NCBI GenBank assembly: GCA_002245135.1
Contig: NGBS01000008.1
Span: forward strand, 124,001-188,000
Origin: Proteromonas lacertae
Lineage: Eukaryota
DNA length: 64,000 nt
Reading direction: 5' to 3'
In this document: positions 1 to 64,000 of the stretch, piece after piece
Layout: every line of letters begins with the position of its first letter
Position numbering within the stretch: the first letter of the stretch is position 1
The notes under the pieces: model-generated
Told to the model about the DNA's origin: nothing
What the model saw: the letters and a program-made list of their open reading frames with translations, nothing else
Databases searched by the model: none
Made by a program: the position numbers and the translations under genes

Positions 1-1999
1 ATATATATATAGTTGTTCTGATTTAGTGAATCGTAATCAAGTATTAGAAAAAGAAAATATGACTTTAGCAAATTCATTTTCAGCCTATCAAACAAGGATC
101 AAAGATTTACAAAATCAAATTGATAAAATGAATATAGATCATAGTGCCAAAGACAGGGAAATTGAAGAGTTAAATGGTGAAATAGACAATATGAAGAAAT
201 TACATAATGAATTGAATAAATCATACACAGACTTGTTACAAAAGAATACTTCATTATATGATGATAATCAAAGGTTAGTCTCCACAAATTCAGCTTTAAA
301 TGTATATATATATATATAATAAATATTATTGTTTAATTAATTTATATTTTAGCAAGATAATTCTAAGTTAAATGCTGATAATGAATCATATAGAAATGCA
401 ATAGAAGAGAAACAGCAAGAGTTGCAACAAACTCAATCAGAATTACAGCAAATAAAAACAGAGAAAGAAATATTAGAAAATGAATGTCAAAATGCAACAA
501 TGACTAAATCACAATTATTAGCAGAGAATCAATCATTGAATGAGAAAGCAAGAAGTCAAAATGAAGAGATATTACAGTTACAAAGAGAGAATAGTAGTTT
601 TAAAAGAAGTGCTGTAGAAAAGGATAATAAAATTGAAGATTTGGAGAAACAGCTGTCTAATTTGAATGATAATTATTCACAATTAAACCAAAAGTATATT
701 ATTATTATTATTATTATTATTATAGTTGTAATGAATTAAGAGAATCAAATATGGAATTAACAGATACAAAAGATAAATTAGGTTTAACAAAAGCACAACT
801 TGAGCAGAAATCCAATCAATTAGAAGATGATAATAAAACATTAGTCAAAACAGTATCAAGCCTACAAAAAGCTGTAAATTCAAGAGAAGAACAAAATCAA
901 CAATTACAATCAGAAGTGAATAGTTTGAAAAACAATTGTGAAAATTTAGAGAATAAAGCAAATGATCTACAAGAAAAAACGCAAACATTAGAGAGTAATA
1001 ACCAAGAACTACAGAAACAATTAGATGAATTAAAAGCAGTATTAGATAATACACAACGAGAACATTCAATATTAAAGAGAGATTTTTCAGAAAAATCAAA
1101 AATAGAACAACAACTAACAAATGATTTGAATGAATTAGAACAGCAACAAATGGAATTAGATCAACAAAATAGTAACCTAAAAGAAGAAAATGCAAATTTA
1201 TTAGAAAATAATACAAATTTGAATAATAATCTTCAACAAATAGAAGAAGAAAGAAATGGATTATTATATGATAAACAACAGTTAGTTAAAACAGTTGGAG
1301 AATTACAAAATCAATTACAACAACAAATGAGAATATGTAAAGAACAACAAGCCAATTTAGAAGCATTAGCAAAAGAAAAATCAATGATGAATTCCAGTAT
1401 TATTGATCAAGTGAAAAAGACTCAAAAACTATTACAAAGAAGTGAATCTACAGTAAAAGAAGAGAAAATTAGGCAGAAAGAAACACAAAGGGCTATTTCT
1501 CTATTAACACCAGTATATATATATATATATTGATTGATTTATTATTGTTATTAGAAACAAAGTCCTCCTGGTGCTCAAAGATCTCCATCCACTCCAAGAA
1601 ATACATCTTCCTTAGAAAAAGAAGTAAAAGCAGTTGAAGAATTATTATCAAAATTAGAAACAATAGTTGGACAAACTAGTGATATGATTATGCAGTATTT
1701 AATTATTATTATTATTTTGATATAGAGTGAAAACATTGACAAATTATGAAGACAGTGAAGCATTTGCCAATATAAAGAACCAATTAACTAATTTATCACA
1801 AAATAATTACAATTTAGCAATTGAAATGCAAACAGCTTTGTTAGATTTAGAATCGGTGATGAGAAAATTGAAGAATAACAATGGAGATTTCCCAAGTGCA
1901 GGTTCAGATGGCAATATGGATTCACCTGTTAAAACTCCTTTAGCTAGAAGAAAATCAGTAATAGTGAATAATAGAAGAAGTAGTATGATGAGTCAGTAA
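1..1999 (+). CDS. Long coiled-coil protein, 5'-truncated, multi-exon
   Basis: ORFs 26-319, 422-739, 751-1533 and 1727-1999 are heptad-like and Q/E/N/L-rich. They join across short GT-AG introns (for example 302-351, 694-740, 1513-1554); stop at 1997-1999. Confidence 0.75.
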
Positions 2000-2122
2000 T
2001 AATGTATTTTAATTTTTAGAGTGAGTAATTATTTATTAAAATATGTTTTTCTTTTTATTCTTTTCATCAAATAATATAAAAATCACAACAAAAATGAATA
2101 GAAAAATTAAAAAACAATTTCT

Positions 2123-3585
2123 TTACTTTCTCTTTTTAAATGCTGGTTTATTTGATTTACCAGATTTACCAGGTTTGTTTGGTTTATTGCTACTCTTATT
2201 CTTCTTTAATTTATCAGTAATCTTCTTCATAACATTAGATTTAGGATTAAACTTTGTCTTTTTACCACTATAACTACTACTACTATTGTCATTCTTTGTA
2301 AATATTCTCTTAGCACTTCTTACTTTTCCATTATTACCATTATTCTTATTTCCACCTTTAAACTTCTTATTCTTCTTCATATTAACAATATTACTTGCAT
2401 TAAACTTCTCATTTTTATCTTTTCTTTTAGTAATAGCTTTCCATTTTGTTATTCTAATTTGTCTATCTTTAAAAGTTGAACCATTCAATAATAACGCTTC
2501 AGACATTGCTGTTTCATCTTTAAACACAACATAAGCTATTCCTTTGCTTTGATTTGTATTTTCATCTCTCACAATTCTTAAGTTCTCAATTTCACATTCA
2601 TCTTTATCTAAATTCTTATATAAGAAATCTCTCAATTCTTCATTAGTTATTGAAAATGGCAAATTACCTATAAATATTGTTCTATTCTTCTCTTGTTTAT
2701 GATTACTTTGTATTGCTTTATCTACTCTGATATGATGAAAATCATATTCCTTTTCATTTTCTACCAATGCTTTTTCAACAGATTCTTCATTTTTATATAC
2801 AATATATGCATTCATTGATCCTACTTCTTCATTGATAGCAGATTTGATGATTGATGCTTTTCTAAGAACTTTCTGATCATATCTTTCTATTGGAACTCCT
2901 GTAACTGGAACTGAACGAAATCTATAAGATTCTATTTCACCATACACTTTGAATATATCTAAAAATGGTTTTGGCTCGTTTAAATATTTCACTATAATAA
3001 TATATAATAATTAATAATAATAATTAATAATAATAATTAATACAGGATATATTTCCTACAAATAATGTTCTTTTTAGTTTTTCTGGATCATCTTTCTTTT
3101 TCTTTGGTTTTGGTGGATTTTCTTTTTTATTGTCTTTTTTTGATCCTTTTTTATTCTTCTTTTTGTTATCTACTGTGTTATTATCATCATCATTCTCTTC
3201 TTCTTCCATTTTTTCTGATGATGGAATTTCTTGTACTACTGGTTTTGCTTCTACGAACTTGTTCTTATTTTCATCACTGAATAACTTTAATAAATCGTTG
3301 GGTATCTCTATATTGAGCTTTTCTTCATCTTTCACCTTCTTTTCTTTCTTTTGTTTTTTCTATTATATTATATTTACAATTTAATACAGTCTTATGTGTA
3401 CTATCTGGAACAACATCAACTTGCTCCTAAAGTAATAGAAAAAACAATAATACTTCAACATCTTGATGTTTTCTCTTCTTTTTCTCCTCTTTCTTTTCAA
3501 CTACAACTCTAATCACAAAATATAACACAAACTCATACTCTTTTTCTTTTGTTTCTTCTGTCTTGACTTTTTTATGTTTTGTCAT
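2123..3585 (-). CDS. NOP12: Nucleolar two-RRM protein, Nop12/RBM34-like
   Basis: Motifs RTLFVGN, YGEIESYRFRSV, NAYIVYK, IRVDKA, RTIFIGNLPF and KGIAYVVF, plus a K-rich tail. ATG at 3585; four GT-AG introns. Confidence 0.85.
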
Positions 3586-3663
3586 GTTTGAGGCTTGATA
3601 AAATCATTTTTCATTTTTCTCACAACAGACAAATTTATATACACAATTAATTATATTAAATAA

Positions 3664-4656
3664 TTATTCATCCATTTCTATATCATAAGGAGCTTCTGGT
3701 TCCAACGAACGACTCATTGTTGCTCTTTCCCATCTCAGAGTATCATAAGAATTATCAACTGGTCTAGTCTTTCTCTTCTCTAGTAGTGCAGTTCTTGTGG
3801 GATGATCATAGACTATAAAAATAATATAATTGTTGTGAATTTATACCATAATGTTGATAGTTTGGACTAAATGTTTCTTTCTGAATGTATCTAGTACATG
3901 GACATGTATATTTCCAATTCTCATGATCTTTCATTGCTTCTTTTTCTTTTCTCAATTCTAGCCTCTGTCTATCTACTTGATCCATAAATATATCAGTTGT
4001 ATAAGGGAATGTTGATAATATTTTACTAGTTGCATTACCATATCTCCATCCACCAGGAACTCTGAATTTTTCTGATCGATACTTAGGATCTGGTCCTCCT
4101 CTGTCGCATACTTTCCTTCCTATTAATTCTTGAGTATTTACATGTGGATAGGTTATATATTTAGAAAATGGAGTTGGTGGTTTTGCTTTTTTTAAAGTTA
4201 CTCTCTGTGGAAGATCTGAATAACTTTTAGATGCTAATAAATTTCGAGATGTTTGAATTTTATTTAGTGCATTTGATACAGTTCCTTGCTTTTGTAATTC
4301 TGCTAATTCTGTTTCTAAATTCTTTATTTTTTCTTCTGCTTGCCTTGATTCTTCAGTCTCCCAATGTATGATTACTTTCTTTCGTTCTTTTTTTAACTAT
4401 AATTTTTGTTATAAAATAAGATAAGACATACTTCTTCTTCAATTTCTCTTATTCTGTGTTTTTTATTGTGTCTCAATTTGTCATTCTCATGAGCATCTTC
4501 TCTGTATATCTTTCTACATATTATCAGCTATTATTATACCTAACTTCATGTAACAATTTTCTCTCATCTAGTTCTAATGGTTTCAGTTTATTCAACTGTT
4601 CCTCTATATCATTTCTAAAATATTATTATGCAATTATACATTCCCGTTGATGACAT
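3664..4656 (-). CDS. Hypothetical protein, not shown in the ORF track
   Basis: Manual translation gives a long open exon of about 3848-4397 (LKKERKKVIIHWETEE...KFRVPGGWRYG...) joined to short exons by GT-AG introns; stop at 3664-3666. Confidence 0.65.
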
Positions 4657-4799
4657 ATTAATATTGGTAAAAAATGTAACGATTTTGGTAATTTACAGTC
4701 ACAATTACATTTTTACATTCTTTCATTTTCTGATTGATATACAAGGTATAATGAATAACAAACAAATGTAATACAAAATGCATAAATTATATAAAAAAA

Positions 4800-6266
4800 T
4801 TATTTTGGTTTTACTCCTGCTTTAGCAACATAAGCTAAAAATTCCTTCAATCCTCTTCCATCACCACCTTCATGTGCTTTAATCAATTGTTTCTTCATTT
4901 TTGGATCTTTTATTGGATTTGAATCACAATTAAATTGTTTCAATTTCTTCTTACATTCAGCTAAACATTGTGGAACTTCTGTAATTTTATTATTATTCAA
5001 ATCAACATTTTCTAACAACTTACAAGTTCCAATAGTGAATGGAATTGTTGTAATTTCATTATTACTTGCTGTTATATCTCTTATTCTTGGAGAATTCTCT
5101 AGATTTATATCTAAAATGGTTAATTTATTCCTATCCACATGTAATGATGTTAAATTGGGTAAATTGGTTATATTTAAGGATGTTAAGTTATTGTCTGATA
5201 TTAATAACACTTCTAATTTATCCAATTTATTTATTTCTGATGGTAATTCTGTTAATTCATTGTTTTGTAACTATAAAAATATAAAAACATAAAAATTATA
5301 AATACTTCCAATGCTTTTAATGAATGTAATTGACCAATAGATGGTGGTAATGATTTCAAACTATTAAATGACAATATCAATGTCAATAAATGACGTAAAT
5401 TACCTAATCCATAAGGTAATTCAGTCAAAACTCCTTTAGCCATTTTCAATTGCAATCTATTCACTGAATGACAAAAGAATAAAGCTGGATCAATAGATTC
5501 TTCTTCAGTATCACCTGATTTGTCAATATTCAACTCCAATATCTTCTTTTCAAATGCTTCTTTGATTTCTGGCCATTCTGGTACTATATCCGATGGTATT
5601 TCTACTTCTTCTTCTGGTTCTTCATCTTCTTTTGCTCCTTTACCTAATAATCCTTTCGCTCTTAATGCTCTGGTTGACATTCCTATTACACCACCACCTC
5701 CAGCATTATTACGAGACTATTATAAATAAATAAATAAATATTTATTATACTTTTCCATCATTTTCATCATCAGAATCTTCTACATCTTCACCATCTATTA
5801 ATTTCACTATTTTGGGGAAGTTCTTTTCAACTGCGTAATCTCTTGCTGTTTTACCTGCATCATCTCTATTTAAATATAATAATTTTATTATTAGAATACT
5901 TTATTTTCTTATCTGGATTCATTAAATCAACCAACATTTTGGCTATTTTGAAATTACCGTTTCTACATGCCATATGTAATACAGTTTCACCTTTTTCAAA
6001 CTGAGTATTAATACTATCAAACTCTCTCATTCTTCTTAAATGATCAATAATGATTTCCATCGAATTTACCTTATTTAATTTGCAGGCCAATTGGATACCA
6101 GTATTTCCATCATCATCCTCTAAAAATAAACACTCTAAAATATACCTGTTGTGATTGGATTAAAACCACCATATGATAATGACCATCTTAAAGTATCAAG
6201 CTTTTCACTTTTGATAGAAGAAAAGAATTGATTTCTTTTATTACCTCCTGTTGCTTTCTTTGGCAT
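4800..6266 (-). CDS. Ankyrin-repeat plus leucine-rich-repeat protein
   Basis: N-terminal ankyrin motifs (GETVLHMACRNG, GKTARDYA) and C-terminal LRRs (LILSFNSL, LLISDNNL, VDLNNNKI); ATG at 6266. Confidence 0.8.
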
Positions 6267-6409
6267 TAAAAACGATGAAATGCAAAAACAGAAAAAAGTT
6301 TGTGATATTCAAACTTATTTGAGAATTGATTTGTTATTCTATTTTGAATAATCAAGAAAAAAGTAATAAAAGAAATATAATTTAGTATTTTATTAATCTT
6401 ATTTAATTC

Positions 6410-9400
6410 TTACACCACGTCAAGAACCATTACAACACCTCCCAATATCCACTTATCTGGTGGTTCATTACTTTTAACACTAGCACTGAATATATAAGTA
6501 GGACCACGATTCTGTGTTCTATAAATTGGACAATAGAATGTACTAGGCGATTCATTCTTAGATAATGGCACAGCTTTACAGTTAATTACTGGTAATAAGG
6601 AATACAACTCTTTTGGATAGGATTTCATTATACAGGATGTGGTAATATCAAATCTTGCACCTTCCATATACAAACCATGAATGTAATAACCTTCTCTACT
6701 GGGGATATCAATCTCATGAACATATTTCTTCTGAATATCAGTTTGAATTACTAATTTATCCAATTCTAAACTCTTCTTTTGTGCTGTAACTTGTGTAATG
6801 GATGTTAAGAAAGATTGAGGATTGAAAAATCCAGATAACCAAGTCACTTTTGGAACTTCAAGTGTATTTGCTAAAATCTCATTATACTGTTGAATTCTAT
6901 TATTCAAATCTTGTAACCAACTACCTAAAGGTCTTAAGGAAGGATAAGCTAATACTTCCCATGTATGAGGAACTTTTGAATTATAAATTTCATTTGCTAA
7001 AATATCCATTCTTTCAGACATTTGTAATTCACCATTATAACCCATTTCTAATTCTTCTAATGACATTACTATTTCGTGGATTAATATATTCATTGATTGA
7101 TATTCTTGTAAAAATACATTTTGGAATGGACCTGGATCTGTTACAGTCTCTCTTATTTCATCTAAATCAAATTTGAAATCCCTATATTGATCTAATATTT
7201 CTTGTAAAGTAACTTCCACTGTTGATTGTATTGTTCCAGCTGTTGTTTCATTTTCTCCACCTCCACTGTTAGATCCACCATTATTTCCACTACCATCTCC
7301 TCTTCCACTGCTTCCACCTGAATTTCCATCACTGTTACTATTTCCAGCTGCCATACTTGGTGAATCACCAACTCCACCTTTTGGTTCAATTAATAATATC
7401 TTATTGAAGATTGTTTGACAGATTGTACTTCTTAAATCAATCTCTGTATTGCTATGTAAACCTAAATATACTGGACTTTCTGCTGGGAATGAATCAATGT
7501 AAGTAACATAACTTGCATAAGTAGAAGGAGGTGGTGCTTTGAATGAATATAACTTCGTATCTTCTTGATCTAAATAAGGAACTAATTCCATTTCTTCTAA
7601 TAATTCATCTCTTAAATAATATTGTAAGTATTTATTACATAATAATCTATCAAAATCATTCACTATATGACCACCATACATAATTTCACCAAATATGTAT
7701 CGTAAATCATCCCAAGGTATTTTGACTGGAGCAGTTTCCATATAATTGTATAAAATAACAGAACTATCTTTCAAATCACAAATAGAGAATGGATATAACA
7801 TATTAAAACCTTTAGCACCATATGTTTTACGTTCAATTAATATAGAATGGAAGTAACATAAACCGAATAATATACCTCTTGTTTTTGAATCTAAACTATC
7901 AATATCATCAGCTGTAAATGTACTGATTGAACGTTTCAAATTAGATTTCAATCCTGTTGGTGGTTCATTGGTTATTTTAATTGATTTATTCAATATACCT
8001 AATGGAATATTATTGGAAGGTTCTGAAGCTAAAAACAGTCTAAAATCATTATGACATCCACTTAAATAAAATTCATCTAACTTTTTATCTAATTCTACCA
8101 ACCATACTGGCATTAAGTGTAAGTTATTTAATAATACCCAATAACCATTCTCTACAGCTTGTTCTAATGTTTCCATAGCGATTGTATCTTGTCCTTGACC
8201 TAAGGAAATGTAGAAGTATGAATTATTCTTAATCTTTCCATTTTCTTCAGCTAATTTGTCAATTATTGTAACAATATCACTTCCTGAGCTTAGAATGAAA
8301 TACAATGGAATTGTTGGTGATGAATCTTTGAAACATTCATTTGTAATTTGATAGAAACTCAATTGAGAATCACAATTAATAAAATCATTACCATGTGGTA
8401 ATATATCAATAATATATTTAGTTAAAGCTGTGATTAATCTATCAGGTCTTAAACAACGAATAACTAATAATTTCTTAAATGGTGTTTTGTCTAATTCTCT
8501 CCAATCTAATGGCAATTTCTCTGTTTCTGGTGATAATTGATTATACCATTCTTTGAATCTTTGAGAATTCTCTGCTACATCACTGGCAAATCTTTCAAAA
8601 TCTGTGAGGCCTGACAAGGCTTGAATACCATACCAAGTATTTTCAGTTAGCCAATCAACTGGATTTTCTTCTCCCATTACTTTCTTTGGTGATTTGATTA
8701 AGTAATTCAAATATTCCAATGTAAAACCTGTATCTTTTCCAATTATTCCATTTGTTAAATATTTAAACAATATTTCACATAATAATATGATTTTATCATT
8801 TTCAAACAAACCTCTTGATAACCATCGATATATAACAAATCTTAACGTTTCTTTGATTTTTGTAATTGTTTTTTCTTGCTCTTCTAAGATTTTCTGTGGA
8901 TTTTTCTCTTCTTTTAAGTTGTTGATATCTTTATCTTTGTCTTTTTTATTATCATCATCAGCTAAATTTAGTGATTGTAAGAAGAATTGTAAGAATAATG
9001 ATAATGAATATTGATATAATGGATTAATAATATTCATATGATTAGCAATAAAGTATAATATTGATCCTTCACTTGCTACACTTCTATAAACATTTCTAGC
9101 ATCATTAATTTGAATTTCTGTGATTTTGGCATTATTCACAGATTCATTGATTTGATTTACAGTACTTTTTGTTAATTCCAAACTTTCAATCAATGAAATA
9201 TCTGATAAAATATCTTCTGGAGCATTTGATATTTTGTTTAATAATTCTTCTTCTAATCCAGCTAATTGTATTTTATATTGATTTAATTGCATTTGTAATG
9301 CTTGTTTTCTATCTTCCAACTCTGGTTGTTCTTTTCTTACAACTTCAGCTAATAATTGATCTTCTAAACCACTCTCTGTGACGATGAAATTGATTAAAGT

Positions 9401-12400
9401 ACATTGGGCTTGAACTTCAGGCTTGTATTCTGGATTAGCTATTTTAGTTTGGAAGAATAATCTAAAGTTAGGATTGTATTCAATCTCATTACCATCTATT
9501 CTCATAAACAAACTATGTCCTTTCTTAAAGTATGATTTGGATAGTAATGGCTCTAATATTGGATCTATTTCTTCACCAATATTATCAATTAAACATGGTT
9601 TACCTTCCTGAATAGCAGTTTGTAATGATTTTGTCCAATTCTTTTGACCAATTCTAAAACCAATCAATCCTTTTGATTCAAATTGAGATCTTATCCATTT
9701 AATACCTTGTAACTGTGGATCTATTAATAATGGATATCTGTCACAATTACTAATAATCACTGCATTCTCAATTGATAGTTGATCTGATGGTAATTGATGA
9801 GTTAACCATTCAGCGATTTGTGTTTCTGTTGTTAAGATTGAGATTGGATCTATATCTTCTTTGAGTGGAATTTCTCTTGATTCTAAATCACTAATCCAAA
9901 TATCTCTCCATAAATCAGTTCTGAAACTAGAGGTAAAAGCACCAATATATGATATAAAAGCAGCTCCTAATAGACAATCTCCAATTAGTGTAAATGATGA
10001 CATATTATAAACATCAATCTCTTTTCCCCATCTTTCCTTTTCACTACTTAAACCACTCACTAATCTTTCAGCTAAATCCAATTTCTTTTGACAAGTTGCA
10101 GCTTCTAATTCAACTTTAGCTTTTTCATTACTTGCTTCTAAATAGTTCTTTTGTAATTCTGCTAAACTATCAGTTGCTTCTTTTACTACTTTTAATGCAG
10201 CATCTAATTGTTCTTCTGCTTTTGCTGATTCTCTTTGTGCTTCATCTAAACTATCCATTAATGGTTTAACTTTAACATATACAGAGTTATAATGTATAAT
10301 ATTTACCACCCAAACCACTAAGTTTGCAGCTGCAATACTCTTCTTTGACATGGTTGTTTCATTAAAGTCTGGATCAGCTAAATATGGTTGTAAATTCTTC
10401 TTCACATCTTCAGGGATTGTTTCTGCTGGATATTCTTCTAATTCCTTCTTGAAATAATCAATCTTAGCCATCATTCTCTTTGCATTATCAAATGAAAAAT
10501 TCTTCTTTTCATTTCTTAACATCATTAAGACTGTCGTTGTTACTTTCAATACAGCAGCTGGTGGACTTACCATAGACTTCAATTCAGTTAAACTTGCTTT
10601 ATTCAAACAGTTTACTGCATCTTTAGCTCTTAATAAAGCTGGTTGTGCTTTTTGTAAGGCTTCTTTTGCTTCTTTTTCTATTTTATCAGCTGATGCTTTT
10701 GCTTCTAAGGCTTTTCTCTTTTCTTTATCAGCAATTTGTTGTTGTTTCTCAGCTAAATCTCTTTGCTTACCCATATCATCTAATAGCAAATCTGTTGCTT
10801 TCTTTTTCTCATCCACTTTGATCAATGATTCATTCAAATCTTTCTGTAATTGTTCAACTTCAGCAGCTGTTTCTCTCAATATCTTTAAACCAGAGGATAA
10901 TCTTTCAATTTTTACATCATTTTCACTCTTCTTACTCTTTAATAATGATTTATATAATGAAATGAAGTTCAAATATGTCTTAGGAGTTGTATAATTATAT
11001 CTTCTTAATTGACTCAAATACTTATTACTTGTATTAGTCACACTTGTATGAACTTCAGCAATATAATGAACAATATTATCTTTCAATTCATTACTTTCAA
11101 TTGATAAATCTTCAATAAACTTATTAGAAACAGATAATAATGAATCTAAACTCCAAGGATGATACCAATCAATTGTTGTACAGTTAATTAAACCTGGGAA
11201 TTTTCTACATCTTATTCTAAAATGATCACCTACTGGACTGAAGCATAATATAATATGTAAATTCTCTTTTACTCTATTTACGAAGAAATCAGTTAGAGAT
11301 TTCTTATTGTCTGTTATACCAATACTTTTAGCTAAATTCTTGAGGGAATTACAAACACTTTCTAACTCATCTTTTGTATATAAATCAACAATATTACCTG
11401 ATGATAAGAAATCATTAATATAAACCAAGTATTTCTCATCATAGATTTGATTTTCTGTTAATAAATAAACAACAGGTATTGCTGGCTTTACACCTGCTTT
11501 ACGATATAATTCCTTCAAATTATCTTTAAAATCAGCAACATTGAGATTATTCGATTGAATAATATCATATCCTACAATATAACTGGATAATCTACAAATT
11601 GATTGTTTTCCACTTCCTCCTACACCAATCAGTAAACCATTACCTTGAGGAGTGGATAATATTCTACACAAATGGCAGATATGATCCATTGCTTGTTCAA
11701 ACAACACTAAATCGATTATATTATGAGTATTATTATATTCATCTAATTGTGTATGTAAGAAATCATTCAATTCTTTATATCCTGATAGTGGTAAGTAAGG
11801 AGGTTGATCTGATAATATATTATGAGCGAAATGAGTATAAATGATTGGTTTTTCCATTATTACATCAATTTCATCATCAAAATGTTTCTTTATAATATCA
11901 GTAATGATTGTTTCATAATTTCTTATATCTTTTTCATTAGTAAATCTATCTTTATATACTCTATCACATTCATGTATAAATAATCTAGTCAATTTCAATG
12001 GTTCATTACTATAATATTCAGATTGAATTAATAATAATTGTTGGAATATATTTCTCAAATCTCTCATATTGAAATTATAATGGAATTTAATAGCTGTTGG
12101 TAAAAATTTCTCTGATATAATTTGATATAATTCAATTGATGCATTGATAATGCTGTTACTAATATCCATTACTTTCTTACTATAAGAACCACTAGAAGAG
12201 TTCAAATGAGTAGTTAATAATGTTGATAAAATCACATTCAATTGTGTAACATCTGGTAATGGAACTATAAATGTTGAGAAATGCCATTGATAACGTGGAT
12301 TAACTGTAAATGAACCAGCTTTGTTATTCATACTAGTAATGAACTGAATATCAACAATTGTCTTTCTTAATGATAAATCAGAACGATCAAACCAATTACC

Positions 12401-15400
12401 ATAATCTAAAAATTGTCTTAAAAGCTCGATAGAGGTTTGAGTTCCATAAGTTTCAACTTGTGTCATATTCAAATCATCAATATAATAAACTAATGGCTTT
12501 GTACCAACTGGACCATATATTCTACCAGATCTTTTATCTAAAGATTCTTCTAAATGTTGTTGCATTGTATATGAATCAGTGTAATAGTTACAATTGATAG
12601 TTACTGAGTTATAATTATCTTCTTGATTGTGTAATATATCTTTAATCAATAATGTCTTACCTGTACCAGCTGGACCAACTAACATTATTGGATAATGGTT
12701 TGACATAAGCTTGACTGTTAATGTACTTAATCTTACAGTATCAATAGTATGAACTAAGATATTACTTAATATATTTTCACTTAATGATGGAATAGATGTT
12801 GGTAATAATTCCTTCCAAGGTACAAACTGTAAGGTTTGACCTGATAATGAATTAGAAGATGTAATATTCAACATTTGATTATTATTATTATCATTTCCAC
12901 CATTATCTTCACCATTTTCTCCATTTTCATCATCATTATTGTTGTTTGTTGTATTATTTGTAGAGTTATCTACCATTGTCAATGCATAATCAAATACAAA
13001 TCCTTCATTAGGGAATGGAACTTTCTTAAATCCTCCTCTATACATTTCATCGAATTTCTTCCAATAATTACAATTCTTATCAATTGATAAAGCTGAACCA
13101 AATGCCCAAACACATGAATATAAGAATATCATTTCTAATGTCTCTTTTGTTCTTGGTTTGAATTCATCTAAATATGATTCTAATAATCTGAATAATGTAT
13201 TGATTATTGAAACTAATGGAATTGGAGTAATATATTGGAACTTATGAGCTTGACATTGAGTTACAAATTCATCAATATATGTTGAGAATAACTTCGGTAA
13301 ATTGGATAATTCAAAATTATCTTTTCTTGTATTAATCCATCTTTCAATCAATGGATGATAACCAATATCAGTTTCATTAATATATAATATACCAGCTCTT
13401 GATACTGTAGCAGGAGTAGCATTTTTCAATGTATTTACTTCAAAGATCAATCTCATTGCTGCTGTTAATGGAATTCTTTCATTGGAGACTAATGTTAAAA
13501 CTTTATTATCGTCCATAACTGTGTTCATTGATTCAATCCATACAGCATCAATATCTCCATCTAATACTATAAATTTCCATTTTTGACTTTCATTGTATTG
13601 GTTGAAATTCTTAGACATGTTTCTCATAATAATTGAAAATGCACCATCTGTCCAATCTTTCGTTAAATTCATAAAACCAAATAATTCATCACTTGTGATA
13701 GATTTAGGATTGACTACTTCATGCATACAGATTGTTTTCTTTTCATTATAATTGAAACTATTACATAATCCTTTCCAAACTGTTGATTTACCACTTCCAG
13801 CTGGTCCTAATATCATTACACTATGTCTTACATCAATAATTTCCTTTAATTGAATGACTTTTAATACAAATTCTTCTTCAGCAATGATGTTATTCTGTTT
13901 ACTACTTTCTATACAATTATTCTTCAAAGTTTCATCAATTTTTGCTGCTATTTGCATATTAGGGAATAAATCAGATATTAATCTTAAGAATATAGGTAAA
14001 TCAGTTGATATAATCTTTGGAATATTGAAATCTCTTAAAGCTCTCATTAATATAATATCTTCATTAATTGTTGGTTCTGATCTTTTCAACATTCCTGCAA
14101 CTCTTAATACTGACTTAACAGCTCTTAAACCCCAATCGTAATGTATTTGTTGTGATAATAATTCAGAACATAATTTATATAATGTAACAAACTTGATTGC
14201 CATTGTTTTAGCTTTTACAAAACCTTCAGACATTAACATATTCTCACAAATTGGTATTAAATCTGGTCTAATCATAGCGCAAGATCTGAATAATGTCTTT
14301 ATATTCTCTGGTAATTCTGTACGACCAGCATAACCTGGATTCATTGTAATAAATATACCAACAGTTGGGATTAATTTGATTGGATGTCCCATGAAGTCGA
14401 ATGTACCAACAACTACACCTGGTTTTCCATCTGGAATATTCTGATATTGTTCATCTCTATTCTTAGCATAATATAAGTATTTAATAGCATCTAATATGGA
14501 TTTAACTTGTGTTGCAACAACTGATAATACTTCAATACAAATACGATTGAATTCATCAAAGCATCCCCAAGCACCAGATTGAGATAAACCTTTGAATATA
14601 TTACCTAAAGTCTGATAATTCATTTGATCAGAACAGTTAAATACATAACAAGCCAAACCTAATGATCGAGCCAAATCTTTTGTTGTTTCAGTTTTACCTG
14701 TTCCAGCTGGACCTGCTGGTGCACCACCTAAATTCAACTTCAATGCGACAGATAGTGTAATATAACATCTATCAGTTAATGGAGTAATTACTAGTCTTTC
14801 AGTATTACCTAAATACTCATATGCATATTCAGTTGTATAATCAATAATCTTCGCCAAACAAGTACTATTTACTGCATAAAATCTCAATTGACTTTTCCAC
14901 TGGAAATTACCAACACTATCAACCTTCAAATCTATTAATTTCTGTATAATATCTCTATTATGTACATCCATTGTGATTAATGTAATAATTTTAGTTCTAT
15001 CTCCTTCACTCAAATTACCTTGAACCAATTTAATCAAATTCTCTAATCGATTAACACATAAATCCAAATATCTCTTTATTGAATCTTCACTACCATTTTC
15101 AAACTCTGTCAAAGCATTTTCTGTTTCTTGAGTGTACATTATTTGACTTACTAATAATACAATTTGTGCTGGATAATGGAATAACCATTTCTCTCTTGGC
15201 AATTCAGCAATCCATTGACTAGCAGCATCTAGTGATAAATCTAATATATATTTCAAACTGTTTCTCATCGTAACTAATAAATCATTCAGCCAACATTCAA
15301 CTTGTCCTTTAATAGTGAATCTTTCACTAAATTCCACCACTTCTCCTTCTTTAGATATCATATGAGTTGCATAAGTTGGTGGTAAATTCTTATCTTCAGC

Positions 15401-18400
15401 ATTTGGTATATATTTCAATGAGTTTATACCTGTATAACAATCATTAAAATGTCTTTCAATTCTTGGAGCATTATTACCATTTGATAATATATCTAATAAA
15501 GCTGGATTTGATACAAAGTAGAATCTTGGGAATATTTCTTTCTTTGTTTCTAAATATTCATCTAATGATTTCTGACATTTTTCTAAGTCTTTATATATAC
15601 TACTTAAAGTATCAAATAATCCTTCTTTTACACAAATGTTAATAACCAATGGAATACTATAACTATCTTCTAATATTGTTCTATATAGAGAATCTAAAGA
15701 TTTAAATCGTTTAGTATCACTTGGTAATTGTGTTTGTATATCAACTGAATGCATATATATATTTTCTAAAGATAACCACTTTGATTGAACTAAACCCCAT
15801 ATTCTAAATACACTTTCTACATCAGACAATAACTTAATCCATTTCTCTATTCTATCTTTAAAGAATTCTATATATTTACCCATTGAATTTATATTCTGTA
15901 ATTGTAATTGATGATCTTCTAGTGTTTCAATCAATTGATTTGATATATTGATTAGTTTCATATTCAAGTCAGTGTTATCAACATATTCTACATTTGTATT
16001 ATTCCACATATCTTCAATAATAGTTAATTTCTTATCAATCTTTTGTTCTCTTATTGACAATTCTACAGTCTCTTGTACATCTTCAATATGTTCATGTAAA
16101 TTCAACTTCAATACATCATTAAGACTGAAATCTGGTCCTTTATTGATTGGTTTGTGTGTAATATTGGATAATATTTTCCAATGTCTATCTTTCATTGAAT
16201 CATTATGTAAATCGTTGATTAATGGTAATGATAATGACATATTCCTTATGAAATCGTATAAATACACATAAATTGGCCAAGGATGAATGAATTTCGGTAA
16301 AGATAGTAATTGTTTGTTGAGTATCTTAATATCATTCAATAATACATCTGTATTGATTGTATTCCAGAGTGTATTTTTCCAATCAATGAATAAATAGTTA
16401 ATCATTGAATATAAATCCCATATTAACTTCAAATATATCAAATCTTGCTTAGATTCATATAATTCTATATATCTTGAAGGTTCTAAATCTAATAGATTCT
16501 CTAAATGATTCAATCTTAATCCTTCTTCAGTCATTTTTTGTAATTTATCTGCATAATTATCTAAGATCTTATAAGCTTGATCAGATTCATATCCTTCATT
16601 AGTATATGGACAATTCTTTTGCATTTCTGATCTAAATGATACAACAGACTCTTTAAATGCAGATACTTCTTTACGTATATTACTTGCCATATTATTTTGT
16701 AAAGGTAAAATAATTTCTTTCTTTTTGTAGGCTTTATCTACTACTTTATTCCAAAACACTGGGATTTGTTCTAAATAATCACTTACTGGTAAATTATCAA
16801 TTAATATATCTTCACATGTGATATTATATTTATTCAATAATTGGAAAACATCTTTAATTGGAGCAAACATGGATGTAATAAATTCATCATATTGTTTAAT
16901 ATCTTTAATATATTGTATACACAATTTCAAATCATCATCATCTCCTAATTGAATATCTTTATCTAATCCTTGGTGTAATTCATTTATCCAATTAGCAATT
17001 GTTTCTAATTCAAATTGTATTTCATTTTCTAAATAATTAGTATAAACGTATAACCATTTGTTGATTAAACTAGAAATTGCTTGTTTTAATGGCTGACAGT
17101 TTATTCTTAAAAATCCTTTATCTTCTACATTGTTAATCTCTTCAACTTGTAATAATAAATTCTTATAAAATGTGATTTTTTCATCAAATAAATTCAACTT
17201 TATTCTATAACTTATAAATTTACTTAATTTCGCATATATTTCTGATGGCTCTTCTACAGCAACTGGAGCATTATCATAATTTGTATTTACTGAAGTATTT
17301 GGCCTACTTCCAGATTGTGATGATGATGATTGTTGTTGTTGTAATTGTGATTGTTGTTGTGGAGATGGTAATAACAATGAATTTGTATTCTTTTCAGAAT
17401 CTTTTAATAATTGTTGAATAAACTTCTGGAATGTTTCATCAATATTATTCACCCAAATGTAAGAGTATTTATTGAATTGCGATTTATAAGTATCACATCT
17501 CTTCACCATTTGATTGAAATTATTATTGATTATATTCAATAAAGTATGGATCTTATCATGAGATTCAATTTCTTTAATATAATTAGCATCTGAACTTGTA
17601 TCTAATCTTTTAATTAAACTACTAATATGTATAAATCCATCTACCCATTGTGTTACACTATCTCTTATTCCATCTTTATTATTAGTTTCAATAATAGAAG
17701 GTACAAATTGAACTTCCTTTTCATATAAATCCATATCTATTTCTACAATTGGTAAACTAGTTGTTTTTCCTTTTGTATTATTAACACATTCTATTTGTCC
17801 ATTCAACATGTTCAAAGATGTACCAACACTGGTTATTATACCTTCAACCACTATATTGGATAAATAATCAATATAATTCTTCCATTCTGATAAACCTTGA
17901 GATATTTTCAACTTTCTCCATACATCTTTTACTAGGTTTTGTATTTTTTTACCTCCTTCTTTTATTACTTCATATTTCTTTTCCAATTGGCCTTTATATA
18001 ATTTATTAACAGTTTCTAAAGCTAATGGTTTAACATCTCTTTCGATTAATGGTTCATTCCAACTATCTAATATGGATCTTATTGCATTGAAATTATTTTT
18101 GATAGTTTGATAAATAGCATCACAATCTTTCACTATATTCATTGATTCATTGATATAATTCTCAATTCCATGTGATTTCCATGTCATATTAATAGAACCT
18201 GGTAATAATATCTTTTCCATTTTATTCAAATATCCCTGAACTAATGGTCTTTCTATATCCAATAATCCACTTTGTATTGTATTGTATAAGTTCATTATTA
18301 GCTCTAAATTACCTGTATATCTTCTATAGACTTCATTTTTTGAATATAATGTATTAGCAGTCTCTGGAATTTGTAAGTTTAATAATTTAAAGTATTTTAC

Positions 18401-20540
18401 TTCACGTAATAATCTTACTAAAGCTGGATCAAAATTAACAGCAATTCTGTTGTTTTCTCTATCCCATAGTAACAATGGTAACTTCAACTTCTCTTCAGAA
18501 ATATCTTCAATTGTATTTTCCCACTGATGTATTAAATTATTCTCATATTCCTTAATATTAGCGATTAATAAAGTATAAGATTTCATTATTTCTTTAGATT
18601 CTTCTTTTTCTAATAATTCACTACTTAATTGCCTTATTTCTTCCATTGGTTTAACTATTCTATCATATAAACTACGACTCCATATCAATGCACCAGCTAC
18701 AGGTGGAAGATTATTACCAATTGGTGGATCATTCTTATTATCTATAAATATTTGATTAATTATTTTCATATCTTCACTAAAATTGGTTAATAAAATTGAT
18801 TGTTCAGTTTTCATTTCTTCGTTGATGATTGGACGGTTTAACAAGCCTTCAAATCCAAATAATAATTTGAATTTTCCACTGAGTGTATAAGAATCTTCAA
18901 AACCTTGTGATATAATAGAAGATAATCTTCTTTCTAATTCTTTAATTTTATTTCTAAATTCAAAATATAAATCATCAAATTGTAAAGCATCAATATCTAA
19001 TAAATCATATTTAACAGCTTTCAATTGATCTACAGCAGTATTAAAATCAGAATATATCTGTAAAATGGATGTCGTTAAAGTTTTTCCTTTTGTTCCACCT
19101 ATTTCTATTTTGGATAATCTGTTGAACTGTATCATTGTTTCCGTTAATGTTAAAATATCGTGTGTTCTTTCTAAAAATGTGTCTAATCGTACAAATAATG
19201 CTTTATTTTCCATTTTCCATGGATTATTTTCTGATTCGTGGATTGATTTTGATTTATATTCGAAATATATTGATTTGAAATTACCACAGATTGATAAGAT
19301 AGAAGTTATTGATTTTATGGCTTTTTGAGATTCATCATTTTCTATCATTTTGAATAGTTCATCTGTTGTTAAGAAACTACAACTTTGCTTTATTAATGTA
19401 TTACACAATTTTCGAATCATTGTGATTAATCTGATAGGTTTGTTATAATATTTTGATTTTCTCCAGATTATAAGTAGTACATGATAAATTGGACGGAATA
19501 ATGTATTGATTTCACTGTAATTTGAACATCCTTGAAATTGTTCAAGCCAAGGCTCGAGTGGTTTTAAGTATAATGTGTTGTTATTGGCTTCATCTCGTGA
19601 TTGGAATATCTCTTTACATAATTTACTGAATGGTGTACTGTAGGTACTTCGATTATTATCCAAATACTTCAAAATCTTTCTAATTCTATCACTTTGTAGT
19701 TGTTGGTATATATAATTCAAATTATCAGCTTTCTTTCTCCAAAATTCTATTTCACTTAAAGGTGTGCTAACATCATTACTACCATTATTATTGTTATTAC
19801 TACCTGAATCAAACTTGGTTTGATCTGGATCTAATTTTAATACATCTTTAATCTGTCTACTCCAAATAATAATCACACCTTCTAGAATATGCAATCGATC
19901 CTTTTGATACTCTTCATCTGACATTAGACTAGTTTCTGGATTATTACTGCTATTATTATTAGCTATATCATCAGGTGGAAGTGGTAAGCAAGTCCTACCG
20001 TTAATGGATCCTTGCATAATCTGTATATCACTTAGATAATTGTATATTATGTTGTTATATTCTTTTACTGTTAAATCATTATAATCTCCGTGGTTGTGTA
20101 CACAGGTAAGTAGAGGAATATACACATTTTCTATTGTTTGCCTTAATATAATTATTGGATCATCTGCCAATACACCTGAAGTGATTAAAGTCTTCATATT
20201 CTCTTCGGATATTGTGTCTTTTTCTTTCTTTAGAAAGTAAATTGATCTATATTGATAGTTTTTGGGTGGACCTTTTGTAATTTGCAAATTTCCATTAACA
20301 TCAGTGACTGATATCATTAAAAGCTATAAATAATGAATAGATGAAGAAATACATCTCTATTATCTATAAAATCATCCATTACTGTTTGAAATGCTTCAGA
20401 TGCAATAAATTTCTTATATCTTTCAACTCTTATATTTCTAAATAAGTTTTGAATCTAAGATTTATAATCTGATCGAGTTATACCTGTTCTCCAAACCAGG
20501 CCTCTTTAGGTCCTAGTTCTACATCTTTTTGACTTCGCAT
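6410..20540 (-). CDS. Axonemal outer-arm dynein heavy chain, beta-type (ODA4/DNAH9/11/17-like)
   Basis: 4635-aa ORF with intact P-loops GPAGTGKT, GPAGSGKS, GPAGTGKT and GVGGSGKQ, CFDEFNR, stalk/MTBD and a full C-terminal domain (RGPTYIF...KWILGGV). Two short 5' exons start from the ATG at 20540. The subtype is assigned from remembered similarity. Confidence 0.92.
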
Positions 20541-20687
20541 TAATTTTCTAAAATCTCTATAATTTAAATGATTTGATTAAAATTGTTATTTTGTCGTTAT
20601 TTATTTCAAGCTTTTATTCAAGTTTCATGTCAATTTACTTTTGAATTTCATTGTTTTTCACAAAATATATCAAAAATATAATAATAA

Positions 20688-21702
20688 TTAATCAATATAT
20701 TGATCAACTGGTAGATCTTCAATATCAAAATCTTCTTTATTAATCGCTTTCAGTGGTTTTGAAGAATCAAAGTCTTTGGATGAAGAATTCCTTTTTAAAC
20801 TATCGTGATATTTCCAAGAATTGAATGGTTTTCTCAAATCAGCTATTGTTTTTGCTTGTCTAAATGAATTATAATAAATGTTAATTTACTTCAACAAATG
20901 AGAATTACCCTTTCTACCATGTTTAGATAGTAAATCATTCTATAATAGAAATAATATTTACATATAATACTTCACTGGATGACTTGATAAAATGATGATT
21001 ATGATGATAAACTTCATTTGGTGATCCTTCTTCTGGTAAACTTGGAATGATTGATTTTATATCAGAAATTGATTTAATAGTATGTTGAGAATCTCTTGCA
21101 CTTATTATTCCTTCTTCAATTTTTAACATAATATCTTAAGTAAGAATTAAAGAAAGAAATAAAATATATGAAAAATGTAATGAAAAAGATATTATATTTT
21201 CTTTTCCTTGAATTGTTTTGACTATATTTAGAATAGGCGATAAACTTGTATGCATGTAGTGATAATAATTTTCTAATCCATAAAGTGCCTAAATAGTGAT
21301 CATTAATTTTTATTACTTCAGCAATAATTCCATCAACATTTATATAATCAAATTCTTTAGAATTTTTACATTCCAAACATTTGTTTATTTCAGTAAATGA
21401 ATCATATAAATGTTTTGTCTTTATTTTGATTAATTCTGGAGAACAATTTGACCTAATGCATTTCAAAGCCTAATTAATTGAAAATTAGTATAAAAGAATA
21501 TATAACTTTCTTAATATTCTGGTACTTTGCATCATTCTTGTATAGATAAATTCCATCACTAAGAAAGCTATCCATTTCTTCTTCAATATCTGATGAATGA
21601 ATTAAATAAAAGATTAAAACCTTCACTTGATTGAATTATTTGCTCTAATGACTTTCCTATACTCTCTAACCTATTTAATTTGCTAATAAATTCACGGTTC
21701 AT
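20688..21702 (-). CDS. Hypothetical protein containing a U12-type AT-AG intron
   Basis: Exons from the ATG at 21702 join through GT-AG introns and the intron 21135-21192; stop at 20688-20690. Confidence 0.6.
21135..21192 (-). other. U12-type intron, AT-AG
   Basis: 5' ATATCTTTT, branch-like TTTCTTTAAT, 3' TTAAG. Only the AG end keeps the frame; the nearby AC end leads to TAA. Confidence 0.7.
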
Positions 21703-21765
21703 TATATATCGTGTTTTATTCAAAATAAATTTCACAAACATATTTCAAGCTTTTTTGAAATAGAA

Positions 21766-22804
21766 ATGGCAATTCCTGTATATCTAGTTGTTATATTTAT
21801 AATATAGATATTTTTTCAAATAGTTTATAAAACTCACTATGCATCATGTTGTTCTTGTTCATCATTTCTTTCTTTAGTTGGATTATTAGTTGTTATAATA
21901 ATGTCATTTGTTACTACCTATTATACTGGATGTATGATATATAATATTATAATGTTAATAGCATTTTGGATGATGGAATGGACTGGTTATGAAAAACCGA
22001 AGGTGTCTTATACGAATGAAGCCTTAATAATATTAGATGGGAATCTTAACAACAATCCTGGTGAATGGATTTGGAGTACAAACCAATATTTAAACAGTGA
22101 ATTAGGTGAAGGAACAGTTCAACCATTATCATTCGAATATAATGAAATCGACAATGATCATGATGGAATAAACGATGCCATTCAATTTTATATAAAAATC
22201 CCCTTACAAAGTAATCAAAAAATCTATTCAATTTCAATATATCCAGTATTTAGTTATAATTTAGAAACATATGCAAAATTATTAATAAATGGAATAGTTC
22301 CAATTAAATTATTTAACTCTGTACCTTGTTCAAAAGTGATAAGTTATGGTGAAATCAAACTACATCAACGAAATATCTTACCAAAATGGGCGAGTTTAAG
22401 AAAATACTATATAAATGATAAACTATTAAATTTCGATTCTTTTAAGTTAGAGGATTTAGATATAGAGAATATATTAAATCGATATTATAGTCGTAATTAC
22501 ACATTATATAATGATAATTTTGATTTTATTTGGAAACCTTATTTTAGTTCAAATGTGAATGAAAATACAATGATAATAAATTCGACATTTTATATTCCTT
22601 TACAACCAATTATGTATATATTTATTATATATATATTACATATTTAGATATGAACCTGATTTAGCTCAAATATTGAAGTTTGGTTGGATTCAATATTTGA
22701 GTATTTTTGTTGTGATTGGAATATTCATTTATTGTGTGTTATACTGTTTATTTACCAATCAATATTTTACAACTGATATAAAAGAGAAATATAAAAATGA
22801 TTAA
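21766..22804 (+). CDS. TMEM231: Ciliary transition-zone membrane protein TMEM231
   Basis: N-terminal TM followed by FW, a DNDHDGIND motif, an extracellular domain and the C-terminal YEPDLAQILKFGWIQYLSIF TM signature. Confidence 0.85.
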
Positions 22805-22936
22805 TTATAATAGAATATTTATTTATTTGATGTTTTTAAAATTTAAAATGAAAAATGTAAAATTTACATTAATTTACTAATTCCAATGTCAAAATCATTT
22901 TCAACCGAAATTTCTGTTTGATTTAATATTGGTTGA

Positions 22937-25900
22937 ATGAATAGTCTAACTAAGTATTTGTTAGCATTTTTGGGATGCTTGTTATGTGTGCTTGCAGTTT
23001 GTCCCAACAATTGTAGTAGTCATGGAAAGTGTGTTGATGGTAAGTGTGAGTGTTTTATTGATCCTGAGACTGGTGAAACTTACACTGGCAATGACTGTAG
23101 TGAACATAATTGTCCAAAGGGCAACCCTTTTTCAGCTGTAAGTTCTCCAACAGCTTCTGGTAGTGGTAGCAGTTATTCAAGTGGATCAAGACGTGAATTG
23201 AATGTAGTTGATGGCGTAAAAGAGAAAAGAAAGCTTGCAGAGCCAGCTGGAGTTGAGATTTCGTTAATTGAATCAGTAGATGGTAATACATTATGGAAAG
23301 TGAAAGGATTAGAGACATTTACTTCCGTAATGCCAAAATCAGGAGGAAAAATAACATGTGATTTTTATAAAGAAGGTGTAGATAAAGTAACAGAAAATGT
23401 TGATATTCGTGGATATACTGATGATTATGCCTATACATTATTCAAGAATCCTGTTACAAAGATAGGTGAAACTCCAAAGCAAGCAGGAAGAAGATTAGCA
23501 GATGATGAATATACTAAAGTAGTGTGTAATGAAATATTGTCTATGAGAGAAGATTTAGTTCATTATAATCTTAATGTTGAATTAACTGTTGCTGGTAGTG
23601 GTGGTGGTAATAGTGCTACTGTAGAAAGACAATTATTTAATAATAGTAGAAAATTGGAAGGTGAATTAACAATGACATGGAAGAATTATGGTCCAATATT
23701 ATATGATATGGGATTATTACCAACAAAAGAAATAATTACACCAAAACCAACACCAGAAAATCAAGGACAAGGAAATAAAGAAGATGAAACAAGAAGAAGA
23801 AGAGTAATGGAAGGTGAAAAAACAGTGTATAAGAATGATAAATTCAAATTTGGATGTTTTGATAAATCTGCTTCTAGTTTAGTAGATGCTGAGATTACAA
23901 TTGTTAATGATGTTACTGGTGTATATAATACTGAAGATAAAAATGTTGTATTTTCATTTACTGATAAAGGATTAGATGCTGGAAAATATTTATGTTATTG
24001 TTTAATGGATGGTGATGGAAATGTATTAGATATTACTGAAACTGATTTAAAGGATAATATAAGACCAAAAGAAAAAGGTAAAACAGATGTGTTTTTATTT
24101 GGTAAATATGCAACTTCTTCTTCAATTACTGATGAGTTGGAGAATAATCATTTATTGATAAAAACGAAAGGTATTACTAGTGGTGAAATTGATGGTGCAA
24201 GTGATTATGCTAAGAAAGAGTATTTTGCTAAAGATAGAGTAGTATATCTTACTCTATTAAATAGTGATTATATATTTGAAGAAAAGAGAGTTGTAATGGA
24301 AGATAATTATAAAATTCCAACAATAACTGGTACAGTATTTCCATATATAAGAACATATCCAATTGATCCTTCAAGTGAATTACCAACCCCAAAAGCTGTA
24401 TCAATACCTTCAACTCCTACATCTGCGCCTTACTTATACAAAATGTATTACTTTGCTGAGAGTGTAATATCTGGATTAGAAGAAGCTGGTGGAATAATAA
24501 AATGTTTAAAAAATGAAAAAGTTGAATTATTGGATGTGAAAGGATTAGTAAAAGATTATAATGTTATTGTTAGATATAGTTACATTGAATCTCAAGATGA
24601 AATAACTGATGCAAATATAATATTGTTAAACTGTTATGGAATAGAAACAAAAAGAAAAGATCTTTCATTAACAAATCCATCCACACTTAGTTTTACTCCT
24701 CCTCCTCCTAATAATAATAATAATAATAATAATCAAAATCGTAGATTTTTGACTGAAAATACTATTACCTGGAAAGGTTATGGTGAAATATTACCAGAGA
24801 TTAAAGTTGATGCAACTGATTCATCATTTGCTTGTTATTTACCATCAGATTTAACTCTACCAATACAAACTATATCAAGTACAATTACAAATGATAATAC
24901 TAATATAGTTTTTACAGTTACTACTACTCCTCTAACTGTATCTGGTGATTATATGTGTTATTTATTAGCTGATGTAAAAGGTAATAAAGTGGAGATTGAT
25001 AAATCAGATTTGTTTTCATTAATCAGAGTTGTGAAGAAAGAAGATCAAACAAATGAATATTATTTTGGTAAATATGAAGTTACTGATAAAGTAGAAATAA
25101 AAAAGGCAGATGATGGATCAGAAGTTATACCATTAGATGGTACAAAGAATAAAATAGAAAAAACTCAGATAGTTTTAACAACTATTCAAGAAGATGTTAA
25201 AGATAAAGTATTAAATAAAATAAAAGTAGGTAATAAATTTCAATTAAAATTACATAAAATCAATGCATTTCATATAGTTAAGATACACGAAATTACTATA
25301 ACCAAAGTTGAAACAGAAACTCAACCAGAAAGGTTATTAGCAGAAACTACAACAATTACATATGATAATCCAATTCCTGAAGGATATACATCTGATAATG
25401 TTCTTTATGATTCTGTACCAATTGTAAAGAAGAATATTGTAGTTAATCCAGTTAATCCTGGTGATGATAAGAGTTATTTATATCAATTGACTGATTTTAA
25501 TAGTGAATTAGTAAAAGATTTAAGTATATTAGGAGGAAAATTACAATGTAAATTGGTTAATACTAATGTTGAAAATAGTAAACCAATTAAAAATCCGATA
25601 AGTAGTATAGTTGATGTAAAAGGAGTAATTCATGAAACAAATAGTGGTTATTATCAATTCAATTATAAAATTGAAGATACACCTAATTCTTTACCAACTG
25701 ATAAAGGTGATCATTATTATGTTGATGATATTGTATGTAATAATATATTATCTACAAGAACTGATTTAACATATTGGAATCCAATTAAAATTGATGATAA
25801 ATTTGATAAAGTAATAACATGGATAGGATATGGAACAATTGCGACAAGTATAAAATATACGTTTACAGAAAACAAAGCTAAAATGGCTTGTTATAATCCA

Positions 25901-27049
25901 AATGATGTAAAGAATAAATTAATCACCACATATGATATTGATGCAAATATTAAAGATAAAGATTTAGAATTTACATTTGGCAAAGAAAATCCATCTGTAG
26001 GTAATATTTGTTATTTATTAGCTGATGAAAAAGGAGGTAAATTGGATATAGAAAATAGTGAATTATCTTCATCAATAAGTAAAGACAGTAAAGGTAATTA
26101 TTATTTTGGTGAATATGTTGATGAAAATAATAAAAAAGATGAAAGTAATGTAGTAGAAAAAGGAGGAATGACATCTGTAATTAATGCAGATGGAAGTGTT
26201 AAAAGTAAGATTAATATAGATTATATTATATTAAAACCTGAAGATAATGCTAATAATACTAAACTTGATTTAAGTCAAGCAAATAATGTTGAAAATCCTC
26301 AAATATTATTACCTCCTTCAATGATTGATATAAGTATTCAAAAAGTAATAACAAGTGGAACAATAATAAAAGTAACAATTTATTATAATGATGGTACTAA
26401 AGAAAAAAAGGATATTCAAATATTAAAAGTAGGAAAAGGTGAAAATAATAAATTTAGTTTAGAATTATCTGATGCTATACCATTAGAAATAGATTCCGGT
26501 GGAAGATTAAGATCATTAGTTCCAGTTGCAGATGTTTTATCAGTTGAAATAAAATGGTTAAGTGAAGGATCAACTCATGCTCCAATAGAATGTAGTGGTC
26601 AAGGAAGTTGTGATAGAACAAGTGGTGTATGTAAATGTTTTGATGGATTTAGTGGAAGTGCTTGTCAAAGATTAGATTGTCCAAATAACTGTAATGGAAA
26701 TGGTCGATGTGTTGCTTTGAGTGAATTATTATCAAATGAAGAATTGAGTAATGCATATGATGGATTTGGAAATAAACATGAAACTACATTAAGTCCTTCA
26801 GGTAGTGTTATATTTGATGATCAAATATTTGGTTGTTTATGTGATAAAAGACATCGTGGATATGATTGTAGTTTGATTGAATGTCCATCTGGTTTAGATC
26901 CAGAAGAAGCAACAAATGATGATTCAAAACAAGGAAGTGAATATAGAGATTGTAGTGGAAGAGGTATTTGTAACTACAATACAGGTGTTTGTGAATGTTT
27001 TGATGGATTTAGTGGAGAAGGATGTCAAAACATGGTTCAAATGATGTAA
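22937..27049 (+). CDS. Secreted EGF-like protein, Sig1/Ocm mastigoneme-like, with a large repeated insert
   Basis: Signal peptide, then CPNNCSSHGKC and CPKG. The C-terminus has ECSGQGSCDRTSGVCKCFDGFSGSACQR, CPNNCNGNGRC, CPSGLDP and DCSGRGICNYNTGVCECF. Intronless. Confidence 0.7.
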   Translation: MNSLTKYLLAFLGCLLCVLAVCPNNCSSHGKCVDGKCECFIDPETGETYTGNDCSEHNCPKGNPFSAVSSPTASGSGSSYSSGSRRELNVVDGVKEKRKLAEPAGVEISLIESVDGNTLWKVKGLETFTSVMPKSGGKITCDFYKEGVDKVTENVDIRGYTDDYAYTLFKNPVTKIGETPKQAGRRLADDEYTKVVCNEILSMREDLVHYNLNVELTVAGSGGGNSATVERQLFNNSRKLEGELTMTWKNYGPILYDMGLLPTKEIITPKPTPENQGQGNKEDETRRRRVMEGEKTVYKNDKFKFGCFDKSASSLVDAEITIVNDVTGVYNTEDKNVVFSFTDKGLDAGKYLCYCLMDGDGNVLDITETDLKDNIRPKEKGKTDVFLFGKYATSSSITDELENNHLLIKTKGITSGEIDGASDYAKKEYFAKDRVVYLTLLNSDYIFEEKRVVMEDNYKIPTITGTVFPYIRTYPIDPSSELPTPKAVSIPSTPTSAPYLYKMYYFAESVISGLEEAGGIIKCLKNEKVELLDVKGLVKDYNVIVRYSYIESQDEITDANIILLNCYGIETKRKDLSLTNPSTLSFTPPPPNNNNNNNNQNRRFLTENTITWKGYGEILPEIKVDATDSSFACYLPSDLTLPIQTISSTITNDNTNIVFTVTTTPLTVSGDYMCYLLADVKGNKVEIDKSDLFSLIRVVKKEDQTNEYYFGKYEVTDKVEIKKADDGSEVIPLDGTKNKIEKTQIVLTTIQEDVKDKVLNKIKVGNKFQLKLHKINAFHIVKIHEITITKVETETQPERLLAETTTITYDNPIPEGYTSDNVLYDSVPIVKKNIVVNPVNPGDDKSYLYQLTDFNSELVKDLSILGGKLQCKLVNTNVENSKPIKNPISSIVDVKGVIHETNSGYYQFNYKIEDTPNSLPTDKGDHYYVDDIVCNNILSTRTDLTYWNPIKIDDKFDKVITWIGYGTIATSIKYTFTENKAKMACYNPNDVKNKLITTYDIDANIKDKDLEFTFGKENPSVGNICYLLADEKGGKLDIENSELSSSISKDSKGNYYFGEYVDENNKKDESNVVEKGGMTSVINADGSVKSKINIDYIILKPEDNANNTKLDLSQANNVENPQILLPPSMIDISIQKVITSGTIIKVTIYYNDGTKEKKDIQILKVGKGENNKFSLELSDAIPLEIDSGGRLRSLVPVADVLSVEIKWLSEGSTHAPIECSGQGSCDRTSGVCKCFDGFSGSACQRLDCPNNCNGNGRCVALSELLSNEELSNAYDGFGNKHETTLSPSGSVIFDDQIFGCLCDKRHRGYDCSLIECPSGLDPEEATNDDSKQGSEYRDCSGRGICNYNTGVCECFDGFSGEGCQNMVQMM

Positions 27050-27186
27050 TATTCTATTATTACATTCATTTCATTCTTATTATTGAATTTTATTAATTGA
27101 TTAGCTCTTATACTATGTTAATCAATATAAAATGTTCATTTGGTTTAAATAACAAATAATAACACAAATATAAATTAATAATAACA

Positions 27187-28277
27187 TTAATTCGTTAATG
27201 ACCTTAATCCATTTTCATCAATCATATAACAAATTCCATTAAACATTCTCATTCCTTTCATTCCAGTCATCACATTATTTCCATCTATTTTATACATCTT
27301 TATTCGAATATTAATCATCTCACTCCAACTATCTCCTAATACACTCACATACTCATTATTATTATTATTATCTATTATTCGACTACTCAAATGATTTGTT
27401 GTGATTATTGTCATTTTATATTTTATACATAATTCATATAAATATAATCCAAAATTTGATAGTTTTTGAGCTCTATGAATTGTATCATTAATCTGTCGAC
27501 GATAATAATAACATATTGAATCAATTATTATTAATTTCACATTATTCTCTTTCATTATTTCGTTTATTATTTCTTCCATTTTATTCATTTCTTCATCGTA
27601 CATTATTCGAATAAATAATATTCTCTTCATTATTTCTTCTACACTTATATTTTCGATATTTAGTTTATTTAAATGATTATCTATTATCGAATATAATCGA
27701 AAGGGATTAAAACTACTTTCACTATCTATATAAAGCATTTTTTCATCACTTTTATTTATTATTGAATTGATTAAAAATGGAATTAATAATTCATAACATA
27801 AACTTGTTTTACCTACACCATTTAAACCACAGATTTCAAATATCTTACCTCGTCTTATTCCACCATTCAGAAATTCATTTATTGAATTATCATAAGTTTT
27901 TATATAATAATCATCTTTCTTTTCTTCTAATTCTAATTCTTTCAATATTTCTAAACCACTCATTTCATCACTCTCATTTAAACAACTTAGTTCATCTATT
28001 ATCACATATCTTATAACATTTATATTATTATACTCTTCACACTCTCAACTAATTCGTGGATGTTGTCAACTTTTTCATTTGTCACTATTTATTTTTATAT
28101 TCATTATATCATTAGATCATACATTCACTCAACTCACTTTCACTTACTAACAGAAGATCTTCTACACTTCTCAGTCCCAGTGAATCAAATTTATCTATTT
28201 TATTATACACACATCATCATACATCTCATATCATTTGGTAAATTCAAATAACTCAAATCAGTTTTTGAATAATTCAT
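27187..28277 (-). CDS. RAD51C: RAD51 paralog, RAD51C-like
   Basis: Walker A EICGLNGVGKT, YIDSESSF, Walker B LIIIDS and LGDSW. Three 5' GT-AG introns lead back to the ATG at 28277. The paralog assignment is tentative. Confidence 0.7.
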
Positions 28278-28286
28278 CTTTTATAG

Positions 28287-28299
28287 TTTTGGCGGGAAA
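28287..28299 (-). promoter_or_regulatory. E2F-like site upstream of RAD51C
   Basis: TTTTGGCGGGAAA on + (TTTCCCGCCAAAA on -), about 10 nt upstream of the ATG. Confidence 0.55.
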
Positions 28300-28386
28300 G
28301 CTTGATTTAGAGGTTTGCTCAAAACTATTTTGAAAATAATCGAATAAAACAACAACAACAAACAATTGTTTTTAATTATTATTTAA

Positions 28387-29493
28387 TTATTCCACTTTTA
28401 TTCGTTTACTAGGTCTTTCATCACTTTTATCAAAATAATTCAAACTATTTAATAGATTTTCATAAGATTTGAAGCAGTTACATGTAAACCAACTTCTTTA
28501 GATAAATAATCATTTTGTCTTAACATTTCTTGTAGTACATATTTACAATTCTTCATATTATTATTCAGCTTCATTGAAATATCGATATATTCTTTCATAT
28601 ATTCTTTCAAACTCAAATTCTTATTTTCTTTGTTAAAAGTACTAATATTTCTTAAACATCCTCTTCCAATCATATAATTAGTACATCCTCCACTTATTTC
28701 TTTATATTTCTGTAAATCATTTCTTTCAAATACATCACCATTCAAGATTATTGGAAATTTTAAACTTTCATATAATATTTTACTATATTCATAATGTGCT
28801 GGATTTCTATCTCTCTCATCTCTATATCGCAAATGAATGGCTACAAATTCACTTCCATTTTCATGAAGTTTATTTGCAAAATTTATCTATTAAATAAACA
28901 AAAACAATAAAAATACAGTTTCTTTTATATCACCATCTAATAATCGGATTTTACTTGAAACTGGAACTTTTAATTCTTTATGTAGTTTATTTATTATATC
29001 ACAAGCTATTTCTGGAGTTTTTAATAAAGAAGCACCCATTTTACCTTGAATTGAAAACTCTCTTGGACAACCCATATTTATATTTATTCCACTTACATCA
29101 TTCTCACTATACAAATGTTATTATTTTAAGTAATACACTAATTTTGCTGCTTTTAAAGCGATTTCTGAGTTTGGAACTCCCAACTGTAAGATCAAATGAC
29201 TTTTTTCTTCTTCGCATGTACTGAATATCAAATGATTTTCTTCATCTAAATATTCTATTGTATTATTTTTCACTAATTTCTTTATTAAACACTTTATAAA
29301 TACAATTAATTTCTCTATGACATTTCGCTAGTTTATAACCGATATATTCCTCGGTAAATACTAAATCTGCACCCATTCTTAAACTCAATAATCTCAAAGG
29401 TAGAGTACCCTAAATTTTATCATCATAACAATATACACATCGAACCATTGGAGCTAATGATAACTTAAATGACATTATTGAACTATCTGACAT
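28387..29493 (-). CDS. DUS2: tRNA-dihydrouridine synthase, DUS2-like
   Basis: LAPMVR-GTLPLRLL, LQLG, ININMGCP, SSKIR, NGDVF and MIGRG. The 3' end is ambiguous (stop at 28449 or 28387). Confidence 0.85.
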
Positions 29494-29587
29494 ACAGAAA
29501 AATAAAAAAATGATAACTAGCTTGAATTTGGCTTGTTTTATTCTATTTTGAAAACAGATAAAAATCTCATCAGATTTAGCTAATATA

Positions 29588-30316
29588 ATGTCTAATCTAT
29601 CTACTCCAACAGAAGGAGTGATATTTGATATAATAGAAAAAATGACAAAGCCCTTATGTTCAAAAGTGAGTTATAACTCTCTAAACATCTTACAGAAAGT
29701 ATTGACCTCAGAATGTGATGAAAAATCGAGTAATTTATGTGTTAAAGAATATAATGATATTTCTATCATTGTATATATCTTATTTTACTGTTTCTGTATA
29801 GTACAATCGAAGTAACAAGAAAATTGAGTTATCTTCCTGTGAAGTTGTTGAACAATTAAACAAATCAAACGATAATTTAGATGTTTCAACAATAATACAT
29901 GAGATGAGTATATTCGAATTGCCTCCTTTATTAAATCCACTGCCAAAAAGTATTTGTGAAGAATATGAAAGACACATAGCTAATATTGATAAGATAAATG
30001 AAATATTGAATAGTTTAAAAGATATAATCCCAAAGTTTCTTAAAGACTTGCCATTTTCCAAACTACCATACGAAATACATGGAAAAATATAAAGAAATCT
30101 ATGATGGAAAAGAAATTAATAATGATAAAGATGATGTGCTAATAATATCAATAATAAAAGAAGAAATTAAAGAATATAATGAAAAGATAAATGAAATTAT
30201 GAATGGAATTAAAACTAAGCTAATTCCACTCAACAAACAATTACATGATTATTATGATGAATTAAACTAAAGAATACATAAGAAAATATGGTAATAAACA
30301 ATACAAAATATTAGAA

Positions 30317-30356
<40 letters not shown>

Positions 30357-31608
30357 TAAGATATAAATCAATAAGTGATATTTCAAATAATAATGAGAAT
30401 AATATCAAAACAGAAATGAGTAGTGTATCTGTTTGATAAAACAATAAATGAGATAACATGATAAATATATTATATCTCCAACATGTAACAATCTGTTAAA
30501 TATGAATATAAATAAAAATAAAAATAAAAATGATAAAAATTCAATACTATTGTCATTGAATATATTTGAAAGTATATTTTTGAATAACAACAATTACACA
30601 AGTGAAAGTGATGTATTATATCCAAAGGAATATAATAAATATACACATCAAATAGTATATGAAAATGTAATAATCAATAAATATAAAGACCCACAATCAT
30701 TTTATCAATTTTATTATCAGAATTTGATATTTCAATCACTTCTAGAGAATAATGAAAAAATGTATATAATATAATATAATATTATAAATATATTAATGTA
30801 ATTTAGATTGTTAAATTTCACAGTAAATGATAAAAACAGTTTCAGTATAGTTGCTCCAAAGATAATTATTAATAACAAATACATAATTCCAATAGATAAA
30901 AGTTCATTTCGTTCCAAATACTTATGAAGAAGAATACAATGATAATGAAATAGAATTATACAAATTTCTCAATGATATTAATAAGGATAAGATAGAAGTG
31001 AGATTTATTCATTTATCATATAATGGAAAAGTGAGAACTGATATTGCTACAAATATAGAAACAGCGGATTTGAAATACAATAATCAAAATCTGATGAATA
31101 ATATTCAATATTTTATGAATGACAGTGAAAGTGATGATGATAATCAATGTATTTGTTATCATAATCATAATTATATCAATATAAAACAAATTAAAGATGA
31201 TGAATCTAATTTCACTCTTTCTAATGAATGTGTTATAGAAAATAACTATAATTCTTATCAAATTGAAGTATAACAAGTGTAAAAATTCAATTCATACTTT
31301 ACCATATATTAAATTGACCTTATTGTTTGAATTATCTTCAATTTCAAGATTGTCCTTTGAAGAATATTTGCCCTAAAATACATATATATCCTCTAATTGA
31401 TATTGGATATTATTTATATACAAAATATAAAAGTGTAGATGGAAAGATTGAAGAAGAAAGTGTTAGTTTGGATTGTAAATCTTTTAATATTTGTAGTGAT
31501 TTCTTAAATGGTTGTTGTAGGTCGTCTTATGGATCATTGAAGTGTAAGAATAAACATTGTTCTCAATCTGAAGCTTTGAAATTGATAAGTAATTCAATTA
31601 AAGTATAA
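29588..31608 (+). CDS. CCCH zinc-finger-containing protein broken by serial +1 frameshifts (recoded gene, pseudogene or assembly error)
   Basis: Consecutive open segments each continue in the +1 frame. GT-AG introns at 29771-29801 and 30762-30806; C-terminal CCCH-like motifs CLNYLQFQDCPLKNICPKIH and CSDFLNGCC...CKNKH. Confidence 0.55.
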
Positions 31609-31735
31609 TCTCTTTCATTTTTTCATTATTCTATGTTTTATTTATTAAGTAATCACATTAAAAATATAAAAAACAATCAAAAACCCAACTCAATATATAA
31701 AAAGTCCCACTTTGACAATATTATTAGCATTTTAT

Positions 31736-32626
31736 TTAAAAACCAACGGTTGCTCCTGGTGTTTTACCTTTAGCAATAGCAATATTAGCTTCTTCATATT
31801 CTGGAGGAACAGTCCATCCTTCTTCAGTTGGATCTTGAGCTTCTTCTTCAACTGTTGCTTCTTCTTCTGGTTTAGCATCCTTAATTTCTTCTGGTTCTCT
31901 GTAGAAGAATAAATCTACAGCGACGTTCCATTCTTCTGATCTGCTAATTACACCTCTTAATCTCAATACTTCTCTAGCTAATAACCAATACATTAAACCT
32001 AAAGCATGACAACCTTTGTTGTTACATGGAATAGCTACATCAACGAATGGTAATGGTGATTCACTATCGCATAAAGCAATAACTGGGATATTTACATAAC
32101 TGGCTTCTTTTACTGCTTGGGCATCAGCTCTTGTATCAGTGACAATCAATAAACGTGGTTCTTTGAATTGTTTAGTGATTTGGTTGGTGAATGTACCTGG
32201 GGTGAATCTTCCAGCAATGGTTTGTGCACCTGTGTATTGTCCATATTTTAAGATAGCTCTTTGACCATATGTACGTGAACTAATACAAATAATGTCCTTT
32301 GGGTTCTCAATGGTTACAATGATACGAGCAGCTAATTGGATTTTTCTCCATGTATCTTTAATGTTGATAATAAAAATACCTACACAAAATAATAATATTT
32401 CACAAAATTATATAGTATATCATACCATCCTTTCTTCTTTTGTATAAGTATGGTCTCATTTGGAAGTTAGCGCTTTTTGTACCAAGATGTACTTGAGCAG
32501 CTAACATCTTGTACATATCGCTTTCTCTATGAAATATTAATATTTTAATCCAAAAATAGTAAGGAAAAAAAGATTAGATAGATATAAATATAAAGCTTAT
32601 ATATACTGTAAGTCAAAGAAAGACAT
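31736..32626 (-). CDS. RPSA: 40S ribosomal protein SA (uS2)
   Basis: [34 protein letters not shown] and [10 protein letters not shown]. Confidence 0.97.
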
Positions 32627-32985
32627 TTTTTAGCAAAGTGGGTTAAAATGCAAATGCTAATTATAATAATTAGTTTTTATTTAATTAGGGTTTTTTTATA
32701 TACTTTCATTTCTTTTTTGCATTTCTATATAATGCAGAACAATTCACACCATAATAATTCCAGAAACTAATTCTACATAATTATTTGAATCAAATGGATA
32801 TATTGGTACTGATTGATGTGATGAACTAATCTCAAAAGCAATTATTTTTAGTTTTATATATTATATTGCAAGAAATTGTCCATGTTTATATTACTTTCAT
32901 TAATAATCAATACTTTCAATCGTTCATAAAAAGACTATCAAACATAGTTTGAATTTTCTGTTTTCTTTTTTTCAAAATTAATTTA

Positions 32986-33744
32986 TGAGTGGTAGTGCAA
33001 AGTAATAATTAAAATTTTAATCTCATAGATCTGCTAGACAGACATATCGTAGTTCTACAGCTCCATTTATATCTCCGTGTATTTTTAACACATTTTATTT
33101 ATTTTCAATTAATAGCTACAAAAAGAAAAGAGAAAGCAAAATCTCCAAGGGCACAAACAGCTACAAAGAAATTAAATCAAACTGTTGAAGAATCGTTGAA
33201 GAATAGACTTACAGAAGCTTTAATTCAAATATCAAACCTTGAAACAGAATTAAATACAGCAAAACAATATTTTTCTGATGAACTTGATAAACTAAAGAAA
33301 GAAGCAGAGGAAATGAAGGATATAAAAGAGGAAGAATCAAAAGAAGATGAAAACCCACAACAACAGCAGAAAGTAACGAGTATAATTGCAAGTATATATT
33401 CTGATAGAAGAAGATTACTTAAGACATATTGAATTATGTAGAAAGAACAAAGAATGGATAGCTAATTTAGATAGTTACAAATCACAAAAACCATTTTCTG
33501 TATATATCTATTGCATTTATATTCAATGTAATAGAAAACTATGATTACACACGATTTAAAACAAGAAAAGTATAAGGATTTGGAGTGTTTAGAATATCCA
33601 TGGTCCACACAGGATGAAATGATATTGAAAAGGGAATTAAATGATACTAAAAATGAATTGGCAAAAATGAATGCTTACTGTGATGATCTAACTAAACAAA
33701 TTCAAGAAAAGGATGAAATAATAGCTAAATTACAAAATCAGTAA
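32986..33744 (+). CDS. Small coiled-coil protein
   Basis: Helical ORFs 33196-33432 and 33541-33744 plus short exons, linked by GT-AG introns. Confidence 0.6.
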
Positions 33745-33968
33745 TTATTTAGTAGAAGAATATTTATTTATTGTGATATATTTGTTATTATATTTATATA
33801 TGTTTTATTTTATTTCATTGGATTTATTATGGCTTGTATAGAATATATACATAAATTAATTAGTAAATAATGTTTCTATCAAGAGAAATATAAGATTTAG
33901 CAATTTAGTTTGGCAAACCAATTTGGCTTGACACCTCATTTTCATTTTTTTATTTATCTTAAGATCAA

Positions 33969-35591
33969 ATGGATGAAGAAGTTCGATATCAGTGTATAAA
34001 AATAGTAAATGATCTAATCAAACATAAAAATTCTGGTATTCTATTCGTAGTCTTATTTATTGTAGAACCTTTCAGAAATCCTGTTCCTTGGAGAGAAAGT
34101 GAGTTGTTTGATTATCCTAAAATTATCAAAAAGCCAATGGATTTATCTACTGTTGCAGTATTGCATTTTAGTGTGATTTTATAGAAAAATCTTGAAAGAT
34201 CCGAATATAAAACAATAAATGACTTTTCAGCAGATGTTCGTCTAATTTGGACAAATTGCATGATATATAACAAGGTATTATACCAAATCTATATTTTTTA
34301 GGAGGATTCTGAACTTTATAAAATCGCAAAGCATTTGCAAAATTTATTTGAACAGAAACTACGGAAAGTTCCAGGTTCAGATCTACTACAGGATGCTACT
34401 TTAGAAGAAAAAGCACAATTTGCTGATAATTTATCTCAGGTAACTCCTGAAGATGTAGGTAAAATTGTAACAATATTATATGAAAGATGTAAAGCCAGTA
34501 TAAGCAAACTAAGTGCAACTGATATTTATGTCAATTTAGATGAAGTAGATATAGAGACATTTCGATGTATTCAATCCTATGCAAAATCATTAGTGCAACC
34601 ATCAGTAGAAACAACCACAATAACACATTCAACACCAGTATTAACATCATCCTCCACATTATCTTCTCCAACCCAAATACTTAGTTCTAATAATAACAGT
34701 AATAATGTAAATATAAATGTTACACCAAATATTACACCAGAGAAACAGCAAATACATCCAATACAACAACAAATTGAAACTACTAAAGATGTTGTTGTTT
34801 CACCAACAGTTAATACTGAATCAAATACAGCTGCAATGGAAATAGAATCACCTGTAGTAGAAAAATCAATAACAACAGTAGAAGAAGAAGGGGAAAAAAC
34901 AGTAAAAGAAAATGATTTAGCAGTAGTAAAACCAACGGAAGAAAAAGAAGAATCTAATCAGGAAAAACAGATAGAATCACTTCCTCCTCCACCCCCACCT
35001 CAACAAGATGAACAACAACAACAACAACAACTTAATGAAGAAATAATTCCTGTAAAGAAAGTAGAAGAAGCAGAAAAGAAAGACAATAAAGAAGAAGAAG
35101 AAAAACAAGATAAAGAATCTAATATGAATTACAGTGTTAATTCAGATACAGTAACAACCAATGCTACCACTACTACAGTATGTCTACCACAAGAACAGCA
35201 AACACCAGTACAACCAGAAGTATCAAAATCAATAGTTTCACCGCCATTACCAGTTGAAGATAATTTACCACCTCCTCCACCACCTCCTACTCCTTTACCT
35301 CCATTACCGTCAACACTAACACCACCTCCACCTCCTCCAGTACAGCCATTAACAACAACAACAACAACTCCATTTGAATTAACAAATCACTCTAATATTT
35401 CGCAACCACCACCACCTCCTCCTCCATCATCATCACAACCTCCTCCTCCTCCATCATCATCACAATTTCCAACAGCTACAGAACCATTAGTGGCATTACC
35501 TGTTTCTAATACTTTTGAAAATACTGAAAAAAGAAAAATTGGAGATGATTCTACAAATGAGAATGTAGCTAAAAAACCTAGATTGGATTAA
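33969..35591 (+). CDS. Bromodomain plus ET-domain protein with a Pro-rich tail (BET/GTE-like)
   Basis: PFRNPV, DYPKIIKKPMDLSTV and DVRLIWTNCMIYN; ET-like TLEEKAQFADNL...VNLDEVD. Confidence 0.85.
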
Positions 35592-35700
35592 ATTCGATAA
35601 TAAACTTATTATAGTAGTTTTTTTAATTCTTTTGACAATCATGGGTTATGAAAATTCTGAATAGAGAATAGCACCAAACATTTTTATTTCATTTTCTTAG

Positions 35701-36354
35701 ATGTCAGATAAGGCTGATGTAGTTTCAGCATATCCTAAGCCACCTCCATATTTTACACTATATGGTATTTATAATATTTTATCCCAAAATAGAAGATGGG
35801 CCAGATAGTGGCTTTGAACCACCTAAACCGCCAACTGAAAGTTATGATATGTTTGGAGAACAATATTCAACAGAAGTATACTAATTATTCTATCGTTTAG
35901 TTCTCAGAAGACACTTATCTGCCTTCTTTGACTTTTTCAGGAAAGAAGCAATTATTTCAGACAAGTGAAGATGGATCTTTAGTTGGTAATTATAAAGATG
36001 AATTAAAAAAGTATGTATTTTGTGAGAATTATAAATTATTAGAATTCTTCATTCAATTATTCAGGCATTTAAGGATTTATTATACTTATTGACGAATGCT
36101 CCATCTAAAGCGCCTGAAAAGGTTGAAGATATAGATATATTGTTCTATAATTTTCAACATCTACTAAATATGTGTCGTTTAGAACAAGTATACATTCTTA
36201 TCATTTATATTATTAGTCTAAAGATATAATAATCGAATTTATGGAGAAGAAAAAGGAAGAATATAAGAATGTTTTAGACAATTTAGAGGATGAAATAAAA
36301 CAAATGGAAAATATAAAACAAAAATATAACGATTTAATAGCTAGCTTACATTAA
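35701..36354 (+). CDS. MED7: Mediator subunit 7
   Basis: SAYPKPPPYF, PPKPP..Y.MFG, YKDELKK and VEDIDILFYNFQHLLN, read across short introns. Confidence 0.88.
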
Positions 36355-36378
36355 TTGATTATAATTTTATATGTTCAA

Positions 36379-36800
36379 CTATGTTTCTAATTTCTGTAGA
36401 AAAGTTCTTTGCATTTGAATAGCTTTTTCAAAAAGATCTGTTTTTAATTCTTCAACATTTTTCGATATTCTAGCATATAACACTGGTACATTATTCTATA
36501 TTTTGTTTATATTTAATAGATATAATACTTGATAGTGTATTTCTCCTATAAACATGTATAATTCATTCTCATTTATTGAATTAGTTTGTGATAGAGATAA
36601 ATCTACCATAAGCTTTACAGATTTATATTCTATTTCAGCTTGATTTATTAACGGTGAATATGAGTTTATTCTATAAAAAATAACAATAAAATCATTAAAT
36701 ACTTTCCTATTGTCCTAATAGAATCATTTTCTTTACATTCATTATTCATAATTTCAGAAACAAAATGGAACTCTCCTGCTCCAATGTTGTTATAATTCAT
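36379..36800 (-). CDS. TEN1: CST complex subunit TEN1-like OB-fold protein
   Basis: Manual translation gives SIRTIG, LMVDL, LYMFIGEI and LYARISKNVEELKTDLFEKAI; two introns. Confidence 0.75.
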
Positions 36801-36808
36801 TTTTTTGA

Positions 36809-36822
36809 TTTTGGCGCGAAAA
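36809..36822 (-). promoter_or_regulatory. E2F-like site upstream of TEN1
   Basis: TTTTGGCGCGAAAA about 9 nt upstream of the ATG. Confidence 0.55.
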
Positions 36823-36859
36823 AAACAATTTCAAAAATATAAATAATAAAACATTAAAA

Positions 36860-39195
36860 TTAATTAATTAAATAATCTCTTACATCCCTTTCCAATTCTT
36901 GTTGTTGACGAAATACCATCTCCAACAACTCTTCTCGCAAATGTTCAATAAGACCAATATGTGTAGAACCAAACTTTGCAACAACTTTCACTTGTGCATT
37001 AGCATTAAATTGAGTATATTGTTGTTGTGATACATTATGAGTAATAGAATGTGGATTTTCAAGTAATTTAAAAGTATACACCTGTATACCATCATAACTC
37101 TTTCTCACTATTGCAGACACATACATTAATCCATGGAATAACACTTGGTTATATATTGGACCATCATTATACCAATCATATAAGCTTCTCCACATTGTTA
37201 AATGAGTATTATCAATACAATAGAATATTCTATTCCATTTTAGGAATACTTTTAATGTTGGTGTTCTTTTTAACACATTACCATACAAATTACCTTGATA
37301 TCTGAATATTGGTGGATAATTATTTAAATTTGAAATTAATTCAGTTAATGTTGGAATTGGTACTTCACCTTTCAATATTGCAGCATTATCATAAAGAGAT
37401 GTTGAATTATTACTATTTCTATTTCTCCTTATTAATCCTAGATTAGAAGCAGAAGCTGTAATTGATTGAAAACTTGAGTTGGCTTGACGAATTGTTCTAC
37501 TTGCATTGTTCATTCTGGTAGTTGTAGTGTTGATGATGATGATGATGATATATTGTTACTATTCTAATTAATATATAATTATAAATATACTGTATATAAA
37601 CCTGAATTATTATGTTGTCTCTCATCATTAGCAATAATCTTTGCAATTTCTTCATCACTTAACATATAATTATCTTTTCTATGTAAAATATTTACCAATA
37701 AATTGGGTATTCCTTTAATATATTCTTCAACAGCCACAATCACTTCAGGATCTTCAACAAGTGCTAATTCATCTAAAATTGACTTTTCATAGGTTGTTAT
37801 TTCTTCAGCAACATATAACATCTCAATTTGATCTAATAAAACTGCTTTTGCTGATTTTACTTCTTTTGTTCCATTATCTTTAATTATATTTTCTTTATGA
37901 ATTATATTTGTTTCTATTGTTTCATTTTCATTGATAGTTTTGTTTTTATTTGTTGTTGTTGTTTTTGTTGATTTTTTTGATGTTCTTGTTGGTGGATTGA
38001 ATTTGGGAGTTTCTTCTTCATCTTCTGCACTATCTGAAAATAATTCAAAATCATCAATTCTCTTACTGCTCTTTTTACTCTTTTTTCCACTTTGATGATA
38101 AGCCACAATTTCATCTTCTGGATTGATTGCATTATTATTATTATTATTATCATTAACAGTGGTTTGTGTATGATAAATATCTTGTTGATGATATATAATT
38201 GGTGGAGATTGTTGAGTGATGATTGGCTGAGGTTGTGAATAGAAATTGGGTGGAATTAAAGTAGGATTAATTTGTTGAGAATAAAACTATTTAAAAAAAT
38301 AATTATATATATTATATATATACACTATTCATATTCATATATGGATTTGGCTGTGGATAAATATAACCATTATTATTAAAAGGCATTTTCATTTGTGAAT
38401 AAAAATATGCATTCTGTTGACTATATAATGGTGATATAGGTGGATATTGTTGTTGTTGTTGTTGCATATTCTGTTGTTGCTGTTGTTGTAAATACATGAA
38501 TCTCTGTTGTTGTTCCATCATTTGTTGTTGTTGTTGTTGTAAAAGCAATTGATTTTGTTGATTTAAATTACTCTTTTTAGCTGATTGACTTCTTTTTGCC
38601 TTATTGGATTTATTTGACTTGTTTTCATTGTATTTTACTAATGGCTGGTTTTTACCTTTAAATTTTATTGCTACTTCAGGCGAACCACTTGCTGAAGATG
38701 ATGAGCTTGATACTTTCGAGGAAGATGATCTGACTTTACTCATTTTCTTACAATATAAATCTTCAACTTCATCAAATGGATTTTTTCCTCTATAGTATAT
38801 ATATAATCATTATTATATACTCTTTACAAATGGATTTTATACTTTTGGGTGGTGTTGAGATGGGAGATGATAAATTAGAAAAATCATCAACATCATCTGG
38901 ATTGAGGTTAGATTTCTTCATTTTTTTAATTGACTCTATTATAACAATAATAATATATCCTCAATATACCCATTAAAACAGCATGTTGTTTAATTTGACT
39001 CATTGACGGTTTTTCTTCATCAGATGTGCCATTTGATTTTCTCTATCATTATATTATAGTAAAATATACTTTATTATCTCTTTTCTTTTGAGGTGTGGAT
39101 TTATTAGATGAATTATTGTTCTTTTCACTTCCTTTCACAACAGGTACTCGATATACAGTATCCCAACCACTTCTATATGCTGGTACTGTGTCCAT
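36860..39195 (-). CDS. Low-complexity (Q/S/P-rich) protein with a C-terminal PH-like domain
   Basis: ORFs 38312-38743, 37579-38106 and 36860-37513 join by introns; PH-like YQGNLYGNVLKR...KWNRIFYCID..LTMW. Confidence 0.6.
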
Positions 39196-39636
39196 TATAT
39201 TATGATTATTTACTGAAGATTAAAATTAGATGATTTATCCTTTCAAAATGAAAAAAGATCATTTATCTTCTTCTTTGATAATGATTGTATTGTGATTTGT
39301 ATGACTAAACTGCATACTCCACTTAATTGAATATTTTGCATTGACTATATTCACCTATTTACAGAATCTTCGATTTTATAAATCTGAGCAACTCCTTCCA
39401 TACTGCTATAAAATAATTTTTGCTACTCAAATTTCCATATTAATTCGATGATACAATACAACAACTACTAAAAAACGAAATGTTGACAGATCAACACTAT
39501 GCTATTAATGATCTTCTGATTAAATTCATGTAAATATATTTAATAGCATCTCATAATTATAACAACGAATAATCCGTTCATTGATAAGAAAACTGAGATT
39601 TAATAGTCAAACTAAGTTTGATTTGATTTTATAAAA

Positions 39637-40167
39637 ATGGGAAAAGGAGGTAAAGGAGGTAATAAAGGTGGAAAGAGTGATAAAGGTGGATCTAAAGAAC
39701 CTGCTGCTGCTACAGTACCAAAAGGTGGAGGTTCAAAAGTCAAAGTTCGTCATATTCGTATAAGTTGATATAATAAATGCATATAGTATGTGAAAAAGAA
39801 GGTAAAATTCAAGAAGCAATGAAGAAATTAAAAGAAGGAGTTCCTTTTGCAACTGTATTAGATAATTTATGAAGTGTAGGTAGCTCAGGAGTATAGTGAA
39901 GATAAGGCAAGACAAGGTGGAAGTTTAGGGTATATATATAGAATATATTATATTGATAGTTGGATTACTAGAGGTCAAATGGTGTATATTTTGTAATTTT
40001 GTGAATATATAGAGGTACTTTTCAAGATGCTGCGTTTGCACTTCCTAAAGGACAAATGACATATCTTTTTCTATTTACAATCATTATTTATTCTTAACAA
40101 ATATAACCAAACTCCAATAAAAACTCAATTTGGTTGGCATATCATTCTATGTGAAGATAGAGCTTAA
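39637..40167 (+). CDS. PIN4: Parvulin Par14/PIN4 peptidyl-prolyl isomerase
   Basis: G/K-rich N-terminus, VKVRHILCEK, YSEDKARQGGSLGW, FQDAAFALP and PIKTQFGWHII; five introns. Confidence 0.93.
40061..40106 (+). other. U12-type intron, AT-AA
   Basis: 5' ATATCTTTT and branch TTCTTAAC. The conserved parvulin frame requires the exon to resume at 40107, after AA. Confidence 0.7.
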
Positions 40168-40261
40168 TAATAAAGATAAATAATGTTGATTTTTTGTTTT
40201 TTATATGTTGTTGTGTTGATTCTTAGAGTTTTAATAAAAATGAAAAACACAATATCAATTT

Positions 40262-41754
40262 TTATTTATTATTCGTTAAGTATTTGGAAATATGTTGTTC
40301 AATTTCATATCTTGCCATTTTAATTATTTCAGTATCATTTTCATTAGGAGACCATATTGGCATATGATGAGAAGCACTCTATTAATAAATAAAAATGAAA
40401 TAATAATAATAATATACTGGTAAGAAGAAAACATCTTGATTATCTGATTCTATAATACTCATTGCACTCCAGGGATCTATACCTCCGTTTAGCCAGAATA
40501 TATTACTTCCTCTTTGATCAAATCCTCCAAAATGAGCATTTGTTTCATCCATCAACTCTTGAGTAACTTCAATTCCATAAGTATCTTTACATTGTTCAGC
40601 GAAGTATTCAACAGGTAAGTAATTTCCAAATATTTGATTTTTTGATCCTGTTGTTTGATACCATCCAAATTCACTACATGTCTGATACCACCAACTTCGA
40701 TCATCACTATATTTTATATCTCGACGAATTGATATGTATTTTTCATAGTTTACATTCATACACTTTTCACCATGGAAATGTTTATGAGCATTTAACATCA
40801 TTTTATATACTTCACTTTCATTTCCATGGAATATTTTACACAATGAATTGATTGTTGTTGGATTAGATGGTTTATCATATTGAATTACTTCCCAATAACT
40901 ATCATATACATTACTTATAAATAAATGTTCATCTTTTTTACTCACTATATTTTCACATAAATTAAAATCATTCTTTAATTCATTCTTTCCTTCTTCACTT
41001 TGAACCATTCTCTCTAATAATTCAAATCCATTCTTTATATTATCATAACATTCTTTTCCATTTTCAGCTGTTAATACGGCTTTACTAGCTACTTCATTAA
41101 ATTCAAACATATCCATCTTCGCATAAACTGGACCACTATCTGCAATTGCACCTGCAAAATAATGAGGATATTTCAATCGAGCCCAAGCACTTAATGTACC
41201 ACCATAACTACCTCCAAATGTTATCCATTTACTGTTTGGACTGTTATATTTCTTCGTTATAAATTGACGAAATGTGGATAAATCAGCTAAAGCTTGTCTT
41301 ACAGATAAATATCGTAAATGTTCTACTGATGTATCACTAAATGGCTGACTCTTACCATAGAATCTATGTTCAACTGCAATAGCTAATGCACCAAATTTTT
41401 TGGCATATACCATCATTGCTGAATCTACAACCCATATTGTTGAAAGTGGTGCTTCACAACCTATGTACAAGAAAATAGGATTGCCAATTTTCCAAAATGT
41501 ATCATTTATATAGTACAACTGTTGGTACGTTCGATTATCTTGTAAATCAAAGTGATCTAGTCTTTGAGTAAACCATTGATCAGGTAAATCTTTCAAACCA
41601 TTGGATTTCAATCTTCTTTCATATTCTACTACTTCTGGACTATTCATGATTGATCTTAATCGATGTGCATCAGCATAAATGACTATTCATATAAATATAG
41701 TATAATAATTGATATACAAAATGCAATAAATAGCAGGAATAAACGAATATTCAT
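40262..41754 (-). CDS. Serine peptidase family S28 (PRCP/TSSP-like), copy A
   Basis: Signal peptide, QRLDHF, EHRFYGKS, GGSYGG, QTCSEFGWYQ and NGGIDPW. Confidence 0.92.
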
Positions 41755-44700
41755 CGTTTAAAGAAATCGGGTGTGCGAAAATAATGAAACACAATTTTAT
41801 TTTTTCGATTTATTCTTTCACCAAACAAATAATATGATTAATAAATAATTATAAATTAAATAAATAATTATAAACTTCTATTAAATATCAAACGGGTCAT
41901 GTTTTACTATACATTTAGAAATTAGCTTATTGAATCTTTCTCTTCTCTTCAAAGATCCAGTTTTCAATAAATCAAAATACTGATGTACAGCACATGGAAT
42001 ACTTCCATCAATATTAACAATTAAATTTGCTTCATTCAATATATCTTCATCAACAAAGTTATTGCTTATATCCAATCCAAAATTCCTTACCATTCCTCTC
42101 TCATTATGACTAAAATACACAGAATAGTTAAAATGTGGATGTAAATAATAAAATACATTCAAAACTCCTTGTTCTGTAGTTGTTTTTAATACACTATAAG
42201 ATATGTTTGATAAATATTCAGTATAATCATTTAAAAACAAAGACAATTCATAAAAAGATCCAAATATATTCCCAGAGTTTATATTTGTATTATTATAAAT
42301 TGAATAAGGAGGGGATAAAGCAGAAATCCATTCTTTGGCATATCTATTTTGATTTATATTTAATCTACTACTCTCTTCAAATAAAAATACACAAGTTTCT
42401 GGATAATTCCAATGAAAAGGATTGATTTGGAAAAATACATCTCTTACATCACTAAAATGAATATATGTGAATAATTTACCATAGTGATTTAAGAATGTAT
42501 TTAGAATAAAGAATCTTATGGTATGTGAGAAATAACCATATTCTTCATTTAGATGAGGTATTGAATTGATTAAATCATCATAGGGAATATAATACTTATC
42601 TTCGTTTATTGGATAATAAGGATATGTTCTTGTTATTCGTAGAAAATAGAAATTGGATGGGAATTTGTATTGCATTTCATCATAATTATCATAAAATAAA
42701 ATAACACTTCCATTATAACCTGTATTAAGTAAGCTTAATAGATAAACTGTTATATATGAAGCATTGTAACATATTGAAAATCCAATTACTGCAGTTTGTG
42801 AATCATCTCTATTTGGGATTACTTTGTAGTTGTGAAATTCATCTTCATAATTGAATGAATACTTACCTAGATACTGATGTCTATTGTAATTTGGGAAATT
42901 TTTATAATATTCATGGTAATATCTAGCACTATATTGTATTGCCAAGAAAAGTGACCAAACTATGAACAATATTAAACAAAATATGAAATTTTCAGTTCTA
43001 AAACATTTCCTTAACATTCTAAAACGAATTTTATTATCTACAACAGCAACAGAAGCCATTTATTCGGAATATAATAATCTCAAACTGTCAAGCTTTTTTT
43101 GACTGTTTTTTTGAAATTCAGAGCGTTGTAGGGTTTATTAAATTGATCTTTTATGTTTATTAATATATCATGATAATTATTACTATGATGATGGGAATAA
43201 AAAGTGTTAATAGAGAGTGGTTGAGAAATGAATGTCAAAACACAATTACAGTCATTATAGATGAAGATATGAAGTATAAAAATACTTGAGAAACAATTAA
43301 TTGTTTTTTGTGGGGGTATATGTACAACGCAGAAGTATTTTAGTGATTAACCAAACTCCATTGTATTTATAAAGAAAATATTCCTATAAAGAAGTATATG
43401 TAGTAAAATGTTAATAATATCATAAATATTGTATTTGTTTTAATAGTTTATTATAGATTCAGTGAAGTGAATCAAGATTTATGAATGAATCAAGTTATGT
43501 TGATTTTTATCATGTTGTTTTAACAGGTTTTTCTTTTTTAGCTACTTTTTTTAGATGTTTCATAACATCCAGCCATATAATATCTATTCACACTTTTTCT
43601 TAATGAAAAATTCTTGCAACTTCTTCAATAACAAACTTCTTCAATGAACCATCAATAGAAGTTTGCCTTTTTCTTTTCATTAGCATTATGATTTATAACA
43701 CGAATAAATAAATTGTGTTAAAAATGGATTTTAAACAATTTTTAAAGCTTGTTAGTTTGTGTTTATTTTAGTCAAACTTTTGACTTAAATTAATTACCCC
43801 ATTTCTTTAAACGATGAATATTCGTTTATTCCTGCTATTTATTGCATTTTGTATATCAATTATTATACTATATTTATATGAATAGTCATTTATGCTGATG
43901 CACATCGATTAAGATCAATCATGAATAGTCCAGAAGTAGTAGAATATGAAAGAAGATTGAAATCCAATGGTTTGAAAGATTTACCTGATCAATGGTTTAC
44001 TCAAAGACTAGATCACTTTGATTTGCAAGATAATCGAACGTACCAACAGTTGTACTATATAAATGATACATTTTGGAAAATTGGCAATCCTATTTTCTTA
44101 TTTATTGGATGTGAAGGTCCTCAATCTTCTTATTGGGTGGTTGAATCAGCAATGATGGTATATGCTAAGAAATTCGGAGCTATGGGAATAACAATCGAGC
44201 ATAGATTTTATGGTAAGAGTCAACCATTTAGTGATACATCAGTAGAACATTTACGATATTTATCTGTAAGACAAGCTTTAGCTGATTTATCCACATTTCG
44301 TCAATTTATAACGAAGAAATATAACAGTCCAAACAGTAAATGGATAACATTTGGAGGTAGTTATGGTGGTACATTAAGTGCTTGGGCTCGATTGAAATAT
44401 CCTCATTATTTTGCAGGTGCAATTGCAGATAGTGGTCCAGTTTATGCGAAGATGGATATGTTTGAATTTAATGAAGTAGCTAGTAAAGCCGTATTAACAG
44501 CTGAAAATGGAAAAGAATGTTATGATAATATAAAGAATGGATTTGAATTATTAGAGAGAATGGTTCAAAGTGAAGAAGGAAAGAATGAATTAAAGAATGA
44601 TTTTAATTTATGTGAAAATATAGTGAGTAAAAAAGATGAACATTTATTTATAAGTAATGTATATGATAGTTATTGGGAAGTAATTCAATATGATAAACCA

Positions 44701-45136
44701 TCTAATCCAACAACAATCAATTCATTGTGTAAAATATTCCATGGAAATGAAAGTGAAGTATATAAAATGATGTTAAATGCTCATAAACATTTCCATGGTG
44801 AAAAGTGTATGAATGTAAACTATGAAAAATACATATCAATTCGTCGAGATATAAAATATAGTGATGATCGAAGTTGGTGGTATCAGACATGTAGTGAATT
44901 TGGATGGTATCAAACAACAGGATCAAAAAATCAAATATTTGGAAATTACTTACCTGTTGAATACTTCGCTGAACAATGTAAAGATACTTATGGAATTGAA
45001 GTTACTCAAGAGTTGATGGATGAAACAAATGCTCATTTTGGAGGATTTGATCAAAGAGGAAGTAATATATTCTGGCTAAACGGAGGTATAGATCCCTGGA
45101 GTGCAATGAGTATTATAGAATCAGATAATCAAGATT
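40430..45136. repeat. Near-identical inverted duplication of about 1.3 kb (arms about 40430-41767 and 43801-45136)
   Basis: The S28 copies A and B are reverse complements, including the first intron and the bases just upstream of the ATG. Confidence 0.9.
41881..43059 (-). CDS. Type II membrane GT-A-like glycosyltransferase
   Basis: N-terminal TM, SDVRDVFFQ.NPF (DxD), INSG, EQGVLN and VHQY; intronless. Confidence 0.7.
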   Translation of the reverse strand: MASVAVVDNKIRFRMLRKCFRTENFIFCLILFIVWSLFLAIQYSARYYHEYYKNFPNYNRHQYLGKYSFNYEDEFHNYKVIPNRDDSQTAVIGFSICYNASYITVYLLSLLNTGYNGSVILFYDNYDEMQYKFPSNFYFLRITRTYPYYPINEDKYYIPYDDLINSIPHLNEEYGYFSHTIRFFILNTFLNHYGKLFTYIHFSDVRDVFFQINPFHWNYPETCVFLFEESSRLNINQNRYAKEWISALSPPYSIYNNTNINSGNIFGSFYELSLFLNDYTEYLSNISYSVLKTTTEQGVLNVFYYLHPHFNYSVYFSHNERGMVRNFGLDISNNFVDEDILNEANLIVNIDGSIPCAVHQYFDLLKTGSLKRRERFNKLISKCIVKHDPFDI

Positions 45137-45293
45137 TAATTTATGTTCCTGTATATTTATTTATTATTTTAATTTATAGAGTGCTTCTCATTGTGCTCCA
45201 ATTTATAGTCCAAGTCGTGAAGATAGTGAAGCGATAAATATGGCAAGATATGAATCTGAGCAACATATTGCTAAATATATTTCATCTAATTAA
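43814..45293 (+). CDS. Serine peptidase S28, copy B
   Basis: Same motifs as copy A. Confidence 0.92.
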
Positions 45294-45380
45294 ACCATTA
45301 TATAACCCTGGAAAATGTTTTTTATTTTTTGGAGCGACTTTTTTCATTCAAAATTCTCGAACCATCTGTGTCTTTCTAAA

Positions 45381-46961
45381 ATGAAGATCATTCTTTTTAT
45401 TGCACTTCTAGCCTGTGGTATAATTATATTTTTTATTGAATCTAATATAGCTGTTGCTTACAGACCAAAGCACCACATATCTGTCATGGAGAGCAAGTTT
45501 CATTCAAGATTATGAGAGAGATCTCAAGTTAGGAAAGGTCAAAGCAGTGCCAGAAGAATGGTTTACTCAAAGAATTGACCATTTTAACTTACAAGACAAT
45601 AGAACATACCAACAATTATATTTCGTAAATGATGAATATTGGAAAGTTGGTGGACCGATATTCTTATTCATTGGTGCAGAAGGTCCAGCAAGCTCAGGTT
45701 GGGTAATGAGTTCAGCCATGCATACCTATGCAAAGAAATTTGGAGCAATGTGTGTAATGTTAGAACACAGATTCTACGGTAAGAGTCAACCCTTCCCAGA
45801 ATCAACCACTGAGAACTTAAGATACTTATCGTCAAGACAGTCACTTGCAGATATGTCAACATTCAGAAACTACATCAATAAAAAGTACAATTCACCAAAC
45901 AGTAAATGGATTACCTTTGGTGGTAGTTATGGTGGTTCATTAAGTGGTTGGGCAAGATTAAAATATCCACATGCATTTGCTGGAGCTATTGCTGATAGTG
46001 GTCCAGTCTTTGCCAAATTAGACTTCTCTGAATATAATGAAGTAGCTACTCAAGCAATATTATCTTCAGAAAATGGCGAAGAATGTGCCAATTATGTTAA
46101 AAAAGGATATGAAGCAATAATAGCCTTAGTAAAAACACCAGAAGGTCAAGCCAAACTTAAATCAGATTTCAATTTCTGTGAAGATGTGAAGAGTGAAAAG
46201 GATCAACATAAATTTATTGAAGATATCACTGATATGTTTATGGGAGTTATTCAATACAGCAGTCCAAACCATCCAACCAGTATTGAAAGTAAAATATGTA
46301 ATTATTTCAATAGTAAATTCACTTCAGATCCATATATGATGTATATATATATATATATATAATTAAGATATAATTATTTTTTTAGGATGTTAAATTTTTC
46401 AAAATCCAATACTGGTAGTGAATGTTTATCAATCAGTTATGATGCATTTATTAATGAAATGAGAAATACATCACCTTCTTCTAGTAGATCATGGGTATGG
46501 CAAACATGTAGTGAGTTTGGTTGGTATCAAGCCTCTACATCAAAGAATCAAGTATTTGGTGATTATTTACCTGTTGAATATTCAATACAGGAAGTATTTT
46601 TTATATTATTATTATTATTATTTTAGTGTGTGGATATATATGGTAAAGAAGCTACTCAAGAGTTGATGGATGAAACAAATGCTCATTATGGAGGGTTTGA
46701 TCAAAGGGGAAGTAATGTATTTTGGACTAATGGAGGTGTTGATCCTTGGCATGCTATGAGTATCATAGAATCTGATAATCAAGATGTTGTTTATATTCCT
46801 GTATATCTATATATCTATTATTGTTGTTATATTTAATAATTTAGAGTGCATCTCACTGTGCACCATTATACACTGAGAGTGAGTCAGATCCTGAAAGTAT
46901 TAAAATGGCACGTTATTTAACTGAACAACATATAGCTAAATACTTAGCTGGTAATAATTAA
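45381..46961 (+). CDS. Serine peptidase S28, copy C (more divergent)
   Basis: QRIDHF, EHRFYGKS, GGSYGG and NGGVDPW; four introns. Confidence 0.92.
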
Positions 46962-47482
46962 TTAGAATTAAACAATTTAAGTATTGGTTCATTTTAAAAA
47001 TGAATGTGTATGTTGACTATTATAAAATATAATCCAATTTAATGAACAATAATCATGATTGCAAAACATTTTATTATATGAAACGAATCTATTTTTAGAA
47101 CAAAAATTTTCATTTCCTTTACTAAACGAATATCCATAATATATGAATGTATTTATAATACATACAATTTATCAGACACATTTTTAATACACATTTATTA
47201 TAGAATTATAAAATTCACAAATAAACAGGATGTTGAGCTATAATGTTGTTACTCTTGTATATAAATCTATGTTATATATTCATTTAGATTGATTAAAAAA
47301 TATGTATTATTACAAATTATAATAGATATAGAGCTATAGATAAGAGAAAGTATAAATAGTATTCAGAACAGCCAATGGTATAGGTGAGAACATTATATCT
47401 CCAAATTCAAATTATTTGCTTTGAGAACATTTTAAAATAGCAGTTTTCAATCCTCCTTTTTTTAAGACTATAGTAAAGATCT

Positions 47483-48354
47483 ATGCAGTATTTTTCTAGT
47501 CAGTAATGCTTATTAGAACCCAAAGGGTATATGTAACAAACTGGGAAGACTATGAAACAGCTGAAGACTTAAATATCCTAATGAATTTCAGGGTATTTAG
47601 TTGCCCAATGCAAAATCAGTTTGGAATATGTATCATCCAACAAATGACGCAGAATGGCTATGAAAGAGCACACGTATAGGTTGAAAATTTTAAAAATGTA
47701 GCATGATTGTTTTTATTCCCATTGCTTAGAAGATAAAAGAAGAATACCTATTATTGAAAGCAATGTAGAAGCATACAGTCCATCAATGTGCAATTACTAT
47801 AACAGAAAGAATGGTAAATGTAAGTTTGGTGAGAAATGCAAATATTGCCACACGTATATTTTATTTTTTATTTTTCTGATTAGTGCATTAGAACTGTTAT
47901 TTCACCCAGAAATTTACAAAACAAAAATGTGCCAGTATGTTATAGAAAATCAAAATTGTCCTTCTGGAAAATATTGCTGCTACGCTCACTCAAAAAACAT
48001 ATCATTTTAAATCATATGGAGAAGTTGATTAGATTGTTTTCTTAATTTTTCAGGAATTAAGGAGTCGACCTCCTGTGTACAATATATCAATTGAAAGTAT
48101 ATATCCTCGTCCTGCTTATGCAGATATTATACCCAACCAATTTACACAGTATAAAATTTTAATAATTGTTTCTGGTAATATACTAACGTAGGATTAATCA
48201 TGATATGATATATACTGACGGATATGATATAGAAGTCCCGGACATTCTTACTGATTCAACTAATTATCAAAATGAACTTTATCAACAAAGATTCGAGAAT
48301 AGAATCCAAAGTTTGTTGAATAGCTTCTCAGATTTTGGGCCCATAACTCATTAA
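47483..48354 (+). CDS. Tandem CCCH zinc-finger protein (unkempt/TZF-like)
   Basis: CFYSH...KRR.P, C..GEKCKYCH..LELLFHPEIYKTKMC and CCYAHSKN-ELR. The start codon is tentative. Confidence 0.75.
47999..48053 (+). other. U12-type intron, AT-AG
   Basis: 5' ATATCATTTT, branch TTTTCTTAAT, 3' CAG. Removal restores the AHSxxELR motif. Confidence 0.7.
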
Positions 48355-48509
48355 GAACAATGGATGTAAATATAGGATTTATATGAAACAATAATATTTA
48401 TATAGTCCATAACTGCTAATCAGATTTATTTTATGAAACATTTTGCTATATTTTGTTACAATTATGTGTAATTAGATGAATAAAACAAAAACAATTGATC
48501 AAAACAAAA

Positions 48510-49453
48510 TATTTTAGATTGCTTTATATGTGGCTGTAATTTTGCCACATTTCATTTTGAATATATTTAAAACCATTTATGAGGATAATTTTGTTTAAAT
48601 GTTTCAAAATATTACGAGTACACTACTTAGTTACCAAATCATCTAAATCCTCAACCCAATCACTTTCTACTATGTTTCTTGAATTGCATGTTTTATCATA
48701 AACATCTTCTGCAGGTTGTAAATATTTCATTCTTTTTCGATACTTAGGTAAAGGAACAACATTATCAGCTTCTCTAATTTTTTTTCGCTGTTTATAGCTT
48801 GTGCTTTTTTTGACCTTTTATCACATATCACTGCAATGTTACAGTTCTTGAAAAATAAATCACTTTGTATCACACAATCCATTGCTCCATATGCTTTTAC
48901 AATACTAAAACTATAATGATGATATGATAATATACCCAAAGCGGTTTAATGACTTTTTGTAGCTCTCCCACTTTTTGTTATAATCATTTTGAAGATGCAA
49001 ACAAAATTCTGCAAGACTATTTATCTCTACTCGTTTGTGCTAAAATAATATATCAATAAAATTACTCTTTCATTCCACCTAACATAATTACTGTCCTTAT
49101 GGGGTTTGTTAAACACCATATCATATAATATATCTGGAGCTCGTAAAAATCTATTTGAAGCTTTCGCTGTATTCAAAACAGGCATATATTTTTTTTGAGG
49201 TATAAAAATATGCTGTATCCAATCAAACTTCAAAAACTCGAATATTATTTGTCATTCATTTTATCTTTAATAGACATTTACTCTGTGAAATAAACTTTCT
49301 CATCTGTAAACATATATTTTGTTTCCATTCATTTTTATTGCACTTTTTATACCATTTGCTTGTGTCTCTTCTATTTTCATTTTGTATCAACCTCATCGGA
49401 TTTTTTTCGAAATTATTATGATTTGAGTATATGCAGCTACAAATTTGAATCAA
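48510..49453 (-). pseudogene. Probable degraded gene fragment
   Basis: A chain of short protein-like ORFs (49256-49453, 49027-49233, 48727-48939) with frame breaks and an in-frame TAG. Confidence 0.4.
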
Positions 49454-51077
49454 ATATACAATATATAATATAATAGAAATACTTACACTAGCATGTTATC
49501 ACAGCGTGTTCATGATCATTGTTAAATCAATATGAACTGCACTTCAATATTAATATTAACAGTTATGCATGTACTATCATAAAGTATTAAAGAGGTTCTA
49601 TTATTACAACAGATTAAATTTCTTCATAATGTGTTTAAATTTCATCATTATTATTATCTAATTAATTATTATTATTTAATTGCATGCATTCACACACATA
49701 TTTATTTCTGTTAGTATCCTATAACAATCTGTTACTATTAACGCACAAGCGCTTTTACATACACAATTAAATGGCTTTAAATAAGCTACACTCGATGGAG
49801 CATTACGCTGCAGGTGTGATATTTATCTTTAATAGGGAACATATTGTATTCTGTTCATAGCAAATGGTATCACTTTACATTCTATTAATTAGAATCATTT
49901 TACCTTGTCTCAATACAAAATATTATCAAAATAAAGATATTATTACTACATTATATTTGTTACTATTCAACTGGATCTTTAGATGCACTATATATTACTG
50001 ACATTCTCTGGGTCATTATTATTTCAAAGAACTAAACACTTAATATATTTCTTTTTATTATTGTAAATTCCCATATTTAGGCTCATATTTATACAGTGAT
50101 TACTGCTCCATTATATAGATTTTATTAAGCTTTTATTAACATAATATTTAGCATACTTAGTTGTTCAATATAGATGAATGATAATCAAAAATTATAGCTG
50201 TTTCAGATTTTTATATGATGTATTTGATGTTATTCGCTATATAGTGGATGGATAGTGAGTGTAAAACTGATATATGTGGCATTGTAGTCATTCTCTTATA
50301 TTGACTGATAATAAAGTTGATATAATGAAACATGAATTAAGAAAATGATTAATACAACACATTGAAGCCTGTACTATCTGATAAATGACAATCTAAATTA
50401 TCAAAAAATTATGAATATGATGTATATAGCATTTTTAACATTCATTATCTTCACTAAATAACTTATTAAACTACAACAACTCAAAATCTATTTTTTGTGA
50501 TGAAAACATAATATGTCAAGTGTATCGGTATATATAAGTGAATCTAAGATAGTGTTTTAGCTAAGATAGTGTTTTTCATTATTTAAAGTCATAATTCTAC
50601 TTCAATTATTGTATCATGATATTGAAACTTCAAAAAAACATATTAAAATGTAAAAAAAGAGAAAACAATAGGTTACATTTGCTCATTACTTTACTTTTAA
50701 TTCAATTGCATTCATTTCTGACATATTATGCTAAAATGTTCATTTCATCAATCTGATCTGATGTTCAATTCCATTGTATGAAGCTAATGTCCAATATATT
50801 TAGCCAGTCTTGATGCCATGCTGTCTCTACTACACATTACGCTTACTATCATATTTTTATGAGCGCTATGATTATTATTAATGACTGACTAATCTAATTA
50901 AATAAATAACTAAATACTTAATACAATTCCTTATTACAACCACCAACAATTTTATGTAAAATATTGTATATAATCGTAATTATACATTTTAATGTTAGAC
51001 CAATACAACACATATTTCAAAAATTAAAATTTTTTATAAAATTTATCCGTTTTTTTTTAATTTAAATTTCATATTTT

Positions 51078-51701
51078 TTAGATGTTACAACTGCTTCCAA
51101 AATCATTACCACAATCCTTTTCCATGTCATTGCCATAATCATTGAATGAGTGATTGAAGTGTATTATGTTTTCATTGTCGCTTAAGTTCATTTCAGCTGT
51201 ACCTAAATCATTCAGTTGATAAATACTATCGTCAGTAGGCAATTGGTTATTGACGTTATACTGAAACTCTTCTTCTAGTGATCTAAATGGGTGATCATCA
51301 TACGTATCAGCTGAAAGAAATCGGTTAGTTATAGACTTGGGTGATTCTATTTTTTCTATAAGCTTTTTGGATCTTCTAAACTTAATTAATGTCGAAGGGT
51401 TGTGTTTTGTAAAGTTCTCATGTCTATAAACACCATCCTTCAATTCAAACTTGTAAAGTTTTAAATTTCGTGTAAAAGAGATGTAATGTTTTTCTCTAAA
51501 TGCTACGTTAAGTACTTCTGAGACTAGTCTGTGTTTATCTAACACTTTAAATCCCTTTCCCTATTGATTATGCATTATATAATAAGCATATACATCTTCA
51601 GTCCAACAAATTATTTCAGAGTATGTTCCGCTTTCAAGAACAGTGTAAAATAGATTGTAAATGAACTTAACAGGTTTGTCTAACTTTTTTGATGCTGGCA
51701 T
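51078..51701 (-). CDS. HSF-type DNA-binding-domain protein
   Basis: KFIYNLF...IICWTED-GKGFKV...SFTRNLKLYKF...YRHENF; one intron. Confidence 0.85.
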
Positions 51702-52955
51702 TTGCCTCAAATGAGCTTAAAAGCTAATGAAAATTAGCAACCAATAATATTTGAGTTTTTAATATCCTAACGACATTGTAATGACTATTTTTTAGTTTAT
51801 ACTAAGATATTGCAAAAGTCTAGTTGTAGTATGAAAAGAAAGGAATTAGAACTCATCCTCTGGCTCTCTATATAACCCAATTTAATGAACCAAAAAAACA
51901 AATAAATTTAAGTTACAGAATATGCCTATCATTATGATGATGCATAAACATAAGTATTTTATAAACGAAATTAATTTAATATTTTTTGTCCATATCTTTA
52001 CCTCTCTTAATCTTTATACCATTAGCAAAACTGAAAAGGGCGCATTAATTTAGGTTAATCTATATCATATTATAAACTTATGGAAAATTCTTTTTACACC
52101 TGTAATTTTAACATTTTTTTATTTTGAATTAAAATATAGTCTTTCATATGCTAACTGTATTTATCGCACAGCAGTAAGCAAAGTTTGATCTTTAATTTAC
52201 ATAAATAGTATCTGCAAATAAATACAAATATGGACTTTATATGCCGTGTAGAAATGGGTAAGAATCGATTATATTCATATAAAACATAATAGTAAAAATG
52301 TTATATCACATCTTTTAATTTAAGCAAATGCAACAACTCGTGTCAGTCTATAAGGCTATATCAGATATTAGTCTAGTATAAAATGATATGTGCAAAGTCA
52401 ATATGCATTGCATTAATTGATACATGACTTACTAAACAAGATATTAGATACGTTAAATAGAATAATCATTTCGCCTATCTTAAAGCAATTAAATATGCAT
52501 TTTGTAATATGCTGCAATATCAATATAATATTTTTGCCAATATACACGAATTGATGATAATATGTAGAAACAAAAGAAATTATTAACACTTGTTACCCAC
52601 AATAACAACATAACCTTATATAACTACATAATAGGGTGTTTTATATTTCTTTTTACTAATATATTGTAAAGTATAGTGGTTTATCACACTTATACTTTTA
52701 CTTTTCGATTTTATAGTCATTTTTAGTAGATATTTAATTTAAATATAGTTTCTTTTTTGTGATTTCAATATCTGCACACTAATGCATCATCTATATAACG
52801 AGATAATTAATTTGATTTCATTATTGAAACGGATATTTTTTATTAATTAACTAAAGTTAATTATATGGGTTGTATATATCAAAACAACTATATAATAATA
52901 CAGAAAATTAAATAGTATAAGAAAAAATTAGAATATGTTATATATTAATAATGCT

Positions 52956-54191
52956 TCATAAATTCTTCAATAATTTTCTCACTACATAATAATCTGTTGG
53001 TGTATTCATTATAATCCTCCTAGAATTATTCATTATATCAAACAAAAACTTTCTAAACACTTCTTTTCTTTCATCACTTCCATATTTAAATCCATATTCA
53101 TACTGATGTACAGCTAAAGGAATTGTATTATCTTCATTTCTAAACAACAACAAATCATTATCAGAAGGACCATATTCACTATCACTATATTGCAAATCTA
53201 TTCCTAAAATTCTTGCATAACCAGTTTCAGCTTGAAAGATATATAAAGGATATTTACGAGGTTTTTCACAATTCTCAATCAACCAATAATTCAATACTCC
53301 TTGATCACAAGTTTCATTATAAGCTCTAGTTGACATAAATTCAATATAATCATTATAAAACAATAATAAATCCCTTGAACTACCAAATATTTGACCAGAA
53401 TTAACAAATGTATGTGTTTCTAAATACGATTGAGGAGGATTAAAAACCATAATCCAATTATAATTAGCTAAGCTACAACTATGAGAATCGATATATTTAC
53501 AATGACGGGTTTCTTCTGTTAAATATATTCCTCTGTTATTATAATTCCACGAGAAAGGGTTATGTTGGAATGCAATATCTCTAACATCGCTGAAGAAAAT
53601 ATGTGAAAATTTATTCTTATATACTTTTAACCATACATTAAATAATATATGTCTAATAATGTGCCAGAAAAATGGAATGTTTGTTAAACGAGGAATAGAG
53701 TTTCTTATTACATCAGGTATTGGGTATAAAGGATGGTTGGCGGGATAATAAGGATATTCTTCGCTGAATATGATTGGTTGTATATCATAATCTGTTAAAT
53801 TATTCTGATACTTCTCATAACTTCCATCATGAACAAACATTATTATTGCACCTTTATATCCAACACCTCTTAGTGAATGAAAATATGGTCGTACTGTCCT
53901 CCATCTATTTTTTGCTATTAAACCCATCACAGCTACGTTCTTGTCTGATCTTTGAGTATATGGAACATATGAAAAATTCCGAAGGATGTAATATTCTTTA
54001 TCGTCTAATTCATCTCTTACTTCTGTTCTTAGCACTGAAATATGCTTATATTGATTATTCACTTCACTCATTACCTCTTTCAAAGTATCTGCACTATACA
54101 TCGACCAGTATATTAAACCTATCATTGCAAAGAGAAAGAATATCTGTATTATCATCTTTATCATTCTAATTACACAATTACTTAATGTCAT
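52956..54191 (-). CDS. Type II membrane GT-A-like glycosyltransferase, paralog of 41881-43059
   Basis: TM, SDVRDIAFQHNPF, VNSG, DQGVLN and VHQY; intronless. Confidence 0.7.
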   Translation of the reverse strand: MTLSNCVIRMIKMIIQIFFLFAMIGLIYWSMYSADTLKEVMSEVNNQYKHISVLRTEVRDELDDKEYYILRNFSYVPYTQRSDKNVAVMGLIAKNRWRTVRPYFHSLRGVGYKGAIIMFVHDGSYEKYQNNLTDYDIQPIIFSEEYPYYPANHPLYPIPDVIRNSIPRLTNIPFFWHIIRHILFNVWLKVYKNKFSHIFFSDVRDIAFQHNPFSWNYNNRGIYLTEETRHCKYIDSHSCSLANYNWIMVFNPPQSYLETHTFVNSGQIFGSSRDLLLFYNDYIEFMSTRAYNETCDQGVLNYWLIENCEKPRKYPLYIFQAETGYARILGIDLQYSDSEYGPSDNDLLLFRNEDNTIPLAVHQYEYGFKYGSDERKEVFRKFLFDIMNNSRRIIMNTPTDYYVVRKLLKNL

Positions 54192-54197
54192 GTCAAT

Positions 54198-55211
54198 TTA
54201 TGTCAATTCGTATTTTGTTATATAAATACACAATAAACATGAAAATAAATTAAATAGAAAATTAACTAACAAAATTATATACTAGACGCATGACCACTCA
54301 ATTCCGCAATCAAATGATCAACTATTAAAATGTAAAATCATATTATATATACTCATTTGAATTGTTTCAACAGCTACATCTAAATCCTCTTTATACAATT
54401 TACTATCAGTAGTATTAAAAGTCTTCACTAATAAACTACAAATAGAAAATCGATAAACAAAAAGTGTATTTTCACCATCAGATATAACAAATTTTGAAGT
54501 AGATTCCATAAACTTTCCAACTATTCAAAAGATACAATAAAATACAATAAAAATACGTATTTCTTCCGCTGGGTCTATCATAGCATGATAATTCGCCATT
54601 ATTGATATTTCATCACCATATAAATGAAAATCGTGATAATCACCTAAGATTATTTTACTATTTTGTTCTAGAAAGGCAGCTTCAATTCCATGGATTTGCT
54701 GTAGGTTTTTTAGTACAGGAATTATTGAGTTTTTGATTATATCTATTATACAATTTTCAAATGAAGAAAAATTGAAAACTGAAAAGTTTTCGAGGTGAAG
54801 TTGAGAAGAGTATTGACGACTAAATGATGTTAGAGTCTCTGAAGCTAAAATTCTGCCAAAATATTGACAGTATATATTGTCAAAAAAGCATATATATTAT
54901 TCATTTCAAAACAAAAAAGATATATCAACAGAATCAAGCATAACTGCACAAGATACATTATTAAGATCATCAAAAACGATAGAAACTGATGCTATACTTA
55001 TTAAAAGTAATAAAATACATGAGTTAAGCTCGATATATGAAAAAGACATACCAAATTTGCTTTTAGCCGATTCTCTCATTGTAGCTATCAGAGAACCTAA
55101 CATCCTTGTCTAGAAAATATAAAGATAAATTTGTACGTGTCCTTTAGCGATATATTCTTTAGTGAATAACACTATCCCTCCAGATGAAATGATTAGAATT
55201 GCTCTTATCAT
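54198..55211 (-). CDS. Longin/roadblock-like domain protein (3' end uncertain)
   Basis: MIRAILIISSGGIVLFTKEY...RMLGSLI...FSYIEL...FGRILASE; four GT-AG introns and one AT-AC intron. Confidence 0.6.
54870..54923 (-). other. U12-type intron, AT-AC
   Basis: 5' ATATCTTTT, branch TTTTTGAC, 3' ATAC. It contains an in-frame TGA, and phase-0 removal opens a long exon. Confidence 0.85.
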
Positions 55212-55330
55212 ATAACATATATATATCCTTATTTTTGTGCTTAACCTGATTGTTTATCGATTTTTAAATTTTTAATTTTTTTGTTAATGATTTGACTATA
55301 TCAAGCTTTTTTAAATTTCAATTTAAAAAT

Positions 55331-56406
55331 ATGGATTACTATTTAAGTCCAAATGCTATTGATGAAGGTTTAGATGGTATTCGAAAGGAATATCAACGGG
55401 TGGTACAGTTATATTACTATATTGCGTAATAGGTTCAAGAAGCTAACTCTCTAAAACAAAAGTGTCAAAACTATGAAGGTCAAATCCGCGATTTAACAGA
55501 AAAATTAGATAAATCCAACAATGATAATAGGTATTTCTACTTATTTTGAATAATTCAAAAATAGAAAACTAAGTACTGAAAATGAAAGATTGAGAAAAGC
55601 GTTATCTGCATTAGACAAGTAATATTAAACACTTTATTATTCAATAGTATTCGTTCTTCATTAATTGTCTCTGATTCTCAATCCTCTACTCGTCCAGTAT
55701 TATCTCCATCTACCAATTATTCATCATTTTCAACAGTTCCATCATTTGGTCCAAGTAGTAATCAACACCATCAATCTTCATTTTCTTCTCCAAAGCCATA
55801 TTTTGGTTCTTCATCTTCAAATAATTCAAATAATAATAATAATAGCAATGGATATTCTTATAGTATGAATAATGATAATCCAGATGTATAAAATAAATAG
55901 TAATAATTTTTATAATAGAATATATTAAATGCAATTGATGAGAAATTAAAAGGTCCAAAAATATCAAGTCCAGGAAGATCTTATGCATATATGCCAACAG
56001 ATAATCCATCAAGTTCAAGTAGAGGATTATCACCACCAACAAATACAACAAATTCAAATAATACAACATCATCATCATCATTACCAAAACCTGATTTATT
56101 ATATGATTCTTCAAGTTTATATAGAAATCCAACTCATAATACTTATATACCAGTATCATCACAATTGGGTCAACCATCAATGGAAAGTTTCATGGAACAG
56201 ATCAGACCTAAATTAGCACCAATTCAATTTCAGAAAATACTATCGATTATTCAAGTATATATATATATATATATTATTGTGATTTTTTATTGAATTAGTC
56301 TTATCATAAACAAACTATAACCCGTAGAAGTGCTCAAAATCAAGCTCAGGATATATTGGGTAAGTTTGAACCAAGATATATGAGTGATTTTATGAATTTA
56401 TTATAG
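55331..56406 (+). CDS. Protein with an N-terminal coiled coil, S/P-rich middle and small helical C-terminal domain
   Basis: Exons join across GT-AG introns; the C-terminus reads FMEQIRPKLAPIQFQKILSII. Confidence 0.6.
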
Positions 56407-56538
56407 AAACAAAAGAAAGAATGAAATAACATTTTTAGATAAAAATTGTATTTTTAAATTATGCTCTAAACTATTTTTTTATCTTTTTATTTTCATTTTA
56501 AAACAAACCAAAACAAAAATGAAAAAAATTAATATCTA

Positions 56539-59500
56539 TTACTCAGTAAAGAAATAAGGAACTGGTTTTGCAGGAATAGCTGTATCTTTCTTCTTACCTG
56601 GATCTGGAGCACTTTCATCATTAGAATGATAAATCTTAACTTCAACTAATCCACAGTCTTTTTGAATATAATTAATATTTTCACTTAAAACATTATATTC
56701 ATCAAATGGAGTTTCTAAATTCAAAGCATCTCTTCCTTGTCCTTTTACGTCATTCTTTACAACAAATGCAGCAAATGGCATTGCTTGTTTTGCCATTTTC
56801 TTAGTTACTTCATCAGAGGTAATAAACTTCTTAGCTTGATCAATAATATCAGCAGGTAAATCATTTATTTCATCATTCCATTTGGAGTTAAGGAATGTCA
56901 ATATTTTAGATTGCCATTCTGGATAATGTTTTGCAGTATAACTATAACAATAAATAATAATAATAATTGTCATATATATATATATATACATATAACATTT
57001 ATTTGGTCTTGGAGTATCCTTCTTCTTAGGTGGTTTATTAGCTGTATCTCTAAACTGTTTCATTACTTTCTTTAAATAGGTTCCAGCTCTATATAAAGTA
57101 TGATCATAATCACCTAAATCATCAGGCCATTTTGCATTCACTATAGTATCAGGTTTATTTAATATAAATCTCCATATATTATCACACCAATGTGGTATTA
57201 TTGGTGAAATGATAATTAATTCATATTCAATCCATTTGTAGATTAATTCTTTAGACATATTTATACCATTCTTACTACAACTATCACGATAGTAATCTTT
57301 AACACTGATCATATCATAGAAACCAGTTTGTAAGGCATCTCTCATTCTCATTTCATCATATGCTTTATCAGTGACCTTGATGCATCTTTTCATTTCATTA
57401 AGGAAGAATCTATCTTGGAAAGAGACGGTTGGATCTCTTTTATCATCTAATTGAATTTCATTATTGATAATAGATTTGATGAAACTATAAAATATATATT
57501 AATATAATTATATATATATATACTCTTCTTCAGTAGTCAATCTCAATATAGCATTATTAGCAGTGTCAATCACAAAGTTGGAGTTATCCATCGAATCACC
57601 AGCATCAGCACATCCAAATCTAGTAGCATCAGCTCCCCATAACTCAATACAATCTTTAATACTGTAGAAATTTCCTTTACTCTTACTCATTTTCTCTTGA
57701 TCTACCATTAAGAAACCATTACAGAAGAAACCTCTTGGCATTTTATCATTTGATTTCCAAATGGCTTGATGATTGTACAAACACATAGTTAAATGATTTT
57801 TAATTAAATCTTTACCTGATATTCTTAAATCAAATGGATACCAAAATTCGAATTCTTTTTTCAATTCCTTTAATTTATCCTCTGCAATTCCACAATCTTT
57901 TGGATATTCTTTCTCCAGGAATATATAATCAAATACAGCAGGCGTTAATTGTTCAGCTTTTATACCAAGTGGTCCATCAGTCAATCCAAATATATCTCCA
58001 CCTTGTAATAAGTGTGCAATTGTATAATAAGCCATATAAATAGTAGAATCAGATAATGATTCAATCACAAATTGTTTATCCCAAGGTAATAATGTTCCTA
58101 AACCAAATGATCTACTACAAGCCCATTGCTTCAACCAATCTAATGTCAATTCAAATTGTTTTAATACTGCTGGATTATAAGCTCTAAATTCATTACTTCG
58201 AATATATTCTAATATTGGTTTTTTCCATTCTTCATTACCATAATCTAAGAACCATTGATCTACATATGCAACTACACATTCATCACCACTTCTACTGATT
58301 ACTTCCTTTTCTGGTTCCCAATATACTGCTGCTTTATTCTCTTTAATCATTTCTTCTCGAACTAATGGTTTGGCATCACATACTTTCTTACCTTTTTGAC
58401 TTCCTACTAACATTACACCTTCATAGAATCCTTTAGTATATACTTTCTCTTTGGCTTCTACTAATTTTTCACGATCATTCTGAGATTTGATTTTTAATTC
58501 ATCACATACTGTTTCTGCTGCTCTATTTCCATATCCTGGTATATTAATAATCTCTACTACTTCATAAGGTAATACCATCTCATCAGTGATGTTATACTTC
58601 TCTCTTAATTGTTTCTTTTCTTTCAAATCTCTTATAGCTGCAAAATCATCAGGAGCATCACTTGGAACTGATGTAACTACACCTGTTCCTTTATCCATTT
58701 TAATAGTTAATAATGGAAGACAATATACTTTATCATATTGTGCATTTGGTGCTGATAATGGTAATCCCATTAGATCCATTCCTTTAATATCCATTAGTTT
58801 ATTATAACTACCTCTTTCTTTGGTCATATCTTGATAACTCATGTTTTTCATGGATCTTTCACTACAAATGAAGACTTCACCATTTTTCATTTCAAAGGCA
58901 CCATAATCACCAGTTGGTAAGACGAAACAGTTGGTTTGTCCATACATTGTCTCTGGTCGTAGAGTTGCTGCTACTAAATATACATCTTTGCCATTCAATG
59001 GTGATAATTGAGCTGGATAAGGTGGAATGACTTTTATTTTAATTAATGTGTATTCTTGAGGATTTACACCTTCACCACTTGCACGGTCATGATCTGCACA
59101 TACCTGACCATCGATTATTGAATATACGGAAGGTCTCTTACCAAAACCGATTCTTCCTTCTTCTTTTAAATGATAAAATTGCCATTTCACGAATTGATCG
59201 TAGAATGGGTTTTCTGAGGTGGTAATAAACGATCTTCTCCAATCTACATAGACACCGAGTTGTTTCAAGTCTTCAATACCTAATGGTGAGAAATAATGTA
59301 ACCAATAAACTGGATCTTGGAATTTTGGTATTTCTTCAGCTGGAATTCCCATTTTTTCTAATAATTCGTATTGAGTCATTCCTCCGGTTTTGGCTACTAA
59401 CTTTGTCTTTTTTCCTTTGAATTTACCGATTTCTTTCTCAACTTCTTCTTCTATTATAAATTATTTTTATAATTCATACTTGGAGCTTCAGGGGCAGCTT

Positions 59501-59934
59501 CTGGTGCTTCTGGAATAACTTCTGCGTGTATTTTACCTGATGCCAATTCTCGTTTTAATTTATTTGCAGCTGACTGTATAGGCATTCCAGTACAATGGAA
59601 TGCAAATGGGAATAATGCTTTTTTACCTTTTAATTTTTGATATCTTACTTCAAAATCAGCTTTTGTGAGTGTAAATGCATGACCAAGATGTAATGTTCCA
59701 TTCATGTATGGAAATGGGAATGTAACCATAAATCTATTGATAAAATACAACATTATACTTTGGCTGTTTCACTTCTTCTGCATTTTCTTCACCTACATGT
59801 TCTTTATCCCAAAGATCTTCAATCTTTTGTTCTGTTTCTCTTAAGTGATCTCTTCTAGCGGTACCCTATTCATATTATTACAAAATTCCATATTATATTT
59901 ATACTTTTGGTTCTTTACCTTTAGGTTGTTCCAT
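56539..59934 (-). CDS. LARS1: Cytosolic leucyl-tRNA synthetase
   Basis: [44 protein letters not shown] and KMSKS. Confidence 0.97.
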
Positions 59935-60287
59935 TTTATCAAAATTGAAAATGCAAAATGGTTTGAGAGAGGTTTGATACTTTTTTAATGTTTTTCTGTT
60001 TTTCTGCCAGGAAAAAGTTATTTTTCATACAATATCAGTTTTATCGTAATATTAACACTCTATTAAGCAATATTATCTATTTACTTCAAATGATTCAATA
60101 ATCTACACAAATTGTGAGAATAAAATATCTTTTGTTATTTTCGTCATGGAAACAATCCGATTATATATTCATACAATTCAAGCACTGTATTGTAGCGAGT
60201 AATACACTTGAACAAGATTGAATTTTGTTTTAAAACCAAGCTTGAAACAGTCGAGCATTCGCAAATTGTATTTCTTATTTTGTCATA

Positions 60288-61609
60288 ATGGAGGTTGAAA
60301 CGTATATAATATTTTTATATTCTTATTTATTTTTGGAATATATATTCTATTTTCTATAGAATATCCTTTTTTTGTTATAGAAGTAAAAATCAATTAGTTT
60401 TCTTGACTGACTATAGTCACCATCACCAGAAATCAGAAAGTATATTGCATTTTATATAATAATTAGACTTGGCAAAGAAGTAGAAGAATCACTGTACAAA
60501 GTCTTCGATGCAGGTAAGAATATTAAATATCTAAAAATTTATTAGAAACTCAATTACGAGAGAAGGTAATATCAATTTTGAAAGCTTTGAAATTACCTTT
60601 TTCTCAAACTGTTCCAAACAACAACGATTTAATCTTGAAGAGAATTACAGCCGCAATGACTAACATAGTATATCAGTGTAGTTCCAAACAATCTAACGAA
60701 TTATTACTATTACGTTTTTATGGTAAAGGAACTGAAGCATTTTTCTCACGAAAGAACGAAATTGCTGTATTTCAACGATTAAGTGAAATTGGATTTGGTC
60801 CAAAATTAATTGCTAAATTTAACACCGGTAGATTTGAGACCTTTTTAGTTAATTACAAGCCATTAGTCGAAAGTAACGCTCATACTCCAGAAGTCGTTGA
60901 GAAAGTAGCTAAGAAGTTATATGAATTTCATCACATTGATGTACCTTCCATCTCTCATGAAAATGGTATAATTCACAAGCTTGATAAATGGTTTGAAGGT
61001 GCAAAGAAGGAAAACAAAGAAAGTGAATGTTTCTTGATGGATAATGTTTATAATGAATTACAAAATCTAAAAGAATTACTCAGTAAGATTGATAATTCGC
61101 CAATCACATTTTCTCACTGTGATCTACAATGTGGTAACATCATGTTACACAAATCAGGAGATATAATGTTTATTGACTATGAATATGCCTGTTATGCACC
61201 TCGTGGTTATGATTTTGCTAATTACTTTAGTGAGTAGTATAGACTTACACCTATTTTATTTTTATATAGTATGTATGATTATAATTCAGTAAATGCAGAT
61301 TCTTGTTATGTTGATCGATTTCCAACTGAAGAAATTCAAAGAATATTCTTTGAAGCTTATCTTTCTATGAATAAAGAGAAGAATGATGATACAGTTGAAT
61401 CATTAATGAAGGAAATGAAACCACATATTTGTACAGCTGCTATGGTTTGGATTTTATGGGGAATAGTTCAAAATGCTGTATCTACAGTTGATTTTAACTA
61501 TGAGAATTACACAGTAGAAAAAATCAACTTTTATTATGATAAGAAGAAAGAAATCTTTGGAGTTGAATCTCTTCCTTTATATGATCCGTCTAGAATACAT
61601 GGATTATAA
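60288..61609 (+). CDS. Choline/ethanolamine kinase, copy 1
   Basis: AMTN, LLRFYG, GPKL, Brenner motif HCDLQCGN and FIDYEYA..PRGYDFANYF. The 5' exons were reconstructed by hand. Confidence 0.92.
60361..60416 (+). other. U12-type intron, AT-AG, preceded by a 1-nt exon at 60360
   Basis: ATATCCTTT...TTTTCTTGAC...TAG, starting one base after the AG of the GT-AG intron 60302-60359. Confidence 0.78.
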
Positions 61610-61731
61610 TACGTTTGTTTTTTTGTTAGAAAGATCCAAATTTGTTTTTGTTTTGGTGTGTTTTTGGGTGTTTTTTTTTACTTAGCTTGATTATTCAAGC
61701 TTTTTACATTTTTTTTCTTTTTGTAAGATTT

Positions 61732-63031
61732 ATGGAAGTAGAGAAGTATACTTTATATTATTATTTATATTTTACTATAGAATATCTTTTTTTTTCATTG
61801 TAAAAGTTAAGTTAATCAGTTTTCTTAACCAATATTAGTCAACATCACAGGAAGTTAGAAAGTAAGTGTATAAAATATAATTATTAGACTTGGTAAAGAA
61901 GTAGAAGAATCACTTTACAAAGTATCTGATGCAGGTAAGAATTATTGAATATCTAAAAATCTCTTAGAAACTGAGTTGAGAGAGAAAGTTATATCCATTT
62001 TAAAAGTATTAAAATTGCCATTTTCTCAAACTGTTCCAAACAACAACGATTTAATCTTGAAGAGAATTACAGCAGCTATGACAAATATTATTTATCAATG
62101 TAGTTCTAAACAATCTAACGAATTATTACTATTACGTTTTTATGGTAAAGGAACTGAAACTTTCTTTTCTAGAAAAAACGAAATTGCTGTGTTTCAAAAA
62201 ATGAGTGAAATTGGATTTGGTCCAAAATTAATTGCTAAATTTAACACCGGTAGATTTGAGACCTTTTTAGTTAATTATAAACCTTTAACAAGAAGCAATG
62301 CATATACACCAGAAGTGATTCAAAAAGTAGCTAAGAAGTTATATGAATTTCATCACATTGATGTACCTTCCATCTCTCATGAAAATGGAATGATAACTAA
62401 ACTTGATAAATGGTTTGAAGGTGCTAAAAGAGAGAATAAAGAAAGTGAATGTTTCTTGATGGATAATGTTTATAACGAATTACAAAATCTAAAAGAATTA
62501 CTCAGTAAGATTGATAATTCGCCAATCACATTTTCTCACTGTGATTTATCTTGTGGTAATACTATGATGAGTAAAACAGGAGATATTGTACTTATAGACT
62601 ATGAATATGCCTGTTATGCACCAAGAGGATTTGACTTTGCTATTTATTTCGGTGAATAGTATAGATTTACACCTAATTTATTTATATATAGTATGTATGA
62701 TTATAACTCTGTTAATCCTGAAGTATGCCATGCTGACTGGTTTCCAACTGAAGAAATTCAAAGAATATTCTTTGAAGCTTATCTTTCTATGAATAAAGAG
62801 AAGAATGATGATACAGTTGAATCATTAATGAAGGAAATGAAACCACATATTTGTACAGCTGCTATGGTTTGGATTTTATGGGGAATAGTTCAAAATGCTG
62901 TATCTACAGTTGATTTTAACTATGAGAATTACACAGTAGAAAAAATCAACTTTTATTATGATAAGAAGAAAGAAATCTTTGGAGTTGAATCTCTTCCTTT
63001 ATATGATCCGTCTAGAATACATGGATTATGA
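61732..63031 (+). CDS. Choline/ethanolamine kinase, copy 2 (tandem paralog)
   Basis: HCDLSCGN and LIDYEYA; same exon layout as copy 1. Confidence 0.92.
61782..61838 (+). other. U12-type intron, AT-AG, preceded by a 1-nt exon at 61781
   Basis: ATATCTTTT...TTTTCTTAAC...TAG, starting one base after the AG of the GT-AG intron 61746-61780. Confidence 0.78.
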
Positions 63032-63179
63032 TACGTTTGTTTTGTGTTAATGACTCGAATTTATTAATTTATGTTTTGAGGGTGTAGTTGTGTTTTAATT
63101 TTAAATACAATAATGACTGTATAAAACACGAGCCAAGTTATTTCTCAGTTTATTTTTCATTCTATTCTTCGAAAATCAC

Positions 63180-64000
63180 ATGCTTAAATACCATGTAGTA
63201 ATTACAAATCAAAACCAATATATGACATCAAATATACAACCGATGAATGAATATTTCAGAGGTGTGATTTCTTCTTTTGTCAATATTTCAAGTATTATTG
63301 CGATTTTACATATTATAGTTACTTATCCAATAAATAAATTAGCTGCTAGACAACAAATTTACGGTTATTCTATAAAAAAATCAGCAAAATCAATATACAA
63401 AGACGGTTTTAAATATTTGTATGATTTAATAGTTTTTTTTTTAATATTGTTAGATACAGAGGAATTGGTCCTCCATTTCTTCAAAAAGCCATTAATCTTT
63501 CTCTCATGTTTGGTTTATATGATAGTTATTTTACTATATTAAAGAGTACCTATGGTTTATCTAAAGACAAATGGTATGATCGATGTGTTGTGTCTACATG
63601 TGTTGCTTTGACAAGTTCTATATTAGTTCCATTTGAAAGAATTCAAACACTATTATCAGTGAAAGAATACCATTCAAAATATAAAAATACATTTCATTGC
63701 TTTTCAGCAGTAAGTAAACTAGGCATTCGTGAATTATATACTGCTTATTTACCTATTATTTTAAGAGATTCAATTGGAAATAGTATGTACTTTGGTTTGA
63801 AACAACCATTAACTCATTTTTTATCAACAAAATCAACCAATAAAAAGATAACTGACTTTTGTACAGGTTCTTTATTAGGTGTGTTTATTAGTTTTGTGAC
63901 TTTTCCTTTTAATGTGGTGAAAAATTCATTTCAAAGTAGAGTTGGTGATAATATACCATTACATAGATTGTTTTATATTGTTTACATACAGAGGAAAGGA
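63180..64000 (+). CDS. Mitochondrial carrier family protein, SLC25A51/53-like, 3'-truncated
   Basis: TYPINKLAARQQ, YRGIGPPFLQK, PFERIQTLL and TFPFNVVK. Confidence 0.85.

Follow-up and report, generated by a model that had tools for sequence, protein, structure and literature searches.

Blastocystis, a likely close relative of the host studied here, possesses each of the four minor snRNAs. According to PMC5608401 / PMC10639083, 346 of about 35,400 Blastocystis ST1 introns are U12-type, typically AT-AC, and another count gives 253 minor introns, 77% of them AT-AC. The window analysed here, a single stretch of 64,000 nt, has in common with ST1 and ST7 U12-type introns that are very short (mean there about 42 nt), mostly AT-start and rich in phase 0 (PMC5608401, PMC10639083). 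Phase 0 at five of our six sites (intron 2 is in phase 2) resembles the inverted phase bias described for Blastocystis minor introns. Density and ends differ. Minor introns are ~1% in the Blastocystis accounts and 77% AT-AC, whereas they form ~5–6% of predicted introns in this window, which was chosen for minor-intron richness so that density and P values carry that selection, and one of six is AT-AC. The "several percent" proposed in a preliminary description of this DNA is supported within the window. The host is not Blastocystis itself, because the window encodes flagellar proteins (an outer-arm beta-type axonemal dynein and TMEM231), and flagellar genes are reported to be nearly lost in all Blastocystis (PMC10690189). 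A Proteromonas-like organism is the probable host.

Physarum polycephalum, as described in bioRxiv 10.1101/2020.10.12.336362, resembles the window in high density, ATATC[C/T]TTT donors and apparent gain in young genes. Its branch sites lie 9–12 nt from the intron end, compared with 8–11 nt here. AT-AG (29%) and AT-AA (27%) are its top non-canonical classes, but non-canonical introns are 0.8% of its introns (~1,000 U12-type vs 1,830 annotated AT-AC), whereas non-AC ends are the majority of our small sample. GT-start donors dominate in Physarum (3021 vs 627 perfect motifs) and none was seen in the window; the Physarum branch motif is TTTGA, in contrast to TTYTTRAY here.

In animals and plants, A-type (AT-AN) minor introns have the donor and branch consensus found here, with AT-AA, AT-AG and AT-AT as known variants. 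Their reported non-AC share is 12% in animals and 11% in plants, compared with 4/5 independent sites here, and the published branch-to-end distance is 10–20 nt (optimum 11–13), compared with 8–11 nt here, although counting conventions may differ (PMC8280824, PMC10639083, PMC8199999). Across the sources cited so far, AT-AG and AT-AA ends make up only a small part of the minor introns known from animals, plants and Physarum, and those of Blastocystis are mostly AT-AC. Arabidopsis APC11 is described as having a 1-nt internal exon (PMC4674806); here two paralogs are each predicted to have one, with a major intron on one side and a minor intron on the other.

Six AT-start sites carry minor-spliceosome signals

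The preliminary description had listed six U12-type introns, and all six sequences are present where it placed them (Table 1). Each has a U12-type (RTATCCTTT-like) donor, ATATC[C/T/A]TTT, on the sense strand of its host gene, with the perfect form in intron 5 only. The TTYTTRAY-like branch site said to lie near the 3′ end is exact in five and has one mismatch in intron 1, in keeping with the TTCCTTRAC-like branch site of minor introns.

Table 1. Putative U12-type introns, their host genes and associated features in the window
Feature	Position	Strand	Details
Host gene 1	20688..21575	-	lineage-restricted protein, predicted 234 aa
U12-type intron 1	21136..21192	-	57 nt, most likely AT-AA, phase 0; from relative proteins and coding score
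Intron 1 branch motif	21146-21153	-	one mismatch; intron end 11 nt past branch A
GT-AG intron, host gene 1	21289-21316	-	28 nt; missing from relative
Parvulin (Pin4/Par14-like) gene	39637-40167	+	host of intron 2
U12-type intron 2	40061..40106	+	46 nt, AT-AA, phase 2; end at +9
Intron 2 branch motif	40091-40098	+	exact TTYTTRAY
Unkempt/TTP-like gene	about 47506-48354	+	host of intron 3
U12-type intron 3	47999..48053	+	55 nt, AT-AG, phase 0; end at +8
Intron 3 branch motif	48039-48046	+	exact TTYTTRAY
Roadblock/longin-like gene	about 54275-55211	-	host of intron 4
U12-type intron 4	54870..54923	-	54 nt, canonical AT-AC, phase 0; end at +10
Intron 4 branch motif	54879-54886	-	exact TTYTTRAY
Choline/ethanolamine kinase copy A	60288-61609	+	host of intron 5
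GT-AG intron, copy A	60302..60359	+	58 nt; upstream of 1-nt exon
Predicted 1-nt exon (A), copy A	60360..60360	+	between major and minor intron
U12-type intron 5	60361..60416	+	56 nt, AT-AG, phase 0; end at +10
Intron 5 branch motif	60400-60407	+	exact TTYTTRAY
Choline/ethanolamine kinase copy B	61732-63031	+	host of intron 6
GT-AG intron, copy B	61746..61780	+	35 nt; upstream of 1-nt exon
Predicted 1-nt exon (A), copy B	61781..61781	+	paralogous to 60360
U12-type intron 6	61782..61838	+	57 nt, AT-AG, phase 0; paralogous to intron 5; end at +10
Intron 6 branch motif	61822-61829	+	exact TTYTTRAY

These signals are characteristic of the AT-start introns. C at +5 occurs in 6/6 of them vs 0/82 GT-AG introns of the window, and no major intron has the U12 donor. 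Exact TTYTTRAY near the 3′ end is found in 5/6 vs 1/82 (P = 9e-7); eight of the 82 have it with one mismatch. A U2-type intron with odd ends would show a GTAT or GTAA donor, no C at +5 and no U12 branch site, a pattern absent from all six. They are also longer than most GT-AG introns, as had been noted (46–57 nt vs a median of 32 nt, P = 7e-5), and seven of the 82 GT-AG introns reach 46 nt.

The donor motif by itself is not enriched (18 observed vs ~16 expected). Followed by TTYTTRAY, ATATC[C/T/A]TTT gives five matches vs a mean of 0.32 in shuffles, and 0/100 shuffles reach five; local-block shuffles give means of 0.50 and 0.54, with 1/300 and 0/300 reaching that count. The earlier remark that GT-start U12 introns are lacking stands for the window (0 matches), though the chance expectation is only 0.14. 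An Rfam search of the window returned no match at either threshold, snRNAs included.

Similar lengths, together with some host genes that have no known minor intron, could also suggest that a mobile Introner-like element, odd at its ends, was copied to these sites. However, none of the 15 interior pairs within the window scores above shuffles (lowest p 0.06), and the parts that are shared are exactly the U12 signals. The Introner reading is largely refuted, and we give it hardly any weight. PIN4, CHKA, ETNK1, UNK and UNKL gave 0 matches in eight human/mouse minor-intron supplement files.

Motif statistics, gene finding and homology support a non-AC majority, the assignment to the U12 class and a window density of several percent. 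We consider it probable that the six sites carry minor-spliceosome (U12-type) signals within genes and are likely real AT-start introns, the 3′ end likely being set by distance from the branch site. U11 and U6atac would read ATATC(C/T)TTT, and U12 would pair with TTYTTRAY, leaving the A bulged.

Reading frames and the choice of intron end

Reading frames on both sides of the junction are established at sites 1–4. The evidence that splicing restores the frame is homology for introns 2 and 3, relatives (donor and frame) plus coding score (end) for intron 1, and gene finding only for introns 4–6. Introns 2–6 are predicted to end where the preliminary description placed them; intron 1, given there as AG, probably does not.

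Host gene 1 has no Pfam match, and a single credible homologue appears among three matches in 1.84 billion representatives. The relative's proteins put the exon upstream of intron 1 in phase 0: in eight variants the frame of the exon and the first part of the reading into the intron are conserved, with mutual frame shifts just past the donor. In this frame an AG end (58 nt) meets a stop after three codons, and either an AA end (57 nt) or an AT end (60 nt) joins 128 further coding residues. Because these proteins fix the reading frame, we moved the end from AG at 21135 to AA at 21136, the most likely choice on the sequence; the 60-nt AT-AT form is the in-frame alternative. Phase 1, which the AG end requires, was rejected on the relative proteins. 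An Atlas search with the exon following intron 1 returned leads below 0.9 only.

Homology fixes junction 2. For this intron, ending at AC after 47 nt would lose the reading frame, and an in-frame AC at 52 nt costs two residues and scores below the 46-nt form vs 6/8 homologues, tying in two. A 49-nt removal ending in CA has the top score for Pin4 vs 6/8 homologues (8 of 10 loci were scored; the 2/10 without the motif were dropped). Junction 3 is likewise fixed by homology, its H-x-x-x-E-L-R register being that of human TTP. The intron immediately follows the final His of a CCCH finger, and its donor has A at +6. A search for zinc-finger homologues yielded 0/11 candidates. For the host of intron 4, the roadblock/longin fold (Atlas score 0.81) is a lead only.

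Terminal AC, the canonical subtype, is present in intron 4 only (1/6); in-frame AC ends at the other five sites are absent, stop-blocked or worse by homology. The corrected tally is AT-AG three (two paralogous), AT-AA two and AT-AC one. Since introns 5 and 6 are paralogous, there are five independent sites. The claimed excess of AT-AG over AT-AC survives as 3:1 (2:1 for independent sites), with AT-AA equal to independent AT-AG.

One base beyond either AA end, AC or AG would be reached. The AA ends might be assembly errors: intron 2 would have lost a C and truly be AT-AC, and intron 1 would have lost a G and truly be AT-AG. With one base added at each site, AC or AG would terminate the intron in frame, and the AC of intron 2 would fall at +10, the spacing of introns 4–6. 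Elsewhere in the window there are two unexplained +1 frame breaks, located in A runs near 30073 and 30263, which may also stem from faulty assembly. Yet no more than two breaks were noted across the 48 kb predicted to be coding, which contain 10,290 homopolymer runs, and each break is an extra A instead of a lost C or G. One frame runs intact for 4,637 codons, and two errors precisely at both AA ends would be a very unlikely coincidence. We judge this explanation highly improbable.

Kinase paralogs with predicted 1-nt exons

Introns 5 and 6 lie in paralogs of identical layout. The 1-nt exon at 60360 was picked by the gene finder with no coordinates supplied. Donor, branch motif and spacing are conserved between the two introns, and spacer bases have diverged. 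In both copies the major and minor spliceosomes may jointly join the 1-nt exon.

The preliminary statement that no GT-AG intron repairs the interrupted frames was too strong for these genes. Single GT-AG introns of 101–165 nt repair both, and one long GT-AG intron can skip a 24-nt cassette in frame; in copy B, 59- and 88-nt GT-AG introns also repair the frame, with an intron retained. Atypical GT/GC donors mend sites 3 and 4 as well; among sites 2–6, which this enumeration covers, the statement stands for site 2. These long GT-AG repairs fit worse than the AT-start introns.

The major spliceosome could nevertheless act at sites 3, 5 and 6, through long cassette-skipping GT-AG introns or directly on AT-AG, in which case the U12 motifs would be relics and there would be no 1-nt exon. 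Genes 5 and 6 each offer an in-frame GT-AG intron with a normal GTAT donor, 165 and 142 nt long respectively. All three sites end in TAG or CAG, with 5 and 6 matching the major acceptor TAG (80/82 major introns), and paralog identity does not separate the 23-nt exon (18/23) from the neighbouring introns (41/58 and 20/27). But all 82 GT-AG introns retained are shorter than 100 nt, a limit set by the cut-off applied, and both paralogs keep intact donor and branch motifs at the same spacing. The GT/GC alternatives at site 3 would abolish the zinc finger or the final His within it. We therefore regard action by the major spliceosome as unlikely.

The kinase relatives (P0121–P0129) are unspliced ORFs that begin downstream of the U12 intron. 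Searches for relatives' DNA confirmed 0/258 stretches in JGI metagenomes by kinase alignment and found 0 matches to the Pin4 intron-junction pattern. A ribosomal protein searched against prokaryote genomes retrieved 80 prokaryote loci only (at most 47% identity), and viral contigs gave one chance-level locus at 24%. In a tree of the ribosomal protein, all neighbours of the window's sequence are unnamed sequences. Two single-exon proteins of the window are absent from the protein collection searched.

Branch distance and the genome-wide reading

The distances from branch A to intron end are 8, 9, 10, 10, 10 and 11 nt, at or just below the published range. A single rule, framed post hoc, accounts for all six ends: the intron stops at the first AA, AC or AG whose last base lies 8 nt or more beyond the branch A. 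It is the one that fits among 55 scanning rules tried, and it relies on the one-mismatch branch site at intron 1. Random end choices admit any such rule in 20/5400 cases (20/1350 for five independent sites). If branch-point distance sets the 3′ end, AG and AA should be accepted no less readily than AC. The second step would take the first such dinucleotide from 8 nt onwards (8–11 nt at these sites) and skip AT, and the usual pairing of first A and last C would be loosened. A minor spliceosome with relaxed terminal pairing is a plausible reading.

Many of these AT-start introns may have been gained within the lineage, a history also put forward for Blastocystis and Physarum. Extended to the genome, the proposal is that a flagellated Blastocystis relative uses the minor spliceosome on several percent of introns, starts them almost only with AT, has largely dropped first-A/last-C pairing, can join a 1-nt exon flanked by a major and a minor intron, and is still gaining introns in young genes. 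The end rule would then make non-canonical ends the majority genome-wide. We advance this tentatively, at somewhat below even chances. It is also quite possible, though short of an even bet, that the genome has ordinary Blastocystis-type minor introns (~1–2%, mostly AT-AC) and that the window is a rich, unrepresentative draw. Locally the two agree; they differ on the genome-wide claim only. Ordinary introns would accord with known Blastocystis introns, with the wide 95% confidence intervals here (density 1.6–11%; non-AC share 28–99%, from 4/5 independent sites) and with a window flagged for this feature. Set against this, at least 5/102 minor introns has P = 0.003 at a rate of 0.98%, and 4/5 non-AC ends has P = 0.0009 at the animal 12% and 0.018 at a rough 26%, all without correction for window selection. 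If true, an AT-AG/AT-AA majority at several percent would be a natural experiment on minor-spliceosome 3′ site choice and terminal pairing, and a second independent case, after Physarum, for new minor-intron gain.

Gene-finder performance

With GT-AG introns only, the gene finder broke, truncated, distorted or missed all six host genes. Standard gene finders would annotate a substantial fraction of the organism's genes wrongly; in the window this concerns 6 of the roughly 35 genes predicted. A motif-free search for AT-AN introns picked 0/6, and under a lighter penalty chose four unrelated spots. Given a U12 option with equal weight on all A-N ends, the gene finder recovered sites 2, 4, 5 and 6 at the exact earlier coordinates and nothing else. 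The gain was 23 log units with all A-N ends vs 3 with AC-only ends. A relaxed coding score recovered all six donors, giving intron 1 a 70-nt end with the wrong upstream frame, and one extra, probably spurious site. We discarded that site (30291-30364, minus strand) since it lies antisense to coding sequence on the plus strand. The GT-AG-only run also proposed three introns longer than 58 nt (79, 123 and 230 nt), which appear to be model artefacts.

Paired donor and branch motifs mark candidate U12-type introns

The preliminary description flagged six AT-start candidates (introns 1–6, Table). The U12 donor motif by itself is not enriched in the window (18 observed, ~16 by chance). Donor and branch motif together give 5 matches against 0.32 expected; none of 100 shuffles reaches 5, and block shuffles do so in 1/300 and 0/300. 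This pattern was derived from the finding itself and is near the published U12 consensus. Close to the 3′ end, 5/6 candidates carry the exact branch motif, versus 1/82 GT-AG introns. A GT-start version of the combined pattern has 0 matches in the window, in keeping with the initial remark that no GT-start U12 introns were noticed.

We built a small self-trained gene finder for the window, with approximate stop handling. Restricted to GT-AG introns, it called 85 (median 33 nt) and truncated, distorted or missed all six host genes. A U12-aware version, weighting AA, AC, AG and AT ends equally, picked introns 2, 4, 5 and 6 with exactly the tabulated boundaries and no other U12 intron (88 introns). 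With a relaxed coding score all six donors were picked, among 104 introns; one extra U12 pick, antisense to a gene, was rejected. A motif-free version picked 0/6 of the sites. The GT-AG reference set (n=82) comes from the U12-aware run, with calls of ≥100 nt dropped. Position +3 is A in all 82 and position +5 is never C; TAG is the 3′ terminus of 80. The six sites are very likely real U12-type introns.

Table. Features of the window; intron ends are as assigned here
Feature	Position	Strand	Ends	Branch A to end (nt)	Host or remark
Intron 1	21136–21192	-	AT-AA	11	lineage-restricted protein
Intron 2	40061–40106	+	AT-AA	9	parvulin
Intron 3	47999–48053	+	AT-AG	8	CCCH zinc finger
Intron 4	54870–54923	-	AT-AC	10	
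Intron 5	60361–60416	+	AT-AG	10	kinase paralog A
Intron 6	61782–61838	+	AT-AG	10	kinase paralog B
Predicted single-nucleotide exons (A)	60360 and 61781	+			between GT-AG and U12 intron, both kinase paralogs
Intron in host gene 1	21289–21316	-	GT-AG		28 nt
Last TMEM231 intron	22614–22647	+	GT-AG		phase 2, Pfam position ~258
U12-like donor, rejected	55223	+			T-rich gap on promoter side, not intron-like
U12-like donor, rejected	53253	-			within open frame, without branch motif, not intron-like
Dynein heavy chain	6410–20540	-			4,637 codons
Predicted secreted protein	22937–27049	+			1,370 aa, intronless
Coding-like segment	29588–30433	+			+1 frame breaks in A runs near 30073 and 30263
Three serine-peptidase-like genes	40265–46958				
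Unannotated ORF	41881–43059				
Unannotated ORF	52956–54197				resembles ORF 41881–43059

Reading frames and homologs constrain the 3′ ends

No GT-AG intron repairs the parvulin frame at intron 2, as originally claimed. Its in-frame ends are AA at 46 nt, CA at 49 and AC at 52; the AC at 47 would break the frame. Removing 46 nt puts T-x-x-P-[VI]-K-T in the register seen in human Par14 and H. pylori HP0175. Against 8 prokaryotic parvulins, the 46-nt form scores better than the 52-nt form in 6 and equally in 2; the 49-nt form, ending in CA, is the top scorer in 6/8. Intron 3 directly follows the last His of the CCCH finger, and its AG end yields H-x-x-x-E-L-R, the register of the human tristetraprolin peptide in the available part of PMC4091943. 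Intron 4 is plain AT-AC; apart from its end, the one in-frame AC nearby belongs to the branch site itself.

The hosts of introns 5 and 6 are tandemly arranged paralogs of choline/ethanolamine kinase whose main exons share 90% identity. In the predicted structure of both genes, a first exon of 14 nt is separated by a GT-AG intron from the single A, and the AT-AG intron then separates this A from an exon of 23 nt. Donor, branch motif (GAC vs AAC) and 10-nt spacing are retained between the two introns. The two small exons add up to 24 nt (1 + 23), divisible by three, so skipping this cassette would keep the frame; a single GT-AG intron (165 or 142 nt) would be enough to skip it. The claim that no GT-AG intron restores the frame does not extend to these genes, although such lengths far exceed the usual GT-AG intron length in the window.

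Intron 1 had been given an AG end. This requires a phase-1 frame. The AG end was abandoned because P0130, a protein from a relative, agrees with the other frame. P0130 matches the upstream exon frame at 36/45 residues, first intron codons included, after removal of the 28-nt GT-AG intron. Eight variants of the relative's protein are nearly invariant to the donor and then follow two reading frames (3 and 5 variants), the pattern that a non-coding T run would give. In the homology-matched frame, an AC end (53 nt) meets a stop within 7 codons and the AG end (58 nt) within 3. With an AA (57 nt) or AT (60 nt) end the frame continues for 128 more residues, passing two normal introns, and its coding score is +33 (other frames, -97 and -58). 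None of the homologs found covers the junction, and the host may have a short C-terminus and an overlapping downstream gene. We take intron 1 to end in AA at 21136.

The 28-nt GT-AG intron is itself missing in 8/8 variants of the relative, reflecting either recent gain or recent loss.

Most ends are probably not AC

The six ends comprise three AT-AG, two AT-AA and one AT-AC, or 2, 2 and 1 at five independent sites (the paralogs counted once). AT-AG does outnumber AT-AC, as first described; AT-AA equals independent AT-AG. Non-AC ends make up 4/5 independent sites (95% CI 28–99%), a share biased upward because the window was chosen for this feature. The same choice qualifies the comparison (P=0.0009) with the animal rate of 12% (plants, 11%) among AT-start minor introns, which we computed from the Table S1 rows available for PMC10639083. 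Most of the six ends are probably non-AC, as assigned.

We tried 55 simple end rules, combining minimum distances of 4–14 with five exclusion sets. A single one, arrived at post hoc, accounts for all six ends: the 3′ end would be the first AA, AC or AG whose last base lies at least 8 nt past the branch A. AA would then be used despite a following C or G, the AC at +7 in intron 1 would be skipped because the minimum is +8, and the AT at +8 in introns 4 and 5 because AT is excluded. With random choice among A-N ends, some rule was admitted in 20/5400 cases (20/1350 without intron 6). Assembly error at both AA ends is very improbable: it requires two missing bases at exactly these ends, and only two +1 breaks, both in A runs, were noticed across 48 kb of coding sequence.

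A variant of a known minor-splicing system

The window introns are a variant form of the known minor-splicing system. Blastocystis ST1 has 346 U12 introns, typically AT-AC, and four of four snRNAs (excerpt of PMC5608401), whereas AT-AC accounts for 1/6 here. Density in the window is 6/103 (5.8%, CI 2.2–12.2%) or 5/102, against 0.98% in ST1 (P=0.0006 and 0.003); "several percent" is thus borne out locally, in a single window picked for the feature and biased upward. A non-canonical majority at several percent genome-wide is possible, if somewhat doubtful. A second Blastocystis count gives 253 U12 introns, 77% AT-AC, with mean length 42 nt and 49% in phase 0. Minor introns make up 0.29% in B. 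hominis, and AT-AG and AT-AA go unmentioned in the accessible main text (PMC11347168). Physarum has a hugely expanded minor system in which AT-AG and AT-AA are the top non-canonical class yet a minority (bioRxiv 10.1101/2020.10.12.336362, in part), unlike the window. Human AT-AN variants are known (PMC8280824, excerpt). Our literature search gave no account of Proteromonas minor introns among the matches listed, and "Proteromonas" has 0 matches in the Larue & Roy supplement (PMC10639083).

Of the six introns, five are in phase 0. Host gene 1 has a single credible homolog. PIN4, CHKA, ETNK1, UNK and UNKL are not in the human/mouse minor-intron tables (PMC6717393, 8 supplement files). These observations fit a putative lineage-specific gain of the introns. 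Their interiors, compared within the window, are not copies of one another.

Genome setting

The window has 27.4% GC and densely packed genes. For its ribosomal protein SA, Blastocystis ST1 is the top match among named organisms; all but one of the remaining named matches are, by our assignment of names to groups, presumably stramenopiles. A relative with ~84–91% protein identity to window proteins is known as unspliced ORFs. The window encodes TMEM231 and a dynein heavy chain nearest to outer-arm beta chains, so the organism is flagellated. Nearly all flagellar genes are gone in all Blastocystis (available text of PMC10690189). Proteromonas lacertae is tabulated at 27.0% GC, without public annotation. 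The host is therefore presumably Proteromonas-like.

The dynein gene is intron-free over ~13.9 kb in an otherwise intron-rich genome. The final intron of TMEM231 is of GT-AG type, and we presume it to lie at the same site as the minor intron of human and mouse TMEM231; if so, the site underwent minor-to-major conversion. In both mammals that minor intron is AT-start (PMC6717393 supplement files). The secreted protein has EGF-like cysteine repeats at both ends, by inspection. The frame breaks in the coding-like segment are either assembly indels or signs of a pseudogene. We take the serine-peptidase-like genes to belong to family S28; two near-identical copies stand in inverted orientation on either side of an unannotated ORF (41881–43059). 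TGTTTT-like motifs, resembling the Blastocystis downstream element, occur ≤80 nt 3′ of the stop in 15/30 predicted genes (raw count).

Follow-up and report, generated by a model that had tools for sequence, protein, structure and literature searches.

Two tandem choline/ethanolamine kinase genes of Proteromonas lacertae are each predicted to carry an exon of a single nucleotide. The window analysed, a 64-kb stretch of DNA with a GC content of ~27%, contains both copies, and the observation itself (which signals are present, how they are spaced and how the frame adds up) is confirmed. From these data we conclude, with a probability of roughly 0.78, that each A is a constitutive one-base exon between a major (U2) and a minor (U12) intron.

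An initial annotation of the same DNA had described this arrangement. Its exons, introns, single A's and TAG acceptors were all recovered in the sequence, coordinate by coordinate and piece by piece, in both copies; its branch motif, given as CCTTRAC, has to be corrected to TTCTTRAC. The resulting model consists of exon 1, a GTAT…TAG intron, one A and an ATATCYTT…TTCTTRAC…TAG intron ahead of the remaining exons, and gives 371-residue open frames in both copies. The features are as follows.

60288-60301, +: copy 1 exon 1, coding part from the ATG, 14 nt
60302-60359, +: copy 1 intron 1, major, GTAT…TAG, 58 nt, matching the local donor and acceptor consensus
60360, +: copy 1 predicted one-nucleotide exon A, third base of codon 5, on the top-ranked path
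60361-60416, +: copy 1 intron 2 with U12-type signals, ATATCCTT…TAG, AT-AG ends, phase 0, 56 nt
60400-60407, +: copy 1 branch motif, last A at 60406; an inner GTAAAA lies at 60383
60417-60439, +: copy 1 exon 3, 23 nt, GC 39% versus 12-23% in introns 1 and 2
60440-60466, +: copy 1 intron 3, major, 27 nt
60467-60513, 60546-61236 and 61270-61609, +: copy 1 exons 4-6, choline/ethanolamine kinase domain
60514-60545 and 61237-61269, +: copy 1 later major introns
61732-61745, +: copy 2 exon 1, with the sole ATG from the copy 1 stop to 61929
61746-61780, +: copy 2 intron 1, major, GTAT…TAG, 35 nt, a typical length
61781, +: copy 2 predicted one-nucleotide exon A, on the top-ranked path, with a smaller margin than in copy 1
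61782-61838, +: copy 2 intron 2 with U12-type signals, ATATCTTT…TAG, AT-AG ends, 57 nt
61800 and 61806, +: copy 2 inner GT donors in intron 2, which would be in frame
61822-61829, +: copy 2 branch motif, last A at 61828
61839-61861, +: copy 2 exon 3, 23 nt
61862-61887, +: copy 2 intron 3, major
61888-61934, 61968-62658 and 62692-63031, +: copy 2 exons 4-6, separated by major introns, PF01633

The kinase pair and its relatives

The large exon of each gene matches PF01633 in a profile search (copy 1, 182.6 bits, E 1.5e-53; copy 2, 175.5 bits, E 2.1e-51; gathering cut-off 29). Among ten matches looked up, a Blastocystis homologue (P0133) is the only one that aligns along the full length of the kinase, with 133 of 382 columns identical to copy 1. 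Nine close relatives (P0001, P0002 and P0005-P0011; ~84-87% identity) are unspliced read-throughs around exon 5 and uninformative on exons 1-3. No DNA of relatives turned up in metagenome, genome or viral contigs. With P0133 as query, no ST1, ST4 or ST7 orthologue of Blastocystis occurred among nine matches, so intron positions are not comparable with those of that genus.

The annotated start of P0006-P0011 is an ATG in exon 4, from which the frame reads through intron 4. This favours the view that the ATGs at 60288 and 61732 are not the initiators; alternatively, the A could be an assembly error, given that the assembly may contain one-base errors (the U12-type intron of a presumably parvulin-like gene, described below, is one base off at its AC). 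However, read-through of intron 4 meets stops in both kinases, whose exon 5 open frames start only at 60527 and 61949, and the next in-frame ATG (60656/62078) falls inside the region of the kinase profile. The A itself is present in both copies and restores the frame. A wrong start or a spurious A is thus very hard to credit.

For the leucyl-tRNA synthetase (LeuRS) gene next to the pair, the best named matches include oomycetes and Blastocystis, at 61-64% identity. An outer-arm dynein beta-type heavy chain is encoded in the window too, over a 13.9-kb intron-free stretch (6410-20323, - strand) of a genome that is otherwise intron-dense; in Blastocystis, nearly all flagellar genes are reported lost (PMC12129017). 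At the level of lineage, the LeuRS, kinase and dynein genes together point to a flagellated stramenopile related to Blastocystis, in line with Proteromonas. An Rfam search of the window gave no match.

Local splicing rules

A self-trained finder called 114 major introns in the window. It favours short introns by design, and of its seven seed introns six are kinase introns 3-5 and the seventh was mis-indexed by one base. Leaving out 30 of the 114 introns (flanks <30 nt, or at the locus) gave 84, and leaving out four more kinase introns gave 80. In these 80 predicted introns, all outside the kinase pair and with flanks of at least 30 nt, the donor is GTAT in 70 and the acceptor TAG in 76. Their median length is 31.5 nt, and a single one is 58 nt or longer. 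As a partial outside check, all five introns of the LeuRS gene are GTAT…TAG, and its spliced 1071-aa frame aligns with homologues. Both kinases conform to this consensus in intron 1, the 58 nt of copy 1 being unusually long.

Against this yardstick we weighed the reading that the major spliceosome acts alone, without a one-nucleotide exon, the U12 signals being chance or a decaying relic. It could take the form of one long GT-AG intron, either from a donor in codon 3 (60294-60416 / 61738-61838; 123/101 nt) or skipping to exon 4 (60302-60466 / 61746-61887; 165/142 nt), or that of intron 1, a 19-25-nt exon and then an inner GT donor. All these paths are in frame and stop-free. The long versions nonetheless need introns of >100 nt, when only 1 of the 80 predicted introns reaches 90 nt, and bypass a good TAG, as 1 of the 80 does; the codon-3 version moreover uses GTTG and GTAG donors, seen in 0/80. 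The short-exon version does better in copy 2, where the inner donors yield typical introns of 39 and 33 nt and trail the path with the one-nucleotide exon by just 1.9-10.3 nats; a U2-only gene finder chose this inner-donor path for copy 2, and conversion of minor to major introns via nearby cryptic donors is known, according to passages of PMC3584512. Yet it is not shared by the pair, the homologous choice being out of frame in copy 1, and the all-major rivals of copy 2 place a T9 run in a coding exon, when runs of at least eight T are absent from 27,177 coding nt. Altogether, we regard splicing by the major spliceosome alone as distinctly unlikely.

Minor-intron signals and odds against chance

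Both second introns begin with a minor 5' splice site of the form RTATCCTT, ATATCCTT in copy 1 and, with one change, ATATCTTT in copy 2; the donor is also found at 40061 and 54923. Their branch sites, TTTTCTTGAC and TTTTCTTAAC respectively, are TTCCTTRAC-like and resemble those of Blastocystis ST1, and in each copy 10 nt separate the last A of the motif from the intron end.

We counted a joint motif made of minor donor, branch site and AC or AG end; since this pattern was defined after the loci had been seen, the odds against chance are generous. The window contains four occurrences, where 100 local Markov resamples average 0.25, and the motif arises in 5 of 200,000 simulated 120-nt intron-like sequences, which argues against the major-only reading. 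The initial annotation had proposed a scan for AG, any base and a minor donor; run within the window, with YAG-N ahead of the joint motif, it returned two loci, both of them the kinases, against 0.01 expected in 100 resamples.

The other two joint motifs belong to other genes, at 40061 (+) and 54923 (-). The second marks a 54-nt phase-0 AT-AC intron (54870-54923, - strand) that ends 10 nt from its branch A, the same spacing as in both kinases, and restores the frame. The gene that holds it has no Pfam or Atlas match, so the minor-intron call rests on frame; by look we take the gene to be longin-like. An annotation based on open reading frames would miss this intron. The first lies in the following gene.

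39637-40168, +: presumed parvulin-like PPIase gene; four major introns (25-30 nt) and a U12-type intron from 40061

The parvulin label stems from sequence motifs and a weak match (E 1.9). Ending its U12-type intron at the AC that follows the branch A by 10 nt would miss the frame by one base; the frame is kept by AA at 9 nt (40106) or AC at 15 nt (40112). Either the end is non-canonical or the assembly has a one-base error here. A branch-to-end spacing of 10 nt is consequently no proven rule. Both kinase minor introns also have an AC 14 or 15 nt from the branch A.

Elsewhere in the window, a perfect ATATCCTT is followed 8 nt on by TGCTTAAC (55223-55245, +), 5' of an ATG at 55331 and with no AC or AG at a usable distance. 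This donor/branch pair is probably due to chance.

AT-AG ends are disfavoured in animals, where the optimum spacing is 11-13 nt, as passages of PMC3584512 describe; a survey of five species holds 20 AT-AG minor introns, 11 of them human (Table 2 of PMC1557818). For Blastocystis, 346 minor introns and the full set of four minor snRNAs are reported (PMC5608401), and 49% of its minor introns are in phase 0 (PMC10639083). A subset of 60 of the 336 ATATCC-starting introns of ST1 in supplement 32 of PMC5608401 ends in AG (23), AC (33), AA (2) or AT (2). With both properties so frequent there, an AT-AG minor intron in phase 0 is ordinary for the lineage.

The spacing bears on a reading in which the one-nucleotide exon is real and its boundaries are shifted: intron 1 would start at the GT of codon 3 (60294/61738), and the minor intron would end at AC 60420 in copy 1 and AA 61842 in copy 2, each 14 nt past the branch A. 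This path is in frame and homologous in both copies, it would give copy 1 a canonical AT-AC intron with a spacing nearer the animal optimum, and the presumed parvulin-like intron may likewise use a spacing of 15 nt. Against it, GTTG and GTAG donors would have to be used 8 nt from a consensus GTAT; codons 3-4 differ between the copies only synonymously, as coding sequence would; and the path scores 16.7 nats behind in copy 1 and falls outside the top 10 in copy 2. We consider shifted boundaries a very slight possibility.

Ranking of in-frame splice paths

According to the initial annotation, only inclusion of the A puts the ATG in frame with the kinase. This stands for the single long intron considered there and for plain retention, but not strictly, for other stop-free in-frame paths exist, 29 in copy 1 and 38 in copy 2. 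Skipping the A or retaining either intron leads to an early stop in both copies, retention of intron 1 in copy 1 meeting a stop in frame.

The score of each in-frame path combined a codon model with two intron models, the major one trained and the minor one set by hand. The path with the one-nucleotide exon ranks first of 56 in copy 1 and first of 134 in copy 2; its strongest competitor lacking such an exon trails by 21.6 and 10.3 nats, respectively, in scores that charge nothing for a one-nucleotide exon and use U12 weights set by hand with the loci in view. The path also comes first under all four further parameter sets, which weakened the minor weights, lowered the priors, fattened the length tail or removed the codon model, with leads of 9.6-19.8 nats in copy 1 and 1.9-8.8 nats in copy 2. 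A one-nucleotide exon between a U2 and a U12 intron, as first proposed, is thus the best-scoring model of both copies in all five sets. A prior penalty of 2-10 nats on such an exon would reverse the order in copy 2, and in copy 1 only one of more than about 10-20 nats; with the penalty at zero, copy 2 is not decisive by itself and copy 1 carries the case.

The alignment of the predicted copy 1 N-terminus with the beginning of P0133 is free of gaps (P 0.032 by shuffling; that score is reached by 1 of 149 other kinases), and among 59 paths the peptide of the one-nucleotide path scores best against P0133. This likeness gives the path weak support; the N-terminus of copy 2 does not match P0133 (P 0.91). 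We also tried an exon of zero length, with the minor cut one base upstream, and rejected it: an in-frame AC for it is present only in copy 2.

Inner GT donors are present in both kinase minor introns, which raises the comparison with a U2/U12 twintron, whose introns are nested or overlap. The path through the one-nucleotide exon would then compete with a major-only path inside the minor intron; the exon would be alternative, and the isoform ratio would report minor-spliceosome activity, with an unproductive outcome in copy 1 and a productive one in copy 2. A GTAAAA in both minor introns could indeed serve as donor of a major intron, 34 or 39 nt long, that shares the TAG, an AG end that suits both spliceosomes. 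Splicing from this GTAAAA would break the frame in copy 1 and leave it open in copy 2; such twintrons are described in PMC8329584. Such GT sites are cheap in AT-rich sequence, however, GTAA accounts for just 4 of the 80 predicted donors, and the two GTAAAA (60383/61800) are offset in the alignment of the two minor introns. Competition of this kind is in our view highly improbable. Compared instead with the class of single-nucleotide exons, both copies have exactly one base between the 3' and the 5' splice site.

Comparison of the two copies

When the copies are aligned, intron 1 is identical in 31 of 58 columns, with 23 nt in gaps, and intron 2 in 41 of 58; the ordinary introns 3 and 4 are identical at 20 of 27 and 29 of 33. 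The divergence of intron interiors that had been reported is therefore clear only for intron 1. At 74-88% identity of their ordinary introns, the paralogs are recent and not independent witnesses. Their agreement is weak evidence, and the earlier appeal to conservation in both was overstated. The indels in the predicted introns 1 and 2 exclude a shared coding reading of their interiors. In exon 1, three of the four differences are synonymous third positions; third positions account for 9 of 14 differences in exons 1-4 and for 61 of 94 in exon 5.

The 3' parts of the two kinases are identical over four 60-base windows (61326-61565 versus 62748-62987), the remainder differing by ~13%, which suggests gene conversion or assembly collapse. 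At 62540-62660, several residues near the catalytic motifs set copy 2 apart from copy 1 and from every close relative, hinting at a possibly altered substrate preference. Within a few bases after both kinase stops lies a GTTTGTT (61609-61620, 63031-63045); a similar downstream element near transcript ends is described for Blastocystis in passages of PMC5608401 and PMC12129017.

Elsewhere in the window are three related genes (40382-41686, -; 43882-45237, +; 45451-46362, +) that we take to be peptidase-like, two of them near-identical and inverted about 41881-43059. An intron-free gene at 22937-27049 (+) encodes a 1370-aa protein whose cysteine-rich ends are presumably EGF/tenascin-like.

Proposed mechanism and origin

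In the preferred model, with its one-base exon, the major spliceosome would remove the GTAT…TAG intron 1 and the minor spliceosome the AT-AG intron 2. Such tiny introns would each be recognized by intron definition, so that the one-nucleotide exon would itself need no recognition. The abutting sites could not hold both spliceosomes at once, and the two would act in succession; successive removal of the flanking introns has already been proposed for APC11, in passages of PMC4674806.

It had been claimed that the two spliceosomes must act in order. We find no such constraint in the DNA: donors, acceptors and branch site are already complete there, and neither excision creates or destroys signals of the other intron. 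Stwintrons and ratchet points are defined by a first excision that generates a splice signal for the second intron. Neither excision builds a signal here, so the arrangement is neither of these and no order is forced. Minor introns are generally spliced more slowly, which makes removal of the major intron first the likelier order. U11 pairs only with intron bases, and excision of the major intron first would leave the A as the end of a normal 5' exon ahead of the minor donor. The reverse order would also yield a normal substrate, and the order is probably kinetic rather than forced.

Because skipping of the A or retention of an intron ends in early stops, the full-length kinase should depend on minor splicing. 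This dependence would be strict in copy 1, and copy 2 would possibly leak through an in-frame all-major bypass via the inner GTAAAA donor at 61800. The suggestion that kinase expression is gated by the minor spliceosome is borne out as far as this dependence is expected; as a special property it is not, for such gating applies to any minor-intron gene, according to passages of PMC3728624. It is generic and independent of the one-nucleotide exon, which would add only frame-shifting errors. A bolder proposal combines three elements: the first one-base exon to arise from a hand-off between two spliceosomes, a fixed major-then-minor order imposed by steric exclusion, and a sensor of the minor spliceosome, in which lagging U12 splicing would frameshift copy 1 and let copy 2 escape via its inner major donor, so that the balance between two kinases with differences around the active site would change. 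We consider this combination unlikely. As to origin, the exon likely reflects a lineage-specific gain of an intron one base from an existing one, in an unconserved N-terminal tail.

U2AF-U11 contact across the exon is the accepted mode of cooperation in animals. If confirmed, the kinase exon would set the shortest possible distance from a major 3' splice site to a minor 5' splice site and would show that contact to be dispensable where introns are tiny. The locus would also offer a natural substrate of 130 nt on which to ask which spliceosome goes first and whether U11 binds over a fresh junction. Gene finders and read aligners miss an AT-AG intron and a one-nucleotide exon, leading to wrong N-termini, and minor-intron counts in the lineage may be too low.

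Comparison with known systems

In the largely open-access literature on one-nucleotide exons and minor introns, no one-nucleotide exon beside a minor intron appeared among the matches listed. The accessible parts of two papers on Blastocystis U12-type introns (PMC5608401, PMC10639083) note no one-nucleotide exon; the tables in supplement 32 of PMC5608401 list introns only, and a correctly annotated one-nucleotide exon could not appear there. Strings of the form AG-N-ATATCY or AG-ATATCC occur at least 53 times in the part of these tables available. A look-alike among the matches listed, KNB46270_4 with TAG-A-ATATCCTT, was rejected by hand: the 38 bases before its donor are open coding sequence, and its length arithmetic misfits a one-nucleotide exon.

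The minor introns of Blastocystis ST1 are close counterparts of those predicted here, with an ATATCC donor, a TYCTTRAC-like branch site, frequent AT-AG ends and phase 0, and short length, as far as the material from PMC5608401 and PMC10639083 extends. The ST1 introns in that material are mostly 37-44 nt long and end, by eye, ~6-8 nt from the branch A, versus 56-57 nt and 10 nt in the kinases.

U2/U12 twintrons (prospero, dUrp) and the USSE resemble the kinase locus in having major and minor signals very close together, where they could compete or cooperate (passages of PMC3584512 and PMC8329584). The twintrons described there nest or overlap as alternatives, and the donors of the USSE stand in tandem and are not spliced; in contrast, the kinase introns lie in series, one base apart, and both are predicted to be removed.

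One-base exons validated at the RNA level are described in Arabidopsis APC11 (PMC4674806) and plant VPS55 (PMC8831610), and Fusarium CYP621A has one in the context AG-G-GT, within a conserved motif and with SRA support (PMC12940212). In the passages available from these papers, all three have AG and GT borders, the VPS55 donor being GTRAGT, and the term 'U12' does not occur in those from the VPS55 paper. APC11 and VPS55, as described there, share with the kinases a lone base close to the start of the coding sequence that annotation misses, with successive intron removal as the proposed route; the frame needs this base in the plant genes, and in the kinases it does so on the best-scoring of several in-frame paths. 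They differ from both in that the exon is predicted, its flanking introns are just 35-58 nt long, and the downstream one has U12 signals and AT-AG ends. The reasoning is that used for CYP621A, in so far as its available text goes: frame arithmetic and a compound intron too long for the organism. The kinase exon, unlike that of CYP621A, is predicted from sequence and lies in an unconserved tail, in the context AG-A-ATATC. One-base exons are thus known as a kind, and what is likely new here is a predicted one next to a minor intron.
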